This document shows positions 1 to 64,000 of a DNA stretch of 64,000 nt, piece after piece; positions within the stretch are counted from its first letter, which is position 1; every line of letters begins with the position of its first letter. The position numbers and the translations under genes were made by a program. The notes beneath the pieces were generated by a model. It made no database searches. It was not told the origin of the DNA and saw only the letters and a program-made list of their open reading frames with translations. The stretch lies in IMG/VR virus record IMGVR_UViG_3300036793_000060, positions 1 through 64,000 of that record, one strand, 5' to 3'. The DNA is from a virus. Its lineage: Duplodnaviria > Caudoviricetes.

Positions 1-64
1 CCTCGCCCGCATCCGTCTCGCGTGTCCATTATGGGGTACCACGCGGACCAGTGATGCCCGTCAC

Positions 65-292
65 TCATTCCTTCGCCTGCGGCCAGTCCCACGTGACCTT
101 CGGCTTCTCCGTGACCCCGCTGGCTGCTACCTGGCCGACCAGCACCACGTTCAGCTCGGTGCGGTCGTCCGCGTGCTCCTTGGCAATGTGGCTCTCCGCC
201 TCGGACGTCACGTCGCTGCGCATAGCCCGCGACCCGCCGTGCCAGCACCGCGTGCACAGCCACATCCACATGCCCGTCCTTGACGCGGTCAC
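65..292 (-). CDS. Hypothetical protein (CxxC near N-terminus)
   Basis: GTG start overlaps upstream stop; WLCTRC motif; GC3-rich codons. Confidence 0.55.
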   Translation of the reverse strand: MTASRTGMWMWLCTRCWHGGSRAMRSDVTSEAESHIAKEHADDRTELNVVLVGQVAASGVTEKPKVTWDWPQAKE

Positions 293-540
293 GCCAGCCT
301 GCCCTCTGCGTCCATCATCAGCGACCCGTGGATGATGCAGTCCAGCTGCGGCGGCGCGGGGGACTCCCAGCTGTAGCGGCGCTGGCAGCTGCAGGCGACC
401 GCCGCGAACCGGACCAGGTTGGCCCGCTGCTCCAGCTGGGCGGCTGCCTGCGCCTCGTGCAGCGCCATCATCGCCGCCTCCAGCTCGGGATTCGGCTGCT
501 GCGGCATGAACATCGATGCGACCGGCCCTGGCGTCGTCAC
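289..540 (-). CDS. Hypothetical protein
   Basis: GTGA start/stop overlap with upstream ORF; MTTPGPVASMF...CSC...CIIH. Confidence 0.55.
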   Translation of the reverse strand: MTTPGPVASMFMPQQPNPELEAAMMALHEAQAAAQLEQRANLVRFAAVACSCQRRYSWESPAPPQLDCIIHGSLMMDAEGRLA

Positions 541-860
541 AGCTGAACCTCCTGCGACTCCCTGACGCGCAGGTAAGCGCCGTACGCGCGCCGGCGAGGG
601 TCGCCGGATCGCAGGTACCTGGTCGATGCCCTGGCCACCCCGGCATCGCCCCAGGCGTACCTGGCTGCCGCGATGGCGTGGCGGACCTTCTTGTCGCGCC
701 TGCGCTCCTGCCTGCCCGACAGCGGGCCGTCCAGTCCTGCCCTGGTGAGGGACTGCGTCCCGTCCTCGCTGGTGGTGAACCCGTAGCGCTGCCTGCGGTA
801 GTTCCGCTCGCGGTCCCACGATCCCAGGCTCACCGCGTCGCCCCGCACGTGCAGGTCCAC
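537..860 (-). CDS. Hypothetical basic protein
   Basis: ORF within tightly packed minus-strand cluster; start uncertain. Confidence 0.5.
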   Translation of the reverse strand: MDLHVRGDAVSLGSWDRERNYRRQRYGFTTSEDGTQSLTRAGLDGPLSGRQERRRDKKVRHAIAAARYAWGDAGVARASTRYLRSGDPRRRAYGAYLRVRESQEVQL

Positions 861-923
861 ACGCCGTTGACGTTCACGAACAGGTGCACGTGGCTGACCT
901 TCTCCGCGCAGCCCTTGTCCGGC

Positions 924-1157
924 CTAGCCACGCTTCACCCGGCTGACCAGCTCGCGCCATGCGGCGGGGCTGACCTCCAGCACAGGGCCGCCGGGCAGCG
1001 CGCTGTCCCTGATCCCGATCCGGCCGGCGCCCTGGCCTGCCTGCACGCACTCGTTGATGGTGCAGCGCGTGCTCACGCGCCAGCTGCCCGCCTCCACGCA
1101 GTTGCAGCACTGCCCGTTGGTCATGCTGAAGGTGGACTTGCGCCAGTTACTTGCCAT
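924..1157 (-). CDS. DUF397 (BldB/AbaA-like) protein
   Basis: WRKSTFS...CVEA...IRDS...P.L.VSPAAWRELV matches the DUF397 signature. Confidence 0.85.
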   Translation of the reverse strand: MASNWRKSTFSMTNGQCCNCVEAGSWRVSTRCTINECVQAGQGAGRIGIRDSALPGGPVLEVSPAAWRELVSRVKRG

Positions 1158-1356
1158 GTGAGCTGCCCTTTCTCTCGAACTCTCCGTTGCGGACCCCGCC
1201 GAGGAACGCGTCCCACTCAGCCGGGGTGAACTGCAGCCAGCCGCCGTCCGGATCCCGGCCGCTGCGCACCAGGACAGTGCCGTCTGCCAGCTCCTTCGCC
1301 TGCGCTCCCTCGCCGCGCACGGGCTGCAGCGAGGACGCCGTCCATGTGCAGGTCAC
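1147..1356 (-). CDS. DUF397-like protein (second copy)
   Basis: VLVRS..DPDGGWLQFTPAEWDAFLGGVRNGEF is the typical DUF397 C-terminal motif. Confidence 0.75.
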   Translation of the reverse strand: MTCTWTASSLQPVRGEGAQAKELADGTVLVRSGRDPDGGWLQFTPAEWDAFLGGVRNGEFERKGSSHGK

Positions 1357-2510
1357 TCGCTGGCCTCGCCAGCCCGCGACGCGAGCACGCCCAGGACGGC
1401 CCAGGGGACGTCGCTGGCGGCCTCAGGGTGGGCGGCGATCATCCGCACCCAGTCGGACTCGCCCATGGCGTCCAGGACCGTGCCGACGCTGCCCAGCTCG
1501 CCAGCGACCGCCGCCAGCAGTGCCGTGGGCGTGGCTGCCTGCTCGTGCATGCCCAGCTGGTCCAGCATCTGGGTGACCAGCTCGGTCAGGTGGTCGATCT
1601 TCGCCTCCATGCGCCAGAACCTGGCGGGCCAGTCCTGCGGCCCCCGCACGGTCGTCCAGCTGCCGGGATCCGGCGCGTACGTCGCCTGGATGTAGCGCTG
1701 CGCGGCCTCCTGCTGCTGCTCGGGCGAGAGAGGCGGCGCCAGGTACGCGCTGACCGGGCCGGTGGGGATGGCCTGCCACAGCCCCTGGCTGTTCGGCGCG
1801 CTCTGGGCGCCGTGCGGCAGCTCCTGCCCGCTGGGGCCGAGCGCTACGGATGCGTTCTCCGGTGAGATCGCGCTCGTGACGCTGAGGCTGGCCGGCGCGT
1901 CCTGGTAGCCCGGCGGCTGCGCCGGGTCGGCCACGATGGTCAGGCTGTTGTTGACCACCGGCTGGCCGGGATCCGGCTCGCCCTCAGTGCTGACCGCGTC
2001 CCGCTTGTGGTACTCCTCGACCACCCTGGGGTGCGCCTCCAGGGCGTACCGGGCGTGCGACAGCTTCTCGTCGAAGTTCTCGACGTTGTCGCCCTGGCGC
2101 CCGGCCTCCTCCAGCTCGGCGATCTTCTCGGTGATCACGCGCTCGATCCCCTGCGGCGCGCTGATCCGGCCGGGTGTGATGGACGTCCAGTAGCGGGCGT
2201 ACCAGCCCGTCATGTCCTCGCGCTTCTCCTGCTCCGCCAGCCACGAGCGGTATGTGGCCATGATCCCTGCTCCCTTTACGTTGAACTCGAACCAGCGGCC
2301 CACGGGAAGCACGAACGACATCATCCGGACTATCTCGTAGAACCTCCGGCGTCTCACGAGTATTTCAGCATGCTTGTGTTCACTGGCGTACCACCAGTTG
2401 AACTGCATCCAGGCTTCTGGCCTCTCGATGCGGCTGGTGTGCACCGACAGCTGCCGGATGAACAGGATCACGTCCTGCTCCTGCTCCCTCAGCCTGCCTG
2501 CCTTGTCCAC
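1353..2510 (-). CDS. Hypothetical protein, 385 aa
   Basis: Long ORF with coupled stop/start; no family recognised. Confidence 0.7.
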   Translation of the reverse strand: MDKAGRLREQEQDVILFIRQLSVHTSRIERPEAWMQFNWWYASEHKHAEILVRRRRFYEIVRMMSFVLPVGRWFEFNVKGAGIMATYRSWLAEQEKREDMTGWYARYWTSITPGRISAPQGIERVITEKIAELEEAGRQGDNVENFDEKLSHARYALEAHPRVVEEYHKRDAVSTEGEPDPGQPVVNNSLTIVADPAQPPGYQDAPASLSVTSAISPENASVALGPSGQELPHGAQSAPNSQGLWQAIPTGPVSAYLAPPLSPEQQQEAAQRYIQATYAPDPGSWTTVRGPQDWPARFWRMEAKIDHLTELVTQMLDQLGMHEQAATPTALLAAVAGELGSVGTVLDAMGESDWVRMIAAHPEAASDVPWAVLGVLASRAGEASE

Positions 2511-2746
2511 GGTAACCTACCCGCGCGCTCATCCGGCTCGTACAGCGCCATGTGGCCCTGTGCCCTGCCCAGCCAGTTGATGGCCCGCACCAGGTCGTCG
2601 GCGACCTGCGTTGGCACCTTCCCGCCGCCGTTGCGCAGCCACTCGGACATGCGCCGTACCTCATCCTCAGTCTCGTGCAGCCTGGCCAGGACCATGGCCT
2701 TCTCGCTGCCTGACACCACGAACCGCTGTTCTATCGACCTTGGCAT
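2489..2746 (-). CDS. Hypothetical protein (in-frame TTA at 2513-2515, just before the next start)
   Basis: ATG at 2746, first gene left of the AT-rich intergenic region. Confidence 0.65.
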   Translation of the reverse strand: MPRSIEQRFVVSGSEKAMVLARLHETEDEVRRMSEWLRNGGGKVPTQVADDLVRAINWLGRAQGHMALYEPDERAGRLPWTRQAG

Positions 2747-2799
2747 GGAACGTATCCTACCACAGCTTCCAGCCTACAGTTTTCCAGGCCGCTCAAACC

Positions 2800-3150
2800 C
2801 TCGCTGACCTGCGGAGACTCACAGTTCATACAATTCTACGCTCGATTATAACCTTATACGCCTAAAAGCCTGTATTCTAATTAATCCTTGCCTTTACCTA
2901 CTTTATTCCTTCCTTCTCTCTATTCCTAGAACCGTTAAGGAAAAAGTGTAAAAAGAGTAAAAGGCCAGGTCAGAGTAGGTTTAAGGCCTTACACTTATTT
3001 ACAACTTTGACAGTTCCTGTTTTCGCCCTATCATCTACCTGCCTGTCTTGTCCATCTGCCTGCTCATCTGCCTGCCTGACGTAGGCAAGTTTTCTCGTAC
3101 ATCCGGATGAAGCGTGAAAAGTGCGAGGTTATCCACAGGGTTGTCCACAA
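2800..3150. other. Putative replication origin: AT-rich tract, short repeats, tandem DnaA boxes
   Basis: Most AT-rich non-coding stretch in the window; AAGTGTAA/TTACACTT inverted repeat; CATCTGCCTG repeats; TTATCCACA 3129-3137 and TTGTCCACA 3141-3149. Confidence 0.65.
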
Positions 3151-3221
3151 GCAAGGCGGCCACCGAGCGCTTCTGCCCAGTGACCGCCTGCTATGTAGTG
3201 AATCGCTATACGCTATACGGC

Positions 3222-3425
3222 TCAGTCGCCGCCTATGCCCTCGCTGCGCACTCTCCTCACCTCCTCCAGCACCGCCCCGAACGCAGTGCCCTCAGGGTCG
3301 GCCGCCGTCGCCAGCCAGGCCGCGTGAGCCATCGCCTCGGCAGGCGCCATCGCGCACCTCGGGTTGAGCACCAGCACCCACCCGTCTCCGTCGGTGGCCA
3401 CCCGCTGGCTGTTCGCCGTGCTCAT
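3222..3425 (-). CDS. Hypothetical protein
   Basis: ATGA-coupled start MSTANSQ. Confidence 0.6.
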   Translation of the reverse strand: MSTANSQRVATDGDGWVLVLNPRCAMAPAEAMAHAAWLATAADPEGTAFGAVLEEVRRVRSEGIGGD

Positions 3426-3634
3426 GGTGGCCCCTCCCTCCTGGTGTCCAGCGGCCAGCCGAGTCCCGGCGCGCACCGCCTGTGGTTCCGCACCCACGCC
3501 CCGTACGCCTGGTGGGCCAGGTAGCACGGGTTGCAGGGGACCGACCTGGGGACGGCCTCCAGGTGCATGTTGTAGCCCCGGTTGGTGCCGGTCCTGCCCT
3601 CGCAGGCCAGGGCGGCTGCAGGCTCACCGCGCAT
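3422..3634 (-). CDS. Small putative metal-binding protein
   Basis: GT..GY..H......PC.PC..A motif of a kind common in actinophage small proteins. Confidence 0.55.
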   Translation of the reverse strand: MRGEPAAALACEGRTGTNRGYNMHLEAVPRSVPCNPCYLAHQAYGAWVRNHRRCAPGLGWPLDTRREGPP

Positions 3635-4061
3635 TCGGCAGGTCGTCGTCCCAGCCGTAGTCGAGCAGCCGGGGCAGCAGTGCCATCGTGTACGCCGCGT
3701 ACGACTGGGGGCTGACGTTCCGGTCCTTCAGCGCCTCCTGCAGCACCTTCTGCGTTGCCTTCACCGCCGCCAGGGCGTGGCTCAGCGGGATAGGCTCCAG
3801 GCCCAGCTCCGCCTCCGGGTTCTCCGCAGGCTTGCCCTCGTCCATCTCCTGTCCTTCCTCCCGGCCGTCTTCCACCGACCGGATCATGAGCACGCCGTCC
3901 CCAAGGCTCCGCGTCACCACGATCAGTGCGTGCCGCCTCCCCCAGGCGTAGGCTGCCTCGCGGAACGCCCCGGCTGACTCGATCCCGTGCTCGCCCTCCT
4001 TCACGGCGTGCCACCTCCCGTCGAGCAGGGCCGCCCACGGGTACCTCGGCTCGCTGCTCAC
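3624..4061 (-). CDS. Hypothetical protein
   Basis: GTG start coupled to upstream stop; PWAALLDGRWH...FREAAY. Confidence 0.6.
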   Translation of the reverse strand: MSSEPRYPWAALLDGRWHAVKEGEHGIESAGAFREAAYAWGRRHALIVVTRSLGDGVLMIRSVEDGREEGQEMDEGKPAENPEAELGLEPIPLSHALAAVKATQKVLQEALKDRNVSPQSYAAYTMALLPRLLDYGWDDDLPNAR

Positions 4062-4354
4062 GAGCGGTCCCTCGCCGGCCCGTGCACGTCGTCCCCGTCG
4101 ATGTCCAGCCCGGTCAGGGCGCACAGGTCCCTGGCCAGCTCGACGCTCATCGGCACCTCTCCGCTGAACGTCCGCGACAGGTGCCACCGGGTGACCTTCA
4201 TCGACTCGGCGACGTGCCCGAGCGGGATGTCCCGCATGATGGCCCAGGCCTTCACCCTCTTCCCGAGCCGCATCGCATCCGGTACCTCTAGCATCAGCGT
4301 GCCTCTCGGCCGCCGTGGAACTCCCATTGTCATTGTCAGCTCCTCATGGCCCAC
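4058..4354 (-). CDS. XRE-family helix-turn-helix protein
   Basis: LGHVAESMKVTRWHLSRTFSGE...VELARDLC helix-turn-helix pattern. Confidence 0.65.
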   Translation of the reverse strand: MGHEELTMTMGVPRRPRGTLMLEVPDAMRLGKRVKAWAIMRDIPLGHVAESMKVTRWHLSRTFSGEVPMSVELARDLCALTGLDIDGDDVHGPARDRS

Positions 4355-5880
4355 TCCGCGTTGAGCCTTATTCCGGTGAAACGCCGTCGCCCGGATGAAT
4401 ATGCCACCCCCTCTTTCGCCCCGAGCTTAAGGTAGAACTCATTGCGCCCGAGGTATGCCAGTCCCCTCGCCCATTCCCGGTATGCCATCCACATCGCCGA
4501 GGCCGTGGTCTCCCATACGGCTCCCGGCGCGGCACTGCCATCCGGCTTCTCGCAGCACTCTGCGGTGAACGCGTCCACGGTATCCTGGCTGGCCACGTAC
4601 CTGGCCGTCTCGACTTCCACGCTCAGCGGCTGGGGAAGCCCGTCCCGGTAGTACCGCATGGCGGCCCTCACCAGCAGTGCGAGTATCGCCTCTCCCTCAG
4701 CGGCCAGGACCCTCTCGGCCTTCATCACGTCAATCTCCCAGGGCGCCAGTGACTCCCCTCCTGGAATGACCGCGATACGGCGCCTAAGCCCGCTGTCAAA
4801 GCTCGCGACGCTAGGAAGGTCATTAGTCGCGCCGAATGGAAGCCACGTAACCGGAGTCCGGATCTCCGTTTTTGCGTAGTGCTGATTTACGGTGATCTCT
4901 GGCTCTCCTGTGAGCCTCTTGACTTGTGCCTCGTCAAGCTTGATTCTCGAACTCATCTCCGACATGATTACAAGGCGCTTGCTTCGTATCGAATTCTCAG
5001 TCCTGGCATTCCTGCCATGCGGCACCTGGGCGATCAGCTCTGTCGACGTTGAGTGAGCGAGTCGTCCCAGCACCTGGGAGACAATCCAAAGCACTTTCGA
5101 CTTCCCCGACCCGGCCGGGCCTGCCAGGAACGGGAACAAGTGCTCGGGATTGCGCCCCAGCAGCGAGTACCCGAGCACCCTCAGCAGGTAGTCGGCGCTC
5201 TCCGCGTCCGCGCACGCGCGCACGGCCATGCCCCAGAACCCTGTAGCCTGCGACGCCAGCTCTCCCCTGTAGTCCCACTCCAGGCAGTAGGTGATCATGT
5301 CCGCAGGGTTGTGCGGGCGAAGCTCGCCGGTAAGCAGCGATACGGTCCCGTTCGCGCAGTTCAGGTAGCCCTCGGTGCGCGAGAACTCGAAGTCGGCGAC
5401 GTCGGTGCCGCACACCCCGGCGAGGTACCGCTCAAGCGACCCCATCCCGGCTGACTTCAGCAGCCCGGCGTTGTACCGCCAGGCCGCGTCCCACCCCTCG
5501 GCCTTCCACCTGCGGTCCAGCTCGCCCCTCAGCGCCGCGTCCGGGGGCCGCCGGTCACGCCCGCCCGCCGTCTCCTCGATCTCCAGCGCGATGGCCGTCC
5601 TCGCCGCGCGCAGGGCCTCACGTGACCGCACCGCCCAGTCCCGGCACATCTGGTGGATCCGCATCGACTGGTCCGGCCGGTGGCAGGTCCCGTCCCACAC
5701 GTACCACTGCGCGTCCCCCGGAACGTAGTGCAGCATCCCCTCCCACTCATTGGCGATGCAGACGGCTGCGTCGTTGTCGCTCGCCACCAGCGCCGCCCGC
5801 GTGGCCCCGAGCGACAGCGACCCGTCGTCGTCCCACAGCACGAGGTACTGCCATGACCGGGGTGCCCCCCGCCGCGCCAC
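4336..5880 (-). CDS. P4/D5-family SF3 helicase (D5_N + ATPase)
   Basis: WYVWDG D5_N motif, LNCANGTVSL, Walker A GPAGSGKS, motif B LVIMSE, motif C ATN. Confidence 0.92.
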   Translation of the reverse strand: MARRGAPRSWQYLVLWDDDGSLSLGATRAALVASDNDAAVCIANEWEGMLHYVPGDAQWYVWDGTCHRPDQSMRIHQMCRDWAVRSREALRAARTAIALEIEETAGGRDRRPPDAALRGELDRRWKAEGWDAAWRYNAGLLKSAGMGSLERYLAGVCGTDVADFEFSRTEGYLNCANGTVSLLTGELRPHNPADMITYCLEWDYRGELASQATGFWGMAVRACADAESADYLLRVLGYSLLGRNPEHLFPFLAGPAGSGKSKVLWIVSQVLGRLAHSTSTELIAQVPHGRNARTENSIRSKRLVIMSEMSSRIKLDEAQVKRLTGEPEITVNQHYAKTEIRTPVTWLPFGATNDLPSVASFDSGLRRRIAVIPGGESLAPWEIDVMKAERVLAAEGEAILALLVRAAMRYYRDGLPQPLSVEVETARYVASQDTVDAFTAECCEKPDGSAAPGAVWETTASAMWMAYREWARGLAYLGRNEFYLKLGAKEGVAYSSGRRRFTGIRLNAEWAMRS

Positions 5881-5958
5881 TTACGTGCCCCCGCTGGCTG
5901 ATACATTGCCCATGGTCAGCAATTTCCGCCTTTCCCGGTGCAGGATCGCGGACGGCCG

Positions 5959-5996
5959 GCGGGCGCCAGCGCTTCTCATCCGGCGCTGGCGCCCGC
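5959..5996. other. Perfect 14-bp inverted repeat upstream of the helicase
   Basis: GCGGGCGCCAGCGC-10 nt-GCGCTGGCGCCCGC. Confidence 0.6.
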
Positions 5997-6029
5997 TCCT
6001 CATCCGGTGGTGCCTGCGATCGTACGCCG

Positions 6030-6317
6030 CTATTCCTCCCGGCTACAGCACGCTCCGGTCCATCCGCCCTCGTCGTTGCTGTACCGCATCCGCATCCCCG
6101 GCTCCATGTACTGGCCGCAGCCCTGGCAGAACCCTCCGTGCTCGGCCCGCGTCCAGGGTCCGTACTCGCCGGTAGCCTCCGACGCCAGCTGCGACAGCGC
6201 GTCCCACTCCGCCGGCCCGTACGTGGTGCGCGTCTCTATCCGGATGGATCCCCGGCGAGGCGTGCATATCGCGCACGTCGCCTTGGGCAGCAGGTGGATG
6301 CAGTCATCCGAGGCCAT
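6030..6317 (-). CDS. Hypothetical Cys-rich (Zn-binding) protein
   Basis: CIH.....CAIC and FCQGC motifs. Confidence 0.6.
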   Translation of the reverse strand: MASDDCIHLLPKATCAICTPRRGSIRIETRTTYGPAEWDALSQLASEATGEYGPWTRAEHGGFCQGCGQYMEPGMRMRYSNDEGGWTGACCSREE

Positions 6318-6534
6318 CGAGCAGCTCCGATGCGGTCGTGCCCAGCGACCGCGCGACGGCGGCCAGGCTGGCGATGTATGCGCTCCCTGTTCCGCGCTCC
6401 ATCCGGCTCAGGGTGGGCGGGCTGACGCCTGCCTGCCCCGCCAGGGCCTTCTGCGTCTGCCCCGTCGCCCTCCGGGCCTTCGCGATGCGCAGCCCCACGG
6501 CCACGGCTATCGCGTGCTCCTCATCGCGGCTCAT
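6304..6534 (-). CDS. XRE-family HTH regulator
   Basis: GLRIAKARRATGQTQKALAGQAGVSPPTLSRMERG, a classic HTH_3 pattern. Confidence 0.88.
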   Translation of the reverse strand: MSRDEEHAIAVAVGLRIAKARRATGQTQKALAGQAGVSPPTLSRMERGTGSAYIASLAAVARSLGTTASELLDGLG

Positions 6535-7036
6535 GCTTGCCTGCCGGGGCATCCCCGTCACCTCCCCGGCGCAGGCCAGGCGAGCTGACCCCGTCCAGGT
6601 CGGCGAGTGTCCAGTGCCCGGACAGCGTCCGGACCTCCCACCATGCCGCGCAGTCGCACCCGAGCAGCACCAGCGTGCAGTCCTGCGTGACGGACAGGCC
6701 GGCCATCCCGAGCAGGGCCGGGCGCGTGATGAGCGAGTGCGCCAGCAGGCGCGGCGAGTGCTCGTGCGGCGCCTCATCCGGCCCGGCCTCATACGGGACC
6801 GCCGCGTCAAGGTGCCTCTTGTACTGCAGGATGACCGCGCCCGTGACGACCGCCGCGACGTCGTCAGTGATCAGGTCTTGCTTGTAGCCGGTGGCGAAGC
6901 CCTCGCCCGCCCTCGGCAGCGCCTTCCGGAACGCCTCGACCACGCACGACGGAACTCCTAGTACCTCTCCCGGCTCCGGCTCGGACCCGAGGGCCTCATC
7001 CGCGCTAGCCACCCAGCATCTGCTGCTGTCGCCCAT
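6521..7036 (-). CDS. Hypothetical protein
   Basis: ORF fills the gap between primase and XRE genes; start uncertain. Confidence 0.5.
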   Translation of the reverse strand: MGDSSRCWVASADEALGSEPEPGEVLGVPSCVVEAFRKALPRAGEGFATGYKQDLITDDVAAVVTGAVILQYKRHLDAAVPYEAGPDEAPHEHSPRLLAHSLITRPALLGMAGLSVTQDCTLVLLGCDCAAWWEVRTLSGHWTLADLDGVSSPGLRRGGDGDAPAGKHEPR

Positions 7037-7908
7037 TTCTCCTCTTCCCTTTCCCTTTTCACGATGTACGCACGCGCATGGGTAATGATAGTGCGTACTT
7101 CCGACCACGGGAACCCGTGATTGTCCATCTTCTCCCAGGCTTCCCGCAGGGTTGCTGTTACCTGCTCCAGCCCGGCCGTACCGGTACCATACCTCCGGAA
7201 CAGCGATGCGGCGAGCCGCGACAGCTCGTTGTTGCGGTTGCCGGGTACCAGTCCGGCATCATTCCTGAACGGCTCAGGACGATCCTGGACGGAACTGGAC
7301 GCTGGCGCGGTCGCTATCCACTCGCCCAGCCCGTCCGGTATCGCCGGCAGCGTGCAGGGGCAGCCGCCGGCCCACTCATACGGCAGGATCCGGTCTATCG
7401 CCTCCTGGCCGGCCTCAAGCCTCGGCATGACCAGCCCGCTGGGCGGTACCACGACGTACCCGCCGTCGCCCTTCACGTCCACGCCGGGCAGCAGTCCCGT
7501 GCGGTTCGGCACGCCGCCTGCCCACGGCCACCGCATCCACAGGTGCGCCCCGCCCGACGGCGTGCGCGCCCACGGGACGTCCGGCATGGCGATCCCCCGT
7601 GCCTGGCACAGCCCGGCCAGCTCCCGAGGCCCGTCCGCGCCGTTCTTGCGGTCCAGGTCGATGACAACCAGCCCCTGCCCGCACGCTATCCCGATGTTGG
7701 CCGACGGCGCGGAATCCCACCAGCGCCGTATCAGCTGGTAGTCGACGTCACCGTGGTGGACGCCGCCCTCGTAGCCGAGCACTGCGTGCGGCCTCTTGCC
7801 TCCTCGGGCCAGCGGCAGCACCCGGTAGTGCGCTCCCGCGTACCATTCGGCGAACTGCCCCATGCTCGCGCACCCCGCAGCGTGGTCAGCGAACTGGTGG
7901 CTCAGCAC
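6958..7908 (-). CDS. Bifunctional DNA primase/polymerase (Prim-Pol) with PriCT-1-like C-terminus
   Basis: NIGIACG, VIDLDRKNG, RTPSGGAHL, DVKGDGGYVVVPPS; GNRNNELSRLAASL. Confidence 0.92.
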   Translation of the reverse strand: MLSHQFADHAAGCASMGQFAEWYAGAHYRVLPLARGGKRPHAVLGYEGGVHHGDVDYQLIRRWWDSAPSANIGIACGQGLVVIDLDRKNGADGPRELAGLCQARGIAMPDVPWARTPSGGAHLWMRWPWAGGVPNRTGLLPGVDVKGDGGYVVVPPSGLVMPRLEAGQEAIDRILPYEWAGGCPCTLPAIPDGLGEWIATAPASSSVQDRPEPFRNDAGLVPGNRNNELSRLAASLFRRYGTGTAGLEQVTATLREAWEKMDNHGFPWSEVRTIITHARAYIVKREREEEKWATAADAGWLARMRPSGPSRSRERY

Positions 7909-8194
7909 CGGTCAGCCCGTCCCTGCGCAGGTGGTACAGCCCCTGCTCCTCCAGCGACACGCCAGCCCCGCGCAGCTCCATCCCGGTCCAGGCGCAGATC
8001 TCCATCGCAAGCGCGACGGTGGTCACCCGCGTCCCGTTCTCAAGGCGGGACAGCGAGTTGACGTTGATTCCCAGGTCTTTCGCCAGCTCCCAGCAGGCAA
8101 GGTGGTGCAGGGCACGCCAGGCGGCGATCCGGCGGCCGAACCGGATCGCCTCCTCCTGCGACAGGCGCGGCGTGCCATTCGGGTAACTCGGCAT
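7886..8194 (-). CDS. XRE-family HTH protein
   Basis: FGRRIAAWR....LAKDLGINVNSLSRLENG. Confidence 0.85.
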   Translation of the reverse strand: MPSYPNGTPRLSQEEAIRFGRRIAAWRALHHLACWELAKDLGINVNSLSRLENGTRVTTVALAMEICAWTGMELRGAGVSLEEQGLYHLRRDGLTGAEPPVR

Positions 8195-8360
8195 CGAACC
8201 CGCCGCCCCTCACCAGGGTCCACCGGGTCAGGCGGCGCACCATGCGCGGTGACATGTCGAAGTACGTGACCTTCCGCTCGTAGAAGTCGATGATGATCGA
8301 CGGCCCCTGGGGAGATCCCCAGGCGATCATGTTCCCCAGCCTCGCCAGCCTTCTACGCAT
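8184..8360 (-). CDS. Small hypothetical protein; apparent end at TTA 8184-8186 (formal stop at 8040)
   Basis: ATG at 8360 coupled to upstream gene; beyond the TTA the frame is a shadow of the next gene. Confidence 0.5.
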
Positions 8361-9300
8361 CGGCCCTGTCCACCCACTCGATGAGCCGGCTGCGGATCTC
8401 CAGCTCCTGCTCGTGCACGTGGTCGAGGGTCTCCTGGTCGGTGACGGCCTGGCACGCGGTCTCGATGATCGCGGCGAGGGTGTCCGGGTCGAGGGCCTCT
8501 GCCTGCACCGTGGAGTCCATGTGCTCGCCCCGGACGTCGGTCGCCTTCTGCGGCGCCGTCGGCAGCGAGTAGGCCTCGATCTGCTCGGGCGTGACGATGA
8601 TCCGGCGCCACTCAAGCGGGGGTGCCTCATCCCTCAGCGCGGCCCGCGTCCAGCTGGTGGTGCGCAGTGACGCGTGGAACTCGTTGATGTCGTCGGCCAG
8701 TGAGTCGATGATCGCCAGCCCCGAGGGGTCATAGTCGCCGACGTGCAGCACCACCGCCCGGTCGTGCAGGGCCAGCCGCTGCGCGGTGTCGTGCTTGTCG
8801 GTCAGCGAGTTGAACCCGCCGGCCGAGTACACGTCGATCCCGTACCGGTTGGCGACCCGCGCCGCCTGCGGCGCCATACCGGACGCCTCGACCCACAGCT
8901 CAGCGTGGACGGGCTGCCCGAGCCGCTTGGAAAGCTCGAAGTCCTGCGCCCAGTACCGCACGCTGTGGTAGAAGGACGCCTCGCTGCTCCACCCGCCGGC
9001 CCCGAGCGAGGTCGTGCCGTCGTCGCGGATCGCCTCGAAGCTGATCATCCCGGCCCGCCTCGCCCGGTTCAGGTGCTCGCACAGCCGTGCGTAGGCCTTC
9101 TCGGTCTTGTCGAACCCGTGCTGGCCGACTAGCCGGTAGAAGATCTGACGGGCCGTCAGCGGCAGGTGCTCGCGGTACACCTCAAGGATGCCCTGCACCT
9201 GCCCGATCAGCTCAGCAGGACCCTCGCGCGGCGTCCACGGCGCGAACCCGCGAACCCTCGCGTGGTCGTACGACCTCCCTGATACGGTCTCCCCGCTCAT
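8353..9300 (-). CDS. Toprim-domain protein, Topo VI-A/Spo11/JetD-like
   Basis: LTARQIFYRLV winged helix; LWVEASG, VGDYDPSG, VTPEQI...LP, EALDP Toprim motifs. Confidence 0.75.
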   Translation of the reverse strand: MSGETVSGRSYDHARVRGFAPWTPREGPAELIGQVQGILEVYREHLPLTARQIFYRLVGQHGFDKTEKAYARLCEHLNRARRAGMISFEAIRDDGTTSLGAGGWSSEASFYHSVRYWAQDFELSKRLGQPVHAELWVEASGMAPQAARVANRYGIDVYSAGGFNSLTDKHDTAQRLALHDRAVVLHVGDYDPSGLAIIDSLADDINEFHASLRTTSWTRAALRDEAPPLEWRRIIVTPEQIEAYSLPTAPQKATDVRGEHMDSTVQAEALDPDTLAAIIETACQAVTDQETLDHVHEQELEIRSRLIEWVDRADA

Positions 9301-9605
9301 GCCTCTCCCTCGATCCTGGCCGCAGCCATCTTTGCTGCTATGATCCCGTCCGCCAGCCCGAACTGGGTGACCTGCCCGGCATCCGGCGCCGACCTCACCA
9401 GCTCGGCTGCCCGCTCCAGGCGCCTTCGCAGCCTGGGCCAGCTGCCTGGCAGCACGACGTCCTGCTCCGGCGTCAGGGTCCTTGCCAGCGCCAGCCCGGA
9501 CAGAAGCGGGACCGTCGCGGTGCCGTTGTCCAGGCTGAGCACCAGCTTGCCGATCTCCCTGTCCAGCCACGCCCTCAGGGCGTCCGCCTTCTCTTGCTCG
9601 CTCAC
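9297..9605 (-). CDS. Hypothetical protein
   Basis: Coupled GTG start MSEQEKAD. Confidence 0.55.
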   Translation of the reverse strand: MSEQEKADALRAWLDREIGKLVLSLDNGTATVPLLSGLALARTLTPEQDVVLPGSWPRLRRRLERAAELVRSAPDAGQVTQFGLADGIIAAKMAAARIEGEA

Positions 9606-9868
9606 TGCGGGTTCCCCTTTCCTCTTGCCCTGAAGTACGCGATGACCTGCGCGTACGCAGGCCGAAGCTCCAGCGGCACGTCCCGGTTCGGGACAGCCTC
9701 CAGGAGCCTGGCGATGGAGGCCCACGGCAGCCTGACGAACAGCCGCCGGTTCCTCACCGCCGCCAGCCCGTCTGCGCGGGTCTCCAGCGTCATCCCGGTG
9801 TTGCCGTGATCCGGCGTCAGCCCGTGCACCCAGCCGGTGGTGACCAGCTCCGCCCTCGTGCTGCTCAT
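9602..9868 (-). CDS. Hypothetical protein
   Basis: Coupled ATG start MSSTRAEL. Confidence 0.55.
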   Translation of the reverse strand: MSSTRAELVTTGWVHGLTPDHGNTGMTLETRADGLAAVRNRRLFVRLPWASIARLLEAVPNRDVPLELRPAYAQVIAYFRARGKGNPQ

Positions 9869-10215
9869 CAGGCTTCTCCCTCCTGCCTGGTCACCCAGCG
9901 AGTCTGCCGGCCCTCGTGCGGCCTGCTCGCGTAGACATCCGGCCGGTTGCGCACGATGCACCTGTGGCCCGCGACCGCTCCGCATGCGGGGCAGTCGACG
10001 TGCTCCTCGCAGGCGATCATCGGCCTTGCCTCCCGGATGACGGCTGCCGCCGCCCGCTCTTGCTGAGTCCGGTGGTCTCCCTCCCACGGGCAGTTGCTGC
10101 AGCAGCACCCGGCGCTGTGCTCTGTGACGACCGCGACCGGTATCGCCGACAGGGCGGCGGTTACCACCCCGGCTATCTCCTGCGGCACCTCTACCAGCAG
10201 GAACGCGCTAGTCAT
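9868..10215 (-). CDS. Zn-finger protein (CPxCxA.xG.xC...H.xR type)
   Basis: CPACGAVAGHRC...PHEGR. Confidence 0.6.
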   Translation of the reverse strand: MTSAFLLVEVPQEIAGVVTAALSAIPVAVVTEHSAGCCCSNCPWEGDHRTQQERAAAAVIREARPMIACEEHVDCPACGAVAGHRCIVRNRPDVYASRPHEGRQTRWVTRQEGEA

Positions 10216-10444
10216 GCTCGGGCACCTCCAGCCCGTTCGCCATCCGGACCACGGTGTCCAGCTCGCAGATCGCGATCTCGATGTCCGTCATCCGGTGACT
10301 GTGGTCGATCAGCGCGTAGGCGCTGGCCACCGCTGCGATGGCCGCTGCCTGCTCCGGCGACTGGTAGATCAGGCCCTCTGCCTGCTCGGCCAGCCGTACC
10401 GCCCTCTCCAGGTAGGACTCGGGCAGCTCCCTGCGCTCACTCAT
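10208..10444 (-). CDS. Hypothetical protein
   Basis: Coupled ORF. Confidence 0.55.
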   Translation of the reverse strand: MSERRELPESYLERAVRLAEQAEGLIYQSPEQAAAIAAVASAYALIDHSHRMTDIEIAICELDTVVRMANGLEVPEHD

Positions 10445-10676
10445 GGTCCATCACCGCGTCCACGATGTCGCCGGCCTCGATGGGCCGGATGTTAACTGCG
10501 ATGGCGATCCAGCCGTCATCGCCTGCCTCACGGCAAATGTCGCCGATCTGCTGGTCAAGCGTTGCCTGGATAGCGCGCGAGACCTCCTCGATGATGTGCC
10601 CCACAGGGTCACTGCTCGACTTGACTCGCCTCACTGGCAGCAGGTTCGATGCCCTGCGCCTGCCCTTCCCTGGCAT
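10437..10676 (-). CDS. Hypothetical protein
   Basis: Coupled ORF; start may lie further downstream. Confidence 0.5.
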   Translation of the reverse strand: MPGKGRRRASNLLPVRRVKSSSDPVGHIIEEVSRAIQATLDQQIGDICREAGDDGWIAIAVNIRPIEAGDIVDAVMDHE

Positions 10677-10926
10677 CTTCCGTCTCCCTGTTCTTGTTCC
10701 TGGCCGGTGGCACCTCTGCCATCGCCTGCTCGTACCTGACGGAGCGGAGCGTCACGATCACGTCCACGTAGCCGTCGCGCCCTGCCATGCTGATCGCCCC
10801 GTTCAGGCCATCGGCGATGGCGGCGAGGGTGGCCTGGTAGCCGGCCGACGCCATGGCGCCTTCCGGCTTCCTCCTGCCGCGCGTCATCTCGCGCACGGAC
10901 ATGCGCCTGCGCTTGCTGATCTCCAT
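10609..10926 (-). CDS. Hypothetical protein, first gene of the leftward early operon
   Basis: Directly downstream of the GGAAT-N18-GTT promoter. Confidence 0.55.
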   Translation of the reverse strand: MEISKRRRMSVREMTRGRRKPEGAMASAGYQATLAAIADGLNGAISMAGRDGYVDVIVTLRSVRYEQAMAEVPPARNKNRETEDAREGQAQGIEPAASEASQVEQ

Positions 10927-10951
10927 CCGTCTCCCTTGTCCATTGGCTACG

Positions 10952-10977
10952 AACGCGCCGATAGCAGCCTACATTCC
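10952..10977 (-). promoter_or_regulatory. SigR/SigH-type ECF promoter
   Basis: GGAAT-gtaggctgctatcggcgc(18)-GTT on the minus strand. Confidence 0.7.
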
Positions 10978-11020
10978 CCGGCGGGTATCCTGGCACGAGG
11001 GAAACAGGGAGAGGGAGAGC

Positions 11021-11581
11021 ATGCCTAACACGCCCGTTGCCACAGAGGACTTCGTGTACGCCAACCGTGATGACGGTGCCTCGTACACCGTCCACGGCAG
11101 GCTCATCGGCCACGGGGACAGCAAGGACGACGGCAGGCCGCGCTGGGTCGAGGTCGACATCATCGCGGTCGAGGGGGGCGGCTACGCGCTGCACAGGGTG
11201 GGCGCCAGCCGCGTCTACCACCGCGCGGGCAACACCACGTGCAGGCAGCGCAGCGGCGCCCCGTCCGGGCTTCCCGCCACCAAGGACGACCTGCCGCCGG
11301 ATGCGGTGAGCTGCGACCTGTGCGAGCCGCCCTGGCTGGAAGACCTGGACGACGGAGAGGAAGTCCTGTTCGAGTTCCCGCGCCACAACGTGAAGGCCTT
11401 CGAGAACCCGCTCGACGTTGCCACCGACCTGTTCACGGTCAGGGGCAGGTCGGGCAGCAAGGGCACGCAGGTCTCCCGGCCAGGCTGGCGGGCGCTCGTC
11501 CAGGCGCGCGAGAACGACGATGCATTCGCGCAGGTCAGCACCGACATCACGATAGGCAGAGGACAGGAGCCAGGGAAATGA
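11021..11581 (+). CDS. Hypothetical protein (CxxC)
   Basis: Purine-rich RBS; first gene of the rightward operon. Confidence 0.7.
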   Translation: MPNTPVATEDFVYANRDDGASYTVHGRLIGHGDSKDDGRPRWVEVDIIAVEGGGYALHRVGASRVYHRAGNTTCRQRSGAPSGLPATKDDLPPDAVSCDLCEPPWLEDLDDGEEVLFEFPRHNVKAFENPLDVATDLFTVRGRSGSKGTQVSRPGWRALVQARENDDAFAQVSTDITIGRGQEPGK

Positions 11582-11832
11582 CAGGATGCGGGATACCAGG
11601 GTGCCCGGAGCCGGCCACGGCGTTCGTGCTGCACCAGCCGAGCGCCGCGATGGCACTCGACGGGGGCTGGCAGGCCACCATGCGGTGCAACACCGGCACG
11701 CACCTCGTTGCCGAGGTCGCGCAGCAGGTGCGAGCCTATGACCCGAGGGCGAAGATGATGGTCTTCGCCAGCGCAGACCGGTCCCAGCTCACCGAGGCGA
11801 CCTACACAGCCGAGAAGGTGGGCGCCATATGA
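11578..11832 (+). CDS. Hypothetical protein
   Basis: ATGA-coupled; CGIPGC motif. Confidence 0.55.
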   Translation: MTGCGIPGCPEPATAFVLHQPSAAMALDGGWQATMRCNTGTHLVAEVAQQVRAYDPRAKMMVFASADRSQLTEATYTAEKVGAI

Positions 11833-12419
11833 TCCCGCCCACGGTCCCGGTAGGCATCGGAGACTTCTGCGTGGTCAGCACCGCGACCAGCACGTCCGGG
11901 CTTATCGACGGCCTTGAGTGGCTGTCGGACGCGGTCACACGCAAGAGGCACGGGGGCTGGGAGAAGTGGGACCACGCCCTGGTGTGCACCGACCCCGGCG
12001 ACGCAAGCCACCCGATGATGATCGTCGAGGCCGAGCCGGGCGGCGCCGTCGAGAGGCCCTGGCACTACGACGGCCACCCTCACCAGTGGTCATCCGGCAT
12101 CATCGCGCTCACCCCGGCGCAGCGGACGGCCATCGAGATGGACGCGCACATGCTGGCCGACCGGGGCACCGGGTACGGCTGGATCGACTACCTGGCCCTC
12201 GTCGACCACGCACTGCACATTCCCGCGCCCGGCCTGAAGAGGTTCATCGGCAGCTCGCATACCCTCATTTGCTCGCAATTGGTAGATAGGTGCTACCAAA
12301 GGGCGGGCGTCCAGCTGTTCGATGACGGAAGATGGCCTGGATACGTAATGCCGTCAGACCTGGGAAGCCTGCTATCGGAAGTGACCCCTGGTACAAAGAT
12401 ACCGGGATCTGCTATCTGA
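11829..12419 (+). CDS. Permuted papain-like NlpC/P60 enzyme (YiiX/YaeF, C92-like)
   Basis: WDHAL..., IVEAEPGG, GTGY, ICSQLV...Y..AG, P.DL: His precedes the catalytic Cys (permuted order). Confidence 0.8.
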   Translation: MIPPTVPVGIGDFCVVSTATSTSGLIDGLEWLSDAVTRKRHGGWEKWDHALVCTDPGDASHPMMIVEAEPGGAVERPWHYDGHPHQWSSGIIALTPAQRTAIEMDAHMLADRGTGYGWIDYLALVDHALHIPAPGLKRFIGSSHTLICSQLVDRCYQRAGVQLFDDGRWPGYVMPSDLGSLLSEVTPGTKIPGSAI

Positions 12420-12458
12420 TCATCGTGGCCGTGGTGTGTACTGCCCTTGCATGCGTGC

Positions 12459-12464
12459 TACTGT
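12459..12464 (+). promoter_or_regulatory. -10 element (TACTGT), likely leaderless transcript
   Basis: TAnnnT hexamer 6 nt before ATG 12471, with no Shine-Dalgarno sequence. Confidence 0.45.
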
Positions 12465-12470
12465 GACGGC

Positions 12471-12647
12471 ATGGAACAGGAAGAGTGGCCGGAGTTGATG
12501 ACGGTGACCGAGGTCGCCAGAGTCCTCCGCGTGAGCAAGATGACCGTGTACCGCCTGGTGCACGGTGAGGAGATCAGCTCCAAGAGGGTGGGGCGCGGCT
12601 ACCGGATCCCCGCCAGCTCCCTGCGCGCGTACCTCGCGCAGGCCTAG
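12471..12647 (+). CDS. HTH_17 excisionase-like protein, BdtA/Rv0500A-like
   Basis: LMTVTEVARVLRVSKMTVYRLVHG...RVGRGYRIP. Confidence 0.88.
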   Translation: MEQEEWPELMTVTEVARVLRVSKMTVYRLVHGEEISSKRVGRGYRIPASSLRAYLAQA

Positions 12648-12655
12648 GCCTAGCC

Positions 12656-12814
12656 GTGCAGTGGCAGGCGACCGCCATCCTGCAGAACGGGGCGGTCATG
12701 CTGTTCGGGCTGGCGGCCGAGAACAAGACGATGGCGTCAGCCAAGGCGTGGGGCAGGGTCGCCGCGCTGCTGGTGGCTGACGTCCACGTCGAGGAACTGC
12801 AGGTCATCCGGTTA
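12656..12814 (+). CDS. Small hypothetical protein; apparent end at TTA 12812-12814 overlapping the pol ATG (formal stop at 12940)
   Basis: TTATG overlap mimics TAATG/TGATG coupling. Confidence 0.5.
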
Positions 12815-14574
12815 TGGGTGCCCTGCAGAGCGTCCGGCTTCACCTGGTCGACAATCTGTCCGCGCTCGATGAGTGCCGCAGGTGGGCAGGGAACAGCAGG
12901 CCGTGCCCGCTGTTCTTCGACACCGAGTCCGGCGGGCTGAACCCCTACCGGGACCGGATGCGGCTCCTCCAGCTGGGCGACATGACCGACGGCTGGGCGT
13001 TCCCCGTCCACTGGGCGGGCGCGGCGGCCGAGATCCTGATGGCCTACGAGGGGCCTCTCGGCGCGCACAACCACGGATACGACTGGCGCGTACTGCAGCA
13101 GAACCTGCCAGGCATCCGGCCGCTCTGGCACAAGACCGAGGACTCGCTGACGCTCGGGCACCTGGACGACTCGATGAAGCTGGCTGGCCTGAAGGAGCGG
13201 GCCGAGATAGAGGTCGACCCGACCGCCGCGAGGGGCCAGGCAGACCTCCAGGCGGGCATGAGGGCGAACCGGTGGACGTGGGGCACCGTCCCCGCCACGT
13301 GGGCGCCTTACTGGTGCTACGGCGCGCTCGACCCCGTGCTGGCGGCGCACCTGTGGATGACGCTCGGGCCGCGCGTGCTGCCCAGGTACCGGGAGGCCTA
13401 CGACCTGGAGCGGGCGGTCATCCGGATCTGCGCGGGGATGATGGACCGGGGGATGATGGTCGACCTGCCCTTCATCCGGGAGAAGATCGCCGACATCGAG
13501 CGGTTCACCGCGCAGGCCCTGCCGTGGCTGCGAGAGAACTTCGGCATCGAGACGGTCAACAGCGGGCCGCAGGTGATGCGGGGCCTGAACAGCGCCGGGA
13601 TCCAGACGGTGGTGCTCACCGAGGAGGGCAACCCCTCGATATCCAAGGAGGCGCTTGGCTTCTACGCGGGCGCCTACCCCGAGCACGCGGCGCTGATCAA
13701 CACCATCCGGCTGTGCCGCAAGGCGGGCGACCTGACCGGGAAGTACCTGGGCAAGTTCCTGGCCATGCAAGACGACGGGATCATGCACTACTCGATCTGG
13801 CCATGCCGAGCGCGCACATCGCGGATGAGCGTAACCGACCCGCCGATGCAGACCTACGACCGCGACGAGCCGGTAGTCCGTGGCGCGTACATCCCGAGGC
13901 CCGGCCACGTGCTGGCGCCCATCGACGCCGACCAGTTCGAGATGCGGCTCACCGCGCACTTCAGCGGCGACGCCCAGCTGATCGCTGACTTCCTGGAGGC
14001 CGAGCGGAACGGCCAGTCGTTCTTCGTCCTCGCCAGCGGGAGAATCTACGGGGAGCAGGTCTCCAAGAAGGACCCCCGGTACAACTACACGAAGAACTCC
14101 AGCTACGCGCAGGTGTACGGGGCGTCGCTCCGCAAGGCGGCGGCCACGGCGGGCGTGCCCGAGGCGCAGATGGGCGAGGCCTACTACGGCTTCCAGCGGC
14201 GCTATCCGGGGGTGCCACGGCTCATGCAGCGGCTGATCTACGCCGCGAAGAGGCGGGGAGGCCGGCCATACGCCGACATCATCGACGGGCGGCGGCTCTG
14301 GGTGCCGAGGGGCCACGAGTACGCGATCCTCAACACTGAGGTCCAGGGAGGCCAGGCGGTGCTGATGAAGCGCAAGCTCGTCGAGCTGGACGCGGCCGGG
14401 TTCGGCGAGTTCATGGACCTGACCATTCACGACGAGATCCTCTTCGAGTTCCCCGAGAAGGAGGCGGAGAGAATGCTGGCCCAGGCTACGGAGCTGCTTA
14501 CCGACCGCACGTCGTTGGCAGTTCCCATTACCTGGAGCGGGACAATTCTTAGGGAGAGATGGCGCAAAACATGA
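12814..14574 (+). CDS. polA: Family A DNA polymerase with 3'-5' exonuclease
   Basis: ExoI FFDTES, ExoII HN..YD, ExoIII YGALD; motif A IDADQFEMR, motif B KNSSYAQVYG, motif C IHDEI. Confidence 0.95.
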   Translation: MGALQSVRLHLVDNLSALDECRRWAGNSRPCPLFFDTESGGLNPYRDRMRLLQLGDMTDGWAFPVHWAGAAAEILMAYEGPLGAHNHGYDWRVLQQNLPGIRPLWHKTEDSLTLGHLDDSMKLAGLKERAEIEVDPTAARGQADLQAGMRANRWTWGTVPATWAPYWCYGALDPVLAAHLWMTLGPRVLPRYREAYDLERAVIRICAGMMDRGMMVDLPFIREKIADIERFTAQALPWLRENFGIETVNSGPQVMRGLNSAGIQTVVLTEEGNPSISKEALGFYAGAYPEHAALINTIRLCRKAGDLTGKYLGKFLAMQDDGIMHYSIWPCRARTSRMSVTDPPMQTYDRDEPVVRGAYIPRPGHVLAPIDADQFEMRLTAHFSGDAQLIADFLEAERNGQSFFVLASGRIYGEQVSKKDPRYNYTKNSSYAQVYGASLRKAAATAGVPEAQMGEAYYGFQRRYPGVPRLMQRLIYAAKRRGGRPYADIIDGRRLWVPRGHEYAILNTEVQGGQAVLMKRKLVELDAAGFGEFMDLTIHDEILFEFPEKEAERMLAQATELLTDRTSLAVPITWSGTILRERWRKT

Positions 14575-15305
14575 GCAGCCTTGACGAGAGCAAGGAGCAG
14601 GTAGCCAGCGAGTTCGAGGAAAGGCTGGCTGATTACGAGGGCGCGGCCATTTCCGCGCCGGTACTGCGGCAGGTACTGCGGGACATGCTGAACCGCGCGG
14701 TGATAATCCCTGCCGCTGCAGCCCTGAAGCTGCAGGAGGAGGCCCTTGCCCAGCGAAGGGCGAAGGACCAGGCCTACTCCGAGCGGAATGCGCTGGTCGC
14801 GGTAATGACCAAGGTCTGGCCGTCGCACCTGCTCGATCACCCTCGCAATCTCCCGGACTATGACCCGGAGTACCCGGTGGCTGTGTGCGTGCACATCCCC
14901 GAGGCGGGACAGCAGGGCTGGCATGTCCACCGGGATGAGCTGCACCTGTTCAGCCACCTGAAGGGCCTGGACATCCCGTCCTGCCCCGGCTGGCAGCCCT
15001 ACAGCACGCAGGAAAAGTACCAGCGCCTGGGGCAGCTTCCGGTGCTCCGCAGGGACGCCGTCAGGACCGCGCTGAGGGAGTCATCGGGCAGTGACTTCCA
15101 CGTGAGGGCCGACCTCTGGGACAGGGGCGACCTCGGCTGCAAGTGGGTGAAGTCCGACGCGTTCGGGCGCCCGGTGGCTACGCTGCGGCGCATCGGCTGG
15201 CTCGACCAGAAGGGCCGCGTGTACGTTCACGCGCCCGGAGTTACAGGGTTCGACGGGGGTAGCCTGACCCCGCTGCTCATCGACGTGCGAGAGGACGGAC
15301 ACTGA
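14571..15305 (+). CDS. Hypothetical phage protein
   Basis: AYSERNALVA...GQQGWH...YSTQEKYQRL, a motif pattern I recall from phage hypothetical proteins. Confidence 0.7.
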   Translation: MSSLDESKEQVASEFEERLADYEGAAISAPVLRQVLRDMLNRAVIIPAAAALKLQEEALAQRRAKDQAYSERNALVAVMTKVWPSHLLDHPRNLPDYDPEYPVAVCVHIPEAGQQGWHVHRDELHLFSHLKGLDIPSCPGWQPYSTQEKYQRLGQLPVLRRDAVRTALRESSGSDFHVRADLWDRGDLGCKWVKSDAFGRPVATLRRIGWLDQKGRVYVHAPGVTGFDGGSLTPLLIDVREDGH

Positions 15306-15406
15306 TGCGGAGCTTCTCCAACGGGGCGGGGGCGGACAACCGCGACCCTGACTGCCCCGAGGTAGCTGACCAGCAGCACCAGCTGGCACCCGGCAGGATC
15401 TGAGGA

Positions 15407-15432
15407 GGAACACCGGCCTGCCGGGCAGCGTT
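15407..15432 (+). promoter_or_regulatory. SigR/SigH-type ECF promoter
   Basis: GGAAC-N18-GTT(A). Confidence 0.7.
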
Positions 15433-15469
15433 ATCCGGAGTGCGTGAAGCCAGGAAAGGGAGCAGGGAG

Positions 15470-15595
15470 ATGTCAGTACGGATCGGGTTCTCGGTGGGGA
15501 TCTGGCCGTTCCGCATCTGGATCGGCAAGACCTTCTACAAGAGGAAGAGGCGCAGCCGTGGGGCTTATCAGGCCAGGCGGAGGCAGCGGCCCTAA
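15470..15595 (+). CDS. Small basic protein (41 aa), not in the ORF track
   Basis: MSVRIGFSVGIWPFRIWIGKTFYKRKRR...; strong RBS, directly downstream of the ECF promoter. Confidence 0.55.
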   Translation: MSVRIGFSVGIWPFRIWIGKTFYKRKRRSRGAYQARRRQRP

Positions 15596-15858
15596 CGGGT
15601 CGCCCGGCAGCAGTGACAGGGGCGGGTCCGGGCAGGGTGCCAACGGGCCGCACAGCAAGCCGCCTACCGGCCGCCCGAAGTGAGCCTCAGGCGGCCAGCG
15701 GGCCGGGCGGGCACGCACCCGTCCGGCCCTGCGGGCACCCGCCCTCAGCGGGTGCTGACGATCGAGCGGGGACCATGCGGGTGCGCCACGTGCGAGTGCA
15801 CGTGCCTGACGCTTGCTTGGGTCTGCCCGTGCTGCAAGGCAGGGAGGCACGACGGGAC

Positions 15859-16341
15859 ATGCTCACCCCAGTGACTACGTGGGTCGACCCCGGAGGCATG
15901 ACGGGGGTCGCCACCTACTACAGGGACACCGGCCAGATGTGCGCGTTCGAGTGCGCGCAGATGGACGCCAGCGCGATGGTCTGGTCGCTGTGCGCGGCTC
16001 ACCGCGACTCCCTCGCCATCGGCTGGGAGAAATTCACCATCACGGGAAACACGGCCAAGTTCACCAGGGCGGGGAGCAATGCCGCGATAGAGGTCATCGG
16101 GGTCTGCCGGTGGGCCGCGCACGCATGGTCGTGCACAGTGCTGCCAGCGGCCCAGCAGCACACGCCGGACGCCGCTGACCAGCACCTGCTGAAGTCGCTC
16201 GGCTGGTGGGTGCCCGGCAAGGATGACGCGCAAAGCGCTGCGGCGCATCTCGTAAGGTGGATGCTGCGCAGTAACCAGGCGCCGCCCGTGGTGGCGGCTG
16301 CCGTGCAGATGGCACAGGGATCAGGGAGACAGGGAACATGA
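15859..16341 (+). CDS. RuvC-like Holliday junction resolvase (RNase H fold)
   Basis: WVDPGGMTGVA, IGWEKF, KDDAQSAAAH acidic-residue pattern. Confidence 0.7.
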   Translation: MLTPVTTWVDPGGMTGVATYYRDTGQMCAFECAQMDASAMVWSLCAAHRDSLAIGWEKFTITGNTAKFTRAGSNAAIEVIGVCRWAAHAWSCTVLPAAQQHTPDAADQHLLKSLGWWVPGKDDAQSAAAHLVRWMLRSNQAPPVVAAAVQMAQGSGRQGT

Positions 16342-16790
16342 CCGCGAGAAGGGTCACGCAGATACGCACGGTCGCGCAGCGCAAGGCGGCCAAGATGGCG
16401 AGCATCAGTGACGGGCAGCTCATCTGCCTGTCGATGCACCGCCACGACTTCCCGAGCGACACGCTCTCGCCGAGGGACACCAAGCTCCCCAAGGGCATGG
16501 AGGCGAGGCTGGAGCGCCAGGGGAGCTACCAGATCACCGACACGTGCAGGCGGTGCGGCAAGAAGCGCACGTTCGACACGCCGACCGGGGACCTGTTCGG
16601 CCAGCGGGCCGGCTACAAGTACGAGAGGCCGGACGACCACGTCGTGTTCTCCCGCGATGAGTGCGAGGAGCTTGGCATCTCACCGTCCGCTGACGCGGCT
16701 GTCGAGAGGTTCCACCGGATCGCGCCGCTGATCCAGCGCACCGCGCAACCGGTGACCGAAGTGAAGTTCAAGGGGGCAGGCGCGTCATGA
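16338..16790 (+). CDS. Hypothetical Cys-containing protein
   Basis: CLSMHRH...CRRCG; coupled ORF. Confidence 0.65.
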   Translation: MTARRVTQIRTVAQRKAAKMASISDGQLICLSMHRHDFPSDTLSPRDTKLPKGMEARLERQGSYQITDTCRRCGKKRTFDTPTGDLFGQRAGYKYERPDDHVVFSRDECEELGISPSADAAVERFHRIAPLIQRTAQPVTEVKFKGAGAS

Positions 16791-17173
16791 AGGGCATCAT
16801 CGCCTACGACGACCTCGACGCGGCCGAGGGCAAGCGCACCATCGCCAGCGAGACCGTGCCGCTGTCCCTCGACGGGCAGGATGTCGAGGTCGACCTGTCA
16901 GAGGAGCACGCCAGCGCCCTGCGGGAGTTCCTGCACCCGTACCTGGTGGCGGGCGGCGCGTTCACGTCCAAGGCGTCATCCGGTGCGGGGGGCAAGTGGA
17001 CCGAGCGCCGCGACTACCTGAAGCTGTACCGGCGGTGGGCGGCGAAGAACGGCGTTCACTACATCTCAGAGGGCGGCAGCTACTACTACAGCAAGGACGG
17101 CATAGCCCAGTTCGACGCCTGGCTCGCAACAAGCCGCCAGCAGCTGGCGCCCATTCCGGAGGTAGGCGAGTGA
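16787..17173 (+). CDS. lsr2: Lsr2-like nucleoid-associated protein
   Basis: DDLD....A.ETV..SLDG..VEVDLSEEHA..LRE.L.PY...G dimerisation domain; divergent C-terminus. Confidence 0.85.
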   Translation: MKGIIAYDDLDAAEGKRTIASETVPLSLDGQDVEVDLSEEHASALREFLHPYLVAGGAFTSKASSGAGGKWTERRDYLKLYRRWAAKNGVHYISEGGSYYYSKDGIAQFDAWLATSRQQLAPIPEVGE

Positions 17174-17571
17174 CCGAGATCAGCGGCACGCCCGACCCGT
17201 ACGAGGGCGACCCCGTCTTCGAGGGCCTGGTCCCTGCCGTCAGCCCGGCCAGGGCGCTGGTGATCGCGGTCGAGCAGAAGCTGGCGGACACCTACGGGGC
17301 CTTCTGGCGGAATAGGCTGCCGGACGACCTGAAGCTGTACATGCACCCGTCGGTGCGCAGGGAGCTGTGGAAGGACGCGTCCTTCATGAGCTTCGAGGCC
17401 TTCCGGAACGGCGGCGACATCGAGGCGGTGTTCTACGTCCCGGTGCACGTCACCATCGACGGGCTGATGCCCGGCCAGTGGAAGCTGGCGATCATCACCG
17501 AGAACGTGCTGCTCGGCGGTACGCTGCTGCCTCCGGACGAGAGGGGCACGGGTGGCCTGGGCAGCAGCTGA
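17170..17571 (+). CDS. Hypothetical protein
   Basis: GTG start coupled to the Lsr2 stop. Confidence 0.6.
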   Translation: MTEISGTPDPYEGDPVFEGLVPAVSPARALVIAVEQKLADTYGAFWRNRLPDDLKLYMHPSVRRELWKDASFMSFEAFRNGGDIEAVFYVPVHVTIDGLMPGQWKLAIITENVLLGGTLLPPDERGTGGLGSS

Positions 17572-19399
17572 CCTGGACAGCACGCCGGGCCAGGTCATCC
17601 TGGCCATCGGCTGCTCGCGGGCAGAATACGGTTTGTGCGAGCAGATCCCCGGCTGCAACTTCAGCAAGAAGGACTCGCTCTGGCGCGTCCCGCTGACCTG
17701 GCCAGCCTGGGTCTGCTTCCGCACCATCTGGGCGCAGCAGCACATCGTCATCTCGCCAGCCCTTCAGGAGTTCGAGCGCCAGGAGTGGGAGGTCATCAAG
17801 GACCGGTACCGGTGGCGCTCGGTGCTCAGCGAGACCGACCAGGGCATCGCGCTGCACCTCGATGAGCTGGATGAGCACTCGCCTGGGTTCGCGCTGCTCC
17901 CCTTCCAGCGAGGCGGGGCGCAGTGGCTGGACCTGGCCGGCCGGGCGATCCTGGAGGACCCGCAGGGCAACGGCAAGACTCCCCAGGTCATCCGGGCACT
18001 GCAGATGCAGAGGCACCACGCGGGACGCGTCGGGTGGCAGGCGCTGGTCATCGCCACCCCCGCCGCGTGCCGGAACTGGAAGCGCGAGTTCGCCCGGTGG
18101 GCGCCGGAGATGGACGTGCAGGTCGTGTCGGGCACCGCGACCGCAAGGCGCAAGGCACTGGCCGCCGGGGACGCGAGCGTGTACGTCCTGCCGTGGCCCG
18201 ACGTCCGGCTGCACACCCGGCTGGCGAACTACCCCGGCCAGGCGTTCGTCCGGTGCGACGCCCACGGCGGGTCGACCGGCAAGACGCCGGCCCAGTGCGA
18301 GGTGCACCCCAAGGAGCTGAACGCGATGACGTTCGACGTCGTCGTGGCCGATGAGGCGCACAGGATGAAGGACGCCAGGTCCAAGCAGACGCGGGCAGCC
18401 TGGTACCTGGCCCACAGTGCCAGGTGCTTCTGGCCGGTGACAGGCACCCCGGTAGCCGACCACGTCGGCGACGTGTGGCCGGTCCTGCACGGCATCAGCG
18501 AGGTGGCGTTCCCGTCCAAGTCGCGCTACCTGGACCTGTTCGCTCGCAAGGAGTATGCCTGGCACGGGGGCACGGAGATCCTCGGGCTGCGGCCGGACAA
18601 TGAGCAGGCCTTCCACGCGATCGTGCAGCCGTACGTGCGCCGGATCCCCAAGGAGATCGGCCGCGCCCAGCTGGGCAGCGTGTACAAGGGCCGGCTGGAG
18701 CCAGCGTTCCGCTATCCCGAGATGGCCCCCGCGCAGCGCAAGTCCTACGACCAGATGCGCAAGGTGGCCCTGGCCGAGCTGGAGTCGACCACTGTCGTCC
18801 CGGAGAACACCATCGTGGCGTTCACCCGGCTGTGCCAGATGGCCGCCAGCGCCATCGAGGCCTACGACGGGGAGGACAGGGACGGGTTCACCACCCAGCG
18901 AATCAGGATGGTGGCGCCGTCGCACAAGGCGGCCGACCTGCTCGACTTCCTCGCCGACGAGGACGAGTCCGAGCAGTTCGTCGTCTACATGAACAGCCCT
19001 CAGCTGCTGGCGATCTGCGAGGCGAAGCTGGCCGACGCGAAGATCAAGTACGACAAGGTCGCCGGGGGAATGGCGGAATGGCAGCAGGATGAGTCCGTGC
19101 AGTCATTCCAGCGCGGCGACTCGCGCGTCTGCCTGATCACGCGGGCTGGCATGGAGTCAATTACGCTGACAGCCGCCAGCACCATCTTGTTCCTGCAGCC
19201 GAACCCGTCATTCCTGCAGACGGACCAGGCGATCGGCCGAATTGACAGGATCGGCCAGGAGTACCCGGTTCGGGTCATCTACTCGCTGACGCCGAATACG
19301 GTGGAGGAAAGGCTGTTCCAGCTGTCGCAGGAAAAGCAGGAGAGGGCCGATGAGGTCACACGGGACGCGGACCTGATGCGCTGGATGCTGACGCCGTGA
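17552..19399 (+). CDS. SNF2-family (SF2) helicase
   Basis: PFQR.G...EDPQGNGKT, VVADEAH, TGTP, QAIGRIDRIGQ. Confidence 0.92.
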   Translation: MAWAAADLDSTPGQVILAIGCSRAEYGLCEQIPGCNFSKKDSLWRVPLTWPAWVCFRTIWAQQHIVISPALQEFERQEWEVIKDRYRWRSVLSETDQGIALHLDELDEHSPGFALLPFQRGGAQWLDLAGRAILEDPQGNGKTPQVIRALQMQRHHAGRVGWQALVIATPAACRNWKREFARWAPEMDVQVVSGTATARRKALAAGDASVYVLPWPDVRLHTRLANYPGQAFVRCDAHGGSTGKTPAQCEVHPKELNAMTFDVVVADEAHRMKDARSKQTRAAWYLAHSARCFWPVTGTPVADHVGDVWPVLHGISEVAFPSKSRYLDLFARKEYAWHGGTEILGLRPDNEQAFHAIVQPYVRRIPKEIGRAQLGSVYKGRLEPAFRYPEMAPAQRKSYDQMRKVALAELESTTVVPENTIVAFTRLCQMAASAIEAYDGEDRDGFTTQRIRMVAPSHKAADLLDFLADEDESEQFVVYMNSPQLLAICEAKLADAKIKYDKVAGGMAEWQQDESVQSFQRGDSRVCLITRAGMESITLTAASTILFLQPNPSFLQTDQAIGRIDRIGQEYPVRVIYSLTPNTVEERLFQLSQEKQERADEVTRDADLMRWMLTP

Positions 19400-19515
19400 G
19401 GGATTACTGGGGCTGGCTACGCGAGAATCCTTATCATATGACCTCATTCATCATCAACGTCGCCGGGCTGTGCTGCGCTGTATCTGCTATCTGCCTGCTG
19501 ATCGCCGGAGGCTGA
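19396..19515 (+). CDS. Small membrane protein (39 aa)
   Basis: GTGA-coupled; hydrophobic FIINVAGLCCAVSAICLLIAGG. Confidence 0.45.
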   Translation: MRDYWGWLRENPYHMTSFIINVAGLCCAVSAICLLIAGG

Positions 19516-19517
19516 CC

Positions 19518-19817
19518 GTGAAGGCAAGAGGATGGGCTATCCAGTACAAGTTCCCGCTCCCTTATGACATCATCGTGACGAACGACGTCGGCGAGCACGT
19601 GATCGTGAATGTCCAGTCAATCGAGGTGCCTTTCGATACCGAGGCGTCGGCACTGGGCGCAGCCGACGACGGACTTCCGAGGGTTATCGCCAAGAACCAG
19701 GTCGTGGAGGGGGAGGTAATCACCGATGATAGCGATCAGCAATTCAGAGATCGCGCTGTGGAAGCGGTGCCGCCGTCAGTGGTACCTAAGGTATTACCTT
19801 GGCATGCGGCTGGCTGA
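19518..19817 (+). CDS. Hypothetical protein overlapping the nuclease gene; in-frame TTA at 19794
   Basis: GTG start 2 nt after the upstream stop. Confidence 0.5.
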   Translation: MKARGWAIQYKFPLPYDIIVTNDVGEHVIVNVQSIEVPFDTEASALGAADDGLPRVIAKNQVVEGEVITDDSDQQFRDRAVEAVPPSVVPKVLPWHAAG

Positions 19818-20730
19818 CGAGAACGCCACCGGCCCGATGCAGCAGGGCACGCGCATCCACACTGCCCTGGAGGCCCAGTACGGGTACGGCGTCCCGGCCC
19901 ACAAGGCGCTGGCCACGATCTACGACCACGCCGAGGCCCGGTGGCCCGAGCCGGCCGACGTCGCCGCGCTGCGGGCCGAGCGCGAGACGTCGCTGATCAT
20001 GGTCAGCGGCTACCTGGAGTGGGTAGACGAGACCGGCGCCGACGCGAATCTCCGGGTGGTGGCGACCGAGCGTGACATCAGGGTGCCGATGCCAGGCATG
20101 CCGGAGGTGCTGCTGCGGGCCAAGCTGGACCAGGTGGTGCTGGACGAGCAGTCAGGAATGCTGTCGTTCCTTGACCACAAGACGTCGGCCAGCTTCGAGA
20201 AGCACGAGCACCTGGTGCTCGACCCGCAGTTCCGCCACTACGCGCTCATCCAGCGGCTGGCGCGGCCAGCCGGCGCTCCGCAGGTCTACGGCGGGATCAT
20301 GAACACGCTGCGCCGGGTCAAGCGCAGCTCGGCCAGCAAGCCGCCCTACTACCAGCGGGATGCCGTCCGGTTCAACGACGAGGCGATCGAGGCCACGCTG
20401 ATGTCCGTGCGCGGCGCGGTCATGGAGATCGTCATGGCGCGCAGCGGGTTCGACGAGATCCGCGAGGCCGGCAACGTGCTGGAGTCCGTGAACGCGGCAC
20501 AGCGGCTGATCACCTACCCCAACCCGCGAGTTCGCGACTGCAGCTGGGACTGCCCGTTCACGTCGCTGTGCCCGATGATGGACGACGGCAGCGACTGGGT
20601 GGGCGCCCTGATCGCCAGCGGCCGGTACGCCCAGGGCGACCCGTACGGGTACTACGGGGACTCACTGCTCCCGCTGGTCCTGGCGGCGGGTAAGGTGGGC
20701 GGCACGGAACAGGGAGAGGGCAACGGATGA
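19726..20730 (+). CDS. PD-(D/E)XK (RecB/Cas4-like) exonuclease
   Basis: SNSEI..WKRC.R.W, GTRIH, ATE, KLDQ, LDHKT, QF.HY, CSWDCPF...C. Confidence 0.88.
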   Translation: MIAISNSEIALWKRCRRQWYLRYYLGMRLADENATGPMQQGTRIHTALEAQYGYGVPAHKALATIYDHAEARWPEPADVAALRAERETSLIMVSGYLEWVDETGADANLRVVATERDIRVPMPGMPEVLLRAKLDQVVLDEQSGMLSFLDHKTSASFEKHEHLVLDPQFRHYALIQRLARPAGAPQVYGGIMNTLRRVKRSSASKPPYYQRDAVRFNDEAIEATLMSVRGAVMEIVMARSGFDEIREAGNVLESVNAAQRLITYPNPRVRDCSWDCPFTSLCPMMDDGSDWVGALIASGRYAQGDPYGYYGDSLLPLVLAAGKVGGTEQGEGNG

Positions 20731-21482
20731 GGCCTCAGGGGCTGTCGTTCCTGATACACGCCAACGCGAAGGCAGGCAAGTCAACGCTGTGCGACAGCGG
20801 GCCGCAGCCACGGCTGATACTCGACGTCGAGGGCACGGCGGTCTGGACGCCGTCCAGGAAGACGGAGTGGGATCCGATGCGGACGCCGCCACCCCAGCTG
20901 GGGCAGCGGGTTACTGCCGGGTACGGCCAGCCGTCGGTCAACCCTGACTGGGAGTCCTGCCTGGTCATGGTGCGCGACATGTCCACCATCACCTCGGCCT
21001 ACAAGGTGCTGTCGAGCGGTCAGCACCCGTTCGCCAGCCTGTCGTTCGACTCGATCACCGAGGGCCAGCAGAGGATGATTGACAAGCTGGTCGGCACCAA
21101 GAAGATGGAGTACGACCACTGGGGGTCGATACTCCGGCAGATCAGCTCGATGACCAGGCAGTTCCGCGACCTGACCACGCACCCCACCAGGCCGCTGTGG
21201 TCGGTGGCGTTCGTGGCCGGCACGCACTGGGACAAGACGACCAGCAAGTGGCGACCGCTGGTGCAAGGGCAGTCCCAGGACTTCCTGCCGTACTACGTCG
21301 ACATCGAGGGGTACCTCGGTGCGTCGCCGGGCGGGTCGAGAGACCTGCTCATCGGCCCTCACCCCCGCTTCGAGACAGGCGAGCGGGTAGCGGGCCGGCT
21401 CCCTTACTCGATGCAGATCGGGTACCGGGGCAGCCAGGGTTACACACTTGAGGGCATGGTCCGCCAGGTTCTCGCAGCCTAA
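20727..21482 (+). CDS. AAA_24 / Sak4-like ATPase (putative recombinase)
   Basis: HANAKAGKST Walker A, ILDVEG, FDSITE; lies between the nuclease and SSB-like genes. Confidence 0.8.
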   Translation: MRPQGLSFLIHANAKAGKSTLCDSGPQPRLILDVEGTAVWTPSRKTEWDPMRTPPPQLGQRVTAGYGQPSVNPDWESCLVMVRDMSTITSAYKVLSSGQHPFASLSFDSITEGQQRMIDKLVGTKKMEYDHWGSILRQISSMTRQFRDLTTHPTRPLWSVAFVAGTHWDKTTSKWRPLVQGQSQDFLPYYVDIEGYLGASPGGSRDLLIGPHPRFETGERVAGRLPYSMQIGYRGSQGYTLEGMVRQVLAA

Positions 21483-21504
21483 GCCGGGAAGGAAAGGCAC
21501 GCAC

Positions 21505-22518
21505 GTGAGCAGCATGTACGACTACAGCGCACTCTGGGGCCAGGCGGACATGACCGCCGGGCAGCTCCTGGAGGCAGGCGACTATGACCTGGTGGTCGAG
21601 GACGCCGAGTGGGGGTCGACCAAGAGCGGGGACAAGGGTGCCTGGACGATCAAGTTCCGGGTCACCACCGGCCCGCACGCGGGCGCCTCGCTGACGCACA
21701 CCATGAGCGTCTCGCCGACCAGGAACGACGGTGACCCCAACAACGCGGGCCTGGGCATCATGTTCCGCGAGCTGGGCGCGCTCGGCATTCCCGTGCCGCC
21801 CAACCAGCCCTTCTGGGCGCTCGGGTGGAACGAGCAGAACGTCGCGCAGGCGATGAAGGGCCGGCCGTGCCTCGCGCACATCATCCAGAACGAGTGGGAG
21901 AACGGCACCAACAACAAGGTGCGCAAGATCCGCGACCCTCGCCCCGGTGCCCCGACCGACTGGCCGCGCAGCCAGGGCCAGCCGCAGCAGGCCCAGCAGC
22001 CGCAGCAGCAGGGCTGGGGACAGCCTCCGCAGCAGCAGGGCCAGTTCGCCCCGCAGCAGCCGCAGCAGCCGCAGCAGCCGCAGCAAGGCCCCTACGGGCA
22101 GCCGAACGCCCCGTGGAACCCGATGGCCCAGGGACAGCCGCAGCAGCCTCCCGCGCAGCCTCAGCAGCCCTGGCAGGGCCAGCCGCAGCAGCAGCAGCCG
22201 GTACAGCAGCCGGGCTTCGCGCCCGGCCAGGGCGGCGCCGGGGAGTTCACCCCGCAGGGACAGTCCCAGCAGCCCTGGCAGCAGGCCCAGCCACAGCAGC
22301 CGGCGCAGCCCGGCTACGGCACGCCTCCCGGCCCGCAGCCAGGCCAGCCCTCGCCGTGGAACCAGCAGGCACCGCCGCAGCAGCCCGGCTACGGCCAGCA
22401 GCAGCCCCCGCAGGGGCCGCAGGGGTACCCGCCCCAGCAGCCCCAGCAGGCACAGAACGGGCAGGGTCCTGGCCAGCCACCCCAGGCTGGCCCGGCCATG
22501 CCTCCCTGGGCGCAGTGA
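21505..22518 (+). CDS. ssDNA-binding-like protein (DUF669/OB-fold type) with long Q/P/G-rich tail
   Basis: LLEAGDYDLVVEDAEW..TKSG.K..W.IKFRV...EWENGTNNKV; gene context. Confidence 0.75.
   Translation: MSSMYDYSALWGQADMTAGQLLEAGDYDLVVEDAEWGSTKSGDKGAWTIKFRVTTGPHAGASLTHTMSVSPTRNDGDPNNAGLGIMFRELGALGIPVPPNQPFWALGWNEQNVAQAMKGRPCLAHIIQNEWENGTNNKVRKIRDPRPGAPTDWPRSQGQPQQAQQPQQQGWGQPPQQQGQFAPQQPQQPQQPQQGPYGQPNAPWNPMAQGQPQQPPAQPQQPWQGQPQQQQPVQQPGFAPGQGGAGEFTPQGQSQQPWQQAQPQQPAQPGYGTPPGPQPGQPSPWNQQAPPQQPGYGQQQPPQGPQGYPPQQPQQAQNGQGPGQPPQAGPAMPPWAQ
21975..22500 (+). repeat. Coding low-complexity CAG/CCG repeats (QQP units)
   Basis: Many cagcagccg units. Confidence 0.85.
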
Positions 22519-22637
22519 CGGAATACCCGGATCCCGCGCTGCGCTTACAGGGCCGTCTCGTACCCTCCTGGCCGAGGGGCGGGGCGCGTGGCTCGCCCCC
22601 TCTCCGTCACGTGCTTCAGGGGAGGGGGCGGGAGCCG

Positions 22638-22663
22638 GGAATGAAAAGTACCGGCCAGGCGTT
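22638..22663 (+). promoter_or_regulatory. SigR/SigH-type ECF promoter
   Basis: GGAAT-N18-GTT(A). Confidence 0.75.
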
Positions 22664-22676
22664 AGACGGAGTACAA

Positions 22677-22764
22677 CAGCAGAACAGGGTCTCACCGCAA
22701 GGTAGGCGGGGGCAGTAAGGTTTCGACCTGAAGCCGCCGAGACGCGACTTGGCCCGTTCTGCTG
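22677..22764 (+). ncRNA. Candidate structured 5' leader RNA (GNRA and UUCG tetraloops, AGUA/GAA loop-E motif)
   Basis: Nested complementary segments located by eye; begins at the predicted TSS. Confidence 0.55.
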
Positions 22765-22808
22765 CTGCAGAGGTAAGTGAGAGTCACTACCAAGGAGAAG
22801 GCAAGGAA

Positions 22809-24062
22809 ATGGCACCACAGCTCATCGCCCGCAACGCGAGCGCGCAAGATCTGGTCGCCCTGCTCAACACGCAGAAGGCCGAGAAGCTCGACCTGGTCGT
22901 CCCGGCCGCCAACGTGTGGTCGAAGGACGGCAAGATCGTCGTCAAGAACGCCGAGCCGCAGATCACCGATGAGGGCGTCTCGACGGTCAACGGCACCTAC
23001 CGGCCGACCGAGGTCTTCGATGAGGGCCTGGCCAGCAAGCTGGAGATCCCGAGCAAGTACGTGCAGCGGCTTCGCGCCGACCGGCCCGACCTGCTCGACG
23101 CCAACGTCAACGGCCTCCTTCACGGGCGGGCGCTGTTCGGCAAGGACGGCACGAGGACCGAGATATACCCGGCCGACACCCGAGCGTTCCTGCTCCGGCT
23201 GTTCCGGGGAGACGGCGGCGAGGGCGTTGCCCGCGCGATGCTGTCTGACCGGTACTCGCTCGGCATGGACAACCTGGACATGCTCACGGCGGTCATGAAG
23301 GGCGTGCAGGACGCGGGCGTGAACGTCATCACCCGCGTGTCCGACCTGTCCGAGCGCCGGATGCGGGTGCGGTTCGAGGCGCCCGACGTCTACACCCAGG
23401 CCCCTGGCCTGCTCGACGGCTACCGGTCCCCGTTCGACGGGGGCGGCGCGGTGCGCCGGGCCGGCAGCTTCAACGAGCTGCGCCAGCAGTACGGGCAGCA
23501 CCACATCTTCAGCGAGAAGGACGCGCCGATCGCGTTCATCGGGTTCGACTTCACCAACTCCGAGACCGGCTCCGGGGCCTACACCCTGACTCCCGTGATC
23601 GAGATGGTGCGGTGCACGAACGGCTGGGTGATGCGGAGGGAGGGCCTGCGCAAGGTCCACCTGGGATCCAAGCTGGAGGCCGGCAACGTCACCCCCAGCC
23701 TGGACACGCTCCGCAAGGCCGGCACGCTGGTCGCGGCCGAGACACGGGACGCGATCAAGCAGTGGCTGACCCAGGGGTACCTGGAGCAGCTGATCGCCAG
23801 CCTGACCGAGAAGGCGGCCACCCCGATCGCCAGCCCCGCGAACACGGTTCCGGCGGTCACCAAGAGCCTCGGCTTCACCTCCGAGGAGCAGGACGGCATC
23901 CTGGACCTGTTCATCAAGTCCGGCCAGCCCACCGCTGGCGGCGTCGCCCAGGCAATCAGCGCCTACGCCCAGATCGTCGAGGACCCCGACCGGGCCTACG
24001 ACATCGAGCTGAAGGCAGTCGACGGCCTCGATGAGGCCGCGCGGATCGGTGCCCGCGCCTAA
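22809..24062 (+). CDS. DUF932-like protein
   Basis: RAMLSDRY...DN, NSETGSGAY...VRCTNG...VHLG. Confidence 0.75.
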   Translation: MAPQLIARNASAQDLVALLNTQKAEKLDLVVPAANVWSKDGKIVVKNAEPQITDEGVSTVNGTYRPTEVFDEGLASKLEIPSKYVQRLRADRPDLLDANVNGLLHGRALFGKDGTRTEIYPADTRAFLLRLFRGDGGEGVARAMLSDRYSLGMDNLDMLTAVMKGVQDAGVNVITRVSDLSERRMRVRFEAPDVYTQAPGLLDGYRSPFDGGGAVRRAGSFNELRQQYGQHHIFSEKDAPIAFIGFDFTNSETGSGAYTLTPVIEMVRCTNGWVMRREGLRKVHLGSKLEAGNVTPSLDTLRKAGTLVAAETRDAIKQWLTQGYLEQLIASLTEKAATPIASPANTVPAVTKSLGFTSEEQDGILDLFIKSGQPTAGGVAQAISAYAQIVEDPDRAYDIELKAVDGLDEAARIGARA

Positions 24063-24079
24063 GCGCACCGCCAATGAGC

Positions 24080-24120
24080 GCAGCCCGTTCGGGATTCCCC
24101 CCTCCCGAGCGGGCTGCTTT
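24080..24120 (+). terminator. Intrinsic terminator
   Basis: GCAGCCCGTTCGGGA/TCCCGAGCGGGCTGC stem followed by TTT. Confidence 0.75.
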
Positions 24121-24128
24121 CCATCTCG

Positions 24129-24154
24129 GGAACAAGAAGTACCGGCCAGCCGTT
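24129..24154 (+). promoter_or_regulatory. SigR/SigH-type ECF promoter
   Basis: GGAAC-N18-GTT(A). Confidence 0.75.
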
Positions 24155-24191
24155 ATACTGGCTGAGGGACCGAGAGACGGCCCCGAGGGAG

Positions 24192-24668
24192 ATGGCTATG
24201 AGCAGGCAGTTCGACAAGATCGAGGTCGACGCCGAGTACCGGAGCACCGCGCGCACCAGCCCGGAGTTCACGCTCCGCAGGCACCGGTCCTTCGGGGGCG
24301 TGTACGACGCGCCCGAGGTCGGCCTCGGCACCCTGGACGACCTGAGGGCGCTGGACGAGAAGATCGCGTACGTCCTGCGGCCGACGGCCGAGCAGGTCTA
24401 CGAGTCGACCCTGGACAACCTGTTCGACGGGGAGTCCGAGGGCGACGTGGAGGCGCCGACGGGCTGGTTCGCCCTGGTGAACTGGCCGAACGGCTGCACG
24501 TACGTGGTCACGCATGATCACCTGGGGTTCTCGCACATGCGCGCGAGCGATGACCCGCAGCGCAACACGATCAGCACGGCGCCGACAAAGGCGCAGCTGA
24601 CCAAGGTGTACCAGGGCCTGTGCGATGAGTTCAGCGCGTGGGCCGACCTTCCCGAGGAGGAAGTGTGA
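24192..24668 (+). CDS. Hypothetical early protein
   Basis: RBS, downstream of promoter. Confidence 0.7.
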   Translation: MAMSRQFDKIEVDAEYRSTARTSPEFTLRRHRSFGGVYDAPEVGLGTLDDLRALDEKIAYVLRPTAEQVYESTLDNLFDGESEGDVEAPTGWFALVNWPNGCTYVVTHDHLGFSHMRASDDPQRNTISTAPTKAQLTKVYQGLCDEFSAWADLPEEEV

Positions 24669-24928
24669 CCAGGACAGAGGGAACAGGGGACGCGGACCAG
24701 GAGCGCCGGGCCATGATCGAGGCCGGTGAGCCGGCCAGCGACCTGGACCACGCGAGGGCCCTTGGCCAGCAGACGTGGGACACCGGCCAGCTGGCCAGTG
24801 ACTTCGACGTCCTGCAGTTCGCGGCGCCGTTCGTGATCGCCCGGCGCAAGCTGGACGGCAAGGTGGGGAGCCTGGAGTTCACCCACCACCCGCGCGTTTA
24901 CTTCGGATGGCGGGAGCACCAGGAGTGA
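24665..24928 (+). CDS. Hypothetical protein
   Basis: Coupled; FDVLQFAAPFVIARRK.DG..GSLEF.H.PR.YF. Confidence 0.7.
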   Translation: MTRTEGTGDADQERRAMIEAGEPASDLDHARALGQQTWDTGQLASDFDVLQFAAPFVIARRKLDGKVGSLEFTHHPRVYFGWREHQE

Positions 24929-25335
24929 ACAGGGACAAGGCGATAACGCTGATCAACGGGACGACCTTCAAGCCGGGCTGGCGGTTCACCGCCGGCCCAG
25001 GCGACACGTACACCGAGGTCGAGGTGACATATCACGTCGACACGATGGACACGTCGCTGCCGGACGCGATGGGCCGCTACGAGGTGCCCAAGCTGCTGGA
25101 GTCGGAGGTCACCTTCGACGTCAGCCGCCTGGCCGAGGGCGAAGTCCTCTACCGGCTGCTGCTCATGGCGGCAGAGCTGGACTCCCACGAGAATCGCGAG
25201 TTCCTGCGGGTCCGCGACGAGAACGGCAACTGGATGGCCCCCTTCCACCCCCACACGGGGATCGGGGAGGCGTCCTTCGAGGCGGCTAAGGAGCTGGCAG
25301 CCCGCGAGGAATACGCGCGGCTGGCACGTCGTTGA
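24925..25335 (+). CDS. Hypothetical protein
   Basis: Coupled; HE.REFLR...FHPH. Confidence 0.7.
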   Translation: MNRDKAITLINGTTFKPGWRFTAGPGDTYTEVEVTYHVDTMDTSLPDAMGRYEVPKLLESEVTFDVSRLAEGEVLYRLLLMAAELDSHENREFLRVRDENGNWMAPFHPHTGIGEASFEAAKELAAREEYARLARR

Positions 25336-25376
25336 CATTGGCGCAGGGCCAGGGCGGCACTGCGAGGGAGAAGATC

Positions 25377-25850
25377 ATGAGGTTTCAGCTTCACGGCCAC
25401 AAGGGCGGCCTGCCCGTCGAGGTGGAGTCCGGCCGGCTGGCAAGCGCAATCATTGAGTTCCAGCTGGAGCACAACCAGCGAGTCACCAGCGCATGGGCGC
25501 TCAGCGATCAGCGCAGGCAGTGGGAGTCCGCAGACGGCCTCCTGGAGGAGTTCCGCCAGTTCGACGGGAGCGTGAACGGCGGGCAGATCTTCGTCGAGCC
25601 GAACACGCCCGGCAACGGGCACCCTGTGCTGGCTGACTGGGTGGCCTGGTGGAAGGGCGACATCGCCGGCTACATCATCGACGCCCGCAACTGGGAGAGG
25701 CCCGCCAGCTACGACTCCCCCGAGAGCGAGGACGAGACCCCGTTCGAGGCGTGGGACACGGGCCGTGGCCCGGACGCGTTCCTCGGCGAGTACCACTCGG
25801 TGCGCGGCGCGGCGACCGTGGTCGTCGCCCGGAGGATCCGCAGGGCGTAG
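25377..25850 (+). CDS. Hypothetical protein
   Basis: RBS GGGAGAAG; acidic protein. Confidence 0.65.
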   Translation: MRFQLHGHKGGLPVEVESGRLASAIIEFQLEHNQRVTSAWALSDQRRQWESADGLLEEFRQFDGSVNGGQIFVEPNTPGNGHPVLADWVAWWKGDIAGYIIDARNWERPASYDSPESEDETPFEAWDTGRGPDAFLGEYHSVRGAATVVVARRIRRA

Positions 25851-25869
25851 GGCACCCTGAGCAGGCCGG

Positions 25870-25895
25870 GGAATAACCCCCGGCCTGCTGGTGTT
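25870..25895 (+). promoter_or_regulatory. SigR/SigH-type ECF promoter overlapped by a hairpin
   Basis: GGAAT-N18-GTT(A); AGCAGGCCGGGG/CCCCGGCCTGCT stem at 25860-25889. Confidence 0.75.
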
Positions 25896-25940
25896 ATACG
25901 AGCTGAACCGGTCAGGGAGACCGGAGAGGGAGACCGGGCA

Positions 25941-26123
25941 ATGAACGACGACTACGACCTGACAGGCGCACTGATCGGACTCGATGAGGGCACGCTGGAC
26001 GAGGACGCGGAGATCGCGCTTTTCCAGTACCTGATCGACAGCGGCCTGGCGTGGAAGCTCCAGGGCCGGATCGGTCGCCAGGCGGCGGACATGATCGAGG
26101 CCGGGCTGGTGGCAGTCCGATGA
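25941..26123 (+). CDS. Small hypothetical protein
   Basis: LFQYLIDSGLAWKLQGRIGR.A..MIEAG motif. Confidence 0.7.
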   Translation: MNDDYDLTGALIGLDEGTLDEDAEIALFQYLIDSGLAWKLQGRIGRQAADMIEAGLVAVR

Positions 26124-26374
26124 GCGTGCGGAACTTCTGGATCGAGACGCAGGTAGACGGCCACGGCGGGATCCCCGCCACTGGCCCCAAGGCAGCCGAC
26201 GGCGGGTTCACGTCCAAGTTCTGGATCCGCAAGGGCGGCGAGCATGCGGCAGTCCTCCGGCTGGAGGGCATGACCACGCACAACGGAGACGTTGAGCTGT
26301 ACGTGATCCCGTCCGAGGGCACTGAGATCGAGCGCCTGGACCACGGCGGGTTCGTGATCCGCAGCAAGCGCTAG
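26120..26374 (+). CDS. Hypothetical protein
   Basis: ATGA-coupled MSVRNFW. Confidence 0.65.
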   Translation: MSVRNFWIETQVDGHGGIPATGPKAADGGFTSKFWIRKGGEHAAVLRLEGMTTHNGDVELYVIPSEGTEIERLDHGGFVIRSKR

Positions 26375-26485
26375 ACAACTGAGCAGCAGTGCCTCGCAAC
26401 GAGCGACAGCCAGCCGACGCGAGAGGCGCGGATGAAGGGGGTAGGGGCCTGATCAGCCCCGGATCCTGGATCGCGGCGCCGGCAA

Positions 26486-26594
26486 GGGCGTGCAACTGCG
26501 CCGCTGACGTGCTGTAGACCCCAGTACGTTGGCGGCCAGGGACAGGAACCCGCGTGGTCAGCGGGGGCTGGTTCAATTCCAGCCGCGCCCACCA
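26486..26594 (+). ncRNA. tRNA-like RNA (acceptor stem, T arm, encoded CCA; no canonical D or anticodon arm)
   Basis: GGGCGTG/CGCGCCC 7-bp stem, A73 + CCA, GCTGG-TTCAATT-CCAGC; intergenic. Confidence 0.65.
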
Positions 26595-26633
26595 GCCCCG
26601 CAGGGAGCGGGGTGCAGGTGATCGGAGAAGATC

Positions 26634-27095
26634 ATGGCGGTTGACAAGAGGGACATCGAGCACAGGCTCACGCAGCAGGTGCACGCCAGGAACATCAGGG
26701 CGTGGCGCCGGGCGCTGTGGGCCAGCTGGATGGGCGACGGGTACGAGGTCACCCCGTTCGGCGGCGAGTCCCTGGTCCTGAAGCCAGCGGAGGCCTACGC
26801 GCTCCTGGCAGGCATCGAGAGCGCGGTCGCGGCCGAGAAGTCGCGGCAGGATGCCGAGGCCAGGGCCAGGGCCGAGCTTGACGCCGAGCAGGCGGGCAAG
26901 CGCGCGGCCGAGGCCGACGCTGAGAACCTTGCCGTCGAGACGACAGGGTGCCCTACCTGCAAGGCCGAGCCTGGCCAGCGGTGCACCCGCGAGCAGGCCG
27001 ACCCGACCCCGTACGCGGCTCACCCGCACGCTCCCCGGCTGGCAGAGGCCGGGGTCAGGGTCAGGCAGGCCAGGGAGGAAGTGTTCGGACGATGA
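26634..27095 (+). CDS. Hypothetical protein with C-terminal Zn finger
   Basis: CPTCKAEPGQRC...HPHAPRL. Confidence 0.7.
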   Translation: MAVDKRDIEHRLTQQVHARNIRAWRRALWASWMGDGYEVTPFGGESLVLKPAEAYALLAGIESAVAAEKSRQDAEARARAELDAEQAGKRAAEADAENLAVETTGCPTCKAEPGQRCTREQADPTPYAAHPHAPRLAEAGVRVRQAREEVFGR

Positions 27096-27331
27096 TCACC
27101 AGGAGCGAGGCCAGGGCGGACGCGCTGAAGCTGGAGTGCCCGTTCTGCCAGGCGAAGCCCGGCAGCAGGTGCCGCCAGCTCACGTCGCACCTGGCCGGGC
27201 AGATGTGGTCGGACAAGCCGGCCCGCGACGCGCACGTGCAGCGAATGATGCTCGTGCCCGAGTGGGCGGCCCGAGAGAACGAGAGGAAGCACGCTGATGT
27301 GGCACCAGTGGGATCTTCGGCTAGCAGGTTA
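27092..27331 (+). CDS. Zn-finger protein; apparent end at TTA 27329-27331 (formal stop at 27493)
   Basis: CPFCQAKPGSRC...AHVQR; the frame after the junction is a shadow of the next gene. Confidence 0.6.
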
Positions 27332-27482
27332 CGCAGCGCTGGCGATGGTGGTCCTGTGGGGCATCGCGTTCGGCGTGCTGTACGCAGTCGATGCGGCGGC
27401 AACGGTGTCCGTCTGGCCGGTTTTCCCGGCAGGCTGGCTCGTGACGTCCGTGGCATCCTATGTTCGCCTGAGGTGGCGATGA
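27297..27482 (+). CDS. Small membrane protein (2 TM)
   Basis: Two hydrophobic segments. Confidence 0.6.
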   Translation: MWHQWDLRLAGYAALAMVVLWGIAFGVLYAVDAAATVSVWPVFPAGWLVTSVASYVRLRWR

Positions 27483-27722
27483 GTGATGTGTGAAGACCAG
27501 GACCGCAGGATCGCGGACAGCGCGCTGTTCCTGCAGACTAGCTGGTACCTGCCGATGGAGGCCGAGCAGCGGACACACGAGGTGACGTTGCTGCTCCGCG
27601 ACTGGTACGGCAGCGGCAAGCCGGGCACGATCACGGCGTTCGCGCAGGACCGCCAGCCCAGCGGCGAGGACTGGAAGACAGCCCCGTGCCGCGTGCAGCG
27701 ATTGTTCTTCGAGCCGGAGTAA
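27483..27722 (+). CDS. Hypothetical protein, last gene of the rightward operon
   Basis: Followed by the terminator hairpin. Confidence 0.55.
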   Translation: MMCEDQDRRIADSALFLQTSWYLPMEAEQRTHEVTLLLRDWYGSGKPGTITAFAQDRQPSGEDWKTAPCRVQRLFFEPE

Positions 27723-27741
27723 CCGCAGCTCGGGAAAGCAT

Positions 27742-27778
27742 GAAGCCCCCAGGGAGTGCTGATCCTCCTGGGGGCTTC
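27742..27778. terminator. Bidirectional terminator between convergent early and late operons
   Basis: GAAGCCCCCAGG/CCTGGGGGCTTC 12-bp stem. Confidence 0.75.
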
Positions 27779-27811
27779 CTGCTGTCGACAGTTCCCCAAC
27801 TATGACGGCAG

Positions 27812-28072
27812 CTACACTACCGGCCTGCAGCCTGTCATCGGGTCCGCGCCCGGATCCGGGCCGGGAGCCTCCGGCGGCTCGGCCTTCGCCTTCTCCCTGG
27901 CGAACCGCCAGGTGCCGCGCGGGTCGAGCAGGTCAATCACGTGGTCCACGGAGACGTCCGCAGAGCCGCCACGGGACCTTCCCATGGACTGGTAGCCCTC
28001 CAGCCGGCTGCGGACCCTCAGCAGTGTCTCCTCGGCGCTCTCGCCGCCGCTCCTGCGCCGTCCCAGCGGCAT
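27812..28072 (-). CDS. Hypothetical protein
   Basis: ATG 2 nt after the endolysin stop. Confidence 0.5.
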   Translation of the reverse strand: MPLGRRRSGGESAEETLLRVRSRLEGYQSMGRSRGGSADVSVDHVIDLLDPRGTWRFAREKAKAEPPEAPGPDPGADPMTGCRPVV

Positions 28073-28074
28073 GG

Positions 28075-28668
28075 CTACCCGCGCTCCTTGACGTACGTCC
28101 CCAGGGTCGCCAGCGCCGCGTCCGCCGCCGCCGCCGTGACGGCCGGCGGCTTGACGATCGCCGGGGCCTGGGGCAGCCAGATGTTCGGGTTGTAGATCAG
28201 CGACTCGTCCCAGTTGCCGCCGGTCTGCTTGGCGCCCTTCCACTGGCAGGCCACGATGCCGTCCCCGCCCTGGTGGGGGTACTCCTTGCCGCTGAGCGTG
28301 GCGATCCAGAGGCCGTAGTGCTTGCCCCTCACCAGGCCTCGCGCGCTGCACGCGGTGACCACGGCGTCTAGCGTCGACCCGTTGCAGTAGATGACGGGCA
28401 GGCCCGTGTGCAGGACATGCCAGCTCTCCACCCACAGGGCCGCCTTGGCGGGCGTGGCGTCGCCTGTCTCGACGTCGATGATCCCCGCGATGTTGGCGTT
28501 GTCCCCCGTGACGTCGATGCGCCCCAGCCCGTACCTGGTCGGCGAGAACCTCGCGTGCACCGCGTCCAGCGACACCGCGTACAGCCCGTTGCAGTAAGTG
28601 AACGCGACCTGCACCGACGTCGGTATGTCGGCCAGGGTGATGCTGTCTCCGCCGGTCCTGACTGCCAT
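28075..28668 (-). CDS. Endolysin candidate, GH25-like muramidase
   Basis: IIDVETGD, PVIYCN.ST, LWIA, ACQW, WDES resemble the GH25 barrel; located at the end of the tail operon. Confidence 0.65.
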   Translation of the reverse strand: MAVRTGGDSITLADIPTSVQVAFTYCNGLYAVSLDAVHARFSPTRYGLGRIDVTGDNANIAGIIDVETGDATPAKAALWVESWHVLHTGLPVIYCNGSTLDAVVTACSARGLVRGKHYGLWIATLSGKEYPHQGGDGIVACQWKGAKQTGGNWDESLIYNPNIWLPQAPAIVKPPAVTAAAADAALATLGTYVKERG

Positions 28669-28707
28669 GCTCGTCTCCTTCTGCCTGCCCCTGCGGCCAG
28701 GCTACCG

Positions 28708-30405
28708 TCACGAGTCCAGCGGGTAGCGGGACTGGAAGGACATCGCGGCCCCCACAGTCAGCGCGCCGTACACCTTGATGGTTCCCGACCCGTCCACCTG
28801 GGCATAGTGCGAGACCCCCGTGAACGGGCTGGCACCTGTCTCCACGACGATGAGCGGCTCTGTCCGCGCGGGGAAGTACCCGGATGGCACTGCCCCGAGC
28901 GTGGCCGGGTTCGCCGGGGCGACTGACGTGGTCACCCTGCCCCTGATCGCCACGGTGTTGTCCGGCATCAGGCAGACTGAGAGTTCCTCGCCCGAGACGT
29001 TGGTGAAGTTGCCCGTGTTAATCGAGCAGTTGGTGAACGAGTCCGTGGTGATGACCGTCGGCCTGGTCAGGGTGCCATCCGAGGACGTGACGTTCCCGCG
29101 CATCTGGTTGGTCAGCGACGTGATTGACCCGCCCGACGTGCCCACCTGGTAGGACATGGCGCTGATGCTCGACGACCAGCCTGACTGGCTGGTGTTCGCC
29201 CAGACGTTGACGGCCAGCAGGTCGTTCTGCACCGCGAAGTACGTGGCGCCGATGTTCGCGTAGGTGGTGAACCCGGACAGGGCCTCGTTCCCGAAGGGGT
29301 CGGTCACGGACGCCAGCCCTGGCACGACCGACGCCGAGAGGCTGTTCACGCCTGGTACGCCGTTGTAGTAGAACGCTCCCTGAGAGTTAGTGATCCAGTC
29401 AATGCCGAAGATCGTCGGGCTGAACAGGCTGGCGCCCTGGAGCACGGGCACGGACACCACCATGGTGACCGAGCCGCCCGCTATCGTCGACACGCGGAAG
29501 TACGCGCCAGTCGCGCCGGCCGGGACGGTCACCACGCCTGACACGGTGTACGTGCCCGCGCCGCCGGCGGCCAGGGACATGTACACCGCGCCGCCGTCGG
29601 TCTGCAGCGTCACGTAGATCGTGCACGCGATGTTGACCTGCACCGTCGCGCTGACGTAGTACTGCTCGCCCGGTGACACCCACACGGGCGGGGTGGCCGA
29701 CGAGAGCAGCACGAGCTGCGCGCCGCCGGAGGAAGGCTCGCACGTCGCAGTACCGCCGCCGAACGCCCACGTCCCGGTGTTCTGCGCGTCAGCAGCCCGG
29801 CTGGCGTTCAGTGCGGCCTGCGTGAACTGCGGATCCGGGATCATGTTCAGGCCGAAGCTGTTGGCCGCGACGTGCTGGGCGCCGACAGCCTGCGTGAGCG
29901 CGCTTGAGTAGAGGCCCGGCCCGCTGGTGGTGCCTGTCTCGTTGACGGCCACCAGGCAGCAGTAATAGGTCGCCTGGGCCGTCAGCCCGGTCACGTTGAT
30001 GCTCCCCGACGACGGCATCACGCCGACCAGCGTGGCCGAGCCGGGGGTGAACCCAGGCGTCATCGAGACGTGCACCTGGACCATGGCGAAGTCGGAAAGA
30101 GGGGTCGACCCGTCCTGCATGTTGCCGTCCCAGGTGATCATCAGCCCGAGGGACGTGGCGACGAGGAGCGGGATGCTGGGAGGGAGCGGGGTGCTGGCGG
30201 GGTCGCTCGATACCGACGTGTACGTGCCGTCCGGCTGGAGTCCCAGTGACAGCACCTGGTTGCCGCTGCCGTCGTTGATGACCAGCGCGCCGTTCTCGAT
30301 GGCGGCGTTGCCGATGTTGTTGACCCGCTGGTTGCGCTCCAGCTGCGCGATCTTCGCCTGCATGGACGCGATCTCCTGGAGCAGCCCTCCGAGGCTGGCC
30401 GTCAC
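28708..30405 (-). CDS. Minor tail / tail fibre protein
   Basis: N-terminal coiled coil, FN3-like segment, CBM-like region, C-terminal beta-rich tip. Confidence 0.7.
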   Translation of the reverse strand: MTASLGGLLQEIASMQAKIAQLERNQRVNNIGNAAIENGALVINDGSGNQVLSLGLQPDGTYTSVSSDPASTPLPPSIPLLVATSLGLMITWDGNMQDGSTPLSDFAMVQVHVSMTPGFTPGSATLVGVMPSSGSINVTGLTAQATYYCCLVAVNETGTTSGPGLYSSALTQAVGAQHVAANSFGLNMIPDPQFTQAALNASRAADAQNTGTWAFGGGTATCEPSSGGAQLVLLSSATPPVWVSPGEQYYVSATVQVNIACTIYVTLQTDGGAVYMSLAAGGAGTYTVSGVVTVPAGATGAYFRVSTIAGGSVTMVVSVPVLQGASLFSPTIFGIDWITNSQGAFYYNGVPGVNSLSASVVPGLASVTDPFGNEALSGFTTYANIGATYFAVQNDLLAVNVWANTSQSGWSSSISAMSYQVGTSGGSITSLTNQMRGNVTSSDGTLTRPTVITTDSFTNCSINTGNFTNVSGEELSVCLMPDNTVAIRGRVTTSVAPANPATLGAVPSGYFPARTEPLIVVETGASPFTGVSHYAQVDGSGTIKVYGALTVGAAMSFQSRYPLDS

Positions 30406-32387
30406 AGCGTCCCTCCCTGCCCTGTCTCGGCGATGTAGGTGAACGAGTCGGACCTGGCCATGGTGAGCGTCATCAGGTTGGTGGTCGGGTCCTGTGTTAT
30501 CGACGTGATCCGCGACCAGATGAGGGCATTCCGCCAGCTGGTGCAGAGGATCACCGGGATGTCGTCGCCGACGAAGAACGAGCCGAACGGGGCGTTCGGG
30601 TGGTTCTTGACGGTGATCTGCGTGACGGTGTCGATGTTGTGCCTGGCCAGCAGCTGCTTGCGGGCCATGACCGTGATCCGGGCCGTGGTGGTGGCCCCCG
30701 CGTTCGTGTAGATGTACGGCCGGTGCAGCCGGCCGGAGTCCTCGCTGACGTCGGCGCGAACCGTGGTGGTCCCGGACCCGTACCCGAGGCCGATGACCCG
30801 GTCTGCGTACGCGGACCCGTCGCGGGTGGTCGTGGCCGGGGAGACGATGTTCTCTCCCTCGGCGAACCGCAGCTCCGACCGGCGGGCGCCTAGCCGTGGC
30901 ACGCCAGTCGTCCAGGTGTGCGTGACCGCCGTCTTGGCTGGGTCGGCCCACTTGTGGACCTCGCGCCAGTCGAAGACCGCCTCCTGGCGTATCTGCTCGA
31001 TCTCCTGGCCGATGTCGGTGGAGTTGTACCAGTACAGGGAGAACGGGTTGGGTGGCACCACCTGCGTGACCACTGCCCCGGTGACGTACCTGCTCGACAC
31101 TCCCTTCAGCCTTGTCGTCAGGTTCGCGATGTGGCCGACCATGGACGCGATCGTGTACGTGGTCCCCTCGTTGCCCACGCGGATGACCATGCCCTGCTGG
31201 AACTGGTCGGGGTGGCTGATCCACAGCTGGTGGCTGCCCGTTGCCGACGGCTGCCCGAGCCGGTCTGTGACCGGGATGCTGGGCAGCTGCGCGCCGAGCA
31301 GGACCCCGGTGTTCTTAGGGTCGACGACCATTCCTATGTTCGAGTACTGGGACTGCACCCACTGCCACAGGTACCTGATGACGGTCATCGCCTCGCGGAA
31401 CGTGACCGTGTAGTTGGCGCCCTCGTACGTGATGCCCGCCGGGTACCCGGCGAAGCCGGTGAACGTCATCTGCCACGACGGGCCGGTGATGCCGCTGCTG
31501 GTGAGGATCCCGCCCCACTTGAGCTGGCCGTCCTGCTCCAGGTAGCAGGCGTCCCGCCACTCCGCCAGCAGGGGGTTGCCTGTGGGGTCCATCATGTCCG
31601 GGCGAGGGGGCGACAGCGTGCAGGTGAACGAGTCGGCCGCGTTCAGGTTCCAGGTGACCGACGGCTGGGTGATGCCCTGCACGTTGCGGTGCAGCCACTG
31701 GCCGGTGACCAGGTTCTGCACGTGCATGACCGGCATTACCTGCTTCACGAACACGGCGGGCGATGGCGCCGTGGACAGCGGCGCCTGGAAGGTGACATTG
31801 ACCTGCGTCGTCCAGATGCTGTTGCTCAGCGCGTCCGGGCCGACCATGGCGATGGCGTAGACGGCCGAGGCCGGCGGGTTGGCCGCGTACGGCAGCTGCA
31901 CCCATGTGGACGGCGGGACGGTGAACGTCGCCGTGGACGTCGAGATGGTGCCGTGGCTGGCGTTCTGCCAGGTGAAGCCGATGGTCGCCAGCCCTGAGAG
32001 CGAGTACACCCAGCAGGTCATCAGGGGGCTGGTGACAGGTATCAGCGTGAACGGGATGCTGCCCTCGATGAACCCGAGGGCTATGCCGTTGTTGGTGAAC
32101 TGGGCCGCGTACTGCTGGGGGCACCCGGACGGCGGCGACCCGCTGACCGCGAAGAACCCATTGACCACCGTCCACCCGGTGCTGAGTCCCCCGGCGAAGC
32201 TCGGATTGGCGTTGACCGGGGCGCCCTGAGCCGGGATCCAGGGCTGCACGAACCGGGTGACGCGCAGCGACTCGGACGCGGCGCTGAAGTCCCTGCCAGA
32301 CGGCAGGGCGGTCAGGGACTGGGTGACCTGCAGCCCAGACGGGTAGTCGGTCGCGCCCGCGCTGTCGCGGAGGGTGATGGCGACCAT
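30402..32387 (-). CDS. Minor tail (baseplate hub/Tal-like) protein with N-terminal CBM-like domain
   Basis: WNLNAADSFTC, WGGIL, RFAEGENI, DRVIGLGYG; GDDI.V; position after Dit. Confidence 0.7.
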   Translation of the reverse strand: MVAITLRDSAGATDYPSGLQVTQSLTALPSGRDFSAASESLRVTRFVQPWIPAQGAPVNANPSFAGGLSTGWTVVNGFFAVSGSPPSGCPQQYAAQFTNNGIALGFIEGSIPFTLIPVTSPLMTCWVYSLSGLATIGFTWQNASHGTISTSTATFTVPPSTWVQLPYAANPPASAVYAIAMVGPDALSNSIWTTQVNVTFQAPLSTAPSPAVFVKQVMPVMHVQNLVTGQWLHRNVQGITQPSVTWNLNAADSFTCTLSPPRPDMMDPTGNPLLAEWRDACYLEQDGQLKWGGILTSSGITGPSWQMTFTGFAGYPAGITYEGANYTVTFREAMTVIRYLWQWVQSQYSNIGMVVDPKNTGVLLGAQLPSIPVTDRLGQPSATGSHQLWISHPDQFQQGMVIRVGNEGTTYTIASMVGHIANLTTRLKGVSSRYVTGAVVTQVVPPNPFSLYWYNSTDIGQEIEQIRQEAVFDWREVHKWADPAKTAVTHTWTTGVPRLGARRSELRFAEGENIVSPATTTRDGSAYADRVIGLGYGSGTTTVRADVSEDSGRLHRPYIYTNAGATTTARITVMARKQLLARHNIDTVTQITVKNHPNAPFGSFFVGDDIPVILCTSWRNALIWSRITSITQDPTTNLMTLTMARSDSFTYIAETGQGGTL

Positions 32388-34585
32388 CAGTAGGCGGTGA
32401 GCTGCCCGATGAACCTGACCGGCACCTCGGTGCCGCCGGTCAGCTTGGACCACACGTCGTAGGTGACCCCCGCCGTCAGGGTCGTCACCCCTCCGGTAGG
32501 CCCGACCAGGAACTGGGCGATGTTGCCTGTGCCGAGCGTCGAGTCGTCCAGCCACGCCCCGGTGTACCAGGTGACCGGCTCCGCCGGCTGGCGGATGTTT
32601 CCGCTGGACACGGGCAGCGCGACCTGCGGCGTCAGCTCCGCCTCCCCTGTAGTCTGCCCGGTCGGGTCATAGCTGGTGCTGCCCAGCCTGCCTGACCACA
32701 GCACGTTGACGTCCTCCAGCGATAGCGCCGCAACTGGCTCGAAGTTCATCAGTATCGCGATCCTGTCACCTTGTAGGGCGATTGGCACTGCACTCCATCT
32801 CGGCGGCCCTGCCACGGCTCCCAGCCGTGGGGGCATGTCTGCTGCCTGCCACCGTCCTGCCTGCGCCACGGTGGTCCACCGTGGGGGCAGTGCGGCTGCC
32901 TGCCAGCGGGGTGGTGCCGGCGTCGCCCAGTACATCGGCTGCGGACCCGTTGGCGCAGGTACTCCAAGTATTACGTCTGCCGCGCCCGCCACGTCACCCC
33001 AGGCGGCCGAGACTGCCTGTGACGTGCCGTCTGCCGCGCCCGCCAGCTCCGCCAGCCCGACCCCGATCGCGGGCACAGCTGCCGCGTCAGCGGCCCCGGC
33101 CACGTCTGAGGGAGCGACCGACGCCGATACGGACAGGTGCTCCGCCGCGCCTGCCACGTCGGGCACCGGCAGGCTGGCAGCGACCGCAGGGGAGTCGGCC
33201 GCGCCCGCCACGTCGGCTGCCGATGATGTCACGGCCTCCGAGATCTTGTCGGCCGCGCCTGCGACGTCAGCGCCGGACGCTGTCACTGCCTCCGTGACCG
33301 CGTCGGCCGCGCCCGCTGCGTCGGGCAGGGACGGTGTGCCCGCGCCGGACACCGCGAGGGCGTCCGATGCCCCGGCGACGTCGGCTGCGCCGGACGTGAC
33401 CGCCTCCGACAGCGCCTCTGCGGCGCCCGCCACGTCGGGCAGCGCCGCGCCGACCGAGTGCGCGAGCACGTCGGCAGCGCCCGCCACGTCGGCTGCCCCG
33501 GCCGTGGCCGACACGCTGGCGGCGTCGGCGGCCCCGGCGACGTCGGCGAGCGGGCCTGCCTCCGCCTCGGCCGGCGCCCCCTCAACGGCGGCGCCCACGT
33601 CGGACAGGGTGATCGGCACGCCGGACGCGGCGCTCTCCACTGCGCCCGCGACGTCTGCGAGGGGAAGGGCCGCCGACGCGGCTGCTGCCTCGGTGGCTGC
33701 CCCCGTGTCGGCCAGGGCTGCGGTCGCGGCTGCCTGGCTGGATTCCTGCGCCCCGGCCACGTCCGCCAGCGGCGCCAGGACGGCCTGTGAGCCGCTGTCG
33801 GCCGCGCCGGCAGAATCACCCAGGGACAGCGTGACCGTGTCCGGCAGGCCCTCCACTGCCCCGGCCACGTCCCCTTGCGTGACTGCGGCGGAAACCTGCT
33901 GCGCGAGCGGGTCCGTATCCTCGGCCGCCGCGACGTCGGACAGCGTGATGAGCGTGGGCGCGGTGCTGGCCGCCGGGGGCACCTGCTGCTGGACCCGGTG
34001 GTGCCTGCGGCGGAACCTCAGGCTGCCGGGCTGCTCGGGCGAGGGTGGTGGAGCGGATCCGAACGTGACCTCGGCGTCGAGCAGCCAGTTCAGGCTCTGG
34101 CCGTTGTACGTCGCGGGGAATGCCACTGCGCCTGTGTTGAACGGCGCATTGTTGTTAGCCGGCGTAGCCTGCGGGGCTGTGATGTTCCCGTCAGCGCTGA
34201 CCGACGGGAACCACGCGGCGGGGGTGCTGCCCGTGAACAGGTACGCCTGGCTGGTGAGCGTCCCCGCCGTGTAGTAGAACGCCATGTACCCGGCTCCGCC
34301 GGGCAGCGCTGTCGGGGTGACGGCGGCACGCACCCACCCGGACCCGGCGGCCCCCGACCATGACGGCGATGCGTTCGTGACCAGCAGCGCGGATCCGGTG
34401 TACGCGTAGCAGCCGACCTGGCTGGGGAGGCTGGTTGACCCTGAGGGGGAGTAGAACCAGATCGCCTGGAGGGTTCCGGCCTGCGCCACGGTGAAGTACA
34501 GGCCGTACAGGGTGTTCGACTCGGTGGTGGTCGTGTACCCGGTGACGCCGGTCGGGCTGGCCTGCGCCCAGATGGTGGTGGCCAC
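32387..34585 (-). CDS. Repeat-rich tail-associated protein (DUF4082-like N-terminus, DVAGAAD repeats, fused C-terminal domain)
   Basis: YGLYFTV..AG.L.AIWFY...SGWV N-terminus; 18 repeat cores counted. Confidence 0.75.
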   Translation of the reverse strand: MATTIWAQASPTGVTGYTTTTESNTLYGLYFTVAQAGTLQAIWFYSPSGSTSLPSQVGCYAYTGSALLVTNASPSWSGAAGSGWVRAAVTPTALPGGAGYMAFYYTAGTLTSQAYLFTGSTPAAWFPSVSADGNITAPQATPANNNAPFNTGAVAFPATYNGQSLNWLLDAEVTFGSAPPPSPEQPGSLRFRRRHHRVQQQVPPAASTAPTLITLSDVAAAEDTDPLAQQVSAAVTQGDVAGAVEGLPDTVTLSLGDSAGAADSGSQAVLAPLADVAGAQESSQAAATAALADTGAATEAAAASAALPLADVAGAVESAASGVPITLSDVGAAVEGAPAEAEAGPLADVAGAADAASVSATAGAADVAGAADVLAHSVGAALPDVAGAAEALSEAVTSGAADVAGASDALAVSGAGTPSLPDAAGAADAVTEAVTASGADVAGAADKISEAVTSSAADVAGAADSPAVAASLPVPDVAGAAEHLSVSASVAPSDVAGAADAAAVPAIGVGLAELAGAADGTSQAVSAAWGDVAGAADVILGVPAPTGPQPMYWATPAPPRWQAAALPPRWTTVAQAGRWQAADMPPRLGAVAGPPRWSAVPIALQGDRIAILMNFEPVAALSLEDVNVLWSGRLGSTSYDPTGQTTGEAELTPQVALPVSSGNIRQPAEPVTWYTGAWLDDSTLGTGNIAQFLVGPTGGVTTLTAGVTYDVWSKLTGGTEVPVRFIGQLTAY
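32985..33945 (-). repeat. Coding tandem repeat, ~18-aa period, core D[VA]AGA[AV][DE]
   Basis: 18 copies counted in the translation. Confidence 0.8.
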
Positions 34586-34602
34586 CAGTCACGCTCCCGG
34601 CG

Positions 34603-35184
34603 TCAGTTCTCCAGGTAGATTTTCAGCCCTTGCAGGCTGATCGAGTTGGACGCGCTCGACGTGCCGCAGGCAGCGGACAGCCACAGGTAGTAGCTAGTGG
34701 CCCCCGTGGTGTCCAGGGTCGAGTTGACGCTGGAGGTGCCGGTCGCCGGGATGGTGCCCCCTGCCGGGAATGCCAGCCCTCCTATGGCCCCCATCGCAGA
34801 GATTGACGACGTGGCCGCTCCTGCTGCGATAGACCTCAGGATCGCGTCAGTGTCCAGCTGCCACCAGGCAGTAGTCACCGTGGACCCGGCGGTCATGGCA
34901 TTCGATGACCCGAGTAGCAGCCCTCCGGCAGACCATGTCGTGGCTGACGAGAGCAGCCGGATCGACAGTGTGAACGTCGGAGTGGCGGTCGAGCTGACAC
35001 TTCCGTACGCCTTTACCTTCAGGGCAGACGACAGGTTTCCCAGCTTGCTGAAGAACGTCGCCGGAATCTGGGGAACCGGGTAGCCGCCCATCAGGCTGGC
35101 CTCGGTAGTGAAGGTAGACAGGGCCGTCCCGGCGGCGCTGTACGAGTAGTACAGCTCCGGCTGGGTCAGCGTGTAGCCGCTCAC
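34603..35184 (-). CDS. Virion-associated hypothetical protein
   Basis: Thr/Ser/Ala-rich beta protein in the tail operon. Confidence 0.65.
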   Translation of the reverse strand: MSGYTLTQPELYYSYSAAGTALSTFTTEASLMGGYPVPQIPATFFSKLGNLSSALKVKAYGSVSSTATPTFTLSIRLLSSATTWSAGGLLLGSSNAMTAGSTVTTAWWQLDTDAILRSIAAGAATSSISAMGAIGGLAFPAGGTIPATGTSSVNSTLDTTGATSYYLWLSAACGTSSASNSISLQGLKIYLEN

Positions 35185-35185
35185 G

Positions 35186-35827
35186 CTAGACGACCGTGTT
35201 CGCGGCGCTCGGGTACCCGAACTGGATCGTCTCTGTGGCGGTCCACGTCTGGCCGGCGACCTTGGTGCCCTGGTTGGAGATGCCGTGGTTGAAGAAGATC
35301 GTGGTGCCGCCCAGCCCGTTGAGCTGCACGCCGTCGGCGGTGTAGTTGTCGGTGCCGAACTCGGCCCAGGCGAAGTTGGCCACCGCCGTGCCGAACGTCG
35401 CGGTGAACGTCAGCGTGGGGGGCGAGCTGGTGGTGGCGATGGCCGGAGCGCCGGAGACCAGCTTGTAGTAGGAGGTCGTCGAGGAGACCCCCGTGTCGCC
35501 GCCCAGCCAGGTGTCCGCGTAGGTGGCCGCCGTGTTGACCGTGCCGACGCCGATCCGCCCGGCCGTGCCGCTGAACTTGGTGGTGATCGATGTGCCCGCG
35601 ACGCCGCCGAGCAGGGCGATCCAGCCGTTCTTGACCACCAGGTTGCAGTCGTGGTCGGTGAAGTCGCTGTACGGGCGCACGCCAAGCCGCTCGAACGTGG
35701 CTGCCCCGATGGTGACAGCGCGGGGAAGCCTGCTGCCGCTGGTCAGCCTGCGGTACGCCCAGCGGGTCTGGTCCTCATCCCACTTCTGGACCCGGAAGTC
35801 GGTCTTGACGATCGCGCTATCCCACAA
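35186..35827 (-). CDS. Minor tail protein
   Basis: TTG start with AGGAGG RBS; RIGVGT...A...DT.L, ANFAWAEFG, K..GQTW. Confidence 0.7.
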   Translation of the reverse strand: MWDSAIVKTDFRVQKWDEDQTRWAYRRLTSGSRLPRAVTIGAATFERLGVRPYSDFTDHDCNLVVKNGWIALLGGVAGTSITTKFSGTAGRIGVGTVNTAATYADTWLGGDTGVSSTTSYYKLVSGAPAIATTSSPPTLTFTATFGTAVANFAWAEFGTDNYTADGVQLNGLGGTTIFFNHGISNQGTKVAGQTWTATETIQFGYPSAANTVV

Positions 35828-35841
35828 TTGTTTTCGCCCTC

Positions 35842-36816
35842 CTAGGACGTGACCGCCTTCTGGTAGAACTCGATGTCCACCTTGAAGACCGAACCCTCGG
35901 TTACCTCGATTATGCCCGTGTTGGTGCCGTCGGTGGTCTGCGCGAGCTGCAGTGTCTGCGTCGTGCCGCGCAGCGCGGTCGAGACGGTGGCGTCGGCCGA
36001 TCCTGAGATGGTGCAGGGCAGGAACGTGGTGGCCGACGTGATCGAGGCGAGCGTGGACGTGAACGTCTGGTTGGGCGCGGACACCGAGGCGCCGAACACC
36101 GGGTACACGTTGCCGCGAGCGTGGGCATTGCCCCCGGCGATGTACACGCACCCCTCCAGCACCCAGCTGATCTTGACGCCGGTACCCCAGGCGGGAACCG
36201 GTACCTGCCAGGTTGCCAGGGCAGGCCAGGCTGTTGGGGATGTCCCGACCGTCCAGCTCACTGGGCTGGCTGCGCCAGAGGCCTGCAGCAGGGTCCGCTG
36301 CCTCTTGGGATTCGCCAGCACCCGGAGGTCGACGATGTAGCTCTGCTGCACGTTGGTAGTCGACGCGGGCATGTTGACCAGGCAGAGCGGGATGGCGGTG
36401 ACCCCGCCGGGCGGCCAGGTGGCCGAGCTGGACACGCCGGAGATGACGCGGGGAAAGATCGTCTGCGCTGCGGGGGAGCCGCCCCACGGGGAGCCGGAGA
36501 ACGTCGGGTCCTCCACCCGGACGACCACCATGTCTGTGCGCGGAGAGCCGGACGTGGCCGCGATCGTGACGGACGTGTCGATGCCCACGTTGTATCCGTA
36601 GTAGGCGCCCTGGTTGGCGATCTCCACCCCGTCAATGATGCACTCGCCGCCGCTGATGCTCACGATGTTGTTGGTGCCGGTGGCCGTGCAGATCATGTCG
36701 AGCGGGTTGGTGATGCCGCCGGGGCTGGCCAGCGACAGCGCCTCGGCCATCTGCCGCCACAGCTGGCTGCTGGTGTTGCCGCCGTCGATCTGGTACGTGA
36801 GCGCGCTGAATGTCAT
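35842..36816 (-). CDS. Minor tail protein (baseplate upper-like)
   Basis: PRTDMVVVRVEDP, IPLCLV...A...I.DLR motifs. Confidence 0.75.
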   Translation of the reverse strand: MTFSALTYQIDGGNTSSQLWRQMAEALSLASPGGITNPLDMICTATGTNNIVSISGGECIIDGVEIANQGAYYGYNVGIDTSVTIAATSGSPRTDMVVVRVEDPTFSGSPWGGSPAAQTIFPRVISGVSSSATWPPGGVTAIPLCLVNMPASTTNVQQSYIVDLRVLANPKRQRTLLQASGAASPVSWTVGTSPTAWPALATWQVPVPAWGTGVKISWVLEGCVYIAGGNAHARGNVYPVFGASVSAPNQTFTSTLASITSATTFLPCTISGSADATVSTALRGTTQTLQLAQTTDGTNTGIIEVTEGSVFKVDIEFYQKAVTS

Positions 36817-36818
36817 GG

Positions 36819-37733
36819 CTAGTAGCTTCCTCCGAGCGACTGCGTCGCGTTGTACCAGGCGATGGTGGCCGACGCGATCCCGCTGCGCGAGGGGGTGCCG
36901 GACAGCTGCACGGTGGTCGTGCCCGGCCACAGCTGCATGCCGATCAGTGGCGTGCCCGTCATGCCTCCTGCGGCCGACGCCGCGCCGATCATGAACGTCC
37001 TGGCCCACGGCCTGGTGTCGACCACTAGGGACTGCCCGCTGGCGAGGCTGCCGTTGTACCCGGTGAACACGGGCGTGCCGGTGAACGTCACCTGCGGGTT
37101 GGTGACCGGCCCGCTGATCGTGATCACCGGCCAGGTGGGCACCGTGCCGCCGATGGTGATCCTCGCGATGTCCCCGAGGTACGCGGGCTGCATCACGCCG
37201 GGCGGCTTGAAGGGCGCCGGGAATGCCAGGTTAGGGATCATCTGCAGCTGGATGACGTTCTGGATGTCCTCGTAGACGTTGTTGTCCGCGCACTGGAACT
37301 GAGCCGTCCAGGGCATCAGGCCCTGGAATACCTGCCCGTAGCCTGGGGTGATGGCCCGGCCCCGCCCGTAGACGCGGCGCACGACGGCCGAGCCTGGGTA
37401 GTACAGCCGCAGGATCTGGTACCGGTTGTCTGCCAGGCGGATCACCGGGTCATTCCAGGCTGCGGAGAGCGCGTCGAAGGCATCCATCGCGTACGCCCCG
37501 GTAGCGGGCGTAGTCATGGCCTGCCCGGTCTGCGTGATGACCGCGCCTGCCTGCGTGTCGACGCCGAACAGCACGCCGTCGTGGCCGACCACCGACTGGT
37601 CCTGGACGACCATGGTGCCCGGAGAGTAGGCCGTGTTCACGACCTGGATGCTGGAGGCGCCCCGGCCGTAGGTGAGCGCGTTGCTCCCGTCGTCGCGGGT
37701 GAGCTGGTACTGGCCCGAGGAGAGGCTAGGCAT
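36819..37733 (-). CDS. Distal tail (Dit)-like protein
   Basis: Directly after TMP; TWPVITISGPVTNP, L.PGTTTV. Confidence 0.75.
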   Translation of the reverse strand: MPSLSSGQYQLTRDDGSNALTYGRGASSIQVVNTAYSPGTMVVQDQSVVGHDGVLFGVDTQAGAVITQTGQAMTTPATGAYAMDAFDALSAAWNDPVIRLADNRYQILRLYYPGSAVVRRVYGRGRAITPGYGQVFQGLMPWTAQFQCADNNVYEDIQNVIQLQMIPNLAFPAPFKPPGVMQPAYLGDIARITIGGTVPTWPVITISGPVTNPQVTFTGTPVFTGYNGSLASGQSLVVDTRPWARTFMIGAASAAGGMTGTPLIGMQLWPGTTTVQLSGTPSRSGIASATIAWYNATQSLGGSY

Positions 37734-40700
37734 TGGCCAGGTACCCGCTCATCTTCGCCGCGTGCAGCCGGTACTCCAGCTCGTTGAGCGCCTTGTTCAG
37801 GCTCATGTTGTCCGGCTGCATGATGTTGATCGTGTCAGCGATCTTGCTGCTCCCCCAGCCGGGCTGCGAGGGCGCGGTGCCGCCCATCGGGGACACCCAC
37901 TCCGGCCCGCGCTCGCCGAACATGTACCGATCGCCCGACTTCAGGCCGGTGCCGAGCACAGGCTCGTAGATCGGGCCGCCGTCCCCGTACCAGTGCATCG
38001 ACTGCTCATGTGCCCAGGCGGCACCAGGGTTGCCATAGCGACTTCTGATGTAGTTGAGCATGGCAATGATCTGGCCGGGGATGGTGGTCGGGTTGCCGCC
38101 CCACGTGTAGTACTCGCTAGGCCCGAGGATGAACTGCGCCAGCCCGTAGGCGCCCGAGCCGGGGTTCTGCGCGGTCGGGTTGAAGCCTGCCTCGGCCATC
38201 TCGACGTCGTAGAGGGCATTCCACTGGCCGCCCGTCCACCCGTAGCCTGCGGCCATCGTCCGCATGATGCCCTCGATGACGGCCTGGCTGGCGCTCAGGC
38301 CGCCCGCAGGGGGTCCTGGGAGGCCGATGGCGGACTTGGCGGCGGCGGCCACGCTGGCGGCTGCCTTGGCGGCTACGTGCTTGGCCTGTGTCATGCCGAT
38401 GCCGATGCCGTTCATGATGTGCATGCCGGCGTCGATGGCCCACTGGGGCGGGGAGTGGATCCCCAGCGCGTGCAGGATGGCCGTGGGCAGCCCCTTGAAG
38501 AAGTTGTATACGTCGGTCCATATCCCCTTGATGCCGTTGTACAGGCCTATGAGGATATTCCGGCCGCCCTGTGTCAGCCAGTTAGCGGACCCGGTGAACG
38601 TGCGGACGATGGACCCGTATATCCCGTGGAAGAAGTTGAATATCGTCGTCCACGTGGCCTTGGTGTCGTTATAGACGGTCCCCCAGATCTGGTGCCAGTG
38701 CTGGTACAGCTCAATGGCTCCGAGGGCGATCAGTCCAGCCGGTCCCAGCAATGGCAGCAGGAACTTCCCGAACCCGTGCCATATGAAGTTCCAGGCGTCC
38801 GAGGCCGCCCCCTTGATGAATCCCCATATCTGCTTCCAGTGCTGCCAGACCTCAATGACGCCAAGGGCGATCCAGCCCACCGGCCCGAGCAGCGGCAGCA
38901 GGTACTTGCCGAACCCGTCCCAGATGAAGTGCCAGGCGTCCTCGGCGATCCGCTTGATGAACGCCCAGATAGTGCTCCAGTGCTTGTACACCTCGAATAC
39001 GGCTACCCCGAGGGCGACAAGGGCAAGGATAATGACACCGATCGGGTTGGCGTCCAGGGCGATGTTGAGGATTGCCTGCGCTATCGCCCACAGCTTCACC
39101 GCCGCGACGATTGCGAGGATGGCGCCGACTATTCCTGTCAGTACATTCGGGGGAATGGCGTTAATGATGGCCGACAGCGCGTCTGCGACCCCGGTTATCG
39201 CCCCGACCAGCGCAATGGTGAACAGCTTCGCGAACGTGAGCAGCAGCGGGAGCACCACGGGCAGGATCTGCGCGATTGACTTCAGCACCTCCGTGGCCAG
39301 CTGGGTCAGCGGGGGAAGCAGCACCTCGATCGCCGACACCAGCCCGCCGATGAGGATCCCCGACAGCTGGGAGATGAACTGGATGACCGGCGGCAGGATG
39401 GGAGTCAGCCCCTTGACCAGCGCGTCGATCAGCTTGGCCAGGGGCTTGACCAGCCCCTCGATCGCGTCGCCGAGGATGGCGAACGTGCCTGTGTTCTCCA
39501 GCACGGTGAACACGCCGGAGATCGCCTTGGCGAACACTGTCAGCGACGGGGCGATAGCCTCCAGGAGCTGTGCCAGCGCCCCGAACGCGGCGACCAGGTC
39601 ACCGAGGATGGCTCCCGCGAGCGACGCCAGCACCCTGCCGATGAGCGTCAGGAACGGCAGGAGGGACTTGATGACCGCCGCGAGCTGGACGAACACGGGA
39701 GCCAGGGCAGCGGCGAAGATGGCGGCCAGCTTGCCGATGATGGGCAGCAGCGCGCCGACCACGTCGAACAGCGCCTTGAAGATGGTGCTGCTCGCCTTGA
39801 TGACCGGCACGAACGCGGAGAACAGCCCGCTCAGGTCATGCCCTAGCGTGCCCAGCACCTGCGCAAGCACGGTGATCGCCGGGTTGGCGACCTTCAGCAG
39901 GGCGATGATCCCTGGCAGCGCCTGCTTGACGAACTGGCCGAGTCCGTCCAGGAGGATCTTCAGCAGGGGGGCGACGGTGGAGAATCCGGACCCGAGCGCA
40001 GGGAGGACGTCCTTGACGATGTCGCCCAGCCCGGCGATCAGCGGACCCGCCAGCACCAGCGCGCTCTTGAAGAACGTGTTCACCGTCGGCGTCAGCCCGT
40101 TGAGGAGGCTGGCCACCTGCTGGAGCACCTTCGCCATCGGCGCGGTCATCCCGGCGGTCATGTTCTGCCAGGCGTTCTGGATGCTGGTGATTGAGTGCAG
40201 GATGGCCTGCTGAGGGCCTGTGAGCGCCGCGATCTGCTGGTTGACCCCCTGCATCTGCTGGAGGGCTGCTGTCCGCGCAGCGGGCGTTGTGGCCGACTGC
40301 AGGGCCGTCTTCGCTGCAGACTGCGCCTGGAGGATCGGGCTTATGGGCTTGATCGCGCTCATCCCGCCGAGCGCCAGCGCGCCGATGCCGGCCCCGCCCA
40401 CGCCGAGCACCCCGAGGCCTGCCAGCAGCGGGCCTAGCCCACCGAGCACCGACCCGCCGAGTCCGACGATGCCTGATGTCTTCAGGCCCATGCCGAGGAT
40501 GCCCGGCCCGATCCCGCCGAGCAGGTTGCTGAAGAAGCCCCCGCCGCTGCTCCCCGGCTTCCCGCCGCTGCTCCCGCCTCCGCCGCTGCTCCCGCCGCCC
40601 ATCCCCAGCAGGCCGCGCATCGAGGTCGCGCGCTTCCCGCCGATGCCGAACAGGCCGCTCAGCCAGCCCCCGCCCTGGCGGTTGACCTCGTTGGTGGCTG

Positions 40701-41175
40701 CCGTGTTGGCGCTGTCGGCTGCCTCCTTGCCCGCTGCCCTGGCCTTGGCCTTGATGTCCGCGTCGTCGAACCCGAGCACGTCGTCGACTACGGTCTTCTG
40801 GGCGGGCGGCTTGACTCCGCCAGCCCCTCCTGGGGCGCTGACCAGCTTGCCCAGCGCGCCCTGCGAGCCGGACTGCAGGGCCGTGGGCGCCCCGGTGACC
40901 GGGTGCGGGGAGAACAGCGAGTTGAGCGTGCCCAGGACGCTGCCCTGCGGGGAGGACCGCAGCCGCATGGCCGCCTCGCGCGAGAGCTGGTTGTCCAGCT
41001 GGGCGAACATCCTGCTGGCACGGCCGAACGCGGCGTGGTCGAACGCGGCGGTGATCTTGACCTCGTGCCGGGCGCCAGTGAACCGCCGGACGCGGGCCTC
41101 GGCCTTGTCCATGTCCCTGTCGAACTGGTCCAGCCGGACGGTGAGCCGTGCCTCGATCGCACCCGCGTCGTACAC
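37726..41175 (-). CDS. Tape measure protein with C-terminal transglycosylase-like domain
   Basis: 1149 aa, Ala/Gly/Leu-rich repeats; EAGFNPTAQNPGSGAYGLAQF...YIRSRYG. Confidence 0.93.
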   Translation of the reverse strand: MYDAGAIEARLTVRLDQFDRDMDKAEARVRRFTGARHEVKITAAFDHAAFGRASRMFAQLDNQLSREAAMRLRSSPQGSVLGTLNSLFSPHPVTGAPTALQSGSQGALGKLVSAPGGAGGVKPPAQKTVVDDVLGFDDADIKAKARAAGKEAADSANTAATNEVNRQGGGWLSGLFGIGGKRATSMRGLLGMGGGSSGGGGSSGGKPGSSGGGFFSNLLGGIGPGILGMGLKTSGIVGLGGSVLGGLGPLLAGLGVLGVGGAGIGALALGGMSAIKPISPILQAQSAAKTALQSATTPAARTAALQQMQGVNQQIAALTGPQQAILHSITSIQNAWQNMTAGMTAPMAKVLQQVASLLNGLTPTVNTFFKSALVLAGPLIAGLGDIVKDVLPALGSGFSTVAPLLKILLDGLGQFVKQALPGIIALLKVANPAITVLAQVLGTLGHDLSGLFSAFVPVIKASSTIFKALFDVVGALLPIIGKLAAIFAAALAPVFVQLAAVIKSLLPFLTLIGRVLASLAGAILGDLVAAFGALAQLLEAIAPSLTVFAKAISGVFTVLENTGTFAILGDAIEGLVKPLAKLIDALVKGLTPILPPVIQFISQLSGILIGGLVSAIEVLLPPLTQLATEVLKSIAQILPVVLPLLLTFAKLFTIALVGAITGVADALSAIINAIPPNVLTGIVGAILAIVAAVKLWAIAQAILNIALDANPIGVIILALVALGVAVFEVYKHWSTIWAFIKRIAEDAWHFIWDGFGKYLLPLLGPVGWIALGVIEVWQHWKQIWGFIKGAASDAWNFIWHGFGKFLLPLLGPAGLIALGAIELYQHWHQIWGTVYNDTKATWTTIFNFFHGIYGSIVRTFTGSANWLTQGGRNILIGLYNGIKGIWTDVYNFFKGLPTAILHALGIHSPPQWAIDAGMHIMNGIGIGMTQAKHVAAKAAASVAAAAKSAIGLPGPPAGGLSASQAVIEGIMRTMAAGYGWTGGQWNALYDVEMAEAGFNPTAQNPGSGAYGLAQFILGPSEYYTWGGNPTTIPGQIIAMLNYIRSRYGNPGAAWAHEQSMHWYGDGGPIYEPVLGTGLKSGDRYMFGERGPEWVSPMGGTAPSQPGWGSSKIADTINIMQPDNMSLNKALNELEYRLHAAKMSGYLANA

Positions 41176-41188
41176 GGCTCACCTCCTC

Positions 41189-41509
41189 TAACGCTGCTGC
41201 GGCTGGCTTGCGCCCCGTCGCCCTGTCCAGGTCTTCCTTCATCTTCGCAAGGTCGATGACGTCCACGCCAGCGTCCACGTTGCTGCGGATCGTCGGTCCC
41301 TGCGGGGCCTTCTCCTCCTGGAGGGTGAACGGCACGTCCTCATCGGCCACCATCCCCTCGATGTACGTCTTCTGGATATCCCAGCTGAGGGTGTCCCACT
41401 CTGAGGCACTGATCTGCAGGTACTTGCGGACGACATACAGGATTACCCGACGGCTCAGCGCTTCCGGCTGCTCGCTGGCTGCGCTCCACCGCCGGTCGCG
41501 GCTTCCGGG
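41189..41509 (-). CDS. Tail assembly chaperone frameshift extension (T); apparent end at TTA 41189-41191
   Basis: -1 frame relative to G from candidate slip site CCCGGAA (41503-41509); no real stop until 39836. Confidence 0.55.
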
Positions 41510-41874
41510 GACATCACCTGCTCCTGCAGCCAGACGTAGAAGATGTTCCGGTGTCGTGGCGGCAGCGCCAGGATCTGCTCCCTGCTCGGGAACCCGGAGC
41601 ACAGGTCGGCCATTACCTCAGCCATCTTCTGGTTCATCGAGACCATCACCTCGACGTCCAGCTCGCCCATCGCGTCCATGATCGCCGCAGGGTCACTGGC
41701 GTCGATGTCCTGCGGGATCTGGTCGCGTACCTCCTTGGTCAGCGCCTTGTAGTCGTTGAGGAACTTGTTGATCTGGTCGTCATTCGGCTCCTTGATGGTG
41801 CCGTGCACGCTGACGAACGGCTCGAACGTGAAGTCGAGCGCATCGACGACCGATGCTGCGTTGAACTGCGGCAA
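41455..41874 (-). CDS. Tail assembly chaperone (G)
   Basis: Between MTP and TMP; LPPRHRNIF..WL. Confidence 0.8.
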   Translation of the reverse strand: MPQFNAASVVDALDFTFEPFVSVHGTIKEPNDDQINKFLNDYKALTKEVRDQIPQDIDASDPAAIMDAMGELDVEVMVSMNQKMAEVMADLCSGFPSREQILALPPRHRNIFYVWLQEQVMSPEAATGGGAQPASSRKR

Positions 41875-41955
41875 TGTGACTCCTCGCGCCCGGTGCTGCC
41901 CGGTTGGAGCCGCCAGCCCCGCACCGGGCGGGCGGGACTGGCGGCGTTCTCGGCA

Positions 41956-42573
41956 CTACGAGGTGGCGACCGCCGTCAGGTCGGTCCAGGTGATGGCGTT
42001 GAAGGGGCAGATGACCGACAGCGTCAGCGGGTACAGGCGCTGCTGCGCCGCCCTGCGGAACGCGGTCTGGACCTGCCCGGCGCTGACCATGACCGGGACG
42101 TACAGGACGCGGGCGAAGCCCAGCTGGTTCTTGCCGACCAGCGCGACGGACAGCGTCGAGAAGTTGGTCGACAAGGTCAGCACCTGCTTGCCGGGCTGGC
42201 CTGCCCCGGCCGCCGTGGTGGCGATCGAGCCGCCGTTGCCCCACGTGGTGTTGATGTTGACCAGCGTCTCCTCAGACAGGTTGCAGGTGACCTGGAGGTC
42301 TGCCGTGGAGATCGCGACGCCGACGGGGGTCGGCTGCTCCTCGATCATGATGTTCTGCGTGGTCGGGTTGAAGGTGAGCGTGACGCCCGCCTCGGTCGAC
42401 CCGACGTAGCTCCAGCCAAGGCCTAGCCAGGAGGACCCGATGCCCAGCGACGCGTCGCCGGGGACGGTGGCCCCGACGCCGGGCGAGGGGTTGGGCGCGG
42501 TGAACGCGATTGCCATGCCGTACAGCACGTTGAGGACGTTGTACGCAGGCGGGGTGTACGGCAGCGTTGGCAA
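41956..42573 (-). CDS. Major tail protein
   Basis: W..VGSTEAGVTLTF...EEQ...L.E.TL.N, actinophage MTP pattern. Confidence 0.85.
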   Translation of the reverse strand: MPTLPYTPPAYNVLNVLYGMAIAFTAPNPSPGVGATVPGDASLGIGSSWLGLGWSYVGSTEAGVTLTFNPTTQNIMIEEQPTPVGVAISTADLQVTCNLSEETLVNINTTWGNGGSIATTAAGAGQPGKQVLTLSTNFSTLSVALVGKNQLGFARVLYVPVMVSAGQVQTAFRRAAQQRLYPLTLSVICPFNAITWTDLTAVATS

Positions 42574-42577
42574 CTGC

Positions 42578-42910
42578 TCATCCTTCCTCGGTCAGCGTCA
42601 CGCCAGCCTCGCTGGCGGACTGCATGAGGCCGGGCACCGCAGAGGCGGGTACCTCGGTGGGGTCCGTCCCGACGGTTACCCCGCCGTAGGTGAAGCTCTC
42701 GTGCGGCGGCTGGACGCTCAGCGTCACGGTGCCCGAGCGCAGGTGCGGGGGCAGCCCAGGCGGGTCCAGGGCGTCCGCCTGGGCGCGCAGCCTGGCTGCC
42801 TGGCTGGCAGGGTTCTCGGCCATCACAGCCGCGTCCTCGGCCGACACGGAGCCGTACGCGGGCAGCTCCGCGTCCGGGGGCGGCGTCGCGTCGTCTTCTG
42901 GTGTCGTCAT
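42578..42910 (-). CDS. Hypothetical virion protein
   Basis: ORF in the tail operon. Confidence 0.6.
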   Translation of the reverse strand: MTTPEDDATPPPDAELPAYGSVSAEDAAVMAENPASQAARLRAQADALDPPGLPPHLRSGTVTLSVQPPHESFTYGGVTVGTDPTEVPASAVPGLMQSASEAGVTLTEEG

Positions 42911-42923
42911 GCCTGTGATCCTC

Positions 42924-43394
42924 TCACGCCTGGATGACCTGGTACGCGCGCACGGCCAGCGTGGTGGTGGTCGTGAAGTCGACGCACACGGACCCCTGCG
43001 CGGCAGCGGCCACGGCGCCGCCGACCGGCGACCCGAAGTTCGCATTGACGTTCGAGATGTTGTACGTGTTCATGTTCCACGGCCCCAGCCAGCCGCTGGA
43101 GCTGGCGGTGATCGTGAACTGCTGCGTGGTGTGCGGGAGAACCTGGCCTGTCGTGCCGACTGTCTGCCCGATCAGCACCTCGGAGATCCCGCCGGCCGTC
43201 GCGCCGCACCAGTAGACGAGGATGATCAGCCCGTTGTTGGGGATCATCACGCCGTTGTTGCTGCCCCAGGCGGTGAACGTCCCGCCTGGGCTGCCTGTGT
43301 CGTACCCCGGAGTGGCCGGCGGCAGGGCGGGGAACGCGGTTCCCCCGGCTCCCGCGTTGAAGCTGACCGGGCTTATCGCAACTCTTCCCGCCAT
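42924..43394 (-). CDS. Hypothetical virion protein
   Basis: ORF in the neck/tail operon. Confidence 0.6.
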   Translation of the reverse strand: MAGRVAISPVSFNAGAGGTAFPALPPATPGYDTGSPGGTFTAWGSNNGVMIPNNGLIILVYWCGATAGGISEVLIGQTVGTTGQVLPHTTQQFTITASSSGWLGPWNMNTYNISNVNANFGSPVGGAVAAAAQGSVCVDFTTTTTLAVRAYQVIQA

Positions 43395-43398
43395 GTTC

Positions 43399-43830
43399 TC
43401 AGGCTCCTGTCTGACTGGTGAGCAGGTACGTGCACGTGTACTCGAACCTGCGGTCAGCCGGGTCGAGAGGGAGCGGGGCCGGTGGTGCACCACTGCGCGT
43501 CGCCAACTGGATGCTAACGCCATCGACCGTGATCGGGTAGCTCGCCGTGAGGATCAGCCAGTCCAGCTGCTGCATCGCCAGCTCCGGGGCGAGCGTGTCA
43601 TCGGACGGGCCGCGCAGCCTCACCTGGAATCCCCAGCTGTCCAGGCCGGCCTCCTCGGTGACGTAGCCGGGGCCAGTGGTGGGCGTCAGGAACACCGCCT
43701 GGTCGGGTGACGCGAGGATCTCCGGCCCTGGGTACAGCGGGTAGCCGCTCTCCTGGGTGACGTTCCACCCGAGCGCGGTGATGAAGTCGGCCAGCAGCTG
43801 CGTCTTGGCCACGGTGGGCAGCGGCATCAC
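43399..43830 (-). CDS. Tail terminator / minor capsid-like protein
   Basis: PDQAVFLTPT.GPG...FQVRLRG...RRFE.TCTY. Confidence 0.7.
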   Translation of the reverse strand: MMPLPTVAKTQLLADFITALGWNVTQESGYPLYPGPEILASPDQAVFLTPTTGPGYVTEEAGLDSWGFQVRLRGPSDDTLAPELAMQQLDWLILTASYPITVDGVSIQLATRSGAPPAPLPLDPADRRFEYTCTYLLTSQTGA

Positions 43831-44402
43831 AGCCTCCCGCGCGGCGGGTGCGGCTCGTTCTTGCCTGGGATGACCATGATCTTGCCGTGCCTGAAGAAGT
43901 AGACGGTCAGCCCGGCCGCCAGCCTCGCGCGCATGATCGCACGGCTCTTGGCCCGCAGCTCCTGCTTAGTGAGCCGCTGGACCTTAGGCTCGCGGTCGCG
44001 GGTGACCCGGCCGCTGTCAGCCTCTCCGCTGCCGCCCGTCAGCAGGCGGGGGTGGCCTGACTTGTGCAGGTCACCCCACTCGCGCGGCGCGTGGATCTCC
44101 ACCTGGTCGCTCAGGTGCTCCGCGCTGCGCCACAGCGCGTCCTCGCCGCCGTCCCGCAGGACTTCCCGCGCGTACGCGCGCAGGTAGTCGGCGTAGTTCT
44201 CGTGCAGCGGCCCCTCCAGGTACTTGGCCCGGCCGCCGCGCGGGTGGTGCAGGTCCAGGCGCTCGTGCTGGTAGTGGGCGTACGCCTGGTCGACGACGAC
44301 GGACGCGGTAATCCGGCCCTCGCGGCTGTGCACGAGGTCGCGCAGCTCGCTGATCCTGTCGGAGAACGTCGTCGCCACGCGGTCACCCCTGGTAGATGGC
44401 AC
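43827..44402 (-). CDS. Neck/head-closure (HK97 gp10-like) protein
   Basis: YAHYQHE..DLHHP.GG.AKYLE.PL; P...G.L..SG. Confidence 0.6.
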   Translation of the reverse strand: MPSTRGDRVATTFSDRISELRDLVHSREGRITASVVVDQAYAHYQHERLDLHHPRGGRAKYLEGPLHENYADYLRAYAREVLRDGGEDALWRSAEHLSDQVEIHAPREWGDLHKSGHPRLLTGGSGEADSGRVTRDREPKVQRLTKQELRAKSRAIMRARLAAGLTVYFFRHGKIMVIPGKNEPHPPRGRL

Positions 44403-44922
44403 CGCCGGACAGCGAGTCGTCGCCGCGCGGGGTCCACATGCCGTAGGGGGTGTCGGAGGTCAGGTAGCCGGTGAACTGGTCGATCCGCGTGTTGGAGTCA
44501 TTGCCGTTGAAGATCGGCGGGATGCGGTTGATGACCGTCCCCGTCTCGGAGTTGATCCCGCCGGCCGCCGCCGGGTCGAGCCTGATCTTGCCGTCGCGCA
44601 CGTCGTTGAGCAGCGTCATGGCGTCCTTGTACGCCAGGTAGACCGGGTGGGTGGCCGGGAACTCCTTGTTCTTCAGGTAGATCCTGGTCGCGTAGAACGC
44701 CGCCAGGTCAAGGGTGAGCGGCTGGAAGACGTCCGGCGGCACGGCCTGCGGCACGGAGCTGTCCATGATCGAGCCGAAGTAGACAGACACGCGGGTGCTG
44801 GCTGCGGTCAGCGCCTGCGTGAGCTGCTGGTCGGTGAGCTTGGCCGCCGTGCCTTGTCCGTCGTCGGTGCTCTGCACCCAGCTCCGCAGGTCAGCGATGC
44901 TCGCGTAGAGAGTTACCGTCAC
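44383..44922 (-). CDS. Head-to-tail adaptor (Mu gp36/DUF1320-like)
   Basis: YASIADL...AS..V..Y...DLA.FY...Y.DA...L.DVRDGK.L. Confidence 0.75.
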   Translation of the reverse strand: MTVTLYASIADLRSWVQSTDDGQGTAAKLTDQQLTQALTAASTRVSVYFGSIMDSSVPQAVPPDVFQPLTLDLAAFYATRIYLKNKEFPATHPVYLAYKDAMTLLNDVRDGKIRLDPAAAGGINSETGTVINRIPPIFNGNDSNTRIDQFTGYLTSDTPYGMWTPRGDDSLSGGAIYQG

Positions 44923-45104
44923 GGAACCGCCCCCGCCAGCACCCAGGAGGCGAAGCCCCCGAAGCCGAAGGCCCAGGCCGACAGGCCGGTCAGGACCCCG
45001 CCGGCCGCGAGGGCGGCGATGACGAACAGGAAGCAGGCCACGAACAGCAGGACCCGGCTGAAGGTGATGGCGTATGCGCTCGCCACGGGCTGGACTGGTG
45101 TCAT
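44919..45104 (-). CDS. Small membrane protein (2 TM)
   Basis: Entirely hydrophobic. Confidence 0.6.
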   Translation of the reverse strand: MTPVQPVASAYAITFSRVLLFVACFLFVIAALAAGGVLTGLSAWAFGFGGFASWVLAGAVP

Positions 45105-45125
45105 GGTCTCACCTACTTCCCCGGA

Positions 45126-45395
45126 TTACTGCGGGTAGGCGTACGGCATCCCGCTGGTGCCCGTCGGCCCGTTGATGCCCGTGTTCTCCATGAACGCCCC
45201 GACCGACGCGCCGCCGCTGTCGTACTTCTGCTGCGTGGTCAGCCCGGTGATGTACCCGGTGAGCGCCGTCGCCAGCGCCGACCCCACCGGGACGTCGATA
45301 AGGGTGCCACGCTGGATGAAGTTGTTTGGCACGCCATCGTAGGTGAACGTGCCCGCCTGAATGTCCTTGGTGACTACCTGTCCGTTAGCTGCCAT
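45126..45395 (-). CDS. Hypothetical protein
   Basis: RBS GGAGA; MAANGQVV. Confidence 0.6.
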   Translation of the reverse strand: MAANGQVVTKDIQAGTFTYDGVPNNFIQRGTLIDVPVGSALATALTGYITGLTTQQKYDSGGASVGAFMENTGINGPTGTSGMPYAYPQ

Positions 45396-45400
45396 GTCTC

Positions 45401-45610
45401 CTAGTCTCCCAGGTCTGCGTGATCCGCGCTCGCCGCGTCCCCTGCCTGGCTGCCTGCCAGAGGCATCAGGTTGGCCGCCCCTCCGTAGGCCGTGTACAGC
45501 GCAGAGCCGGGCACCAGGCTCACGACCGTCCTGGCCACGACGAACATGACCTCCCCGCCCCAGGTGACGTCTGTGTCGGCCTGGACGACGTAGGGCTGGG
45601 AGGCGGCCAC
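45401..45610 (-). CDS. Hypothetical protein (resembles its downstream neighbour)
   Basis: V..PGSALY.AYGG pattern shared with 45126-45395 and 46229-46525. Confidence 0.55.
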   Translation of the reverse strand: MAASQPYVVQADTDVTWGGEVMFVVARTVVSLVPGSALYTAYGGAANLMPLAGSQAGDAASADHADLGD

Positions 45611-45613
45611 CGG

Positions 45614-46219
45614 CTAGTTCGACGCCCCGGTGGCCAGTCCCGTCTGGCCGGCCTGCGCGTGCTGGGCGTACGGGAGCACGGTGAGCGGGCTGTACCCGGC
45701 GGCCTCGGCCAGCGTGTTCATGCCGGGGTAGTAGCCGGGCGTGTAGCCCTCGTCGAGGGGGTTCGTCCAGGCCCAGGTGGGCGCGGCGCTGTAGATCAGC
45801 TCGATGGAGCAGCCGGGCGGGACGGGCACGCTGTTCGGCGACGACAGGGTACCTGCCAGCCCGGCCACGATCGGCGTCCATGTCCAGGTGGGCGCGACGC
45901 TGTACGTGATGGCGATGGTGCCGCCGGCCGGGACGACCGCTGTCACGCCTGTCGCGGTGAACTGGCTGGACCCGTTGACTGTCACAGCCGTGACAGTGCC
46001 GCCGGTCACGGCCACGGCCACCGGGTACTGGCTGGTGTTGGTTGCCGGGACAGTGGTGGCAGGCACCGCAGGGGTCGCCTGCACCGGGACCGGGTTGGTG
46101 CCGAACAGGGTCAGGATCCCCGTCACGGTGCCGCCGGTCACGGTGACGCTGACGTTCTGCCCGGTCTGGTTCGCCTGAGCGACCGTGGTAGCCGGGACGC
46201 TGGGCGTGGGTACGGCCAT
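45614..46219 (-). CDS. Virion-associated Thr/Val-rich protein with internal duplication
   Basis: V.V.VTGGTVT and I...YS.APTW.W each occur twice. Confidence 0.65.
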   Translation of the reverse strand: MAVPTPSVPATTVAQANQTGQNVSVTVTGGTVTGILTLFGTNPVPVQATPAVPATTVPATNTSQYPVAVAVTGGTVTAVTVNGSSQFTATGVTAVVPAGGTIAITYSVAPTWTWTPIVAGLAGTLSSPNSVPVPPGCSIELIYSAAPTWAWTNPLDEGYTPGYYPGMNTLAEAAGYSPLTVLPYAQHAQAGQTGLATGASN

Positions 46220-46228
46220 CGGAGCCTC

Positions 46229-46525
46229 CTAGTTGCTCAGGGCCGCGCGGCCCACCGAGTCGTTCAGGGTGGCCGCGCGGATGACGCCGGCCGTGTTCAG
46301 CGCTGAGTACAGTGCGCTGGGGGTTCCTGAGTCGAGCATGATCGACATGCCCTTCTGCAGAGAGACGGGGAACGCGCTCTCAACCTGCCCGGTGGCTAGC
46401 GCAGCGTTGCCGTAGCCTGCTGCGCCGCCGGTAGCCACCTCGCCTGCCACGGGTGCAGCTGCTGTGCCCGGAGTGATCGTGTACGCCTGGGTCATCACAA
46501 AGACGTTCAGTGAGATCGCGCCCAT
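46229..46525 (-). CDS. Hypothetical protein
   Basis: ORF in the head operon. Confidence 0.6.
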   Translation of the reverse strand: MGAISLNVFVMTQAYTITPGTAAAPVAGEVATGGAAGYGNAALATGQVESAFPVSLQKGMSIMLDSGTPSALYSALNTAGVIRAATLNDSVGRAALSN

Positions 46526-46535
46526 GTGCCCTCCA

Positions 46536-46958
46536 TCAGTACGGGGTCTGCAGGATCGACTCTACGGACGCGAAGGTCGGCGCCGCCACCGCGACGGTGA
46601 CGGCCTTGCCGCTGGCGTGGCTGTTGTCCAGGCCGGAGATCGGGACGCTGGTACCAGTCGCGGTGCCGTTGACAACGACGATCTCGCTCAGTGCGGCGTC
46701 GTTGATGAACAGGACTGACCCGATCAGGGAGAACTGGGTGCCGCCGCTGGCGAACGACAGGGCGGTGCTCGTGCCCGCCGTCAGCGCGCCGCTGGTGCTC
46801 AGCGGGTTGCTGCCGGCCCCGAACGTCAGCTGGTACTCACAGCCGCCGCACCGGTACGAAAGGGGCGTGATCGACTCGAACACGCGGTTGGACGTCCGGC
46901 ATCGCGGGCACGTCGCAGTGACCCTCGTAGGCGTGATCGTGCCCGCGATCCACGGCAT
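46536..46958 (-). CDS. Zn-ribbon protein with beta-rich C-terminal domain
   Basis: CPRC...CGGC. Confidence 0.6.
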   Translation of the reverse strand: MPWIAGTITPTRVTATCPRCRTSNRVFESITPLSYRCGGCEYQLTFGAGSNPLSTSGALTAGTSTALSFASGGTQFSLIGSVLFINDAALSEIVVVNGTATGTSVPISGLDNSHASGKAVTVAVAAPTFASVESILQTPY

Positions 46959-46966
46959 CTCGGCTC

Positions 46967-47569
46967 CTAGTTCTTGCCTGGCGGCATCGGCGGCATCTGC
47001 GCCCTGGCGCGGTCAACCAGCTCCTGGTCGACCCCGGCGACCGCCTCCCGAGCGGCTGAGCGCGTGGGGGGCAGGTCGATGGCGTCGGCCTGCGGCACCT
47101 GCTCGGTGCCGGGCGCGGCGGGCGTCGCCTCGGGGATGGCGACCTGCTGCACGAAGCTGGATCCGGCGGGGTCGGCTCGCGCGTGCACGGGCGGCCCGAA
47201 CTGCCTGCCCGACACGAGCCGTGGCAGCAGGAAAGGCTGCTCGGCCTTGCTCTCCGGCCCGTTCACCTTCTGGATGACGGGGATCTGCCTGCCGTCCCTG
47301 TCCGGGTCGGCGCGCATGAACAGCCGCGCCTCCTCGTCGGTCAGCCAGACAGTCTCCCCCCGGCGCACCAGGTCGACCTGCCGGTCCTTGGCGTCCACCA
47401 GCGAGTTGGTGCGCCGTGGCACTGACAGGTTGATCAGCGCGACGTACTCCTCGCCGATCCTGATGGCGGGCGCGTGCGGAGACTGCAGCAGCGACGCGCG
47501 GGTCAGCAGCTCGGTGAGGGTGCGCTGCTCAGCGGCGGTCAGCGGCTTGGTGGCCGTACCGTTCGGCAT
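46967..47569 (-). CDS. Hypothetical protein
   Basis: TGATG-coupled start MPNGTAT. Confidence 0.65.
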   Translation of the reverse strand: MPNGTATKPLTAAEQRTLTELLTRASLLQSPHAPAIRIGEEYVALINLSVPRRTNSLVDAKDRQVDLVRRGETVWLTDEEARLFMRADPDRDGRQIPVIQKVNGPESKAEQPFLLPRLVSGRQFGPPVHARADPAGSSFVQQVAIPEATPAAPGTEQVPQADAIDLPPTRSAAREAVAGVDQELVDRARAQMPPMPPGKN

Positions 47570-47796
47570 CAGGGCGCCGTCCTGTAGTCGTGGTCGCCCG
47601 GCCGCAGGGAGACCGGGGTCTCCTCGCTGTCGCGCACCAGCTCCTTGGACGCGCCCGTGGTGATGGACGCCCGGTGCACTGAGTGCCCGGCGTGAAGGAG
47701 CTTGTCCACGAACTCCTTCAGCTGCACGTCGGCGTCCCTCGGATCCCCGTTGTCGTGGACCCCGTGGCCGCTGACGTGCATGGTCCAGTTGCCCAT
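47569..47796 (-). CDS. Hypothetical protein
   Basis: I.G.GVH.N....DAD motif; follows the capsid gene. Confidence 0.65.
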   Translation of the reverse strand: MGNWTMHVSGHGVHDNGDPRDADVQLKEFVDKLLHAGHSVHRASITTGASKELVRDSEETPVSLRPGDHDYRTAP

Positions 47797-47799
47797 GCC

Positions 47800-48711
47800 T
47801 CACACTCCAGACAGCAGGCACATCGCCAGCGGCTGGTCAAGGCCGATGGCAGCTGCCCGCTGGGTGTCGGAGCGCCAGGTCTTGCGCGGCTCGTCGCGGT
47901 AGAGAGGCCCGGCCAGGAAGGGCAGCTCGTCCGCGTAGAAGCCAGCGCGCTGGCGCTGCATGACGATGGCGTTGCCGACGGGGACCTGGCGGGACACCAG
48001 GACGTCCAGGTTGAAGATCTTCTGCGGGAGGACGCCCGTGTACTGCAGGTTCTCGCTGGCGATGTCGCCGATGTAGGGCGCCGCGAACGTGCTCGACTGG
48101 AGCAGCGTGTTCTTGGTGCCGTGGTTGATGATGAGCGTGTCCGCCTCGAAGCCGAGCCACTGGGTGACCCCGTTCGGCGAGACGATGTTGGCGTTCTCCA
48201 CCAGGTAGCAGGCCTGCGCGAGGTCCGCTCGGGTGGTCGCTGACGCGGTGCTCCAGGCGTTCGCCACGGCGAGCGTCTGGATCGAGGCGTTGGCGACGGT
48301 GGCCGAGTAGAACGCGGTGTTCCAGCTGTAGACCATCGTGTTCTTGACCTGCAGCAGCTGGCGTGTCACCGGGTCGATGGCCTGCCTGCGGCGCATCTCG
48401 TCGGAGACGGTGATCGCCATCGCCCGCTCGTGGCTGAAGACCACGCGGGGCGTGCCGATCGAGGTCGGCATGACCGGGACCTCGCCGAACTCTGCCCTGA
48501 TCTCGGGGAAGTCGTCCGCGTACAGCGGGGTGGACTCCGAGTACCTGACAGCGCCGCTTGGTGCCGCGCCTCCCATGCGGAGCACGGAGTCCATGATGAA
48601 CTCGTTCTCCGTGATGTCCAAGATGAGCGCGGGAATGACCAGGGGGTCCTTCAGCAGCTCATTGACGGTTACTCTCGGAGCGTCCGAGTAGCCCCTAGCG
48701 CCCGTAGGCAT
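47800..48711 (-). CDS. Major capsid protein (HK97 fold)
   Basis: E.AEFGE.PV, ITVSDEM.RR, TLII, size and position after scaffold and decoration genes. Confidence 0.85.
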   Translation of the reverse strand: MPTGARGYSDAPRVTVNELLKDPLVIPALILDITENEFIMDSVLRMGGAAPSGAVRYSESTPLYADDFPEIRAEFGEVPVMPTSIGTPRVVFSHERAMAITVSDEMRRRQAIDPVTRQLLQVKNTMVYSWNTAFYSATVANASIQTLAVANAWSTASATTRADLAQACYLVENANIVSPNGVTQWLGFEADTLIINHGTKNTLLQSSTFAAPYIGDIASENLQYTGVLPQKIFNLDVLVSRQVPVGNAIVMQRQRAGFYADELPFLAGPLYRDEPRKTWRSDTQRAAAIGLDQPLAMCLLSGV

Positions 48712-48730
48712 GGTTCACTCCCTCTCTTGC

Positions 48731-49237
48731 CTAGAAGATCCGCGCACGGCCGAGGAAGTAAGACGCGCTTCCCTGCCCGCCGATCTGCTGCGTGAGCATC
48801 CCGGCCGCGACGCCTCCGGGGTGGGTGCACATCCCGACGACCTGGTCAGCAGCCGGGCCTGCGCCCGACGTGATGACGGTGCCGTTGTTGCCGCCGCCGA
48901 TCTTGATCTTGGTGCCCTCGATGACGGCGCCCGCGTACCACACCCAGATGTCCACGTCACCGTAGTACACCGGGATGTAGTCCTGCAGCACGGAGATGTC
49001 GATCGCCGGCTGGCCGTAGGCGTTGGCTGCCGCCGTCTGCGAGGAGACGACGTTGCCGTCTGCCCCCGCGACGCCGAGCACGTTCACGCTGGCCGACAGG
49101 GCGAGGGTGACCGTCAGGTCGGTGGTGCCCGCCGTCAGCGTGTTGGGCTGAACCAGCTGGCCGCCGTAGATCAGCGTGGCCACCTGCTTGTTCATCGGGC
49201 CGCAGCCCGACTTGTAGTGCGGAATGACCGCCGACAT
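48731..49237 (-). CDS. Capsid decoration/cement protein
   Basis: Between scaffold and MCP; VLGVA..D, V.Y.G, VVG.C. Confidence 0.65.
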   Translation of the reverse strand: MSAVIPHYKSGCGPMNKQVATLIYGGQLVQPNTLTAGTTDLTVTLALSASVNVLGVAGADGNVVSSQTAAANAYGQPAIDISVLQDYIPVYYGDVDIWVWYAGAVIEGTKIKIGGGNNGTVITSGAGPAADQVVGMCTHPGGVAAGMLTQQIGGQGSASYFLGRARIF

Positions 49238-49260
49238 GTGTCAGTCTTCCCTTCCCCGGC

Positions 49261-50418
49261 CTACAGGCCGACCTGTGTGCGGTACCTCGACTTCAGCTCA
49301 CTGCGAGCCTGCTCGGCGGTAGCCGTGTTGTCCGGCTCGTCCATCGGCGTGCCAAGCTCAGGACCCAGGTCCAGCAGCCGGGCAGCGTTGGAGTACTCCG
49401 TCAGCACCCGACGCATCACCAGGCCCGCGTCCACGCCCTGCCCGCCGGCCAGCTCGACGACGTGCCCCGTGCCCTCCAGCAGCGGCCGGGCCATGTCCAC
49501 GATGTACGGGGGCACCCCGGCGTCGGCGAGCTTCCTGGCCTCCAGCTTGAACGCGTCCTGATCCATCTTGCGCTGCACGATTCCCAGCTGCCTCTGCGTC
49601 TCCGCCAGCTCGATGGCGGCGGGATCCCAGCCGCCGGACAGCTGCGCGGGCTGCCTCTGCTCGGCCTCGAACTCCTCCTGCATCGCCTGCAGCGACTCAT
49701 CGTCGACCTGGGCGATGACCTCCGCCAGCTCCTCATCGGTGAGCAGCCTGTCATCACCGTCCCCGGCGTCGCCCGTGACGTTGTTCATCAGCGCCTCGAA
49801 CGCCGAGTCGTCCAAGTCGAGCAGCCTGTCCAGCCGCGCCTGCTGCCTGGCGTCCAGTCCTGGCACTGTCTCATTCCCTTCCGAGGAGCTGTAGGTAGAA
49901 GCGGAGAGGTCGAGCACCTGCTCGACGGTGGTGTTCGACATCTCGACCGCTTCCCACGGCCCCAGGTCGGGGATGCGCGGGTCAAGCGTGCCGAGCACGT
50001 GCTGGATGGCGGCCGGGTAGCTCTTGCCGTCGCTGCGCGCGTAGTTCTCCACGATCCGCGCGGACACGCCGAGCCTGGGGTTCTCCTTCAGCAGCCGCTC
50101 GCCGCTGGGCGTGGGAACCATGCCGATGTACAGCCCGTCGTCGCGCACGTCGAAGTCGATGACCTCGCCCCGGAACCGCTCGGGGTCGTTGGTGTGCGTG
50201 TTCTTGGCGTCCGCGATCTGGAAGGGCACCTGGTCGTACGCCCTGTCGGCGAAGGACTTGGCGAGGTCTTGCAGGTAGTCACGGGTGAACTTCAGCGTGC
50301 GGCCCATGTACTCGACGTCGTCAATGGGCAGCACCCGCTTCCACCAGACCCGCCCGCTGCCATGGACGGCGGGCTTCTGGCTGTCGAACGGGGTGAGGAC
50401 GGCTACCTGGGGCTTCAC
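49261..50418 (-). CDS. Prohead protease/scaffold (Mu gpI-like)
   Basis: H.NDPE..RGEV, GVSARI, HVLGT.DP.I..L.PW; acidic coiled C-terminal half. Confidence 0.8.
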   Translation of the reverse strand: MKPQVAVLTPFDSQKPAVHGSGRVWWKRVLPIDDVEYMGRTLKFTRDYLQDLAKSFADRAYDQVPFQIADAKNTHTNDPERFRGEVIDFDVRDDGLYIGMVPTPSGERLLKENPRLGVSARIVENYARSDGKSYPAAIQHVLGTLDPRIPDLGPWEAVEMSNTTVEQVLDLSASTYSSSEGNETVPGLDARQQARLDRLLDLDDSAFEALMNNVTGDAGDGDDRLLTDEELAEVIAQVDDESLQAMQEEFEAEQRQPAQLSGGWDPAAIELAETQRQLGIVQRKMDQDAFKLEARKLADAGVPPYIVDMARPLLEGTGHVVELAGGQGVDAGLVMRRVLTEYSNAARLLDLGPELGTPMDEPDNTATAEQARSELKSRYRTQVGL

Positions 50419-51425
50419 GAGCCACCGCCGCCGAACGAGCCGGGCTTGGTGTTCTGCGCACGCCTGGCCATCGCCATCGCCTGCGCGGGGGACAGCTTCC
50501 TGGCGATCAGCTTCTTGTAGATCGCCTGGCCGCGCGGGTTCAGCCCGTTGCCGTCGGAGCTGCCGCCGCCGCTGCTGCTGTCGTCGCCGTCGTCGGTGCT
50601 GCCTGCGAACGACCGGACGTTGGTGACGCCCAGCTGGGACAGCAGGTCAGGCTGCGGGGGAGGCCCCTGCAGCGCCATGGCAGGAGGCCGGGCCGGGTCA
50701 AGCGCGGAGCGGTTCCACGTGCCGACCAGCTCCTGCAGCGCCCCGCGCTGGTGGGTGTGCGGGGAAAGCTCTGTGCCGTCGATCAGCGACCGCCAGGCCC
50801 CGTCGTCGCCCCTGCCCAGCTCTCCGATGTACTCCCCGCCCATCCGGTGTCGGATGACAGCCGTTCCGCCCTGCCCCCTGGTGACGATGAGGTCACCTGG
50901 GTCGCGGACGGGGATGCGCGGCCTGCCGTTGGCCATCAGGACCACGCCGCCGGGCGTGCGCTGCGTCTCGTTGGACAGGCCGGCCCCGCCGGGTCCTGTC
51001 GTCACGGTCACCTGACGTGGCCTGAAGCCAGACCGGGCGGCGTAGTCGCCGCGCGCCGGGGTCTGCAGGTCCGAGGGGGATGCCGGGTCGCTCGTGTCAG
51101 CCGTCCCGCCGCTGACCTGGAAGTCCGCGTTATCCGACCGGTACCCGCAGTTCGGGCACTGGAGCTTGCCCATCGAGGGCATGTCGTCAATGTCGTTGTC
51201 GCCGTCGTCGGCCAGGCGGAGCACCTGGCCTTCCCAGCCGATGTTCGAGTGGACGTGTGACCCGCCGTGTCGTGACAACCTAGCCATTCCCTTCCGGCCG
51301 TACTTCTTGCGGCCGATCCACGCGGCAAGGGCGCCGGGGTTATGCGCACCGCGAGCAGCCAGGGACGCCGACAGTGCCTTGAAGTTAGCCCCGCTCCCTG
51401 GTGGTGCTCCTGCGGCAGTTGGCAC
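50415..51425 (-). CDS. Head-associated hypothetical protein
   Basis: GGAGGAG RBS before GTG; F..L...LAARGA.NPGALAAWIGRKKYG; CPNCG. Confidence 0.7.
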   Translation of the reverse strand: MPTAAGAPPGSGANFKALSASLAARGAHNPGALAAWIGRKKYGRKGMARLSRHGGSHVHSNIGWEGQVLRLADDGDNDIDDMPSMGKLQCPNCGYRSDNADFQVSGGTADTSDPASPSDLQTPARGDYAARSGFRPRQVTVTTGPGGAGLSNETQRTPGGVVLMANGRPRIPVRDPGDLIVTRGQGGTAVIRHRMGGEYIGELGRGDDGAWRSLIDGTELSPHTHQRGALQELVGTWNRSALDPARPPAMALQGPPPQPDLLSQLGVTNVRSFAGSTDDGDDSSSGGGSSDGNGLNPRGQAIYKKLIARKLSPAQAMAMARRAQNTKPGSFGGGGS

Positions 51426-51444
51426 GGATTCTCCTCCAGGTAAG

Positions 51445-51481
51445 GCCATTGATCGACATAGTACGCTCATCTGCCTGCCTG
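51445..51481 (-). promoter_or_regulatory. Candidate late promoter/operator
   Basis: CAGGCAGGCAGATGAGC (identical to 3062-3078) followed by TACTAT. Confidence 0.4.
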
Positions 51482-51492
51482 GCTACTGACGA

Positions 51493-54400
51493 TCAGTATC
51501 CGGCAGCAGACATTACCTCTCGGGTAAGGCTTGCAGCGCTCATCGCGTCCAGTCCAGCCCCGACCATCTGCCTCGCCAGCTCGGAGCGGACCATCCTCAC
51601 AAGGGCGGGCGTAGCGGCCGGCGTGGCATGCTGCACGGTCTTCTGCGACTTCTTGCGCATCCTCGCCATGCCGTAGACAGCGTCCGCCAGGGCTGGGCCG
51701 GCCGCGCCGACGGTGGCCGCCACGGCTGGGACCACCACGCCCATCATGTCCGGTACCTCGCCGTGCAAGCCGGTGAAGTACGCCCCTATCCCGATTACCC
51801 CGCCGATCGCGACGCTCATCGCCGTGGTCAGCGCCGACCGCATGCTGTGCCGGGCCTCGTCCTTCGCCTCGATGGCAGCCTGCGACTCCTCAGCCGCCCT
51901 GGCCCGCTTCTCCTCGGCCAGCTCGCGGCCTCGCACGGTGTGCAGCTCGCGTTCTGTCTTCAGGGCGCGCTGAAACTGCTGGCGCTGAGTGCTCTCCAGC
52001 GCGGACATCCTGTCGTGCATGTCGGACATGACCTGCGCCTGTGCCCGCAGCAGGTCACCCAGGTCAGCCCTGACCGGGTCATCGACGCCGAGCTTGTCCG
52101 CCAGCTTGAATGCCGCGTCGTTCATCAGCCTGGTGTGCAGGTCCATGGCCTCGCCTGATGCCCGCCAGCCGCCGGGGGAGTGGCCTGCCAGGCGCATCTG
52201 CTCGACGGCGCCCTTCACGCTGGTGACCTTGCCCGCCGCGACCGCCTTCTGGGCGCGCAGCTCCATCCGCTTCTCGCCCGTCGTCCTCACCGGGGTGGCC
52301 CTCGGCCGGGGGGTCGCTGCCATGGTCCGCGCCTTGCGCGCACTGCGGACCTGCATCAGCGTCGCGGCTGTCCCCGCAGGGGTGCGGCGGGGCAGCGGCT
52401 CGCCGGGCGCGCTTCCGGCCTTCACCCACCGCCCGTGCGGGCCGCGCAGCTGGCCGGGGTTGAAGTGGTGGAGCACGCCTAGCTCGACGGCTTGCGCTGC
52501 AATCCCTTGCGGATGGCCGTCGCTAGCTTGTCCGCCTCCGCCAGCCTCTCTTCCTCCGTCAGGTCCCAGTAGTCGTCCGGTATAGCCACGTGGACCTTGC
52601 GAGGGCCAGGCGAGCTGGTGGTCTGTGATGTGCCCGCCACCGCTGCCTCCTGTACTGATCGTCTCGAACGTGTTGAGGTCGAAGATGCCCACCTGGTCCC
52701 GCTCCTTTCCCAGCCGCTCGGCTGTCGCGCGGTCTGGGACGTTCTGCGAGGGGTCGAGCCACAGCTTGCCGTCTTCCACCCATCCACCAAGGTACATGTC
52801 GTGCCCCTTGAAGGACTCCTTCTCCTTCACCAGCAGGTCGTCGATGGCGTGCCGCAGCTTCACCTGGTCATCGAGGATCTCCGCCGGGTACCGGTGCGTG
52901 TGGCCCTCCAGCGCGACCATGAACCCGCCCGGCGGCGATTCCCCTGTGCGAGGGGATACCGAGAACCCCTCGCGGTTCTTGCTCATCGTCTCCTCGGCCT
53001 CGCGGGCGCCGGGGAACCGCGACCACCGGCCGCGCGAGTCCCGTGGCTGGAGCGGGTCGAAGTGCAGGCCCAGCTCGATCACCTGGTCATACACGGAGTT
53101 GCTCAGGATTCCCGCCTGGTTAAGCTCGCCCGGCCATAGCGCCTTCTGGCCCTCCTTGACGATCTTCCACCGGGGCGCGCGGTACTCCGCCAGGGTGGTC
53201 CCCCTGGTGACCTGCCCCTCGGGCTTCACCTCGTAGACCCAGCCCTTCGGGCCGCCCTCCGGCTTCCCTGCGTCGAACCACTTCCTCTTCGCGGCGTCTG
53301 TCGCGTAGCCGTGCGCCTCGCGCAGGTTGGTGGTCGTCGCCTGCGTGCCGTGCATGTCGAAACCCCAGCTCTTGTCATGCCCTGGCTCGATGTAGTCACC
53401 GACGCCGAGCTTCGCCCCTGAGCCGTGGTAGAACGTGGTCTCCGAGACCCACTTGCCGAGCGGGTCGCGTGGCTCGTGATCGTCGAATCCCAGCTCGATT
53501 GCCTGGCCCCAGATGCCTGCCAGCGCCGTGGTGCCGTGCTGGACGTCCAGGTTGTGCGCGGCGGCGTAGGAGTCCCAGTTGTCCCAGAAGTTGGCCACCG
53601 AGGTCGCCCTGCCCTTGGCTGACTTCCACGGCGTGCCCTTCTGCGCTGCCTGGATGAGCAGCTGGTCCTCCGCGTTGTTGACCCGCTGCTGGCGCTGCCA
53701 GGTGATCGCCTGCAGCTGGTGCGGGGATACGTCCTCGCCCTCAGATCGCAGCTGCTCAGCGGCCTGCCGGTACATGTCGGCGATGTGCGCGTAGCCCTGC
53801 GGGGAGTCAACGGGGGCCTGGTCCTCCTTGACCTTGCCGTCCACGTCGTCCTTGAGCAGCCGCTTGCCGGCCGCCACCGACAGGGCGTGCCGGTCGATGA
53901 CCACCTCGCCGTCGCTCTCGCCGGGCAGGTCACCGCCGTTGCGGATGAGCCGGTAGAACGCCCTGGTCTTGGGCGAGGGGAAGGCGGCGTCGCCGGTCTT
54001 CCCGTCCATGATCGCCTGGGCTGTGTCCTTGATCCGCCCGGTGACGCCGATGCCCTTGTCGACGGGGTGGCCCAGCTCGATGCTGCGCGCCGCGTTCATC
54101 ATGTTGACCGGCCACGCGGTCTGGGGCGAGAAGACGCTCAGCAGCGCGGCGCCCTTGTCCGCGTCCCCGCTGCCGAGCATCCGCCCGAGCAGGTGCGCGT
54201 CCGAGTACCAGCGCTTGCCTGTCTCGCGCTCGTCCGGCGTCGAGTCGTGATAGGCATCGACGATGTTCTTCGCCGACATCTGGTGCTTCGCGAAGAACGG
54301 GTGGTCAGCCGGGTCGCTGATTACGCTGCCGTCCTTGCGCCGCCTGATCAGCCGGTCATGGTCGGGCACCTTGTAGTCCGTGCCCGGCGTGTCCCAGTGC

Positions 54401-55368
54401 GGGTCCTCAGACTCCCTGGTGCTTGCGTCCCGCGTCCACTCCCCGTGGCGGTTACGGTGCTCAAGGGGGTCGAACCGCCAGCCCAGCTCGGTGACGGCCG
54501 GGGGCGGCGGCGCCTGGATCATGGCCAGCTCGATGGTGTGCGCGGTGTCGTCTCGGGCCAACACCTGGTACCTGCTGCCCCGTGGCAGCACCCACTCTCC
54601 CAGGTCGCCTTCGCCCGGCATGACGTGCTGGCCGACCTTCGCGTGCACGATCACGTGGTACGGGGTGCCCGTGTGCTTGCGTGCCTCGGGATCGAGCACC
54701 GACGGGATCTGCGACCTGAACCGGGCGAACTGGTCAGCCCACTCAGACGACACGCTGGTGGACGTGTAGTTCGGGTCGGTGAACTGCGCGCCCGGCTTCA
54801 TCTTCTCCGACAGTGCCGGGGTCATCGCGATGCCCCGGTGAAAGTCCGTGTCCTCGGCCAGCGAGTGCCTGGACTCCGCGCTGTCCAGCTTGTTAATGGC
54901 ATCCTTGACGACAAGCTCGTCCTTTATGCTCCCCCGGAGCAGTGACTTGTCACCGCGCAGCAGCCCGGCGATTAGCGCATTGTCGCCGGGCGCTACGTAG
55001 TCCTCTATTGCCGTCTTCTCATTGGGTGTGTACTCACGCCCGGTTAGCTCGCTGTCCAGGTGCGGCGGCGCTGGCTGGAATCCGAAGTACTTAGGCGGGA
55101 TGGTGCCGCGCGGGTCGAGGAACCTGCCCGTGCTGTCGCTTGCCTCGTAGGGGAAGTCGACGGTCTTCCCGCCCTTGAACCGCACCGTGGCCTTGTGCTC
55201 GTCCTCGAACACGTCCGTAACCTGGCCCCTGCCGTAGTCCGGGTGCTGTACTCGGCGTCCGACCGGTGCCATCCCTGACAGGCTCCCGACGATCCACCGC
55301 CCGTGCGACCCTCGAAGCTCGTGCTCCCAGGCAGCCAGGTCGAGCTGCTCGGATATCTGCGCGGTCAT
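51493..55368 (-). CDS. Polyvalent head-cargo protein: SH3-like, VIP2-type ART, helical domain, Arr-like ART, unknown domain, C-terminal TM
   Basis: ATG at 55368 (ATGA overlap); domain motifs are given in the findings. Confidence 0.85.
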   Translation of the reverse strand: MTAQISEQLDLAAWEHELRGSHGRWIVGSLSGMAPVGRRVQHPDYGRGQVTDVFEDEHKATVRFKGGKTVDFPYEASDSTGRFLDPRGTIPPKYFGFQPAPPHLDSELTGREYTPNEKTAIEDYVAPGDNALIAGLLRGDKSLLRGSIKDELVVKDAINKLDSAESRHSLAEDTDFHRGIAMTPALSEKMKPGAQFTDPNYTSTSVSSEWADQFARFRSQIPSVLDPEARKHTGTPYHVIVHAKVGQHVMPGEGDLGEWVLPRGSRYQVLARDDTAHTIELAMIQAPPPPAVTELGWRFDPLEHRNRHGEWTRDASTRESEDPHWDTPGTDYKVPDHDRLIRRRKDGSVISDPADHPFFAKHQMSAKNIVDAYHDSTPDERETGKRWYSDAHLLGRMLGSGDADKGAALLSVFSPQTAWPVNMMNAARSIELGHPVDKGIGVTGRIKDTAQAIMDGKTGDAAFPSPKTRAFYRLIRNGGDLPGESDGEVVIDRHALSVAAGKRLLKDDVDGKVKEDQAPVDSPQGYAHIADMYRQAAEQLRSEGEDVSPHQLQAITWQRQQRVNNAEDQLLIQAAQKGTPWKSAKGRATSVANFWDNWDSYAAAHNLDVQHGTTALAGIWGQAIELGFDDHEPRDPLGKWVSETTFYHGSGAKLGVGDYIEPGHDKSWGFDMHGTQATTTNLREAHGYATDAAKRKWFDAGKPEGGPKGWVYEVKPEGQVTRGTTLAEYRAPRWKIVKEGQKALWPGELNQAGILSNSVYDQVIELGLHFDPLQPRDSRGRWSRFPGAREAEETMSKNREGFSVSPRTGESPPGGFMVALEGHTHRYPAEILDDQVKLRHAIDDLLVKEKESFKGHDMYLGGWVEDGKLWLDPSQNVPDRATAERLGKERDQVGIFDLNTFETISTGGSGGGHITDHQLAWPSQGPRGYTGRLLGPDGGREAGGGGQASDGHPQGIAAQAVELGVLHHFNPGQLRGPHGRWVKAGSAPGEPLPRRTPAGTAATLMQVRSARKARTMAATPRPRATPVRTTGEKRMELRAQKAVAAGKVTSVKGAVEQMRLAGHSPGGWRASGEAMDLHTRLMNDAAFKLADKLGVDDPVRADLGDLLRAQAQVMSDMHDRMSALESTQRQQFQRALKTERELHTVRGRELAEEKRARAAEESQAAIEAKDEARHSMRSALTTAMSVAIGGVIGIGAYFTGLHGEVPDMMGVVVPAVAATVGAAGPALADAVYGMARMRKKSQKTVQHATPAATPALVRMVRSELARQMVGAGLDAMSAASLTREVMSAAGY

Positions 55369-55628
55369 GAGAAGTCCAGGTCGCTCTCGCCCCAGGTGAA
55401 CCGGGGCGCGTGCTGCTCGGTCGTCACCTCGGGCTGGCCTACGGTTCCCTTCAGCCTGGCCAGCATGGTGCCCGCGTCCTGGACCTGCATGAGGGCCTTG
55501 CCGTCGGGCAGCGTCTGGGCCAGGGCGCCGACCTGCCTGATTGCCTCGTCCACCCGGCCTGCCGGGTCTTCCCACGCCCAGCTGGCGATGTCCGCCGCCT
55601 GCTGCCCCTCGGGGGTGAGCTGGATCAT
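55365..55628 (-). CDS. Hypothetical protein
   Basis: Coupled ORF ending in DLDFS. Confidence 0.6.
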   Translation of the reverse strand: MIQLTPEGQQAADIASWAWEDPAGRVDEAIRQVGALAQTLPDGKALMQVQDAGTMLARLKGTVGQPEVTTEQHAPRFTWGESDLDFS

Positions 55629-57772
55629 GGCCTCGCCGCCTCTGGGTGCCTCTGTATGGCCAGTGCGTACGCCTGCGCTGCCTGCAGCGCGCGGTCGTAC
55701 GCATCGCTCATCTGTACCACGGCATCCCCGCCGATCTTCGGATTCGGGCCTATCTCTCGGAGCGCGGCCTTCGTGATAGACGGGTCAGGGACGTCATTGC
55801 CTGTCGCAAGCATGGCGACCTGCGTGGCCATGGCCCACCGCTTGCCTGCCGGCCCCTGCCGGTTGATCTCGTCGGAGACCGCCCGGATGCCCTCCGGCCC
55901 GTTGCCCCTCGCGTCGGCCACCAGCCTGGCCCACTGGTAGGCGGCTGCCGTCTGCTGCGGGTAGTGACCCCACGCGTCGCCGTTCATGATGCGGTCGGGA
56001 TTCTGCAGGCGCTCCGCGTACTCGCTCAGGGTGGCGTGCTTCTGGCTGCCCAGGGCCTTCCACTCGCCGATCATCTTCCTCAGCCTGTCGGCGTCCCCGG
56101 AGAACTCCGGCCAGCCGGAGTGCTGGAGCTTGGACAGGTGCGACAGCGCATTGACGTCGTCGTGGTACACCGCGATGTACATCCGCACGTCGCCCAGTGA
56201 CCGCGCGATCTCCAGGGCCTGCGCCTGGCCGTGCGGGAGCGACGAGTCCGCCAGCCTCCTCTGGATGTCGCCGATCGCCTTCTTGATCTCGCCCAGCTTG
56301 GCCAGCGCCTCCGGGTTGTCGACCGGGGCGCCGTTCTCGTCTACTGCGGTAATCGGCGTGGGACGGCCTCCCACGCCCATCGCATCGAAGAACTCCGGGG
56401 CGTGGAATATGGCCCCCAGCTCGGTATTGCCCTCCTCGATCGCCGCATTAGTCGGGTCCTGGTAGGCGGACATGTGCGCCTTGTAGCTCTCCGGCGCCTT
56501 GGGAATGGCGCTCACGCCCTTTGCTGACAGCCGCCATTCCTCGGGCTTCACTGTAATTACGCCCGCGTAGTTCTTCTCCGTCCGCTGCTCACGGTGCTCC
56601 AGGTACCCGCTGTCCGACAGGCTGGCGAGGGTGATGTCACTGGCGTCGGACAGCCCGTGCTCGGCTTGCAGCTCGGCCAGCGAGTGATATGAGCCTTCCG
56701 GGCCGTCCCGGTACGTGAACGAGTCCATGTGGTCGAACGCCAGCAGGGCGTCGGACTGCCTCTGCGTGACGCCGGGAACCGTCCGGTCTGTGCTGCCGGG
56801 GAGCGTCCCGTGGATCAGCTCGTGCAGCTGGATCATGAGTGCCTCGGGGTGCTTGACCTCGCCGTCGGACTCCATGTCCTCGCGCACCTGGGCGGCGATC
56901 ACGTCGGAGACGCGCATCCGCCCGTCCCAGTCCAGGTCAGCCTCCAGGTACGGGTTGCCCGAGGCGGCGAAGACTCCTAGCTGGCCGTTCCACGCGCTGT
57001 GCTCCCTGCCGCCGAGCAGGCCGGGCGCCCTGCCGCTGAGCAGGCCGGGCACGATCTTGGCTGCCTTGTCCGCCCACTTCAGCGCGTACTCCTGGTCAGT
57101 GCCCTTCTGGACGACGTCGCCCTGCATCATGTTCACCCGGTGGATCAGCGACCTCAGTCGCTTCTCCTGGTTCAGGTCCCGCTTGTCGTGGGCCAGGTCA
57201 GCGGCCAGGCCTATGAAGTGCGCAGCCTTACCCCTGTAGTTCGTGTTCGGGTCGGACGCCTCCAGCACGCGCGCCGCCCAGCGCAGCCGCTCGCCGATGT
57301 CGTCGTTGCCCATGTCCTCGGCGCCCTTGGCCTCCTTGAGGATCTGGTTGCGCAGGTCGGCGTCGGTGGAGAACTTCTCCGGCTTGGGCGTGGTGTCCTT
57401 GCGGGATTCCCTCGTGATCTCGTCAATCATCGACTTCAGCGTCTCCGGGCTGCCCATCCCGCTCGCGCTGGGCTTCTCGGTGATCAGCTTGATGGCCGTC
57501 CGCAGGTGCTTCTTCGCGTCCAGCGGCTTGCCGTCCTGCAGCGCCCGGTCAGCGTCTCCCATGATCTGGCTGAAGATCGGCCACGCCCCCGGCTCACCGC
57601 CGAGCATCTGCAGCCTCTTGCTGACGCTGGAGTAGTCGGGGCCGCCGGATCCCCCGCTCCTGGCCCACTCACCGTTCTTCCCGCGCAGCTCGTGCATCCA
57701 GGCGGTCTCCCACCCCGCCAGGTCCAGCTGCTCGCTGATCAGCCCAGCGTGGCCAGTTCGATCGCCGTCCAC
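55625..57772 (-). CDS. Polyvalent head-cargo protein with zincin metallopeptidase
   Basis: QLHELIHG and a downstream IEEGNTE. Confidence 0.8.
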   Translation of the reverse strand: MDGDRTGHAGLISEQLDLAGWETAWMHELRGKNGEWARSGGSGGPDYSSVSKRLQMLGGEPGAWPIFSQIMGDADRALQDGKPLDAKKHLRTAIKLITEKPSASGMGSPETLKSMIDEITRESRKDTTPKPEKFSTDADLRNQILKEAKGAEDMGNDDIGERLRWAARVLEASDPNTNYRGKAAHFIGLAADLAHDKRDLNQEKRLRSLIHRVNMMQGDVVQKGTDQEYALKWADKAAKIVPGLLSGRAPGLLGGREHSAWNGQLGVFAASGNPYLEADLDWDGRMRVSDVIAAQVREDMESDGEVKHPEALMIQLHELIHGTLPGSTDRTVPGVTQRQSDALLAFDHMDSFTYRDGPEGSYHSLAELQAEHGLSDASDITLASLSDSGYLEHREQRTEKNYAGVITVKPEEWRLSAKGVSAIPKAPESYKAHMSAYQDPTNAAIEEGNTELGAIFHAPEFFDAMGVGGRPTPITAVDENGAPVDNPEALAKLGEIKKAIGDIQRRLADSSLPHGQAQALEIARSLGDVRMYIAVYHDDVNALSHLSKLQHSGWPEFSGDADRLRKMIGEWKALGSQKHATLSEYAERLQNPDRIMNGDAWGHYPQQTAAAYQWARLVADARGNGPEGIRAVSDEINRQGPAGKRWAMATQVAMLATGNDVPDPSITKAALREIGPNPKIGGDAVVQMSDAYDRALQAAQAYALAIQRHPEAARP

Positions 57773-58521
57773 GTGTCCTCCCAGCTCAGCCTCGCGTTCC
57801 GCCGCCTGTTCGCCGCCTGCTGGGCGATCAGCCTCCGCCGCGACTCGCCGGACGCGTACGCCTGGGCCTGCGCGGTTCGCCTCAGCGACTCGGCGTTGTC
57901 GGCCGGGTTGCGGGCCAGCCCCTCGTTCATGGGCAGCTTCCGCAGCTTGTCGGCCGCCGCCGACAGCCGGTCGGAGTACTCCGGGCGCATCCGCCGCTCA
58001 GTGGCCGAGTCTGCCTTCAGCGTCCCGGCGTGCACGCGCGCCAGGGACGGCTGGCCTCGCTCGATCATGGTGGCCGCGCGCCGGAGCGTCCTGGCCGTCT
58101 CGGACTCGGGGACCTTGTCCGGTGACGTGCCGCCGGCCCGCTGCATGTCGTGGAAGCTGGCGCCGCCGCCGTGCGTCTTGAGCAGGTTGTAGTTCTCCAC
58201 CTGCCTGCGGTCGGCCTCCGCCGCCAGCGCCCTCAGCTCCTTCGCGTGCTCGGGCGACCCCGCGCTGGCGGGCATCGCCTTGTGCGCGAGGGCGCCGCGC
58301 GAACCCTCGCTGGACCGCGCCACGCCGACGGACTTCTCGCCGAACCCGCGCCTTCGCAGCGAGTTGCCCCGCAGGTCGACGCCATGCCGGCCGCCGGGCG
58401 GGACAGACGGCAGGCCTGGGCCGCCGACGTACCGCCAGCCGTGCACGTACCCCTTAGGCCCGGCCAGCTCGACCGCGCCAGCCCCCAGGACTGCGAGCAG
58501 GATGGCCTCATCGATGTTCAC
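57739..58521 (-). CDS. Head-associated basic hypothetical protein
   Basis: AVELAGPKGYVHGW..VG. Confidence 0.7.
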   Translation of the reverse strand: MNIDEAILLAVLGAGAVELAGPKGYVHGWRYVGGPGLPSVPPGGRHGVDLRGNSLRRRGFGEKSVGVARSSEGSRGALAHKAMPASAGSPEHAKELRALAAEADRRQVENYNLLKTHGGGASFHDMQRAGGTSPDKVPESETARTLRRAATMIERGQPSLARVHAGTLKADSATERRMRPEYSDRLSAAADKLRKLPMNEGLARNPADNAESLRRTAQAQAYASGESRRRLIAQQAANRRRNARLSWEDTWTAIELATLG

Positions 58522-60617
58522 TTGAGCCTCGCAGCCTGCGCGGTCAGCTGTGCCGCCTGCGCCTGTAGCTGGGATATCTGCGTGTTAAGCGTGGCTATGC
58601 CCGCCCTGAGCTGGGCCGCGCTCGCGGGCGGCCTGGCTGCCGTTGCCGTCGTCTTCTTCGCTGCCGTGGTGGTGGCCGTAGTCGTCTTCGCTGCCGTGGT
58701 GGTGGCTGCCGGGGCGTTGGACGCCGTGGTCGATGCCTTCGCGGTCGTCTTGGACCCCGCCTGGCCGGTTGTCACCTTGCCGCTCGCGCTGGCCAGGGCC
58801 TTCATCATCGCGTTGCGCTGGGCGATCAGCGTGTTCGCCCTGGCCCGGTCGTTCCTGGCCTGAGACAGCATCGCCGACCTCTTCTGCGCCACGACCTTCA
58901 GGTGCGACAGGTGGGCCATGTGCTTCTGGTGCGCGGTGGGCTGCTTGCCCTTGGCCTGCTGGCCCTTCTGCGCCTGCTGGCCGCCGCTGCCGTACTGGCC
59001 GAGCACGTTGCGCGAGTCCTTGGCCGATCCTGCCGCCGTGCCTGTCAGCTCGATTGCCGCGCATACGTCGTCCCACGTTGCATTAGCGTGTGCATGCGCT
59101 CTTGCCTCCGCGACCTTCTCCAGGGCAAGGCTCCCGGCCGCCGCCGCGCGCACCTCGGGGTGGACGTGGCCGCCGCCGCGCTCCCACTTGCGCAGCGCTG
59201 CCCAGGCGATCGGGTAGGCCTTCCCCGGCGGCATCCCCCTCTTCTCGATCAGGGCCTTGACCACCTGCTGGAAGTACGGGGAGTGCATGTTCCCCTTGAC
59301 GTTGTACAAGCCTGGCCCGCCGGGCTTGCCGCGCGGGGCAGGGGTCGCCGCCAGCCTCGCGGTGTCCGCTGACAGGTCCAGGGCTGCCCGCTCGGCATCA
59401 CCCCAGCTCGTCGACACGCCAGGCAGGCTGCGCGTGCGCTGGTCGGCCATCATCGGCCCGTAGGCCCGTGAGACCTTGCCCCACTGCGCCTGCAGATCCT
59501 TGTGCGCCTTAGTTACGCTGGCTGCCGCGCGAGGGTCGCGGGCCTGAAGGTCACTCAGCATGCGCAGCTTGGACGGGGGCCGGTAGTTGCCCACGATCGT
59601 GCGGTCCAGCAGCTCACGCCGCGCGGCCTCCTGCGCCTGCGGATCAACGTTAGCGGGGACGGACGTGTGGAAGCCCGCGTCATTCTCCAGGTCGTCATTG
59701 GACTTGCCGTGGGCGGCTGACAGCGTGGTCGCGTCAGGCTCGAACCCCAGCGCTGCCTCCTCCTTGTGCACGTACGATGTGTCATTGACGGGGGCAGAGC
59801 GGACCTGGCCGGCCATCCTGCGCAGCGCGCTGGCGTCGCCTGGGCTGCGCGCCCGGTCTGCATTGCCGTCGATCTCATCGGCCGCCTCATGGACCCGGCC
59901 CGCCATCACAAGGGCGGGCGCACTGGCCCGGTAGCCGGGCACGCGGTCCACCTTGTGCCGGGCGTACGCCTTCTCGATTGCATCGGCCGCCCCCGCCCGG
60001 TCCCACTCCCCGCGTGCGTTGCGACGCTCCAGGGGGTTGAACAGCGACAAGTCGATGGCACGGCCACCGCTCCTGGACGCTGCCACCTGCCTCGTGGCCG
60101 GCCCGGTGACCTTCTGCGGCATCGCCACGCTGGCGTCCGGGCCTCCGGTGGGCAGCGCCCGTGCCCCGCCCGGCTGCTGGCCCGTGGGCACAGCCGCGAG
60201 GGGCGACGTCGGCGTGCCCTGCTCGGGGAAGTCAGACGCGCGGGGCAGCGAGTTGTTGTGGTCCTCGTCGTCGGCGATGTCCTTGACCAGCAGCAGGTGC
60301 CTGTGCACGGCGTCCATGTTCAGCTTGGCCCGGTGGTAGTCCGCGTCGCTGGTGATGCCGTGCCTGTACAGGGACTGCGGCGCGGCATTGCCGATCGCCG
60401 CCGTCAGGTGCCTCTGGGCGGCCTGAGTGGCGCCGCGCTCCAGGGCGCTGGCCGCGTCCCTCAGGTGCTGGTGCATGCCCATCTCAGGGTGGTCGTCCTT
60501 GAGCCTGCCCGCGAGCTGGCGCATGCTGCCCGCCGTCTCCCTGCGCCGGCTGGCTACCGGCCGGTAGGCCGTGGCCCTGCTCGCCGGGGGCCGGTACGAT
60601 CCCGCCTTACCTGCCAC
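58518..60617 (-). CDS. Head-associated multidomain hypothetical protein
   Basis: GTG start overlapping the MuF end; IDLSLFNPLERRNARGEW; ALIEKRGM..GKAY.IA. Confidence 0.75.
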   Translation of the reverse strand: MAGKAGSYRPPASRATAYRPVASRRRETAGSMRQLAGRLKDDHPEMGMHQHLRDAASALERGATQAAQRHLTAAIGNAAPQSLYRHGITSDADYHRAKLNMDAVHRHLLLVKDIADDEDHNNSLPRASDFPEQGTPTSPLAAVPTGQQPGGARALPTGGPDASVAMPQKVTGPATRQVAASRSGGRAIDLSLFNPLERRNARGEWDRAGAADAIEKAYARHKVDRVPGYRASAPALVMAGRVHEAADEIDGNADRARSPGDASALRRMAGQVRSAPVNDTSYVHKEEAALGFEPDATTLSAAHGKSNDDLENDAGFHTSVPANVDPQAQEAARRELLDRTIVGNYRPPSKLRMLSDLQARDPRAAASVTKAHKDLQAQWGKVSRAYGPMMADQRTRSLPGVSTSWGDAERAALDLSADTARLAATPAPRGKPGGPGLYNVKGNMHSPYFQQVVKALIEKRGMPPGKAYPIAWAALRKWERGGGHVHPEVRAAAAGSLALEKVAEARAHAHANATWDDVCAAIELTGTAAGSAKDSRNVLGQYGSGGQQAQKGQQAKGKQPTAHQKHMAHLSHLKVVAQKRSAMLSQARNDRARANTLIAQRNAMMKALASASGKVTTGQAGSKTTAKASTTASNAPAATTTAAKTTTATTTAAKKTTATAARPPASAAQLRAGIATLNTQISQLQAQAAQLTAQAARLK

Positions 60618-61266
60618 TGGGTAGCATCCTTCCTCCCGGCCATGGCCGCCCTGGGTAGCACCTGCAGTGCGGGTGCACCCCTCCGGGGAACCCGATGGAC
60701 GGCATGCTCGTGACGTTGAAGTTCCGGCCGTTGGCCGCCCGGCACTCAGCTGACGTGTGCTTGTCAAGGACAGTGTGCCACCCCAGCAGCAGCCCGTACG
60801 TGGACGCGGCTGTGTCGGCCATCGCGGCTGCCTGCCTGCGCTGCCAGATGGCCGTCATGTGCTGGCCGAAGAACCTCCGCTCGCGGGTCACCGACTCCGC
60901 CAGCGCCTGGGTGAGAGGGATCCCGTGGCTGCGGGCGGCGATGATGTCGGCGGTGATCCTGCGCGTCGCCATGACCGCGAACTGAGCGCGCCGCAGCAGG
61001 TTCAGCCTGGCCACCTGCGCGCTGGCTGGCCCGCTGATCCCGTGCGCGTCGGGCGGCATGCCCATCACCACGTCCAGGGCCGCCCTGAGCGCAAGCCCCT
61101 CGCTCCTCGCCTGCAGCCAGGCTGGCGTCGCGGTGATGATGGCTGCGGCTGCGGCCACGGTGACCTCGGTCGCCAGCACCGAGGCGATCACGACGGCCAG
61201 TGGCATGACGGGAGGAGCCTGCCCCGCCGCCGGGGGCTGCGACTGGGGCGGCGCCGGGGTGGTCAT
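60607..61266 (-). CDS. MuF-like minor capsid / head morphogenesis protein
   Basis: D..TS.EC...NG...PG.VHPHCRC. Confidence 0.85.
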   Translation of the reverse strand: MTTPAPPQSQPPAAGQAPPVMPLAVVIASVLATEVTVAAAAAIITATPAWLQARSEGLALRAALDVVMGMPPDAHGISGPASAQVARLNLLRRAQFAVMATRRITADIIAARSHGIPLTQALAESVTRERRFFGQHMTAIWQRRQAAAMADTAASTYGLLLGWHTVLDKHTSAECRAANGRNFNVTSMPSIGFPGGVHPHCRCYPGRPWPGGRMLPSGR

Positions 61267-61583
61267 TTCCTGTAGCGCTGCGTGCGCCATATCGCGATGC
61301 AGCGCCAGAGGATGCTCACCGGGATGAGCCAGATGGCCACCGTGTCAATCCACAGGAATGCGTAGGCGTCCGGGTTAAGCCCGATAACACGGTGCAGGAA
61401 AGGCCCGAGAAGGGCCAGTGCCACGGTGGCGTCAAAGAATATGACATTCCACCCGAACTCATTCTTCCACCATGGCCAGTAGCCGATCTTGGGAATGCCG
61501 ATGGCGGGAAACAGTACCGAGAGGATAAACGCGACGATGACCCCGTTCTCAATGAGGTCAACCAGCAGGTGCTCCGTTACCAC
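61263..61583 (-). CDS. Putative holin (3 TM)
   Basis: Three hydrophobic helices, WW...G motif, basic C-terminal tail. Confidence 0.6.
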   Translation of the reverse strand: MVTEHLLVDLIENGVIVAFILSVLFPAIGIPKIGYWPWWKNEFGWNVIFFDATVALALLGPFLHRVIGLNPDAYAFLWIDTVAIWLIPVSILWRCIAIWRTQRYRK

Positions 61584-61767
61584 TATTCCCCTCCCTGCGC
61601 TCGCGGACCAGGTCGCTCACCATGCCTGCGACGTGGTTCTGCTCGATCATCTCATGGAATGTCCGCCGCAGCGGCTCAGTCTCCGCCAGCCTCTTCTCCG
61701 ACAGCTCCCGCTCCGCGCGGGCAGCTGCTACCCCTCCCCTCATGTGCCTCCTCCAGAACCATTTCAC
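61558..61767 (-). CDS. Lysis-cassette-type small protein
   Basis: MKWFW...A...S...L...NH.A resembles small proteins of actinophage lysis cassettes. Confidence 0.55.
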   Translation of the reverse strand: MKWFWRRHMRGGVAAARAERELSEKRLAETEPLRRTFHEMIEQNHVAGMVSDLVRERREGNSGNGAPAG

Positions 61768-62012
61768 TGGCTAATCTCCTTACGGAGTCCGGTCATCACT
61801 TCCCTGACGACGTGTGCCGTCTGGACATTGATGTCCGATCGGGTGCGCTCATCGTGCAGCGCCTGCGTCAGGTCCGCGATCTGCTTGTCCTTGGCATCCA
61901 TCGCGCCCTTGGTGTTAAGCCAGCCGGTGACGATGAGCGCCAGGACGATGACGAGCACACTGGCCGCGCCCACGCCCCCGTCGAACAAGGCCACGACATC
62001 TGTGACTCCCAC
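61764..62012 (-). CDS. Membrane protein (1 TM + coiled coil), lysis-cassette type
   Basis: VLVIVLALIVTGWL followed by a coiled coil. Confidence 0.6.
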   Translation of the reverse strand: MGVTDVVALFDGGVGAASVLVIVLALIVTGWLNTKGAMDAKDKQIADLTQALHDERTRSDINVQTAHVVREVMTGLRKEISQ

Positions 62013-62043
62013 GCCTGCGAACCTCCCCTGGATGTCAGGATCA

Positions 62044-63705
62044 TCACCCCCCTAGCTTGCCGGTAGGCGAGTTCATCGAGGGCTTGGACGGGGGCCGTGG
62101 CGGGCCTGCGGGCGCCTGCTGCACGCGCGGCTGGCCGGCCTGCCCCGGCGTGCCCCCTGCGCGCTGCCCTGGCGCCGGGGGAGGCCGAAGCCCTCCGTTC
62201 TGCGCCCCGGCCTGCTGGGCGATGCCGAACGCGGCGCTGGTCATGCCCTGCATGGCGCCCAGGCTGCCCGCTGCCTCCGGCGGCATGCCGGGCGGCGGGT
62301 TCCCCGCCAGCTGCTCGGCGCGCTGGTTGGCGGTCGAGGACAGCGCCTCGTGCACCGCGTCCACGTCCAGCTGCAGGATCGAGGCCATCCGCTCGCAGAT
62401 CATGTCGAACACGGGCAGCGGGATGTGCATGGCGGGCGCCGCGTTCAGCTGGCCGAACAGGGTCATGATCGCCTGCGCCTGCTCATCCTCCAGCGGGCCG
62501 AACTTGAACGTGGGGAAGACGGCCTTGCTGCCGAAGTTGAGCAGGATCAGCGGCCGGATCACGTCGTAGGCGATCGACTCGGAGATCTCCGTGGCGATTG
62601 CCTGCCTGGACTGCAGGAAGAAGCTGGACTGGTCCTGGGACAGGGCGAAGCTGCCCTTCCCGCCGGTAGCGCTGCCGGTCAGGGCGAGGAACCCTGCCAG
62701 GATGCTGTGCGTCTGCCAGCTCTCCAGCCAGGCCATCGCCTCGGAGAAGAACTTGCCGCCGTCGCCGCTGCCCTCCAGCACCTCGAATGTCTTGGCGTTG
62801 TCGCTCGGGCGCTCCAGGCCGACCACGCCGCTGGACTTCAGCGAGGCGATGTCGCTCGCCTTGGCGTTGGCCTCGTTCTGGTCGTTGCCGTAGACGATGG
62901 TGCGCGGCAGGGCCTGGTTCTCCAGGAAGTGGTACCAGAGGTACAGGAGCTTCATCTTGGTCTGGTAGCACCAGTAGCAGACCTCAAGCTCGGACACGCC
63001 GGTCATCGGCTCGCGGTACTTGCCGTGGGTGTAGATGTAGCTGCGCATCCGTGGGATGTCGACGTAGCCGGGGACCTTCTGCTTGCGCTGCACCATCAGG
63101 TTGCCGCCGAACAGCCACACCTGCTGGCGGAACCCGTTCGGCTCGCCGCTGCGGTCGTTGTAGCGGGCCTGGCAGGTCGCCGGGGGCCGGTAGGCGATCT
63201 TGTCGTAGATGACCTTGCCGTCGCTGTCGCGGATCTTGAACGTCTTCTCGAAGAAGGACCGCCGGAAAATCTGGGCCGACGTGACCTGGCCTATCAGCTC
63301 GGACATCGGGGTCTTCATGCCGCCCTCGGAGTCCGGCGTCATCAGGACGCTGTTCGCCAGCTTGGCCTCGCCGCTGTCCCCCTTGCCCCCGGTTATCGAC
63401 CTGTCTGCCTGCCTGATCGGGAGGGTGAGTGCCTGCGCCAGCGCTGCGGAGATGCCGTCGCGGGAGAACATGACCTTCATGTCCCTCGCGCCCCACTCGC
63501 CTTAAACCGTAGTCAAAGACATCACCTTCCCCATAGTACGCAAACAACCTCTGACCCCAGTCAAATTGGGTAATTGCGTGCCGATCTCCGGACCAAGCAG
63601 CGAGCGCCTACCTCCGCCCGCAGACTTGCTCCCCTTTGGGGGAAGATCAGGAAACTCAACTACATTCTCTAGTCCAGCTACCTTCTTCTTGGATGAATCA
63701 ACCAC
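62044..63705 (-). CDS. Portal protein (DUF935/Mu gp29-like); 5' part split over three frames by two TTA-containing inserts
   Basis: Continuous ORF 62044-63480 with portal motifs (G.SEL...YW, GSFALS); 5' extension reconstructs to 548 aa. Confidence 0.85.
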
Positions 63706-63772
63706 AGTGGCATCACCTCCCTTGCTTTCGGGCGGCGTATGCCGCTGAGGACTTGCTGCTCATCATGCCCGC

Positions 63773-64000
63773 TCAGCGGTAAGGATGCACGACCGCTCGC
63801 CCAGACGGGCGTGCTGACTCGTCGTCGTCGGCCGGCTGGGGGGCGAACCCGTCGGGCGTCCAGTCGCCGCCCGCGACGTTGTAGGCGCCTCCGTGCGCGG
63901 TCACCAGGCGCCTGCTGGCCTGCGCCTCCTTGCTCGGCTCGGTGGGCGAGAACCCGAGCGAGCCGCCCGCCGCGTCCAGGATCGCCGAGTCGGAGTCAGT
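63773..64000 (-). CDS. 3' end of upstream gene, probably terminase large subunit (partial)
   Basis: Open frame runs off the window and stops at 63773; call based on position before the portal only. Confidence 0.45.
   Translation of the reverse strand, partial: TDSDSAILDAAGGSLGFSPTEPSKEAQASRRLVTAHGGAYNVAGGDWTPDGFAPQPADDDESARPSGRAVVHPYR

What the first reader, a model, noticed from the sequence alone, without database searches (positions are those of the whole stretch)
2513..41191. TTA appears to act as a fourth termination signal at six gene junctions
Seen in sequence (manual scan of TTA trinucleotides in called genes): no called gene has an internal in-frame TTA, apart from the portal hops. 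In-frame TTA does occur where a stop is expected: 2513-15 (2 nt before the next GTG), 8184-86 (3 codons into the next gene), 12812-14 (TTATG overlap with the pol start, like TAATG), 19794-96, 27329-31 and 41189-91 (followed directly by the TMP RBS GAGGAGG). Past the TTA these ORFs run 7 to ~450 codons in shadow frames of the next gene. A few other overlaps (10609, 6958, 57739) have no TTA. Inference: UUA is effectively unassigned or hungry in the host during infection, so ribosomes terminate, drop off or shift there. Alternatively these are conditional read-through switches, or hops into the next gene's frame.
Basis: partly seen in the sequence, partly recalled or inferred. Interest (0 to 1): 0.85.

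Follow-up and report, generated by a model that had tools for sequence, protein, structure and literature searches.

The report
Rare leucine codon TTA replaces stop codons
In this uncultured 77-kb high-GC phage the very rare leucine codon TTA is never used inside genes. It sits where four to six genes should end, and relatives have a normal stop codon at the one site they could be compared at, so ribosomes probably stop or stall there instead of reading it, which has not been described for phages.

Summary
All six TTAs are at the stated coordinates: three on the + strand and three on the - strand.

- **TTA usage:** none occurs in 23,097 coding codons. Only five ORFs run 30 or more codons past their coding end into the next gene, and all five carry an in-frame TTA 0-23 codons after that end. 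Ordinary genes do so in 2 of 104 cases (P about 2e-7).
- **Site 41189 (tail-chaperone T frame):** five related phages have TAG or TGA exactly where this genome has TTA.
- **Site 27329:** homologues end 11-21 residues after a shared motif, TTA lies 19 after it, and none aligns past it.
- **A second lineage:** a relative found in four metagenomes has TTA where orthologous terminases have TGA or TAG.
- **Portal gene:** it is split by two TTA-headed inserts of 8 and 7 nt that are absent from the 23 relatives inspected.
- **Weaker sites:** 2513 and 19794 have real stops 7 and 6 codons later.

Most likely UUA is unreadable or stop-like during infection. The release mechanism and the host are unknown.

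The closest published case is UUA-triggered bypassing in Streptomyces phage phiHau3. The scan's earlier notes report TTA-ended genes in other large high-GC phages; I did not test those.

The parts
2513..2515 (-). Site 1: in-frame TTA near the end of a 76-aa ORF (2489-2719). It lies 2 nt upstream of the GTG start of the next gene (1353-2510), and a canonical TGA follows 7 codons later.
   Evidence: This is a weak case, because a real stop is close by.
8184..8186 (-). Site 2: TTA directly after the coding end of a 48-codon gene (8187-8330, ATG at 8330). It lies 8 nt inside the next gene, an HTH protein (7886-8194). The ORF then runs 47 more codons to 8040.
   Evidence: The TTA is made by the rare codon pair AGT-TAC of the HTH gene.
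12812..12814 (+). Site 3: TTA one codon after the coding end of a 52-codon gene (12656-12811). It overlaps the DNA polymerase I start as TTATG. The ORF then runs 41 more codons to 12940.
   Evidence: No SD lies in front of the polymerase ATG (read from the sequence; hairpin).
19794..19796 (+). Site 4: TTA in the 3' tail of a 99-aa ORF (GTG 19518 to TGA 19817). It lies 68 nt inside the PD-(D/E)XK nuclease gene (19726-20730), and a canonical stop follows 6 codons later.
   Evidence: This is a weak case: the coding signal ends 23 codons earlier, and relative L091 has the same TAT-TAC pair.
27329..27331 (+). Site 5: TTA at codon 80 of a zinc-finger gene (ATG 27092, Pfam PF24623). It lies 32 nt inside the next small membrane-protein ORF (27297-27482). 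The ORF then runs 53 more codons to 27493.
   Evidence: Homologues of 67-106 aa end 11-21 residues after the VPEWAA motif, the TTA is 19 residues after it, and none aligns beyond it.
41189..41191 (-). Site 6: TTA at the end of the T frame of the tail assembly chaperone (T coding 41192-41443; ORF from 41602; G gene 41455-41874). The SD GAGGAGG and the GTG start (41175) of the tape measure gene follow directly. The ORF then runs 450 more codons to 39836.
   Evidence: All five relatives end the homologous ORF with TAG or TGA at this position.
41132..41186 (-). A strong hairpin begins a few nt after the site-6 TTA and buries the tape-measure SD and start codon.
   Evidence: free energy -40.7 kcal/mol, z-score -3.8, and none of 200 shuffles folds as well.
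63566..63576 (-). Portal insert 1: take-off codon CAA (63574-76), then the 8-nt insert TTACCCAA, which ends in a second CAA.
   Evidence: The 23 relatives inspected read ...EIGTQFDWGQ... without a break.
63499..63508 (-). Portal insert 2: take-off codon GGT (63506-08), then the 7-nt insert TTAAGGC, which ends in GGC.
   Evidence: Relatives read ...DVFDYGEWGARD... without a break.

Best explanation
In this phage UUA is not an ordinary leucine codon. During infection the host supplies little or no functional UUA-reading tRNA, or otherwise treats UUA as stop-like, so a ribosome that meets UUA halts with an empty A site.

The phage appears to use that halt in two ways.

1. **As a stop substitute.** At the 3' ends of four to six genes UUA has taken the place of the stop codon: the tail-chaperone T frame, a zinc-finger protein, two or more small orphan genes, and possibly two others. 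Translation of the protein ends there in practice, instead of running 41-450 codons into the shadow frame of the next gene.
2. **As a bypass trigger.** In the portal gene, UUA heads two short inserts that the halted ribosome bypasses from CAA to CAA and from GGU to GGC.

The simplest origin is a single G-to-T or A-to-T change of TGA or TAA, tolerated or selected only because UUA is not read.

**Shown:** the position of the TTAs, their absence inside genes, stops at the same position in relatives, and the portal inserts.

**Inferred:** that ribosomes halt, that the peptide is released, and how. Candidate release routes are peptidyl-tRNA drop-off with hydrolysis, a rescue factor, or reading of the overlapping U-UAG at site 6 and at the relative's terminase. 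Also inferred: because sites 1, 2, 3 and 6 lie within a ribosome footprint of the next start codon, the halt may tie expression of the next gene to the UUA-decoding state of the host.
For: - **No internal TTA:** none in 23,097 coding codons, and none with coding on both sides.
- **Run-on ORFs:** all five ORFs that run into the next gene carry an in-frame TTA within 0-23 codons of their coding end, against 2 of 104 controls (P = 1.8e-7). TTA is the only rare codon shared by all five tails.
- **Site 6:** five of five relatives have TAG or TGA at the TTA position.
- **Site 5:** homologues end where the TTA lies, and none aligns past it.
- **Independent lineage:** in G005 (locus L042) and in L041, L043 and L044, from four metagenomes and 97.7-99.99% identical, the terminase ends ...DWR-TTA-G-ATG(portal). 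Orthologues have ...W(R/K)-TGA or TAG.
- **Portal:** it is split by TTA-headed 8- and 7-nt inserts with matching take-off and landing codons. The 23 relatives inspected are continuous.
- **Codon choice:** rare T-ending codons of the downstream genes create three of the TTAs.
- **Published precedent:** UUA is limiting in vegetative Streptomyces and triggers bypass of 10-nt inserts in the phiHau3 terminase. A UUA lies 5-6 nt before the adpA start. The same paper discusses drop-off and a +1 stop at UUA-G/A (PMC10732093).
- **Host hint:** the nearest cultured portal relatives are Streptomyces phages.
Against:
- The host is unknown. Its tRNA-Leu(UAA) status could not be established: the one public MAG that holds a relative is incomplete.
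- A ribosome stalled on intact mRNA is normally rescued by tmRNA, which tags the protein for degradation. That would be harmful for the chaperone or, in the relative, for the terminase. No phage-encoded RF-1, Pth or SmpB domain was found.
- Only about 4-5% of genes are affected.
- Sites 1 and 4 have normal stops 7 and 6 codons later.
- Sites 2 and 3 have no homologues to compare.
- Relatives contain run-on ORFs without TTA. Two relatives each have one apparently ordinary internal TTA, so UUA is readable in at least some related systems.
Confidence: 0.6

Rival explanations
1. Conditional switch (a refinement of the best explanation). UUA is read or not read according to the host's developmental state, through a bldA-type tRNA.

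When the tRNA is scarce, proteins end at UUA and the portal is made by bypass, so virions form. When it is abundant, read-through truncates the portal, extends the chaperone and changes initiation of the polymerase, HTH, tape-measure and other genes, so particle production shuts down.
For: - This is the published model for the phiHau3 terminase and the adpA upstream ORF (PMC10732093).
- Four TTAs lie within a ribosome footprint of the next start codon.
- A hairpin buries the tape-measure start right after the TTA.
- The polymerase has no SD of its own (sequence).
- The nearest cultured portal relatives are Streptomyces phages.
Against: - The host is unknown.
- No integrase or lysogeny module was examined.
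- No consistent RNA structure or sequence context is shared by the six sites.
- Nothing measured here shows that both outcomes occur.
Confidence: 0.3
2. Ordinary decoding. TTA is read as leucine, the ORFs really extend and overlap the next gene, and the TTAs are there by chance or because gene starts are AT-richer.
For: - Sites 1 and 4 end at normal stops 7 and 6 codons later.
- Relative L091 has the same TAT-TAC pair as site 4.
- Relatives show about 19 run-on ORFs, mostly without TTA, so run-on is not rare in such GC-rich genomes.
- Two relatives each have one apparently ordinary internal TTA.
Against: - Five of five run-on ORFs have TTA against 2 of 104 junction-matched controls, and against 2 of 19 run-on ORFs in relatives (P = 1.8e-7 and 5e-4).
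- The tails lose all coding signal.
- Homologues stop at the TTA position at sites 5 and 6.
- A 450-residue junk extension on the tail chaperone is implausible.
- The portal cannot be made at all by ordinary decoding.
Confidence: 0.1
3. Recoding into the next gene. At the hungry UUA the ribosome shifts frame or hops to a matching codon and continues in the downstream gene, producing fusion proteins.
For: - At sites 2, 4 and 5 the +1 frame (UAC, Tyr) is the next gene's frame.
- At sites 1, 2, 3 and 6 a codon identical to the take-off codon lies among the first 4-15 codons of the next gene (read from the sequences).
- The portal shows that this phage does use hops.
Against: - The matching codons are common ones (AGG, GAG, CGG, GCG), so these matches are expected by chance.
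- Relatives keep the T gene and the tape-measure gene separate, with a stop between them.
- The polymerase, nuclease and HTH genes are complete from their own starts.
- A fusion at site 4 would delete the conserved nuclease N-terminus.
Confidence: 0.07
4. Artefact. The TTAs and the portal inserts are assembly or sequencing errors in a metagenome-derived contig.
For: - G000 is an uncultured IMG/VR contig.
- No near-identical strain could be found to confirm the bases.
- Reads could not be inspected.
Against: - Eight anomalies all involve the same triplet.
- The portal inserts are 7 and 8 nt long, each with a duplicated flanking codon.
- The same kind of stop-to-TTA change occurs in a relative recovered from four different metagenomes.
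- Removing one T does not restore a stop at sites 1-3 (sequence).
Confidence: 0.03

Closest known systems
UUA-mediated translational bypassing in the large terminase of Streptomyces phage phiHau3 and two prophages (proposed by Smith et al. 2013; tested by Antonov et al. 2023, PMC10732093)
   Same: - A high-GC actinophage that otherwise avoids TTA.
- TTA follows a take-off codon and heads a short frame-breaking insert that homologues lack. The two portal inserts here are of exactly this design.
   Different: - Here the gene is the portal and the inserts are 8 and 7 nt rather than 10.
- The six junction TTAs are not inserts inside a conserved protein. They sit at the end of the protein, where relatives have a stop. 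That paper does not describe this use.
The adpA upstream ORF of Streptomyces, with a UUA 5-6 nt before the main start codon (PMC10732093)
   Same: - A UUA near the 3' end of a short upstream ORF, within a ribosome footprint of the next start codon and next to an SD-like run.
- A G after the UUA gives an overlapping U-UAG, as at site 6 and in the relative's terminase.
   Different: - In adpA a canonical stop follows two codons later. At sites 2, 3, 5 and 6 there is none for 41-450 codons.
- The upstream ORFs here are real protein genes, not leader peptides.
Sense-to-stop genetic codes of organelles (NCBI table 23, Thraustochytrium mitochondria, TTA = stop; from my own knowledge and the translate tool's table list)
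   Same: TTA is absent inside genes and present where proteins end.
   Different: - Those are whole-genome reassignments.
- Here only about 5% of genes end in TTA, the system is a phage of a bacterium, and nothing is known about a release factor that reads UUA.
Unassigned codons in high-GC Micrococcus luteus (UUA, AUA, AGA; Kano, Ohama, Osawa and colleagues, early 1990s; recalled from memory, not read here) and unassigned codons in recoded E. coli (cited as ref. 51 in PMC10732093)
   Same: A codon with no reader halts the ribosome. The halt is resolved by rescue, frameshifting or bypass.
   Different: Those are properties of hosts, or of engineered strains. A phage using such a codon in place of stops has not been described there.

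Membership tests
phiHau3-type UUA coding gap (translational bypass) | A short frame-breaking insert, absent from homologues, inside an otherwise continuous conserved protein | tested here: not met
   This is met for the two portal inserts. It is not met for the six junction TTAs, where the protein ends and no conserved sequence continues in any frame that would need joining.
phiHau3-type UUA coding gap (translational bypass) | UUA directly follows the take-off codon, and a matching landing codon ends the gap | tested here: inconclusive
   The portal has CAA..CAA and GGT..GGC. At the junction sites, matching codons exist at four of six, but they are common codons and such matches are expected by chance (sequences).
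Sense-to-stop code with TTA = stop (table 23 type) | TTA is absent from conserved internal positions of genes | tested here: met
   None occurs in 23,097 coding codons, and none has coding on both sides.
Sense-to-stop code with TTA = stop (table 23 type) | TTA aligns with canonical stops of homologues | tested here: met
   - Site 6: five of five relatives have a stop there.
- Site 5: consistent by homologue length.
- The relative's terminase: TTA against TGA or TAG in orthologues.
- Sites 1-4: not testable, because the genes have no homologues.
Sense-to-stop code with TTA = stop (table 23 type) | Loss of the UUA-reading tRNA and a factor that releases the peptide at UUA | not testable with these tools
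   - The host is unknown.
- The phage has no tRNA and no RF-1, Pth or SmpB domain.
- The MAG that holds a relative is too incomplete to judge.
bldA/UUA-dependent translational control (adpA upstream-ORF type) | A UUA at the 3' end of an upstream ORF, close to the next start codon | tested here: met
   The first base of the TTA lies at -5, +8, -2 and -14 nt from the first base of the next start codon at sites 1, 2, 3 and 6. At sites 5 and 4 it lies at +32 and +68.
bldA/UUA-dependent translational control (adpA upstream-ORF type) | A host in which the UUA-reading tRNA is developmentally limited (Streptomyces and close kin) | not testable with these tools
   There are only hints. The nearest cultured portal relatives are Streptomyces phages at 38% identity. 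Two relatives are binned in Streptosporangiaceae MAGs.

The most novel reading that the evidence does not exclude
UUA is a true fourth stop signal in this phage-host system. The nascent protein is actively and efficiently released at UUA, either by a release or rescue factor or by reading the overlapping stop. Phages of high-GC actinobacteria would then have begun to swap canonical stops for UUA. That would be a sense-to-stop change of the genetic code outside organelles, seen here at an early stage (about 5% of genes) alongside UUA-triggered ribosome hops.
Probability: 0.2. Interest if true: 0.92.

Novelty: new variant of a known kind. Interest (0 to 1): 0.72.

Why it matters
Sense-to-stop changes of the genetic code are known only from a few organelles. 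In bacteria and phages only stop-to-sense changes and a few sense-to-sense changes are established.

Here a sense codon stands where relatives have stop codons, in the same genome in which that codon triggers ribosome hops in an essential gene. If ribosomes really end translation at UUA, three things follow.

- **Annotation:** gene callers mis-annotate such phages, producing long false C-terminal extensions or missed small genes.
- **Biology:** the rare-codon biology of Streptomyces and its relatives (bldA) would gain a new output, termination, besides delay and bypass.
- **Testability:** the open question of what happens to a ribosome at an unreadable codon becomes testable with short natural cassettes.

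It would also give phages a simple way to couple expression of replication and tail genes to the physiological state of the host.

Tried and rejected
- **Close relatives of the window.** Megablast against cultured phages found nothing. Exact-pattern scans for near-identical strains in viral and metagenome contigs found nothing.
- **Relatives via the polymerase or the G chaperone.** None was found in viral or metagenome contigs.
- **Homologues of the small genes at sites 1-4.** None appeared in five whole related genomes, in any fetched locus, in PHROGs or Pfam, or in the word-indexed protein search. The word search also failed for site 5, but the full HMMER search succeeded.
- **Host tRNA check.** In the public Streptosporangiaceae MAG G006, only the Leu tRNAs CAA, GAG and CAG were found among 41 tRNAs. 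UAG is missing too, so the MAG is incomplete and nothing can be concluded. G007 is an unpublished genome. Nothing rests on it except its record title, which is one of the two host hints.
- **Phage-encoded release or rescue functions.** No RF-1, Pth or SmpB domain, no tRNA or tmRNA, and no Rfam family at gathering score.
- **A shared TTACC motif.** It occurs at 4 of 8 sites against an 18% background, which is only marginal. I rejected it as a signal.
- **A shared downstream RNA structure.** Strong only at site 6 and moderate at site 3. There is no common fold.
- **A single extra T as a homopolymer error.** Removing one T would give a stop only at site 6 (sequence).
- **'U-only' TTAs flagged in relatives.** Apart from the G005 terminase, they were antisense shadows, TTAs lying after a stop, or ordinary in-frame TTA codons.
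Full report
**What the DNA is.** The window is the first 64 kb of a 77,089-bp single-contig virus record. IMG/VR classes it as having direct terminal repeats and as 100% complete. It is 68% G+C and has no tRNA or tmRNA gene. It carries a DNA polymerase I, a helicase, a PD-(D/E)XK nuclease, tail chaperones, a tape measure protein, a portal and a terminase. No cultured phage is close at the DNA level. The nearest cultured portal relatives are Streptomyces phages at 38% identity. Sixty-three uncultured relatives share the portal at 54-81% identity. Two relatives sit in Streptosporangiaceae metagenome bins; one of these, G007, is unpublished and is used only for that hint.

**Check of the observation.** Three are on the + strand. 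Three read TAA on the + strand, which is TTA on the coding - strand. I trained a codon log-likelihood model on nine long genes and extracted maximal coding segments in all six frames. This gave 116 non-overlapping segments with 23,097 codons and no TTA in them. No TTA in the genome has coding sequence on both sides in its own frame. Each of the six upstream ORFs has the genomic coding signature in the TTA frame only, and loses it in the tail past the coding end.

**Is it more than chance?** Coding ends were scored without looking at TTA. Exactly five ORFs run 30 or more codons into the next same-strand gene: 8187-8348 (-), 12653-12808 (+), 19539-19724 (+), 27089-27292 (+) and 41207-41443 (-).
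- All five have an in-frame TTA 0, 1, 23, 12 and 5 codons after the coding end, and none in the other two frames.
- In the same 25-codon window after the coding end of 104 ordinary genes, an in-frame TTA occurs twice. One of those two is site 2513. Fisher P = 1.8e-7.
- Among rare codons, only TTA is present in all five tails.
- At sites 8184, 19794 and 27329 the TTA is built from a T-ending codon of the downstream gene followed by TAC. The codons used, AGT, TAT and GGT, make up 2%, 4.6% and 2.9% of their families. Only 12 such pairs exist in 22,981 codon pairs.
- The same pipeline run on relatives finds about 19 run-on ORFs, of which two have a nearby TTA (P = 5e-4 against G000). Run-on alone is therefore not special. 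The link with TTA is.

**Homologues.**
- *Site 41189.* This is the end of the -1 frame (T) of the tail-chaperone pair, just upstream of the tape measure gene. All five related genomes that I fetched whole have a homologous ORF at 44-63% identity. It ends with TAG or TGA directly in front of the tape-measure ribosome-binding site and start codon. That is where G000 has TTA followed by GAGGAGG and GTG.
- *Site 27329.* The gene (ATG 27092) is a Pfam PF24623 zinc-finger protein. A full HMMER search of 1.8 billion proteins, using the ORF read through the TTA, found five homologues of 67-106 aa whose alignments end at query residues 65-69 (a sixth, 113-aa hit is a tandem duplication of the domain). 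One further hit past the TTA was a low-complexity match. In the alignment the homologues end 11-21 residues after the VPEWAA motif, and the TTA lies 19 residues after it.
- *Sites 2513, 8184, 12812 and 19794.* The genes have no detectable homologues.

**An independent second case.** In relative G005 the terminase ORF reads ...RRDWR-TTA-G-ATG, where the ATG is the portal start. It then runs on about 30 codons (36 past the scored coding end). Orthologues read ...REWK-TAG or ...W-R-TGA at the same codon. The TTA is present in four contigs from four metagenomes that differ by 0.01-2.3%, so it is not a sequencing error.

**The portal.** Earlier notes of this scan flagged two 'hops'. I confirmed them. 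In the 23 relatives I inspected, the portal N-terminus is one ORF reading ...EIGTQFDWGQRLFAYYGEGDVFDYGEWGARDMK.... In G000 the same peptide is spread over three frames by an 8-nt insert TTACCCAA after CAA and a 7-nt insert TTAAGGC after GGT. Each insert starts with TTA and ends with a copy of the preceding codon, or of its synonym read by the same tRNA. Ordinary decoding meets a stop soon after. This is the design proposed, and partly tested, for the terminase of Streptomyces phage phiHau3 (PMC10732093). It shows independently that this phage depends on UUA not being read.

**Mechanism.** The best-supported reading is that UUA halts ribosomes in the infected cell and that the phage has replaced some stop codons by it. 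The likely path is a single base change from TGA or TAA. What releases the protein is not known.
- The literature offers three routes for UUA: peptidyl-tRNA drop-off followed by hydrolysis, frameshifting to a nearby stop, and a one-base push onto an overlapping stop when G or A follows UUA (PMC10732093).
- Both homologue-verified cases here are TTA-G. However, a G after the stop is also common in relatives because an SD follows, so this may be incidental.
- The other four sites are TTA-C or TTA-T.
- Standard tmRNA rescue would tag the products for degradation, which argues against simple stalling. The phage encodes no RF-1, Pth or SmpB domain.
- Four TTAs lie within a ribosome footprint of the next start codon. 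The polymerase start (TTATG) has no SD of its own. The tape-measure SD and start are buried in a strong hairpin that begins just after the TTA. Coupling of downstream initiation to events at UUA is therefore plausible, but it is not shown.

**Rivals.**
- Ordinary decoding with real overlaps fits sites 2513 and 19794, which have stops 7 and 6 codons later and, at 19794, the same codon pair in one relative. It does not fit the statistics, the homologues, a 450-codon tail or the portal.
- Fusion to the next gene by a shift or a hop is contradicted at 41189 and is unnecessary elsewhere.
- Sequencing error is unlikely given eight anomalies at one triplet and the replicated case in G005.

**Comparison and novelty.** UUA-dependent delay (bldA) and UUA-triggered bypass (phiHau3) are published. 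A UUA near the end of the adpA upstream ORF is also published, but there a normal stop follows two codons later. I found no paper describing UUA in place of stop codons in phage genes. Sense-to-stop codes with TTA = stop are known from organelles (NCBI table 23). Notes of this scan report TTA-ended genes in several other large high-GC phages. They agree with this report, but I did not test them and do not count them as evidence.

I class the finding as a new variant of a known kind. It would be categorically new if active release at UUA were shown.

Noticed in passing
window 63499-63576 (-): The portal gene is split over three frames by two TTA-headed inserts of 8 and 7 nt with matching take-off and landing codons. 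The 23 relatives inspected have one continuous ORF.
   Followed up: yes
G005 (locus L042) terminase/portal junction, G005:C1 about 28085-28100 (-); also L041, L043 and L044: The terminase stop codon is replaced by TTA (…DWR-TTA-G-ATG) in a related phage lineage recovered from four metagenomes. Orthologues have TGA or TAG there.
   Followed up: yes
window 26486-26590 (+): A tRNA-like RNA with an acceptor stem, T arm, CCA end and a long central helix capped by UAGACCC. Its fold z-score is -3.9. The only Rfam hit is a weak tRNA-Sec match (E = 0.1). ARAGORN does not call it, and no copy was found in relatives. It cannot read UUA. A role in ribosome rescue is pure speculation.
   Followed up: partly
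window 41132-41186 (-): A very stable hairpin (-40.7 kcal/mol, z-score -3.8) sequesters the tape-measure SD and GTG start immediately after the site-6 TTA.
   Followed up: partly
window 12797-12830 (+): The DNA polymerase ATG has no SD at normal spacing. Together with the TTA it lies in the loop of a hairpin (z-score -2.25), which suggests that its translation depends on the upstream 52-codon ORF.
   Followed up: partly
window 19438-19515 (+): A 25-codon hydrophobic mini-ORF (MTSFIINVAGLCCAVSAICLLIAGG) lies between the helicase and the site-4 gene. It ends in a TGA that lies within the SD region just before the next GTG.
   Followed up: no
window 41440-41540 (-): The tail-chaperone G and T frames overlap without a classical XXXYYYZ slippery heptamer, so the frameshift site is unclear.
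   Followed up: no
window 10609-10926 (-): This is the only other long overlap with a downstream gene (about 71 nt). It ends at a canonical stop and has no TTA.
   Followed up: partly

Follow-up and report, generated by a model that had tools for sequence, protein, structure and literature searches.

The usual explanation for transfer RNA genes in phages is codon supply or the replacement of tRNAs that host defences have destroyed. Phage T4 also encodes two stable RNAs, species 1 and 2 (rnaC and rnaD), which have tRNA-like ends and are matured by tRNA enzymes, with no known decoding role. RNase P processes a number of substrates that are not tRNAs, including pre-tmRNA, phage M3 RNA, the C4 RNA of phages P1 and P7, and operon mRNAs, and an interaction between an RCCA sequence and the RNase P RNA helps the cleavage of such substrates (PMC11143913). 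Similarly, mascRNA is an anticodon-less tRNA-like RNA which is cut, as a small stable RNA, from a longer transcript by tRNA enzymes and which acts, uncharged, through a synthetase (PMC9976931). In addition, a study on jakobid mitochondria describes reduced tmRNAs comprising mostly the tRNA-like domain (PMC3590771), and Y RNAs of the YrlA type, known from bacteria and mycobacteriophages, represent phage-encoded non-coding RNAs with a tRNA-mimicking T arm and recognition by tRNA enzymes (PMC4201824).

Here we describe an element of 109 nt (positions 26486-26594, plus strand) in which the accepting end of a tRNA has been kept and the decoding parts are missing. It is a genuine tRNA-like element, distinct from an ordinary tRNA. 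Without decoding parts it fits neither codon supply nor tRNA replacement, and points either to RNA processing, with a tRNA-like module punctuating a phage operon, or to acceptor-end mimicry; although an orphan, it is a well-defined candidate for a tRNA-like non-coding RNA. As with mascRNA (from MALAT1), the P1/P7 C4 RNA precursor, M3 RNA and the operon mRNAs, it would constitute a module within a longer transcript (PMC9976931, PMC11143913), and, like those RNase P substrates, it has no working anticodon loop but an acceptor and T arm arranged in a way that suits RNase P. Processing of those RNAs has been demonstrated experimentally, whereas that of the present element is predicted. Further, mascRNA is a near-cloverleaf of 61 nt that receives its CCA post-transcriptionally, in contrast to our element with its encoded CCA and the long hairpin in its body. 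With the tRNA-like domain of tmRNA, including its reduced mitochondrial forms, the element shares the acceptor stem, the T arm, the A73-CCA end and the absence of a D stem, but it differs in possessing a G3-C70 pair and in lacking both an mRNA-like part and, in its stable fold, helix 2a. The topology of YrlA is the reverse: its 5' and 3' termini make up the stem bound by Ro60, while the tRNA-like part is internal, with a loop capping its acceptor-like stem (PMC4201824); in our element the termini form the acceptor itself. YrlA is also encoded close to a Ro60 (TROVE) gene, no more than ~4 kb away and in the same orientation (PMC4201824), whereas the complete genome of this phage gave no TROVE match in a search that was positive for control genomes. 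T4 species 1 and 2, compared here by description only, reside in a tRNA cluster, unlike the present element, whose phage has no tRNA genes.

Genomic setting and anatomy of the element

The window, that is, the whole stretch of DNA analysed, comprises the first 64 kb of an IMG/VR virus record that is complete at 77,089 bp, with direct terminal repeats and 68% G+C. The portal protein is nearest to Streptomyces phage portals (38% identity) and the polymerase to Arthrobacter phage polymerases, so the host is probably an actinobacterium. No tRNA or tmRNA gene was identified by ARAGORN at default settings in the whole genome, and the complete genome had no match to tyrosine or serine integrases (PF00589 and PF00239). 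Searches of the phage for an encoded CCA-adding enzyme, SmpB or RtcB were also negative, as was a search of the genome for repeat copies of any part of the element. The element sits in a gap of ~260 nt (folded below as a 269-nt intergenic region) with a plus-strand gene on either side, and is thus encoded on the strand of both flanking genes. This gap lies at the end of a replication block encoding a family A DNA polymerase, an SNF2 helicase and a PD-(D/E)XK nuclease.

The gene upstream of the gap (26051-26374, plus strand) is a high-GC3 open reading frame of 107 aa matching phrog_37977, a family of unknown function; only an 84-aa form of it is present in a public protein collection, which implies a later start. 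Between this gene and the element the intergenic fold contains a structured leader (26425-26480, plus strand) with a hairpin at ~26444-26462, and directly after the CCA there is a trailing hairpin of 7 bp without a U tract (26595-26613, plus strand). The downstream gene (26634-27095, plus strand) encodes 153 aa with a weak match to a phage zinc-finger DNA-binding family (PF24623, E = 2.6e-4, below the curated cut-off). Its start codon lies 40 nt past the element, and its Shine-Dalgarno sequence follows the trailing hairpin by ~10 nt, in the loop of a small hairpin. A consensus scan revealed neither a sigma-70-like promoter nor a U-tract terminator near the element. Given this lack of a promoter or terminator of its own, together with the flanking hairpins and the ribosome-binding site just downstream, the simplest interpretation is that the element forms part of a polycistronic RNA. 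A putative promoter for such an RNA, of the ECF-sigma type (GGAAT-N18-GTT; 25870-25895, plus strand), is located just past the stop codon of the gene at 25332-25850. The motif GGAAY-N18-GTW occurs seven times in the window against 1.6 expected, a number reached in none of 100 shuffles, and this copy is placed 590 nt upstream of the element and ahead of the gene pair that precedes it. If functional as its sequence suggests, this putative promoter would drive the operon containing the element.

The 5' strand of the acceptor stem (26486-26492, plus strand; positions 1-7) pairs with 26584-26590 over 7 bp, including one U6:G67 wobble. Pairs 1-6 have pairing probabilities of 0.89-1.0; at pair 7 there is competition from a sixth pair of the T stem. 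The 3' segment (26584-26594, plus strand) comprises the acceptor 3' strand, the discriminator A73 (26591) and an encoded CCA (26592-26594), such that the RNA begins with a G1-C72 pair, has G-C at 3:70 and ends in ACCA. Positions 8-9 and the D arm are replaced by a connector of 3 nt (26493-26495, plus strand; 3-4 nt in the fold). With only these 3 nt from the acceptor to the long hairpin, no D stem of 3-4 bp with a G18 G19 loop can be drawn. The long hairpin (26496-26539, plus strand) consists of 3 bp, a bulged C at 26499, and a further 15 bp (26500-26514 with 26522-26536), for a total of 18 bp with pairing probabilities of 0.99-1.0. Three of the 15 helix pairs are G.U, and all 15 form only in the plus-sense RNA. 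The loop of this hairpin (26515-26521) is UAGACCC, 7 nt in length, with GAC at the anticodon positions. It is followed, in the RNAfold structure, by a purine-rich single-stranded linker of 9 nt with two GG steps (26540-26548, plus strand). A second hairpin (26549-26565, plus strand), with a 5-bp stem, a 7-nt loop of GUGGUCA and pairing probabilities of 0.99-1.0, is located where class II tRNAs have their variable arm, and cmscan places it on the variable arm of tRNA-Sec. The canonical T arm (26567-26583, plus strand) has a 5-bp stem, a G53-C61 closing pair and a loop of the TPsiCRA type (UUCAAUU). The features described for a minimal, minihelix-type RNase P substrate (PMC11143913) are present, namely a 12-bp stack of acceptor and T stem (7+5, or 6+6 in the minimum free energy structure), G1-C72 and RCCA. 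The initial annotation had described a 7-bp acceptor stem, an A discriminator, an encoded CCA and a T arm without a D stem, as well as the absence of G3:U70 and of a YU-NNN-R anticodon loop, all of which we confirmed. Neither 7-nt loop fits YU-NNN-R: that on the long arm has A33 and C37 on a stem of 15-18 bp, and that of the second hairpin has U33, but its G32 and C37 mean that it is not an anticodon loop.

RNAfold predicted a single dominant structure of -63.3 kcal/mol making up 52% of the ensemble. Shuffled sequences averaged -46.4 +/- 3.9 kcal/mol (z = -4.3), with 0 of 200 folding as well as the element, and the identical fold was retained on folding the whole 269-nt intergenic region. We also searched with a detector requiring a T arm, an adjacent 7-nt strand with an upstream complement (a 7-bp acceptor) and NCCA. 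The element was the sole site on both strands of the 77,089-bp genome, and no site was found in 300 first-order Markov shuffles; the T arm alone occurs 0.25 times per shuffled genome. All three departures from a perfect palindrome in the 15-bp helix keep pairing, in the plus sense only, which, if the hairpin started as a perfect palindrome, would correspond to roughly p = 0.04. Hairpins of at least 15 bp are found at four sites on the plus strand against 0.6 expected, the others having no sequence kinship with that of the element. The initial annotation also noted that 26501-26508 is a perfect Watson-Crick complement, over 8 nt, of 26557-26564 next to the T arm, and proposed two mutually exclusive folds, one pairing these strands as in tmRNA helix 2a and the other forming the 15-bp hairpin with 26522-26536. 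Both complements exist and both folds can be drawn, but their energies differ widely: relative to the best structure the helix-2a-like fold loses 14.5 kcal/mol, and its pairing probability is ~0. The additional 8-nt complementarity is itself only marginally unusual, by our estimate ~0.04 after allowing for ~16 noticeable sub-windows.

Several established classes were considered for these features and rejected. The element is not an ordinary tRNA of the canonical elongator type (Rfam RF00005), with no ARAGORN call, no hit at the Rfam gathering threshold, no D arm and no usable anticodon loop, in line with the initial annotation. The tRNA clan of Rfam also contains the tmRNA families. Rfam at E <= 10 returned sub-threshold noise only; tRNA-Sec ranked first with 20.9 bits, well short of its cut-off of 47, and no tRNA-clan match scored higher. 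Seven relaxed settings of ARAGORN yielded contradictory calls, none of which uses the acceptor at 26486. In tmRNA mode it made no call until the threshold was relaxed, and the resulting call had a different, implausible 5' end and an unidentified tag. The architecture of a tmRNA tRNA-like domain, as put forward in the initial annotation, was not supported, given a G3-C70 in place of G3:U70, no tag frame, a disfavoured helix 2a and no match to the family models; moreover, 109 nt leaves no room for an mRNA-like part with a resume codon and tag frame. A YrlA-type Y RNA was set aside on its opposite topology, the lack of a Ro60/TROVE gene and the absence of an Rfam match. An origin as an attP site was also rejected on the direct terminal repeats, the absence of an integrase, the presence of both acceptor strands and the lack of any actinobacterial match over 22 nt. 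Finally, A35, C36 and C38 in the loop and an ACCA 3' end, as in the valylatable RNA of TYMV, are present in the element, but a TYMV-type structure, which has a pseudoknotted acceptor at the 3' terminus of a genomic RNA and an L-shape with tRNA dimensions, was discounted on the ordinary acceptor helix, the position internal to a transcript of a DNA phage, and an arm that by inferred geometry is ~8 bp too long.

Valine-type ends and the search for relatives

The 22 nt from the T loop to A73 were searched for exact matches in 185,579 species genomes. Only four contained the sequence, all of them alphaproteobacteria. ARAGORN calls tRNA-Val(CAC) over the match at three of these four sites, while at the fourth (L012) the match resembles a copy of a 3' half, a tRNA-Val with one base different in its T loop lying ~1.7 kb off. 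At all four sites the identity spans 28 nt, covering the T arm, the 3' acceptor strand, A73 and the CCA. The 5' acceptor strand differs at one or two bases in the three intact genes. Compared with the bacterial tRNA-Val(CAC) genes at L010:29-103 and L011:5866-5940, for example, the last 28 nt are identical and the 5' acceptor strand matches at 6 of 7 nt. Also as in tRNA-Val, the element has GAC centred in a 7-nt loop, but it departs from tRNA-Val in lacking a D arm, in carrying an A33/C37 loop on an 18-bp stem, in its extra hairpin and in its length (109 versus 75 nt). The determinants listed for valine identity include A35, C36, C38, A73 and G3-C70 (PMC9976931), and the loop G34 A35 C36 with C38, together with A73 and G3-C70, supplies these elements (PMC9976931). 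The valine elements U4-A69, G20 and G45 are missing.

Given that valine had been guessed from the acceptor and loop before the scan returned matches to tRNA-Val only, descent from tRNA-Val(GAC) is the best reading of its origin, and sequence comparison suggests that the element most probably descends from a tRNA-Val gene. No actinobacterial genome among the 185,579 species genomes holds the 22-nt segment. With a host that is probably an actinobacterium, the alphaproteobacterial matches would reflect general conservation of valine tRNA ends and no recent capture.

Searches for homologues of the element itself identified none. Comparisons by blastn of the region, and of its 3' 40 nt, with 50,697 phage records revealed nothing informative, and an exact 25-nt probe had no matches in IMG/VR. 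We also assembled loci with a homologue of a neighbouring 437-aa protein (61-74% identity in the closest genomes), comprising seven viral and 20 metagenome loci. In none of these was the element detected by a single-sequence covariance model, ARAGORN, a motif scan or a scanner for acceptor and T arm. Two of these relatives derive from genomes that are 95-99% complete, both without the element, and it was likewise not found in the whole records of five relatives. Both flanking proteins had no relative besides themselves in a collection of 5.8 billion proteins, and in IMG/VR either no relative or a single distant one. The one relative of the downstream protein, at 41% identity, has no tRNA-like element upstream of its gene. 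The element is therefore a single orphan copy among the relatives examined. ARAGORN reported a 'tRNA-Gly' in one locus (L019), likely a false positive inside a coding sequence (z = +0.9).

Predicted processing and competing explanations

Our favoured reading, to which we tentatively assign a probability of roughly 45%, is that the element is a minihelix module of tRNA-Val origin which RNase P and further enzymes acting on tRNA ends recognise. The retained set comprises a coaxial 12-bp acceptor/T minihelix, a canonical T loop, G1-C72 and ACCA, with the D and anticodon arms replaced by a rigid hairpin of 18 bp and a small second one. Under this reading the element would be copied within the RNA of the phage replication-module operon, host RNase P would cut between 26485 and 26486, aided by the RCCA contact, and 3' nucleases would trim to the CCA. 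The polycistronic RNA would thereby be split between the flanking genes, each of which would then end or begin at a stable hairpin, and a compact CCA-ended RNA of ~109 nt would be released. The excised RNA could not decode, and its efficient charging would be unlikely. It may nevertheless be stable and might act in trans, so that its downstream role could be operon punctuation or that of a decoy. Supporting this reading are the anatomy and the statistics against chance, the sense-only helix, the valine-type ends, and a position within an operon without its own sigma-70-like promoter and downstream of an ECF-type motif, in addition to the precedents of minimal RNase P substrates (PMC11143913) and mascRNA (PMC9976931). 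Three elements from other viral records (L008, L036 and L037; see below) similarly keep the acceptor and T arm on rebuilt bodies. On the other hand, no homologue was found, two nearly complete relatives lack the element and the flanking genes are also orphans. The hairpin immediately after the CCA could hamper exonucleolytic 3' trimming, intact ends could also be kept by a young pseudogene, and punctuation needs no 18-bp hairpin.

Since punctuation alone leaves the long hairpin unexplained, two other readings stay alive. According to one, the element is a decaying relic of a phage tRNA-Val whose D and anticodon arms were lost by rearrangement or through an inserted palindrome, and which is present by chance, with no selected function. 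Its orphan status, including its absence from the two nearly complete genomes and every other relative examined, is in keeping with such decay, as are the lack of any other tRNA in the genome and a loop resembling a mutated valine anticodon loop (A33 for U33, C37 for a purine). Decay would not readily account, however, for an acceptor, T arm, A73 and CCA without defect, nor for a highly ordered interior (z = -4.3, with helix probabilities of ~1), the three of three substitutions in the 15-bp helix that keep pairing in the plus sense only, or the retention of a 260-nt gap despite the compactness of phage genomes, and on balance we regard a relic as possible though rather unlikely. According to the other, the excised CCA-ended minihelix would titrate a host factor whose targets, for binding or for attack, are tRNA 3' ends or acceptor/T arms; such a partner could be a defence-system toxin (a nucleotidyltransferase or pyrophosphokinase) or an enzyme of tRNA modification or processing. 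Toxins that target acceptor ends occur in actinobacteria. It is precisely the acceptor, T arm and ACCA that have been kept, and for a decoy the decoding parts would be dispensable. Phage tRNAs are also known to counter tRNA-directed immunity, as described in a preprint for the tRNA-Tyr of phage T5 against a retron (bioRxiv 10.1101/2023.03.15.532788). A decoy has no obvious partner, however; none of the genes adjoining the element was recognised as serving defence or anti-defence, there is no conservation, and the literature searched offered no precedent for an anticodon-less tRNA-like decoy RNA in phages, all of which leave it a doubtful proposition.

The remaining readings have less in their favour. 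In an extension of the synthetase idea of the initial annotation, ValRS or LeuRS might bind or weakly charge the element and translation be modulated thereby, as A73, G3-C70, A35, C36 and C38 are all present (PMC9976931), and mascRNA, along with minimal tRNA-Leu variants that are still charged without an anticodon arm, provides a precedent (PMC9976931). Yet the loop is carried on an 18-bp arm that by inferred geometry extends ~8 bp beyond the junction-to-anticodon distance of a tRNA, so that ValRS could not hold both ends, and U4-A69, G20 and G45 are missing. Bacterial LeuRS can ignore the anticodon but needs the D-loop/T-loop contacts G18:U55 and G19-C56 (PMC9976931), which an RNA without a D arm cannot obviously supply. 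The LeuRS idea thus appears unlikely, the associated suggestion in the initial annotation that UUA hopping would be favoured was not supported, and a synthetase ligand of either kind is improbable. Even less probable is a two-state leader acting as a switch for the downstream zinc-finger gene, in which 26501-26508 would pair with either 26529-26536 or 26557-26564. The perfect 8-bp second complement, the location of the element 40 nt before the start codon and a Shine-Dalgarno sequence within a small hairpin loop speak for a switch, but the alternative fold, 14.5 kcal/mol worse, is unpopulated, the favoured hairpin is transcribed first, and neither fold reaches the ribosome-binding site. We see very little prospect for a reduced tmRNA-like domain serving as a decoy for SmpB, the leading idea of the initial annotation. 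Such a role would draw on the absence of a D stem, on a strand adjoining the T arm that can pair with the 5' region, and on the reduced jakobid tmRNAs (PMC3590771); against it are the G-C pair at 3:70, the missing tag frame, no ARAGORN tmRNA at default settings, the cost of +14.5 kcal/mol for helix 2a, a phage without an SmpB gene, and no tRNA-clan match above 20.9 bits. A working, rewired decoding tRNA, reading Val codons through GAC on the long arm or Thr codons through GGU on the short arm, may be excluded for practical purposes and is close to refuted. Despite two 7-nt loops, one of them on a 5-bp stem with U33, the long arm has A33 and C37, the short arm has G32 and C37 with a single nucleotide between it and the T stem, a D arm is missing, no tRNA model reaches 21 bits, and the relaxed ARAGORN calls are inconsistent and place the ends elsewhere. 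Finally, phage attachment sites often hold the 3' half of a tRNA gene, which could suggest an attP core or some other piece of a host tRNA or tmRNA gene that the phage has copied. Considering that the genome has direct terminal repeats and no integrase, and that the element has both acceptor strands and no actinobacterial 22-nt match, we assign this origin a negligible probability.

Long and rebuilt tRNA-like elements in other viral records

In a distant relative (L008), the homologue of the 437-aa protein is followed directly by a tRNA-like gene of 83 nt (2794-2876). This gene has normal acceptor, D and T arms, an anticodon arm rebuilt as an 11-bp stem capped by a tetraloop, and ends that match a suppressor-type tRNA(CUA) of another viral contig. 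In addition, a gapped pattern combining a valine-type acceptor and T loop with an interior of 62-92 nt identified seven more long elements (94-114 nt) in IMG/VR. Of these, L036 is D-armless with a long imperfect hairpin, and L037 has a D arm and a ~24-bp helix that replaces the anticodon loop. The seven score 22-33 bits with the covariance model, values that derive from the ends imposed by the pattern and not from the interior. They count as analogues of the element and not as demonstrated homologues.

A further prospect, which we consider unlikely, is that the present element is a functional, phage-made 'headless tRNA': an abundant CCA-ended minihelix acting in trans as a decoy or sponge for a host protein that recognises acceptor ends, and belonging to a wider undescribed class with L008, L036 and L037 as other possible members. 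Were this the case, the class would keep acceptor and T arms while a long closed helix replaces the anticodon loop, and its targets might be, for example, a CCA-modifying defence toxin or a synthetase. Should RNAs of this kind turn out to be expressed and to recur, anticodon-less tRNA mimics would be added to the non-coding RNAs through which phages act on the machinery of the host, and their genes would be among those that standard tRNA finders miss. All seven IMG/VR elements were missed by ARAGORN, as were, counting the present one, all eight long Val-acceptor elements examined.

A conserved neighbour protein and its associated tRNA-like gene

The best-conserved gene of the phage group encodes a 437-aa protein (window 22749-24062; 61-74% identity in relatives), which was assigned to phrog_1362 (E = 7e-67) and gave no Pfam match. 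In a distant relative recovered through this protein (L008, IMGVR_UViG_3300049574_000083), an 83-nt tRNA-like gene (2794-2876) was identified directly 3' of the homologous locus. This gene has normal acceptor, D and T arms and an anticodon arm made of an 11-bp stem closed by a tetraloop; ARAGORN labels the anticodon-less gene tRNA-Gly(gcc), placing the anticodon at position 38. It shares its 22-nt 3' end exactly with a tRNA(CUA) in another viral contig, L035, which carries a tandem pair of tRNAs with CUA anticodons (3722-3870).

Long and otherwise unusual tRNA and tRNA-like genes

A valine-type acceptor was also observed on seven long tRNA-like genes (94-114 nt) in unrelated viral contigs (L036-L042), analogues of the window element retrieved from IMG/VR by a gapped pattern; ARAGORN called none of the seven. 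Their interiors include a long hairpin without a D arm (L036:4589-4682, minus strand), a helix of ~24 bp replacing the anticodon loop (L037:9046-9158, minus strand), a 10-bp hairpin inserted after the loop CUGACAC in a gene lying within a tRNA cluster (L041:11004-11117, plus strand), and a UGG-type loop with a very long variable arm (L042:10003-10104, plus strand). The remaining members, all on the minus strand, are L038:6245-6354, L039:1885-1982 and L040:384-485.

A long variable arm is normal for bacterial tRNA-Leu. In a contig distantly related to the window phage (L033), the tRNA at 981-1056, which has anticodon CAA and is called as Leu, is 76 nt long and of class I shape; it has a G1.U72 pair, A73 and encoded CCA. 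In addition, the 3' half of a tRNA-Val gene recurs on its own in a Rhodospirillaceae MAG (L012:2619-2640, minus strand), ~1.7 kb from the intact tRNA-Val; this copy looks like a direct repeat left behind by an integrated element.

Putative promoter motif, hairpin and upstream gene start

Seven copies of GGAAY-N18-GTW, a motif of ECF-sigma type with a CGTT ending in most copies, were identified in the window, at 10952-26155, against 1.6 expected. Copies at 15407, 22638, 24129 and 25870 lie close 3' of stop codons and 5' of ribosome-binding sites, and that at 25870 is overlapped by a 12-13-bp palindrome (25860-25889). A G+C-rich hairpin of 15 bp at 24080-24117 lies after the 437-aa gene's stop codon and before the motif at 24129; TTTCC comes next to it on the 3' side, and the arrangement resembles a classical intrinsic terminator.

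Downstream, two high-GC3 ORFs, 25941-26123 and 26051-26374, overlap each other and are read in different frames. The second is present in the public protein collection only as an 84-aa form, implying a start near 26120; given this form and the overlap, the start of the gene upstream of the tRNA-like element is uncertain.

What the first reader, a model, noticed from the sequence alone, without database searches (positions are those of the whole stretch)
51493..60617. Head-cargo polyproteins punctuated by a repeated [IVL][ED]L[AGS] + R...G.W module
Seen in sequence: ~9 kb of large ORFs lie between MuF and the prohead protease. Domain boundaries carry near-identical motifs: IDLSLFNPLERRNARGEW (~60003-60060), LDLAGWETAWMHELRGKNGEW (~57660-57730), LDLAAWEHELRGSHGRW (~55295-55345), TELGWRFDPLEHRNRHGEW (~54437-54495), IELGFDDHEPRDPLGKW (~53450-53505), IELGLHFDPLQPRDSRGRW (~53022-53085) and VELGVLHHFNPGQLRGPHGRW (~52425-52495). 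Weaker variants are IELTG..RNVLGQY and VELAGPKGY.HGW. The short ELA/DLS/EMS element also recurs in the protease/scaffold (VEMSN, LDLSA, IELAE, VELAG, LDLGP). Established: prohead proteases cleave short repeated sites, and T4 internal proteins use a cleaved capsid-targeting sequence. MuF-linked polyvalent proteins are thought to be co-injected. Inference: each module is a cleavage site plus a head-packaging tag, so these polyproteins are cut into separate effectors that are loaded into the capsid.
Basis: partly seen in the sequence, partly recalled or inferred. Interest (0 to 1): 0.85.

Follow-up and report, generated by a model that had tools for sequence, protein, structure and literature searches.

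The report
Header tag on phage cargo polyproteins
An uncultured actinobacterial phage joins its probable injected enzymes into long proteins in which every unit starts with the same ~35-residue module: a likely head-protease cutting site, then a conserved header peptide that also heads hundreds of other phage head-region proteins and has no tested role.

Summary
A profile of the module finds exactly seven copies in the whole 77-kb phage genome, all in the cargo genes between MuF and the protease/scaffold gene. There are also three degenerate variants. One domain lies between successive modules.

The module has two halves. The first, hydrophobic-[E/D]-[L/M]-small, also recurs in the protease/scaffold protein: 6 copies against 0.2 expected. 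In 120 homologues it is 7.6-fold enriched and clusters in linkers. That protein's N-domain models as a T4 gp21-like prohead protease (Z 8.3), so a cleavage site is the best reading. No cut has been shown.

The second half (R..G.W, more widely [FY][DN]P..PRD..GRW) is an independent header peptide. It occurs in 294 protein clusters and at least 51 viral contigs, often at the very N-terminus of small head-module proteins. It also sits at MuF-cargo junctions, which argues against a simple packaging tag. Its partner is unknown.

I found no published description. Earlier unchecked notes of this scan reported the same kind of junction tag on other genomes. Verdict: a new variant of protease-processed capsid cargo.

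The parts
62044..63480 (-). Portal protein (Mu type)
   Evidence: Pfam Portal_Mu 2.8e-32, phrog_113
60607..61290 (-). MuF-like minor head protein (227 aa)
   Evidence: Phage_Mu_F 3.3e-6 (28.2 bits, just under the 29.6 cut-off), phrog_115. It has no core 4-mer.
58518..60617 (-). Cargo protein 1 (about 699 aa from GTG 60617), conserved in relatives; Ala/Thr/Lys-rich coiled C-terminus
   Evidence: Translation. GTG with GGGAGGAAGGA upstream, overlapping the MuF stop. Homologues in L001, L002 and L005.
59979..60086 (-). Module 1: ..GGRAIDLSLFNPLERRNARGEW..
   Evidence: Regex; profile 32.1 bits, E 9.6e-9
58968..59084 (-). Variant module: AAIELTGTAAGSAKDSRNVLGQY, conserved as IELTGTAAGAAQDSRTPLGTF in relatives
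57739..58521 (-). Cargo protein 2 (260 aa), no family
   Evidence: Translation; GTGA overlap with the stop of cargo protein 1
58435..58476 (-). Degenerate header AVELAGPKGYVHGW at the N-terminus of cargo protein 2
   Evidence: The same LEFVGPKGWSHGW heads the P0005 homologue of L005.
57751..57765 (-). Core site AIELA four residues before the stop of cargo protein 2
55625..57772 (-). Cargo protein 3 (715 aa from GTG 57772; start uncertain), no family
   Evidence: no Pfam or Atlas hit. It shares only the module with the next protein.
57641..57754 (-). Module 2 (N-terminal header of cargo protein 3): LISEQLDLAGWETAWMHELRGKNGEW
   Evidence: 38.7 bits
55365..55628 (-). Small 87-aa gene coupled (ATGA overlaps) to both neighbours; no module
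51493..55368 (-). Polyvalent cargo protein (1,291 aa) with five modules and five segments
   Evidence: P0011 is the same sequence in the public protein library.
55270..55371 (-). Module 3 (N-terminal header): MTAQISEQLDLAAWEHELRGSHGRW
   Evidence: 39.9 bits
54724..55038 (-). Segment 1: ADP-ribosyltransferase-like domain (sub-threshold)
   Evidence: ADPrib_exo_Tox E 6.6e-4, 19.5 bits against a 23.4 cut-off; phrog_802 Alt-like
54412..54522 (-). Module 4: AVTELGWRFDPLEHRNRHGEW (with TIELA ten residues upstream)
   Evidence: 43.3 bits
53698..54282 (-). Segment 2: DUF7178 domain. It is a stand-alone gene outside the head module in Streptomyces and Lentibacter phages.
   Evidence: PF23802 1.1e-31
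53425..53529 (-). Module 5: GQAIELGFDDHEPRDPLGKW
   Evidence: 36.1 bits
53179..53433 (-). Segment 3: Arr-like (rifampin ADP-ribosyltransferase-like) domain, sub-threshold
   Evidence: Arr-ms E 7.2e-4, 20.1 bits against a cut-off of 25
52999..53109 (-). Module 6: DQVIELGLHFDPLQPRDSRGRW
   Evidence: 49.6 bits
52675..52923 (-). Segment 4: phrog_17808-like domain, function unknown
   Evidence: E 3.8e-4
52402..52518 (-). Module 7: AQAVELGVLHHFNPGQLRGPHGRW
   Evidence: 51.4 bits
51697..51957 (-). Segment 5 tail: coiled coil followed by hydrophobic, probably membrane-spanning helices
   Evidence: Sequence; weak VIT1 match over the hydrophobic stretch
50415..51470 (-). Conserved head-module protein of unknown function (351 aa) with no core site
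49261..50418 (-). Prohead protease (residues 1-about 150, T4 gp21-like fold, invariant H75/S119/H140) fused to a helical scaffold-like C-terminal part. Core sites: AVEMS 49936-49950, VLDLS 49903-49917, AIELA 49603-49617, IVDMA 49489-49503, VVELA 49447-49461, LLDLG 49363-49377.
47800..48711 (-). Major capsid protein, no core site
   Evidence: phrog_1650 3.6e-69, Phage_capsid_4

Best explanation
The roughly 9 kb between MuF and the protease/scaffold gene encodes capsid-internal cargo. It holds four large proteins and one small one. These include a 1,291-residue polyvalent protein with ADP-ribosyltransferase-like, DUF7178, Arr-like and membrane-spanning segments.

Every cargo unit begins with a two-part module of about 35 residues.

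**Part 1** is ([LI][ST].Q.)-hydrophobic-[E/D]-[L/M]-[G/A/S]. I infer it is the cleavage site of the phage's own T4 gp21-like prohead protease. By analogy with T4 and the giant phages, the cut probably falls after the acidic residue. The same motif marks the protease's own boundary with its scaffold part and peppers the scaffold.

**Part 2** lies 10-15 residues downstream: (W..AW.HE or F[DN]P...)R...G[ERK]W.[KR].G(G). It is an autonomous short linear header that would stay at or near the new N-terminus of each released unit. It belongs to a far wider class, [FY][DN]P..PRD..GRW, that heads cargo units in many phage lineages with other portal, capsid and protease families.

**Inferred sequence of events**
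1. The cargo proteins are built into the procapsid.
2. The protease cuts scaffold and cargo at Part 1.
3. Each unit, carrying its header, stays in the head and is delivered with the DNA.

What the header binds is unknown. It may serve retention, ejection or a role after delivery.

**Shown here:** the module, its distribution, its position, the motif enrichment and the protease fold. **Inferred:** packaging, cleavage and any role of the header.
For: **The module is real and specific**
- There are 7 profile hits in the 77-kb genome, all in cargo genes.
- The regex finds 8 copies against 0.054 expected.
- It is conserved in relatives L001, L002, L005, L010 and L011. Real hits score 15 bits or more and noise scores 8 bits or less.

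**It is selected as protein, not as DNA**
- Copies share exact words of no more than 14 nt and use different synonymous codons.

**It marks unit boundaries**
- One Pfam or PHROG domain lies between successive modules, here and in P0012-14, P0052, P0054 and P0057.
- Only the module is shared between cargo protein 3 and the polyvalent protein.
- Across 149 proteins there are 373 modules with a median spacing of 312 aa, and 44% of the proteins begin with one.

**Cleavage reading**
- The core 4-mer occurs 18 times in 3,863 aa of cargo plus protease, against 9 times in 16,404 aa elsewhere in the window. There are none in the capsid, portal or MuF proteins.
- The 5-mer occurs 6 times in the protease/scaffold protein against 0.22 expected.
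- 120 homologues carry 672 sites against 88.5 expected. They cluster at an N-terminal leader, at the protease/scaffold boundary (WEAVEMSN..IIDLS) and at aa 260-400. They are almost absent from aa 20-140, with 7 sites there.
- The boundary sites fall in stretches of the model with pLDDT below 50.
- The N-domain matches T4 gp21 (5jbl) at Foldseek E 1e-3 and VIA Z 8.3 (rmsd 4.0 A, 128 residues aligned). Herpesvirus proteases follow at Z 4-5.
- H75, S119 and H140 are invariant in 59 sequences.
- Prohead proteases of T4 and the giant phages cut after Glu at short motifs in internal and ejection proteins (PMC10052503; PMC3012670).
- Covariation: in a DUF2213-protease lineage the header is preceded by RMMDA|F, and RAMDA|F and GVMDA|G recur in the capsid protein's N-terminus.

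**The header is widespread**
- It is found in 294 clusters at E<=1e-3, with 2-8 copies per protein.
- The exact DNA pattern for FNPxxPRDxxGRW occurs in 51 viral contigs, with less than 1 expected by my own estimate from the information content of the pattern. It often lies right after the start Met.
- Its carriers sit in head modules.
- Their domain repertoire is that of phage polyvalent proteins: ARTs, MuF, Zeta toxin, NUDIX and InPase. None of the 22 Pfam families matched is a metallopeptidase.
Against: - No cleavage, packaging or virion data exist for this uncultured phage.
- Modules at the N-termini of separate genes keep the site although no upstream domain needs removing. Part 1 may therefore have another or an additional role.
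- One core 4-mer (SIELGH) lies inside the DUF7178 domain. One scaffold site (VVELA) lies in a confidently modelled strand.
- The window's own protease lacks the N-terminal A[VI]EL[GS] leader that 73 of 120 homologues have.
- About half of the modules in the wider set lack this core 4-mer. This fits lineage-specific sites but is not proof of them.
- The protease is not detectable as Mu-like_Pro or any Pfam family by sequence.
- The header also occurs where cargo is fused to MuF, so it cannot simply be the address label.
Confidence: 0.55

Rival explanations
1. The whole module is a docking or packaging signal and is not cleaved. The polyproteins are loaded and injected intact, and the shared short motif in the scaffold reflects a common binding surface rather than a protease site.
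For: - Modules at N-termini of separate genes keep Part 1 although nothing needs cutting off.
- Some polyvalent proteins are known to be packaged unprocessed, for example N4 vRNAP (Iyer 2017).
- No cleavage has been shown.
Against: - The motif sits exactly at the protease/scaffold boundary, in linkers of the model and in an N-terminal leader of the protease family. It is almost absent from the protease fold.
- Lineage-specific motifs before the header covary with motifs in the capsid N-terminus.
- Proteases with this fold in T4 and the giant phages cut at short acidic motifs.
Confidence: 0.17
2. The R..G.W header is not a tag. It is a P'-side recognition or exosite element that makes the prohead protease cut efficiently between bulky folded domains, so the whole module is one extended cleavage signal.
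For: - The header lies at a fixed 10-15 residues from the core site.
- It occurs at MuF-cargo junctions, where release rather than targeting is what is needed.
- All the proteases involved may share the assemblin-like fold.
Against: - Scaffold and self-cleavage sites lack it.
- The header is constant across lineages whose upstream residues differ (E/D-L-A, K-A, M-D-A), so a conserved exosite beside a divergent S1 pocket would be needed.
- It stands directly after the start Met in many small proteins, where there is nothing to cut.
Confidence: 0.13
3. The header acts after delivery, in the host cell. It could be a host-factor binding motif, or a stability or timing signal on each released effector. 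The capsid merely carries it.
For: - It is conserved across phages with unrelated capsid, portal and protease families.
- It is retained on the mature unit under the cleavage model.
Against: - It heads MuF domains and proteins with no enzyme fold as well as enzymes.
- Hosts span GC 0.43-0.75, so one conserved host target is not obvious.
- DUF7178 encoded as a stand-alone gene outside the head module in other phages lacks the header, which ties the header to the head-borne form.
Confidence: 0.08
4. The repeats are DNA-level recombination cassettes, or remnants of tandem duplication, that shuffle domains and have no function of their own as peptide.
For: Domain content between modules varies among relatives, and genes are fused or split at modules.
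Against: - Copies share exact words of no more than 14 nt and 64-74% identity over 50 nt, with different codons for the invariant R, G and L.
- The flanking segments are unrelated.
- The peptide is conserved across very distant lineages.
Confidence: 0.03
5. The Asn-Pro or Asp-Pro in the header makes it a self-cleaving element that needs no protease.
For: F[DN]P is common in the header.
Against: - Many good modules lack it, for example W..AW.HE.RG.HGEW, including two in this window.
- Only R, G and W are near-invariant.
Confidence: 0.02

Closest known systems
Capsid targeting sequence (CTS) of phage T4 internal proteins and Alt, removed by prohead protease gp21 at (L/I)-x-E
   Same: - A short N-terminal leader ends in an acidic protease site on diverse anti-host proteins carried in the head (PMC3012670).
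- The protease here has its closest structural match in T4 gp21.
- N-terminal modules here start with M.[LI][ST].Q.[ILV][ED]L, about 10 residues, much like the T4 leader.
   Different: - Here the unit also recurs internally, so that several cargo units are strung into one polypeptide.
- The site is followed by a second conserved peptide (R..G.W) that T4 lacks.
- There is no sequence similarity to the T4 CTS.
- Nothing has been tested.
Prohead-protease maturation of ejection proteins in giant phages (SPN3US gp245 at A-X-E; phiKZ and 201phi2-1)
   Same: One short motif with Glu at P1 is used in the protease itself, in head proteins and in abundant ejected proteins, often several times per propeptide (PMC10052503).
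   Different: - Those cuts remove N-terminal propeptides from single proteins. They do not separate unrelated enzyme domains.
- No conserved header follows the site.
- This phage is a 77-kb phage with a Mu-type portal and MuF.
Phage-type polyvalent proteins (Iyer, Burroughs, Anand, de Souza, Aravind 2017, PMC5512222)
   Same: - They are strings of unrelated effector domains (ARTs, NUDIX, Zeta toxin, InPase, MuF) encoded beside portal and MuF genes and predicted to be packaged and injected.
   Different: - That work proposes autoprocessing by an embedded metallopeptidase. It does not mention a repeated junction or header peptide.
- The tag-bearing proteins examined here matched no metallopeptidase family.
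MuF polymorphic toxins of temperate phages (Jamet et al. 2017, PMC5576092; Zhang et al. 2012, PMC3482391)
   Same: A MuF head protein carries a variable C-terminal toxin. In viral contigs found here the header sits at exactly that MuF-cargo junction.
   Different: - Neither paper describes the junction peptide or cleavage there.
- Here MuF is a separate small gene and the cargo is in separate genes.
Encapsulin cargo-loading peptides (my own knowledge, not tested here)
   Same: A short conserved linear peptide on unrelated enzymes directs them to the lumen of an HK97-fold shell.
   Different: - Encapsulin peptides are usually C-terminal, differ in sequence, bind the shell protein directly and are not coupled to proteolysis.
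- Binding of this header to the capsid protein was not tested.

Membership tests
Phage-type polyvalent proteins (Iyer et al. 2017) | Two or more unrelated effector-type domains in one polypeptide | tested here: met
   P0011 has DUF7178 (1.1e-31) plus ART-like, Arr-like and phrog_17808-like segments (sub-threshold) and a membrane-spanning tail. Relatives carry Abhydrolase_8, a PI3/PI4-kinase-like domain and DUF7178.
Phage-type polyvalent proteins (Iyer et al. 2017) | Encoded among late or virion genes, next to portal and MuF | tested here: met
   The gene order is portal, MuF, cargo genes, protease/scaffold, capsid.
Phage-type polyvalent proteins (Iyer et al. 2017) | Physically packaged in the virion and delivered to the host | not testable with these tools
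   The genome is an uncultured IMG/VR record, so no proteomics exist.
Prohead (capsid maturation) serine proteases of the assemblin / T4 gp21 fold | Assemblin-like fold | tested here: met
   The AF2 model has pLDDT 82-95 over most of residues 11-145, dipping to 75-78 at residues 61-80. Foldseek's top hits are T4 gp21 (5jbl, E 1e-3, prob 1.00), then herpesvirus proteases. VIA Z is 8.3, rmsd 4.0 A, 128 of 164 residues aligned, and the next hits score Z 5 or less.
Prohead (capsid maturation) serine proteases of the assemblin / T4 gp21 fold | Catalytic His-Ser-(His/Glu) triad | tested here: inconclusive
   H75, S119 and H140 are invariant in 59 sequences, in the His..Ser..His order of assemblins. 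Their superposition on the catalytic residues of 5jbl could not be inspected.
Prohead (capsid maturation) serine proteases of the assemblin / T4 gp21 fold | Located between portal/MuF and the capsid gene, joined to a scaffold part | tested here: met
   Gene order; long helical C-terminal part.
Pfam Mu-like_Pro (PF10123, phage Mu gpI) | Match to the family profile or to Mu gpI | tested here: not met
   There is no Pfam hit even at E<=10. hhalign of an 11-sequence profile against Mu gpI gives probability 1.3%. Only language-model features (0.96) and predicted-structure TM 0.79 point to PF10123 clusters. I therefore do not file it in this family by sequence, though it may be a distant relative.
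T4-type capsid targeting sequence | N-terminal leader of about 10 residues ending in the prohead protease site | tested here: met
   The polyvalent protein starts MTAQISEQLDLA. Relatives start M.LVSQQLIELG and MQLVSERVIDLG. This is pattern only.
T4-type capsid targeting sequence | Leader necessary and sufficient for packaging, and removed in the head | not testable with these tools
   This needs reporter fusions and virion proteomics.
Encapsulin-type cargo-loading peptide | Peptide binds the luminal face of the HK97-fold shell protein | not tested

The most novel reading that the evidence does not exclude
The [FY][DN]P..PRD..GRW / R..G.W header is a general address peptide for the capsid lumen, or for the ejection route, of tailed phages. 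It would work like a signal peptide for cargo, across lineages with unrelated portal, capsid and protease families. It is always placed just after the lineage's own protease site, so each released unit carries it at its new N-terminus. If so, any protein could be loaded into and delivered by many phages by adding about 35 residues.
Probability: 0.3. Interest if true: 0.9.

Novelty: new variant of a known kind. Interest (0 to 1): 0.7.

Why it matters
How phages load, process and deliver proteins other than DNA is understood in detail for only a few model phages, such as T4, P22, P1 and the giant phages.

This module gives a concrete, testable rule for a large and mostly uncultured set of phages. 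Each cargo unit starts with the lineage's protease site followed by a shared header.

If the rule holds, it has four consequences:
- It explains how polyvalent proteins that lack their own peptidase are taken apart.
- It lets injected effectors, including ADP-ribosyltransferases and unknown domains such as DUF7178, be recognised from sequence.
- It predicts the cleavage specificity of a large protease family (at least 1,318 members) that has no Pfam model.
- It offers a short tag for packing foreign proteins into phage heads.

Tried and rejected
**Structure and complex prediction**
- The first AF2 model of the protease/scaffold protein, from 6 sequences, had pLDDT 49.5 and was unusable. It was redone with 59 sequences.
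- Complex prediction of the protease/scaffold protein with the module gave no answer (score 0.00). It is neither support nor evidence against.

**Sequence searches that found nothing useful**
- Pfam and PHROGs on the protease gave nothing.
- A PDB sequence search with the protease profile gave nothing.
- hhalign against Mu gpI gave nothing.
- A PDB sequence search with the module profile gave a best E of 0.4 inside colicin-M-like domains, which is chance.
- tblastn of the polyvalent protein against 50,697 phage records matched only DUF7178.
- P0057 and P0067 against phages, and P0067 against viral contigs, returned no useful relatives.
- Searches for Peptidase_S78 and Mu-like_Pro in five other tag-bearing contigs gave one weak S78 hit, too little for a covariation test.
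- The ESM Atlas gave no usable hit for cargo protein 3.
- My own crude MuF profile found MuF in only 7 of 51 loci. The Pfam model found it in 20 of 42 records and in 5 of 5 complete ones, so the link to MuF is frequent but not shown to be universal.

**Ideas rejected**
- The DNA-cassette idea, by codon usage and repeat analysis.
- The self-cleavage idea, because F[DN]P is dispensable.
- A resemblance of QLDLA to the beta-clamp motif QL[SD]LF (my own knowledge). I dropped it because most modules read Q.[ILV][ED]L[GA]W.

**Other limits**
- Literature searches for spelled-out forms of the motif found nothing.
- The genome search could not draw relatives for a virus record.

Full report
**What the window is.** The window is the first 64 kb of a complete 77,089-bp IMG/VR virus record with direct terminal repeats. 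Its GC content is about 68%. Its nearest relatives are uncultured viral contigs and prophages in Streptosporangiaceae and other Actinomycetota MAGs. On the minus strand lies a head operon in this order:
- Mu-type portal (62044-63480)
- MuF (60607-61290)
- cargo protein 1 (58518-60617)
- cargo protein 2 (57739-58521)
- cargo protein 3 (55625-57772)
- an 87-aa gene (55365-55628)
- a 1,291-aa polyvalent protein (51493-55368)
- a conserved 351-aa protein (50415-51470)
- the protease/scaffold gene (49261-50418)
- a 168-aa protein, then the major capsid protein (47800-48711)

A public gene call with exactly that sequence exists (P0011).

The quoted motifs are all there, in frame. The regex finds 8 copies in 3,052 cargo residues, against a mean of 0.054 in 5,000 shuffles. 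A profile built from the copies finds 7 modules in the whole genome (E 8e-15 to 1e-8) and nothing else at E<=1.

The unit is longer than described, about 35 residues: [LI][ST].Q.[ILV][ED]L[GAS]W...R...G[ERK]W.[KR].G. It is conserved in the cargo genes of relatives L001, L002, L005, L010 and L011, with a clean gap between real hits (15 bits or more) and noise (8 bits or less).

The copies within the window share exact DNA words of no more than 14 nt and use different codons for the invariant residues. The peptide is therefore what is conserved, not a DNA cassette.

**The module heads cargo units.**
- In the polyvalent protein the five modules delimit five segments, each with one feature: ART-like, DUF7178, Arr-like, phrog_17808-like, and a coiled coil with a membrane-spanning tail.
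- The same one-domain-per-segment rule holds in other module-bearing proteins: Abhydrolase_8, DUF7178, PI3/PI4-kinase-like, ART-PolyVal, GNAT and HNH, and even MuF itself.
- Cargo protein 3 and the polyvalent protein share nothing but the module.
- In relatives the same module stands at the very N-terminus of separate genes where this phage has it internally, and the reverse.
- Among 149 library proteins there are 373 modules. Their median spacing is 312 residues, and 44% of the proteins begin with one.

**First half: most likely the prohead protease site.**
- The 4-mer [ILV][ED][LM][AGST] occurs 18 times in 3,863 residues of cargo plus protease. It occurs 9 times in 16,404 residues elsewhere in the window, and never in the capsid, portal or MuF proteins.
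- The protease/scaffold protein has six 5-mer copies against 0.22 expected. They are conserved in homologues.
- This protein belongs to a large family without a Pfam model. At least 1,318 members were found, all named hypothetical where a source names them, apart from one labelled an XRE-family regulator.
- In 120 members there are 672 sites against 88.5 expected. They cluster in three places and only 7 lie within aa 20-140:
  - an N-terminal leader, MTAAVLTPF..A[VI]EL[GS], in 73 of 120
  - the boundary after the N-domain, WEAVEMSN..IIDLS
  - aa 260-400
- With 59 sequences AlphaFold gives a confident N-domain. The boundary sites fall in stretches with pLDDT below 50.
- The N-domain's best structural match is the T4 prohead protease gp21: Foldseek E 1e-3, and VIA Z 8.3 with 128 residues aligned at 4.0 A. 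A run of herpesvirus proteases follows at Z 4-5.
- H75, S119 and H140 are invariant.
- Sequence methods do not place it in Mu-like_Pro. Language-model and predicted-structure similarity point that way.
- Proteases of T4 and the giant phages cut after Glu at short motifs in their own chain, in scaffold and in ejected proteins (PMC10052503; PMC3012670).

By analogy I infer a cut after the E/D of hydrophobic-[E/D]-[L/M]-small. This remains an inference.

**Second half: an autonomous, widespread header.**
- The module profile finds 294 clusters at E<=1e-3 among 1.84 billion representatives. Most are proteins of 500-2,600 aa with 2-8 copies.
- High-GC proteins carry the full module. Other lineages keep only [FY][DN]P..PRD..G[RK]WT.GG, preceded by different residues such as K-A, K, or L-x-[FY].
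- An exact DNA pattern for FNPxxPRDxxGRW hits 51 viral contigs. I estimate far less than one by chance, from the information content of the pattern.
- In several of those contigs the header follows the start Met directly (MFNPDQPRDDHGRW). In others it follows K/R-x or E-L-A.
- Two such contigs have it in head modules with a different portal family (Phage_portal_3), a different protease-like family (DUF2213) and a different capsid family.
- There the header is preceded by RMMDA|F, and RAMDA|F and GVMDA|G recur in the N-terminus of that phage's capsid protein. This small covariation supports the idea of a lineage-specific site followed by a shared header.
- The domain repertoire of 34 such proteins is that of phage polyvalent proteins: ARTs, MuF, Zeta toxin, NUDIX and InPase. 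None of the 22 Pfam families matched is a metallopeptidase.

**What the header does is open.**
- In MuF-cargo fusions it sits about ten residues after the MuF domain (L022).
- In L035 and P0052 it flanks MuF on both sides.
- If MuF reaches the head through the portal, as SPP1 gp7 does (my own knowledge), these fusions need no separate address.
- MuF was found in 20 of 42 tag-bearing records and in 5 of 5 complete ones.
- DUF7178 encoded as a stand-alone gene outside the head module in Streptomyces and Lentibacter phages has no header. This ties the header to the head-borne form.

The candidates are retention on an inner component or on DNA, a leader for exit through the portal and tail, a P'-side aid to cleavage, or a role in the host. 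In this lineage the 8-10 residues before the site, which are kept at gene starts, are an equally good candidate for a T4-like targeting leader.

**Comparison with what is known.** The closest systems are:
- the T4 CTS with gp21
- the A-X-E processing of ejection proteins in giant phages
- the polyvalent proteins of Iyer et al. 2017
- MuF polymorphic toxins

None of the papers I could read describes this junction or header peptide. Iyer et al. propose autoprocessing by an embedded peptidase instead. Earlier unchecked notes of this scan reported the same kind of tag on other genomes, for example LxEA...HPRGxxGxW and KFNPxH-G/D-xxGRF. My searches recovered such variants independently (P0057 EELHPRDDHGRW).

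**Verdict.**
- The packaging-tag half is not shown and is partly contradicted.
- This is a new variant of protease-processed capsid cargo, and it has a header peptide that appears to be undescribed.

Noticed in passing
window 58435-58476; L005:7833-8720: A second header type, E[LF][AV]GPKG[YW].HGW, heads cargo protein 2 here and heads the homologue of the 351-aa pre-protease protein in L005. The window's own 351-aa protein has a different N-terminus.
   Followed up: partly
window 50415-51470: The 351-aa protein just upstream of the protease is conserved in relatives (41-47% identity). It has a CxxC..zinc-ribbon-like bit and an invariant C-terminal GL.PRGQ.IYKKL.A....P..AMAMA.RAQ helix. It matches no family and has no core site, and its role in the head is unknown.
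   Followed up: partly
window 51697-51957: The last segment of the polyvalent protein ends in a coiled coil and two hydrophobic helices. It could be a membrane-inserting piece, as in the pilot or ejection proteins of other phages.
   Followed up: no
window 57739-57772: The start of cargo protein 3 is ambiguous. GTG 57772 overlaps the end of cargo protein 2 by 34 nt and keeps the whole module. A public gene call starts at the ATG 25 codons later, inside the module. The codon before ISEQ is CTG.
   Followed up: partly
P0161-P0279 (homologues of window 49261-50418): 73 of 120 protease homologues have an N-terminal leader MTAAVLTPF..A[VI]EL[GS] ending in the same core motif, which suggests an N-terminal propeptide. 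The window's protease lacks it.
   Followed up: partly
window 53698-54282; L008, L009: DUF7178, a head-borne module here, is a stand-alone gene of about 200 aa among small genes outside the head module in Streptomyces phages (for example Thestral gp78), Lentibacter phage ICBM2 and cyanophages. The same function seems to be either pre-packed or expressed after entry.
   Followed up: partly
window 58518-60617 (about residues 500-540 of the ORF) and 50415-51470 C-terminus: Cargo protein 1 has SPYFQQVVKALIEKRGMPPGKAYPIAWAALRKWERGG, and the 351-aa protein has IYKKLIARKLSPAQAMAMARRAQ. These are similar basic helix motifs that recall ChaB-like phage domains. Atlas clusters of Mu-like proteases often carry ChaB.
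   Followed up: no
L018 (IMGVR_UViG_3300037467_000821): Two identical 166-aa ORFs, each starting MAFNPRQPRDRHGRW, lie 773 nt apart in one viral contig. This is a tandem duplicate of a header-bearing small protein.
   Followed up: no
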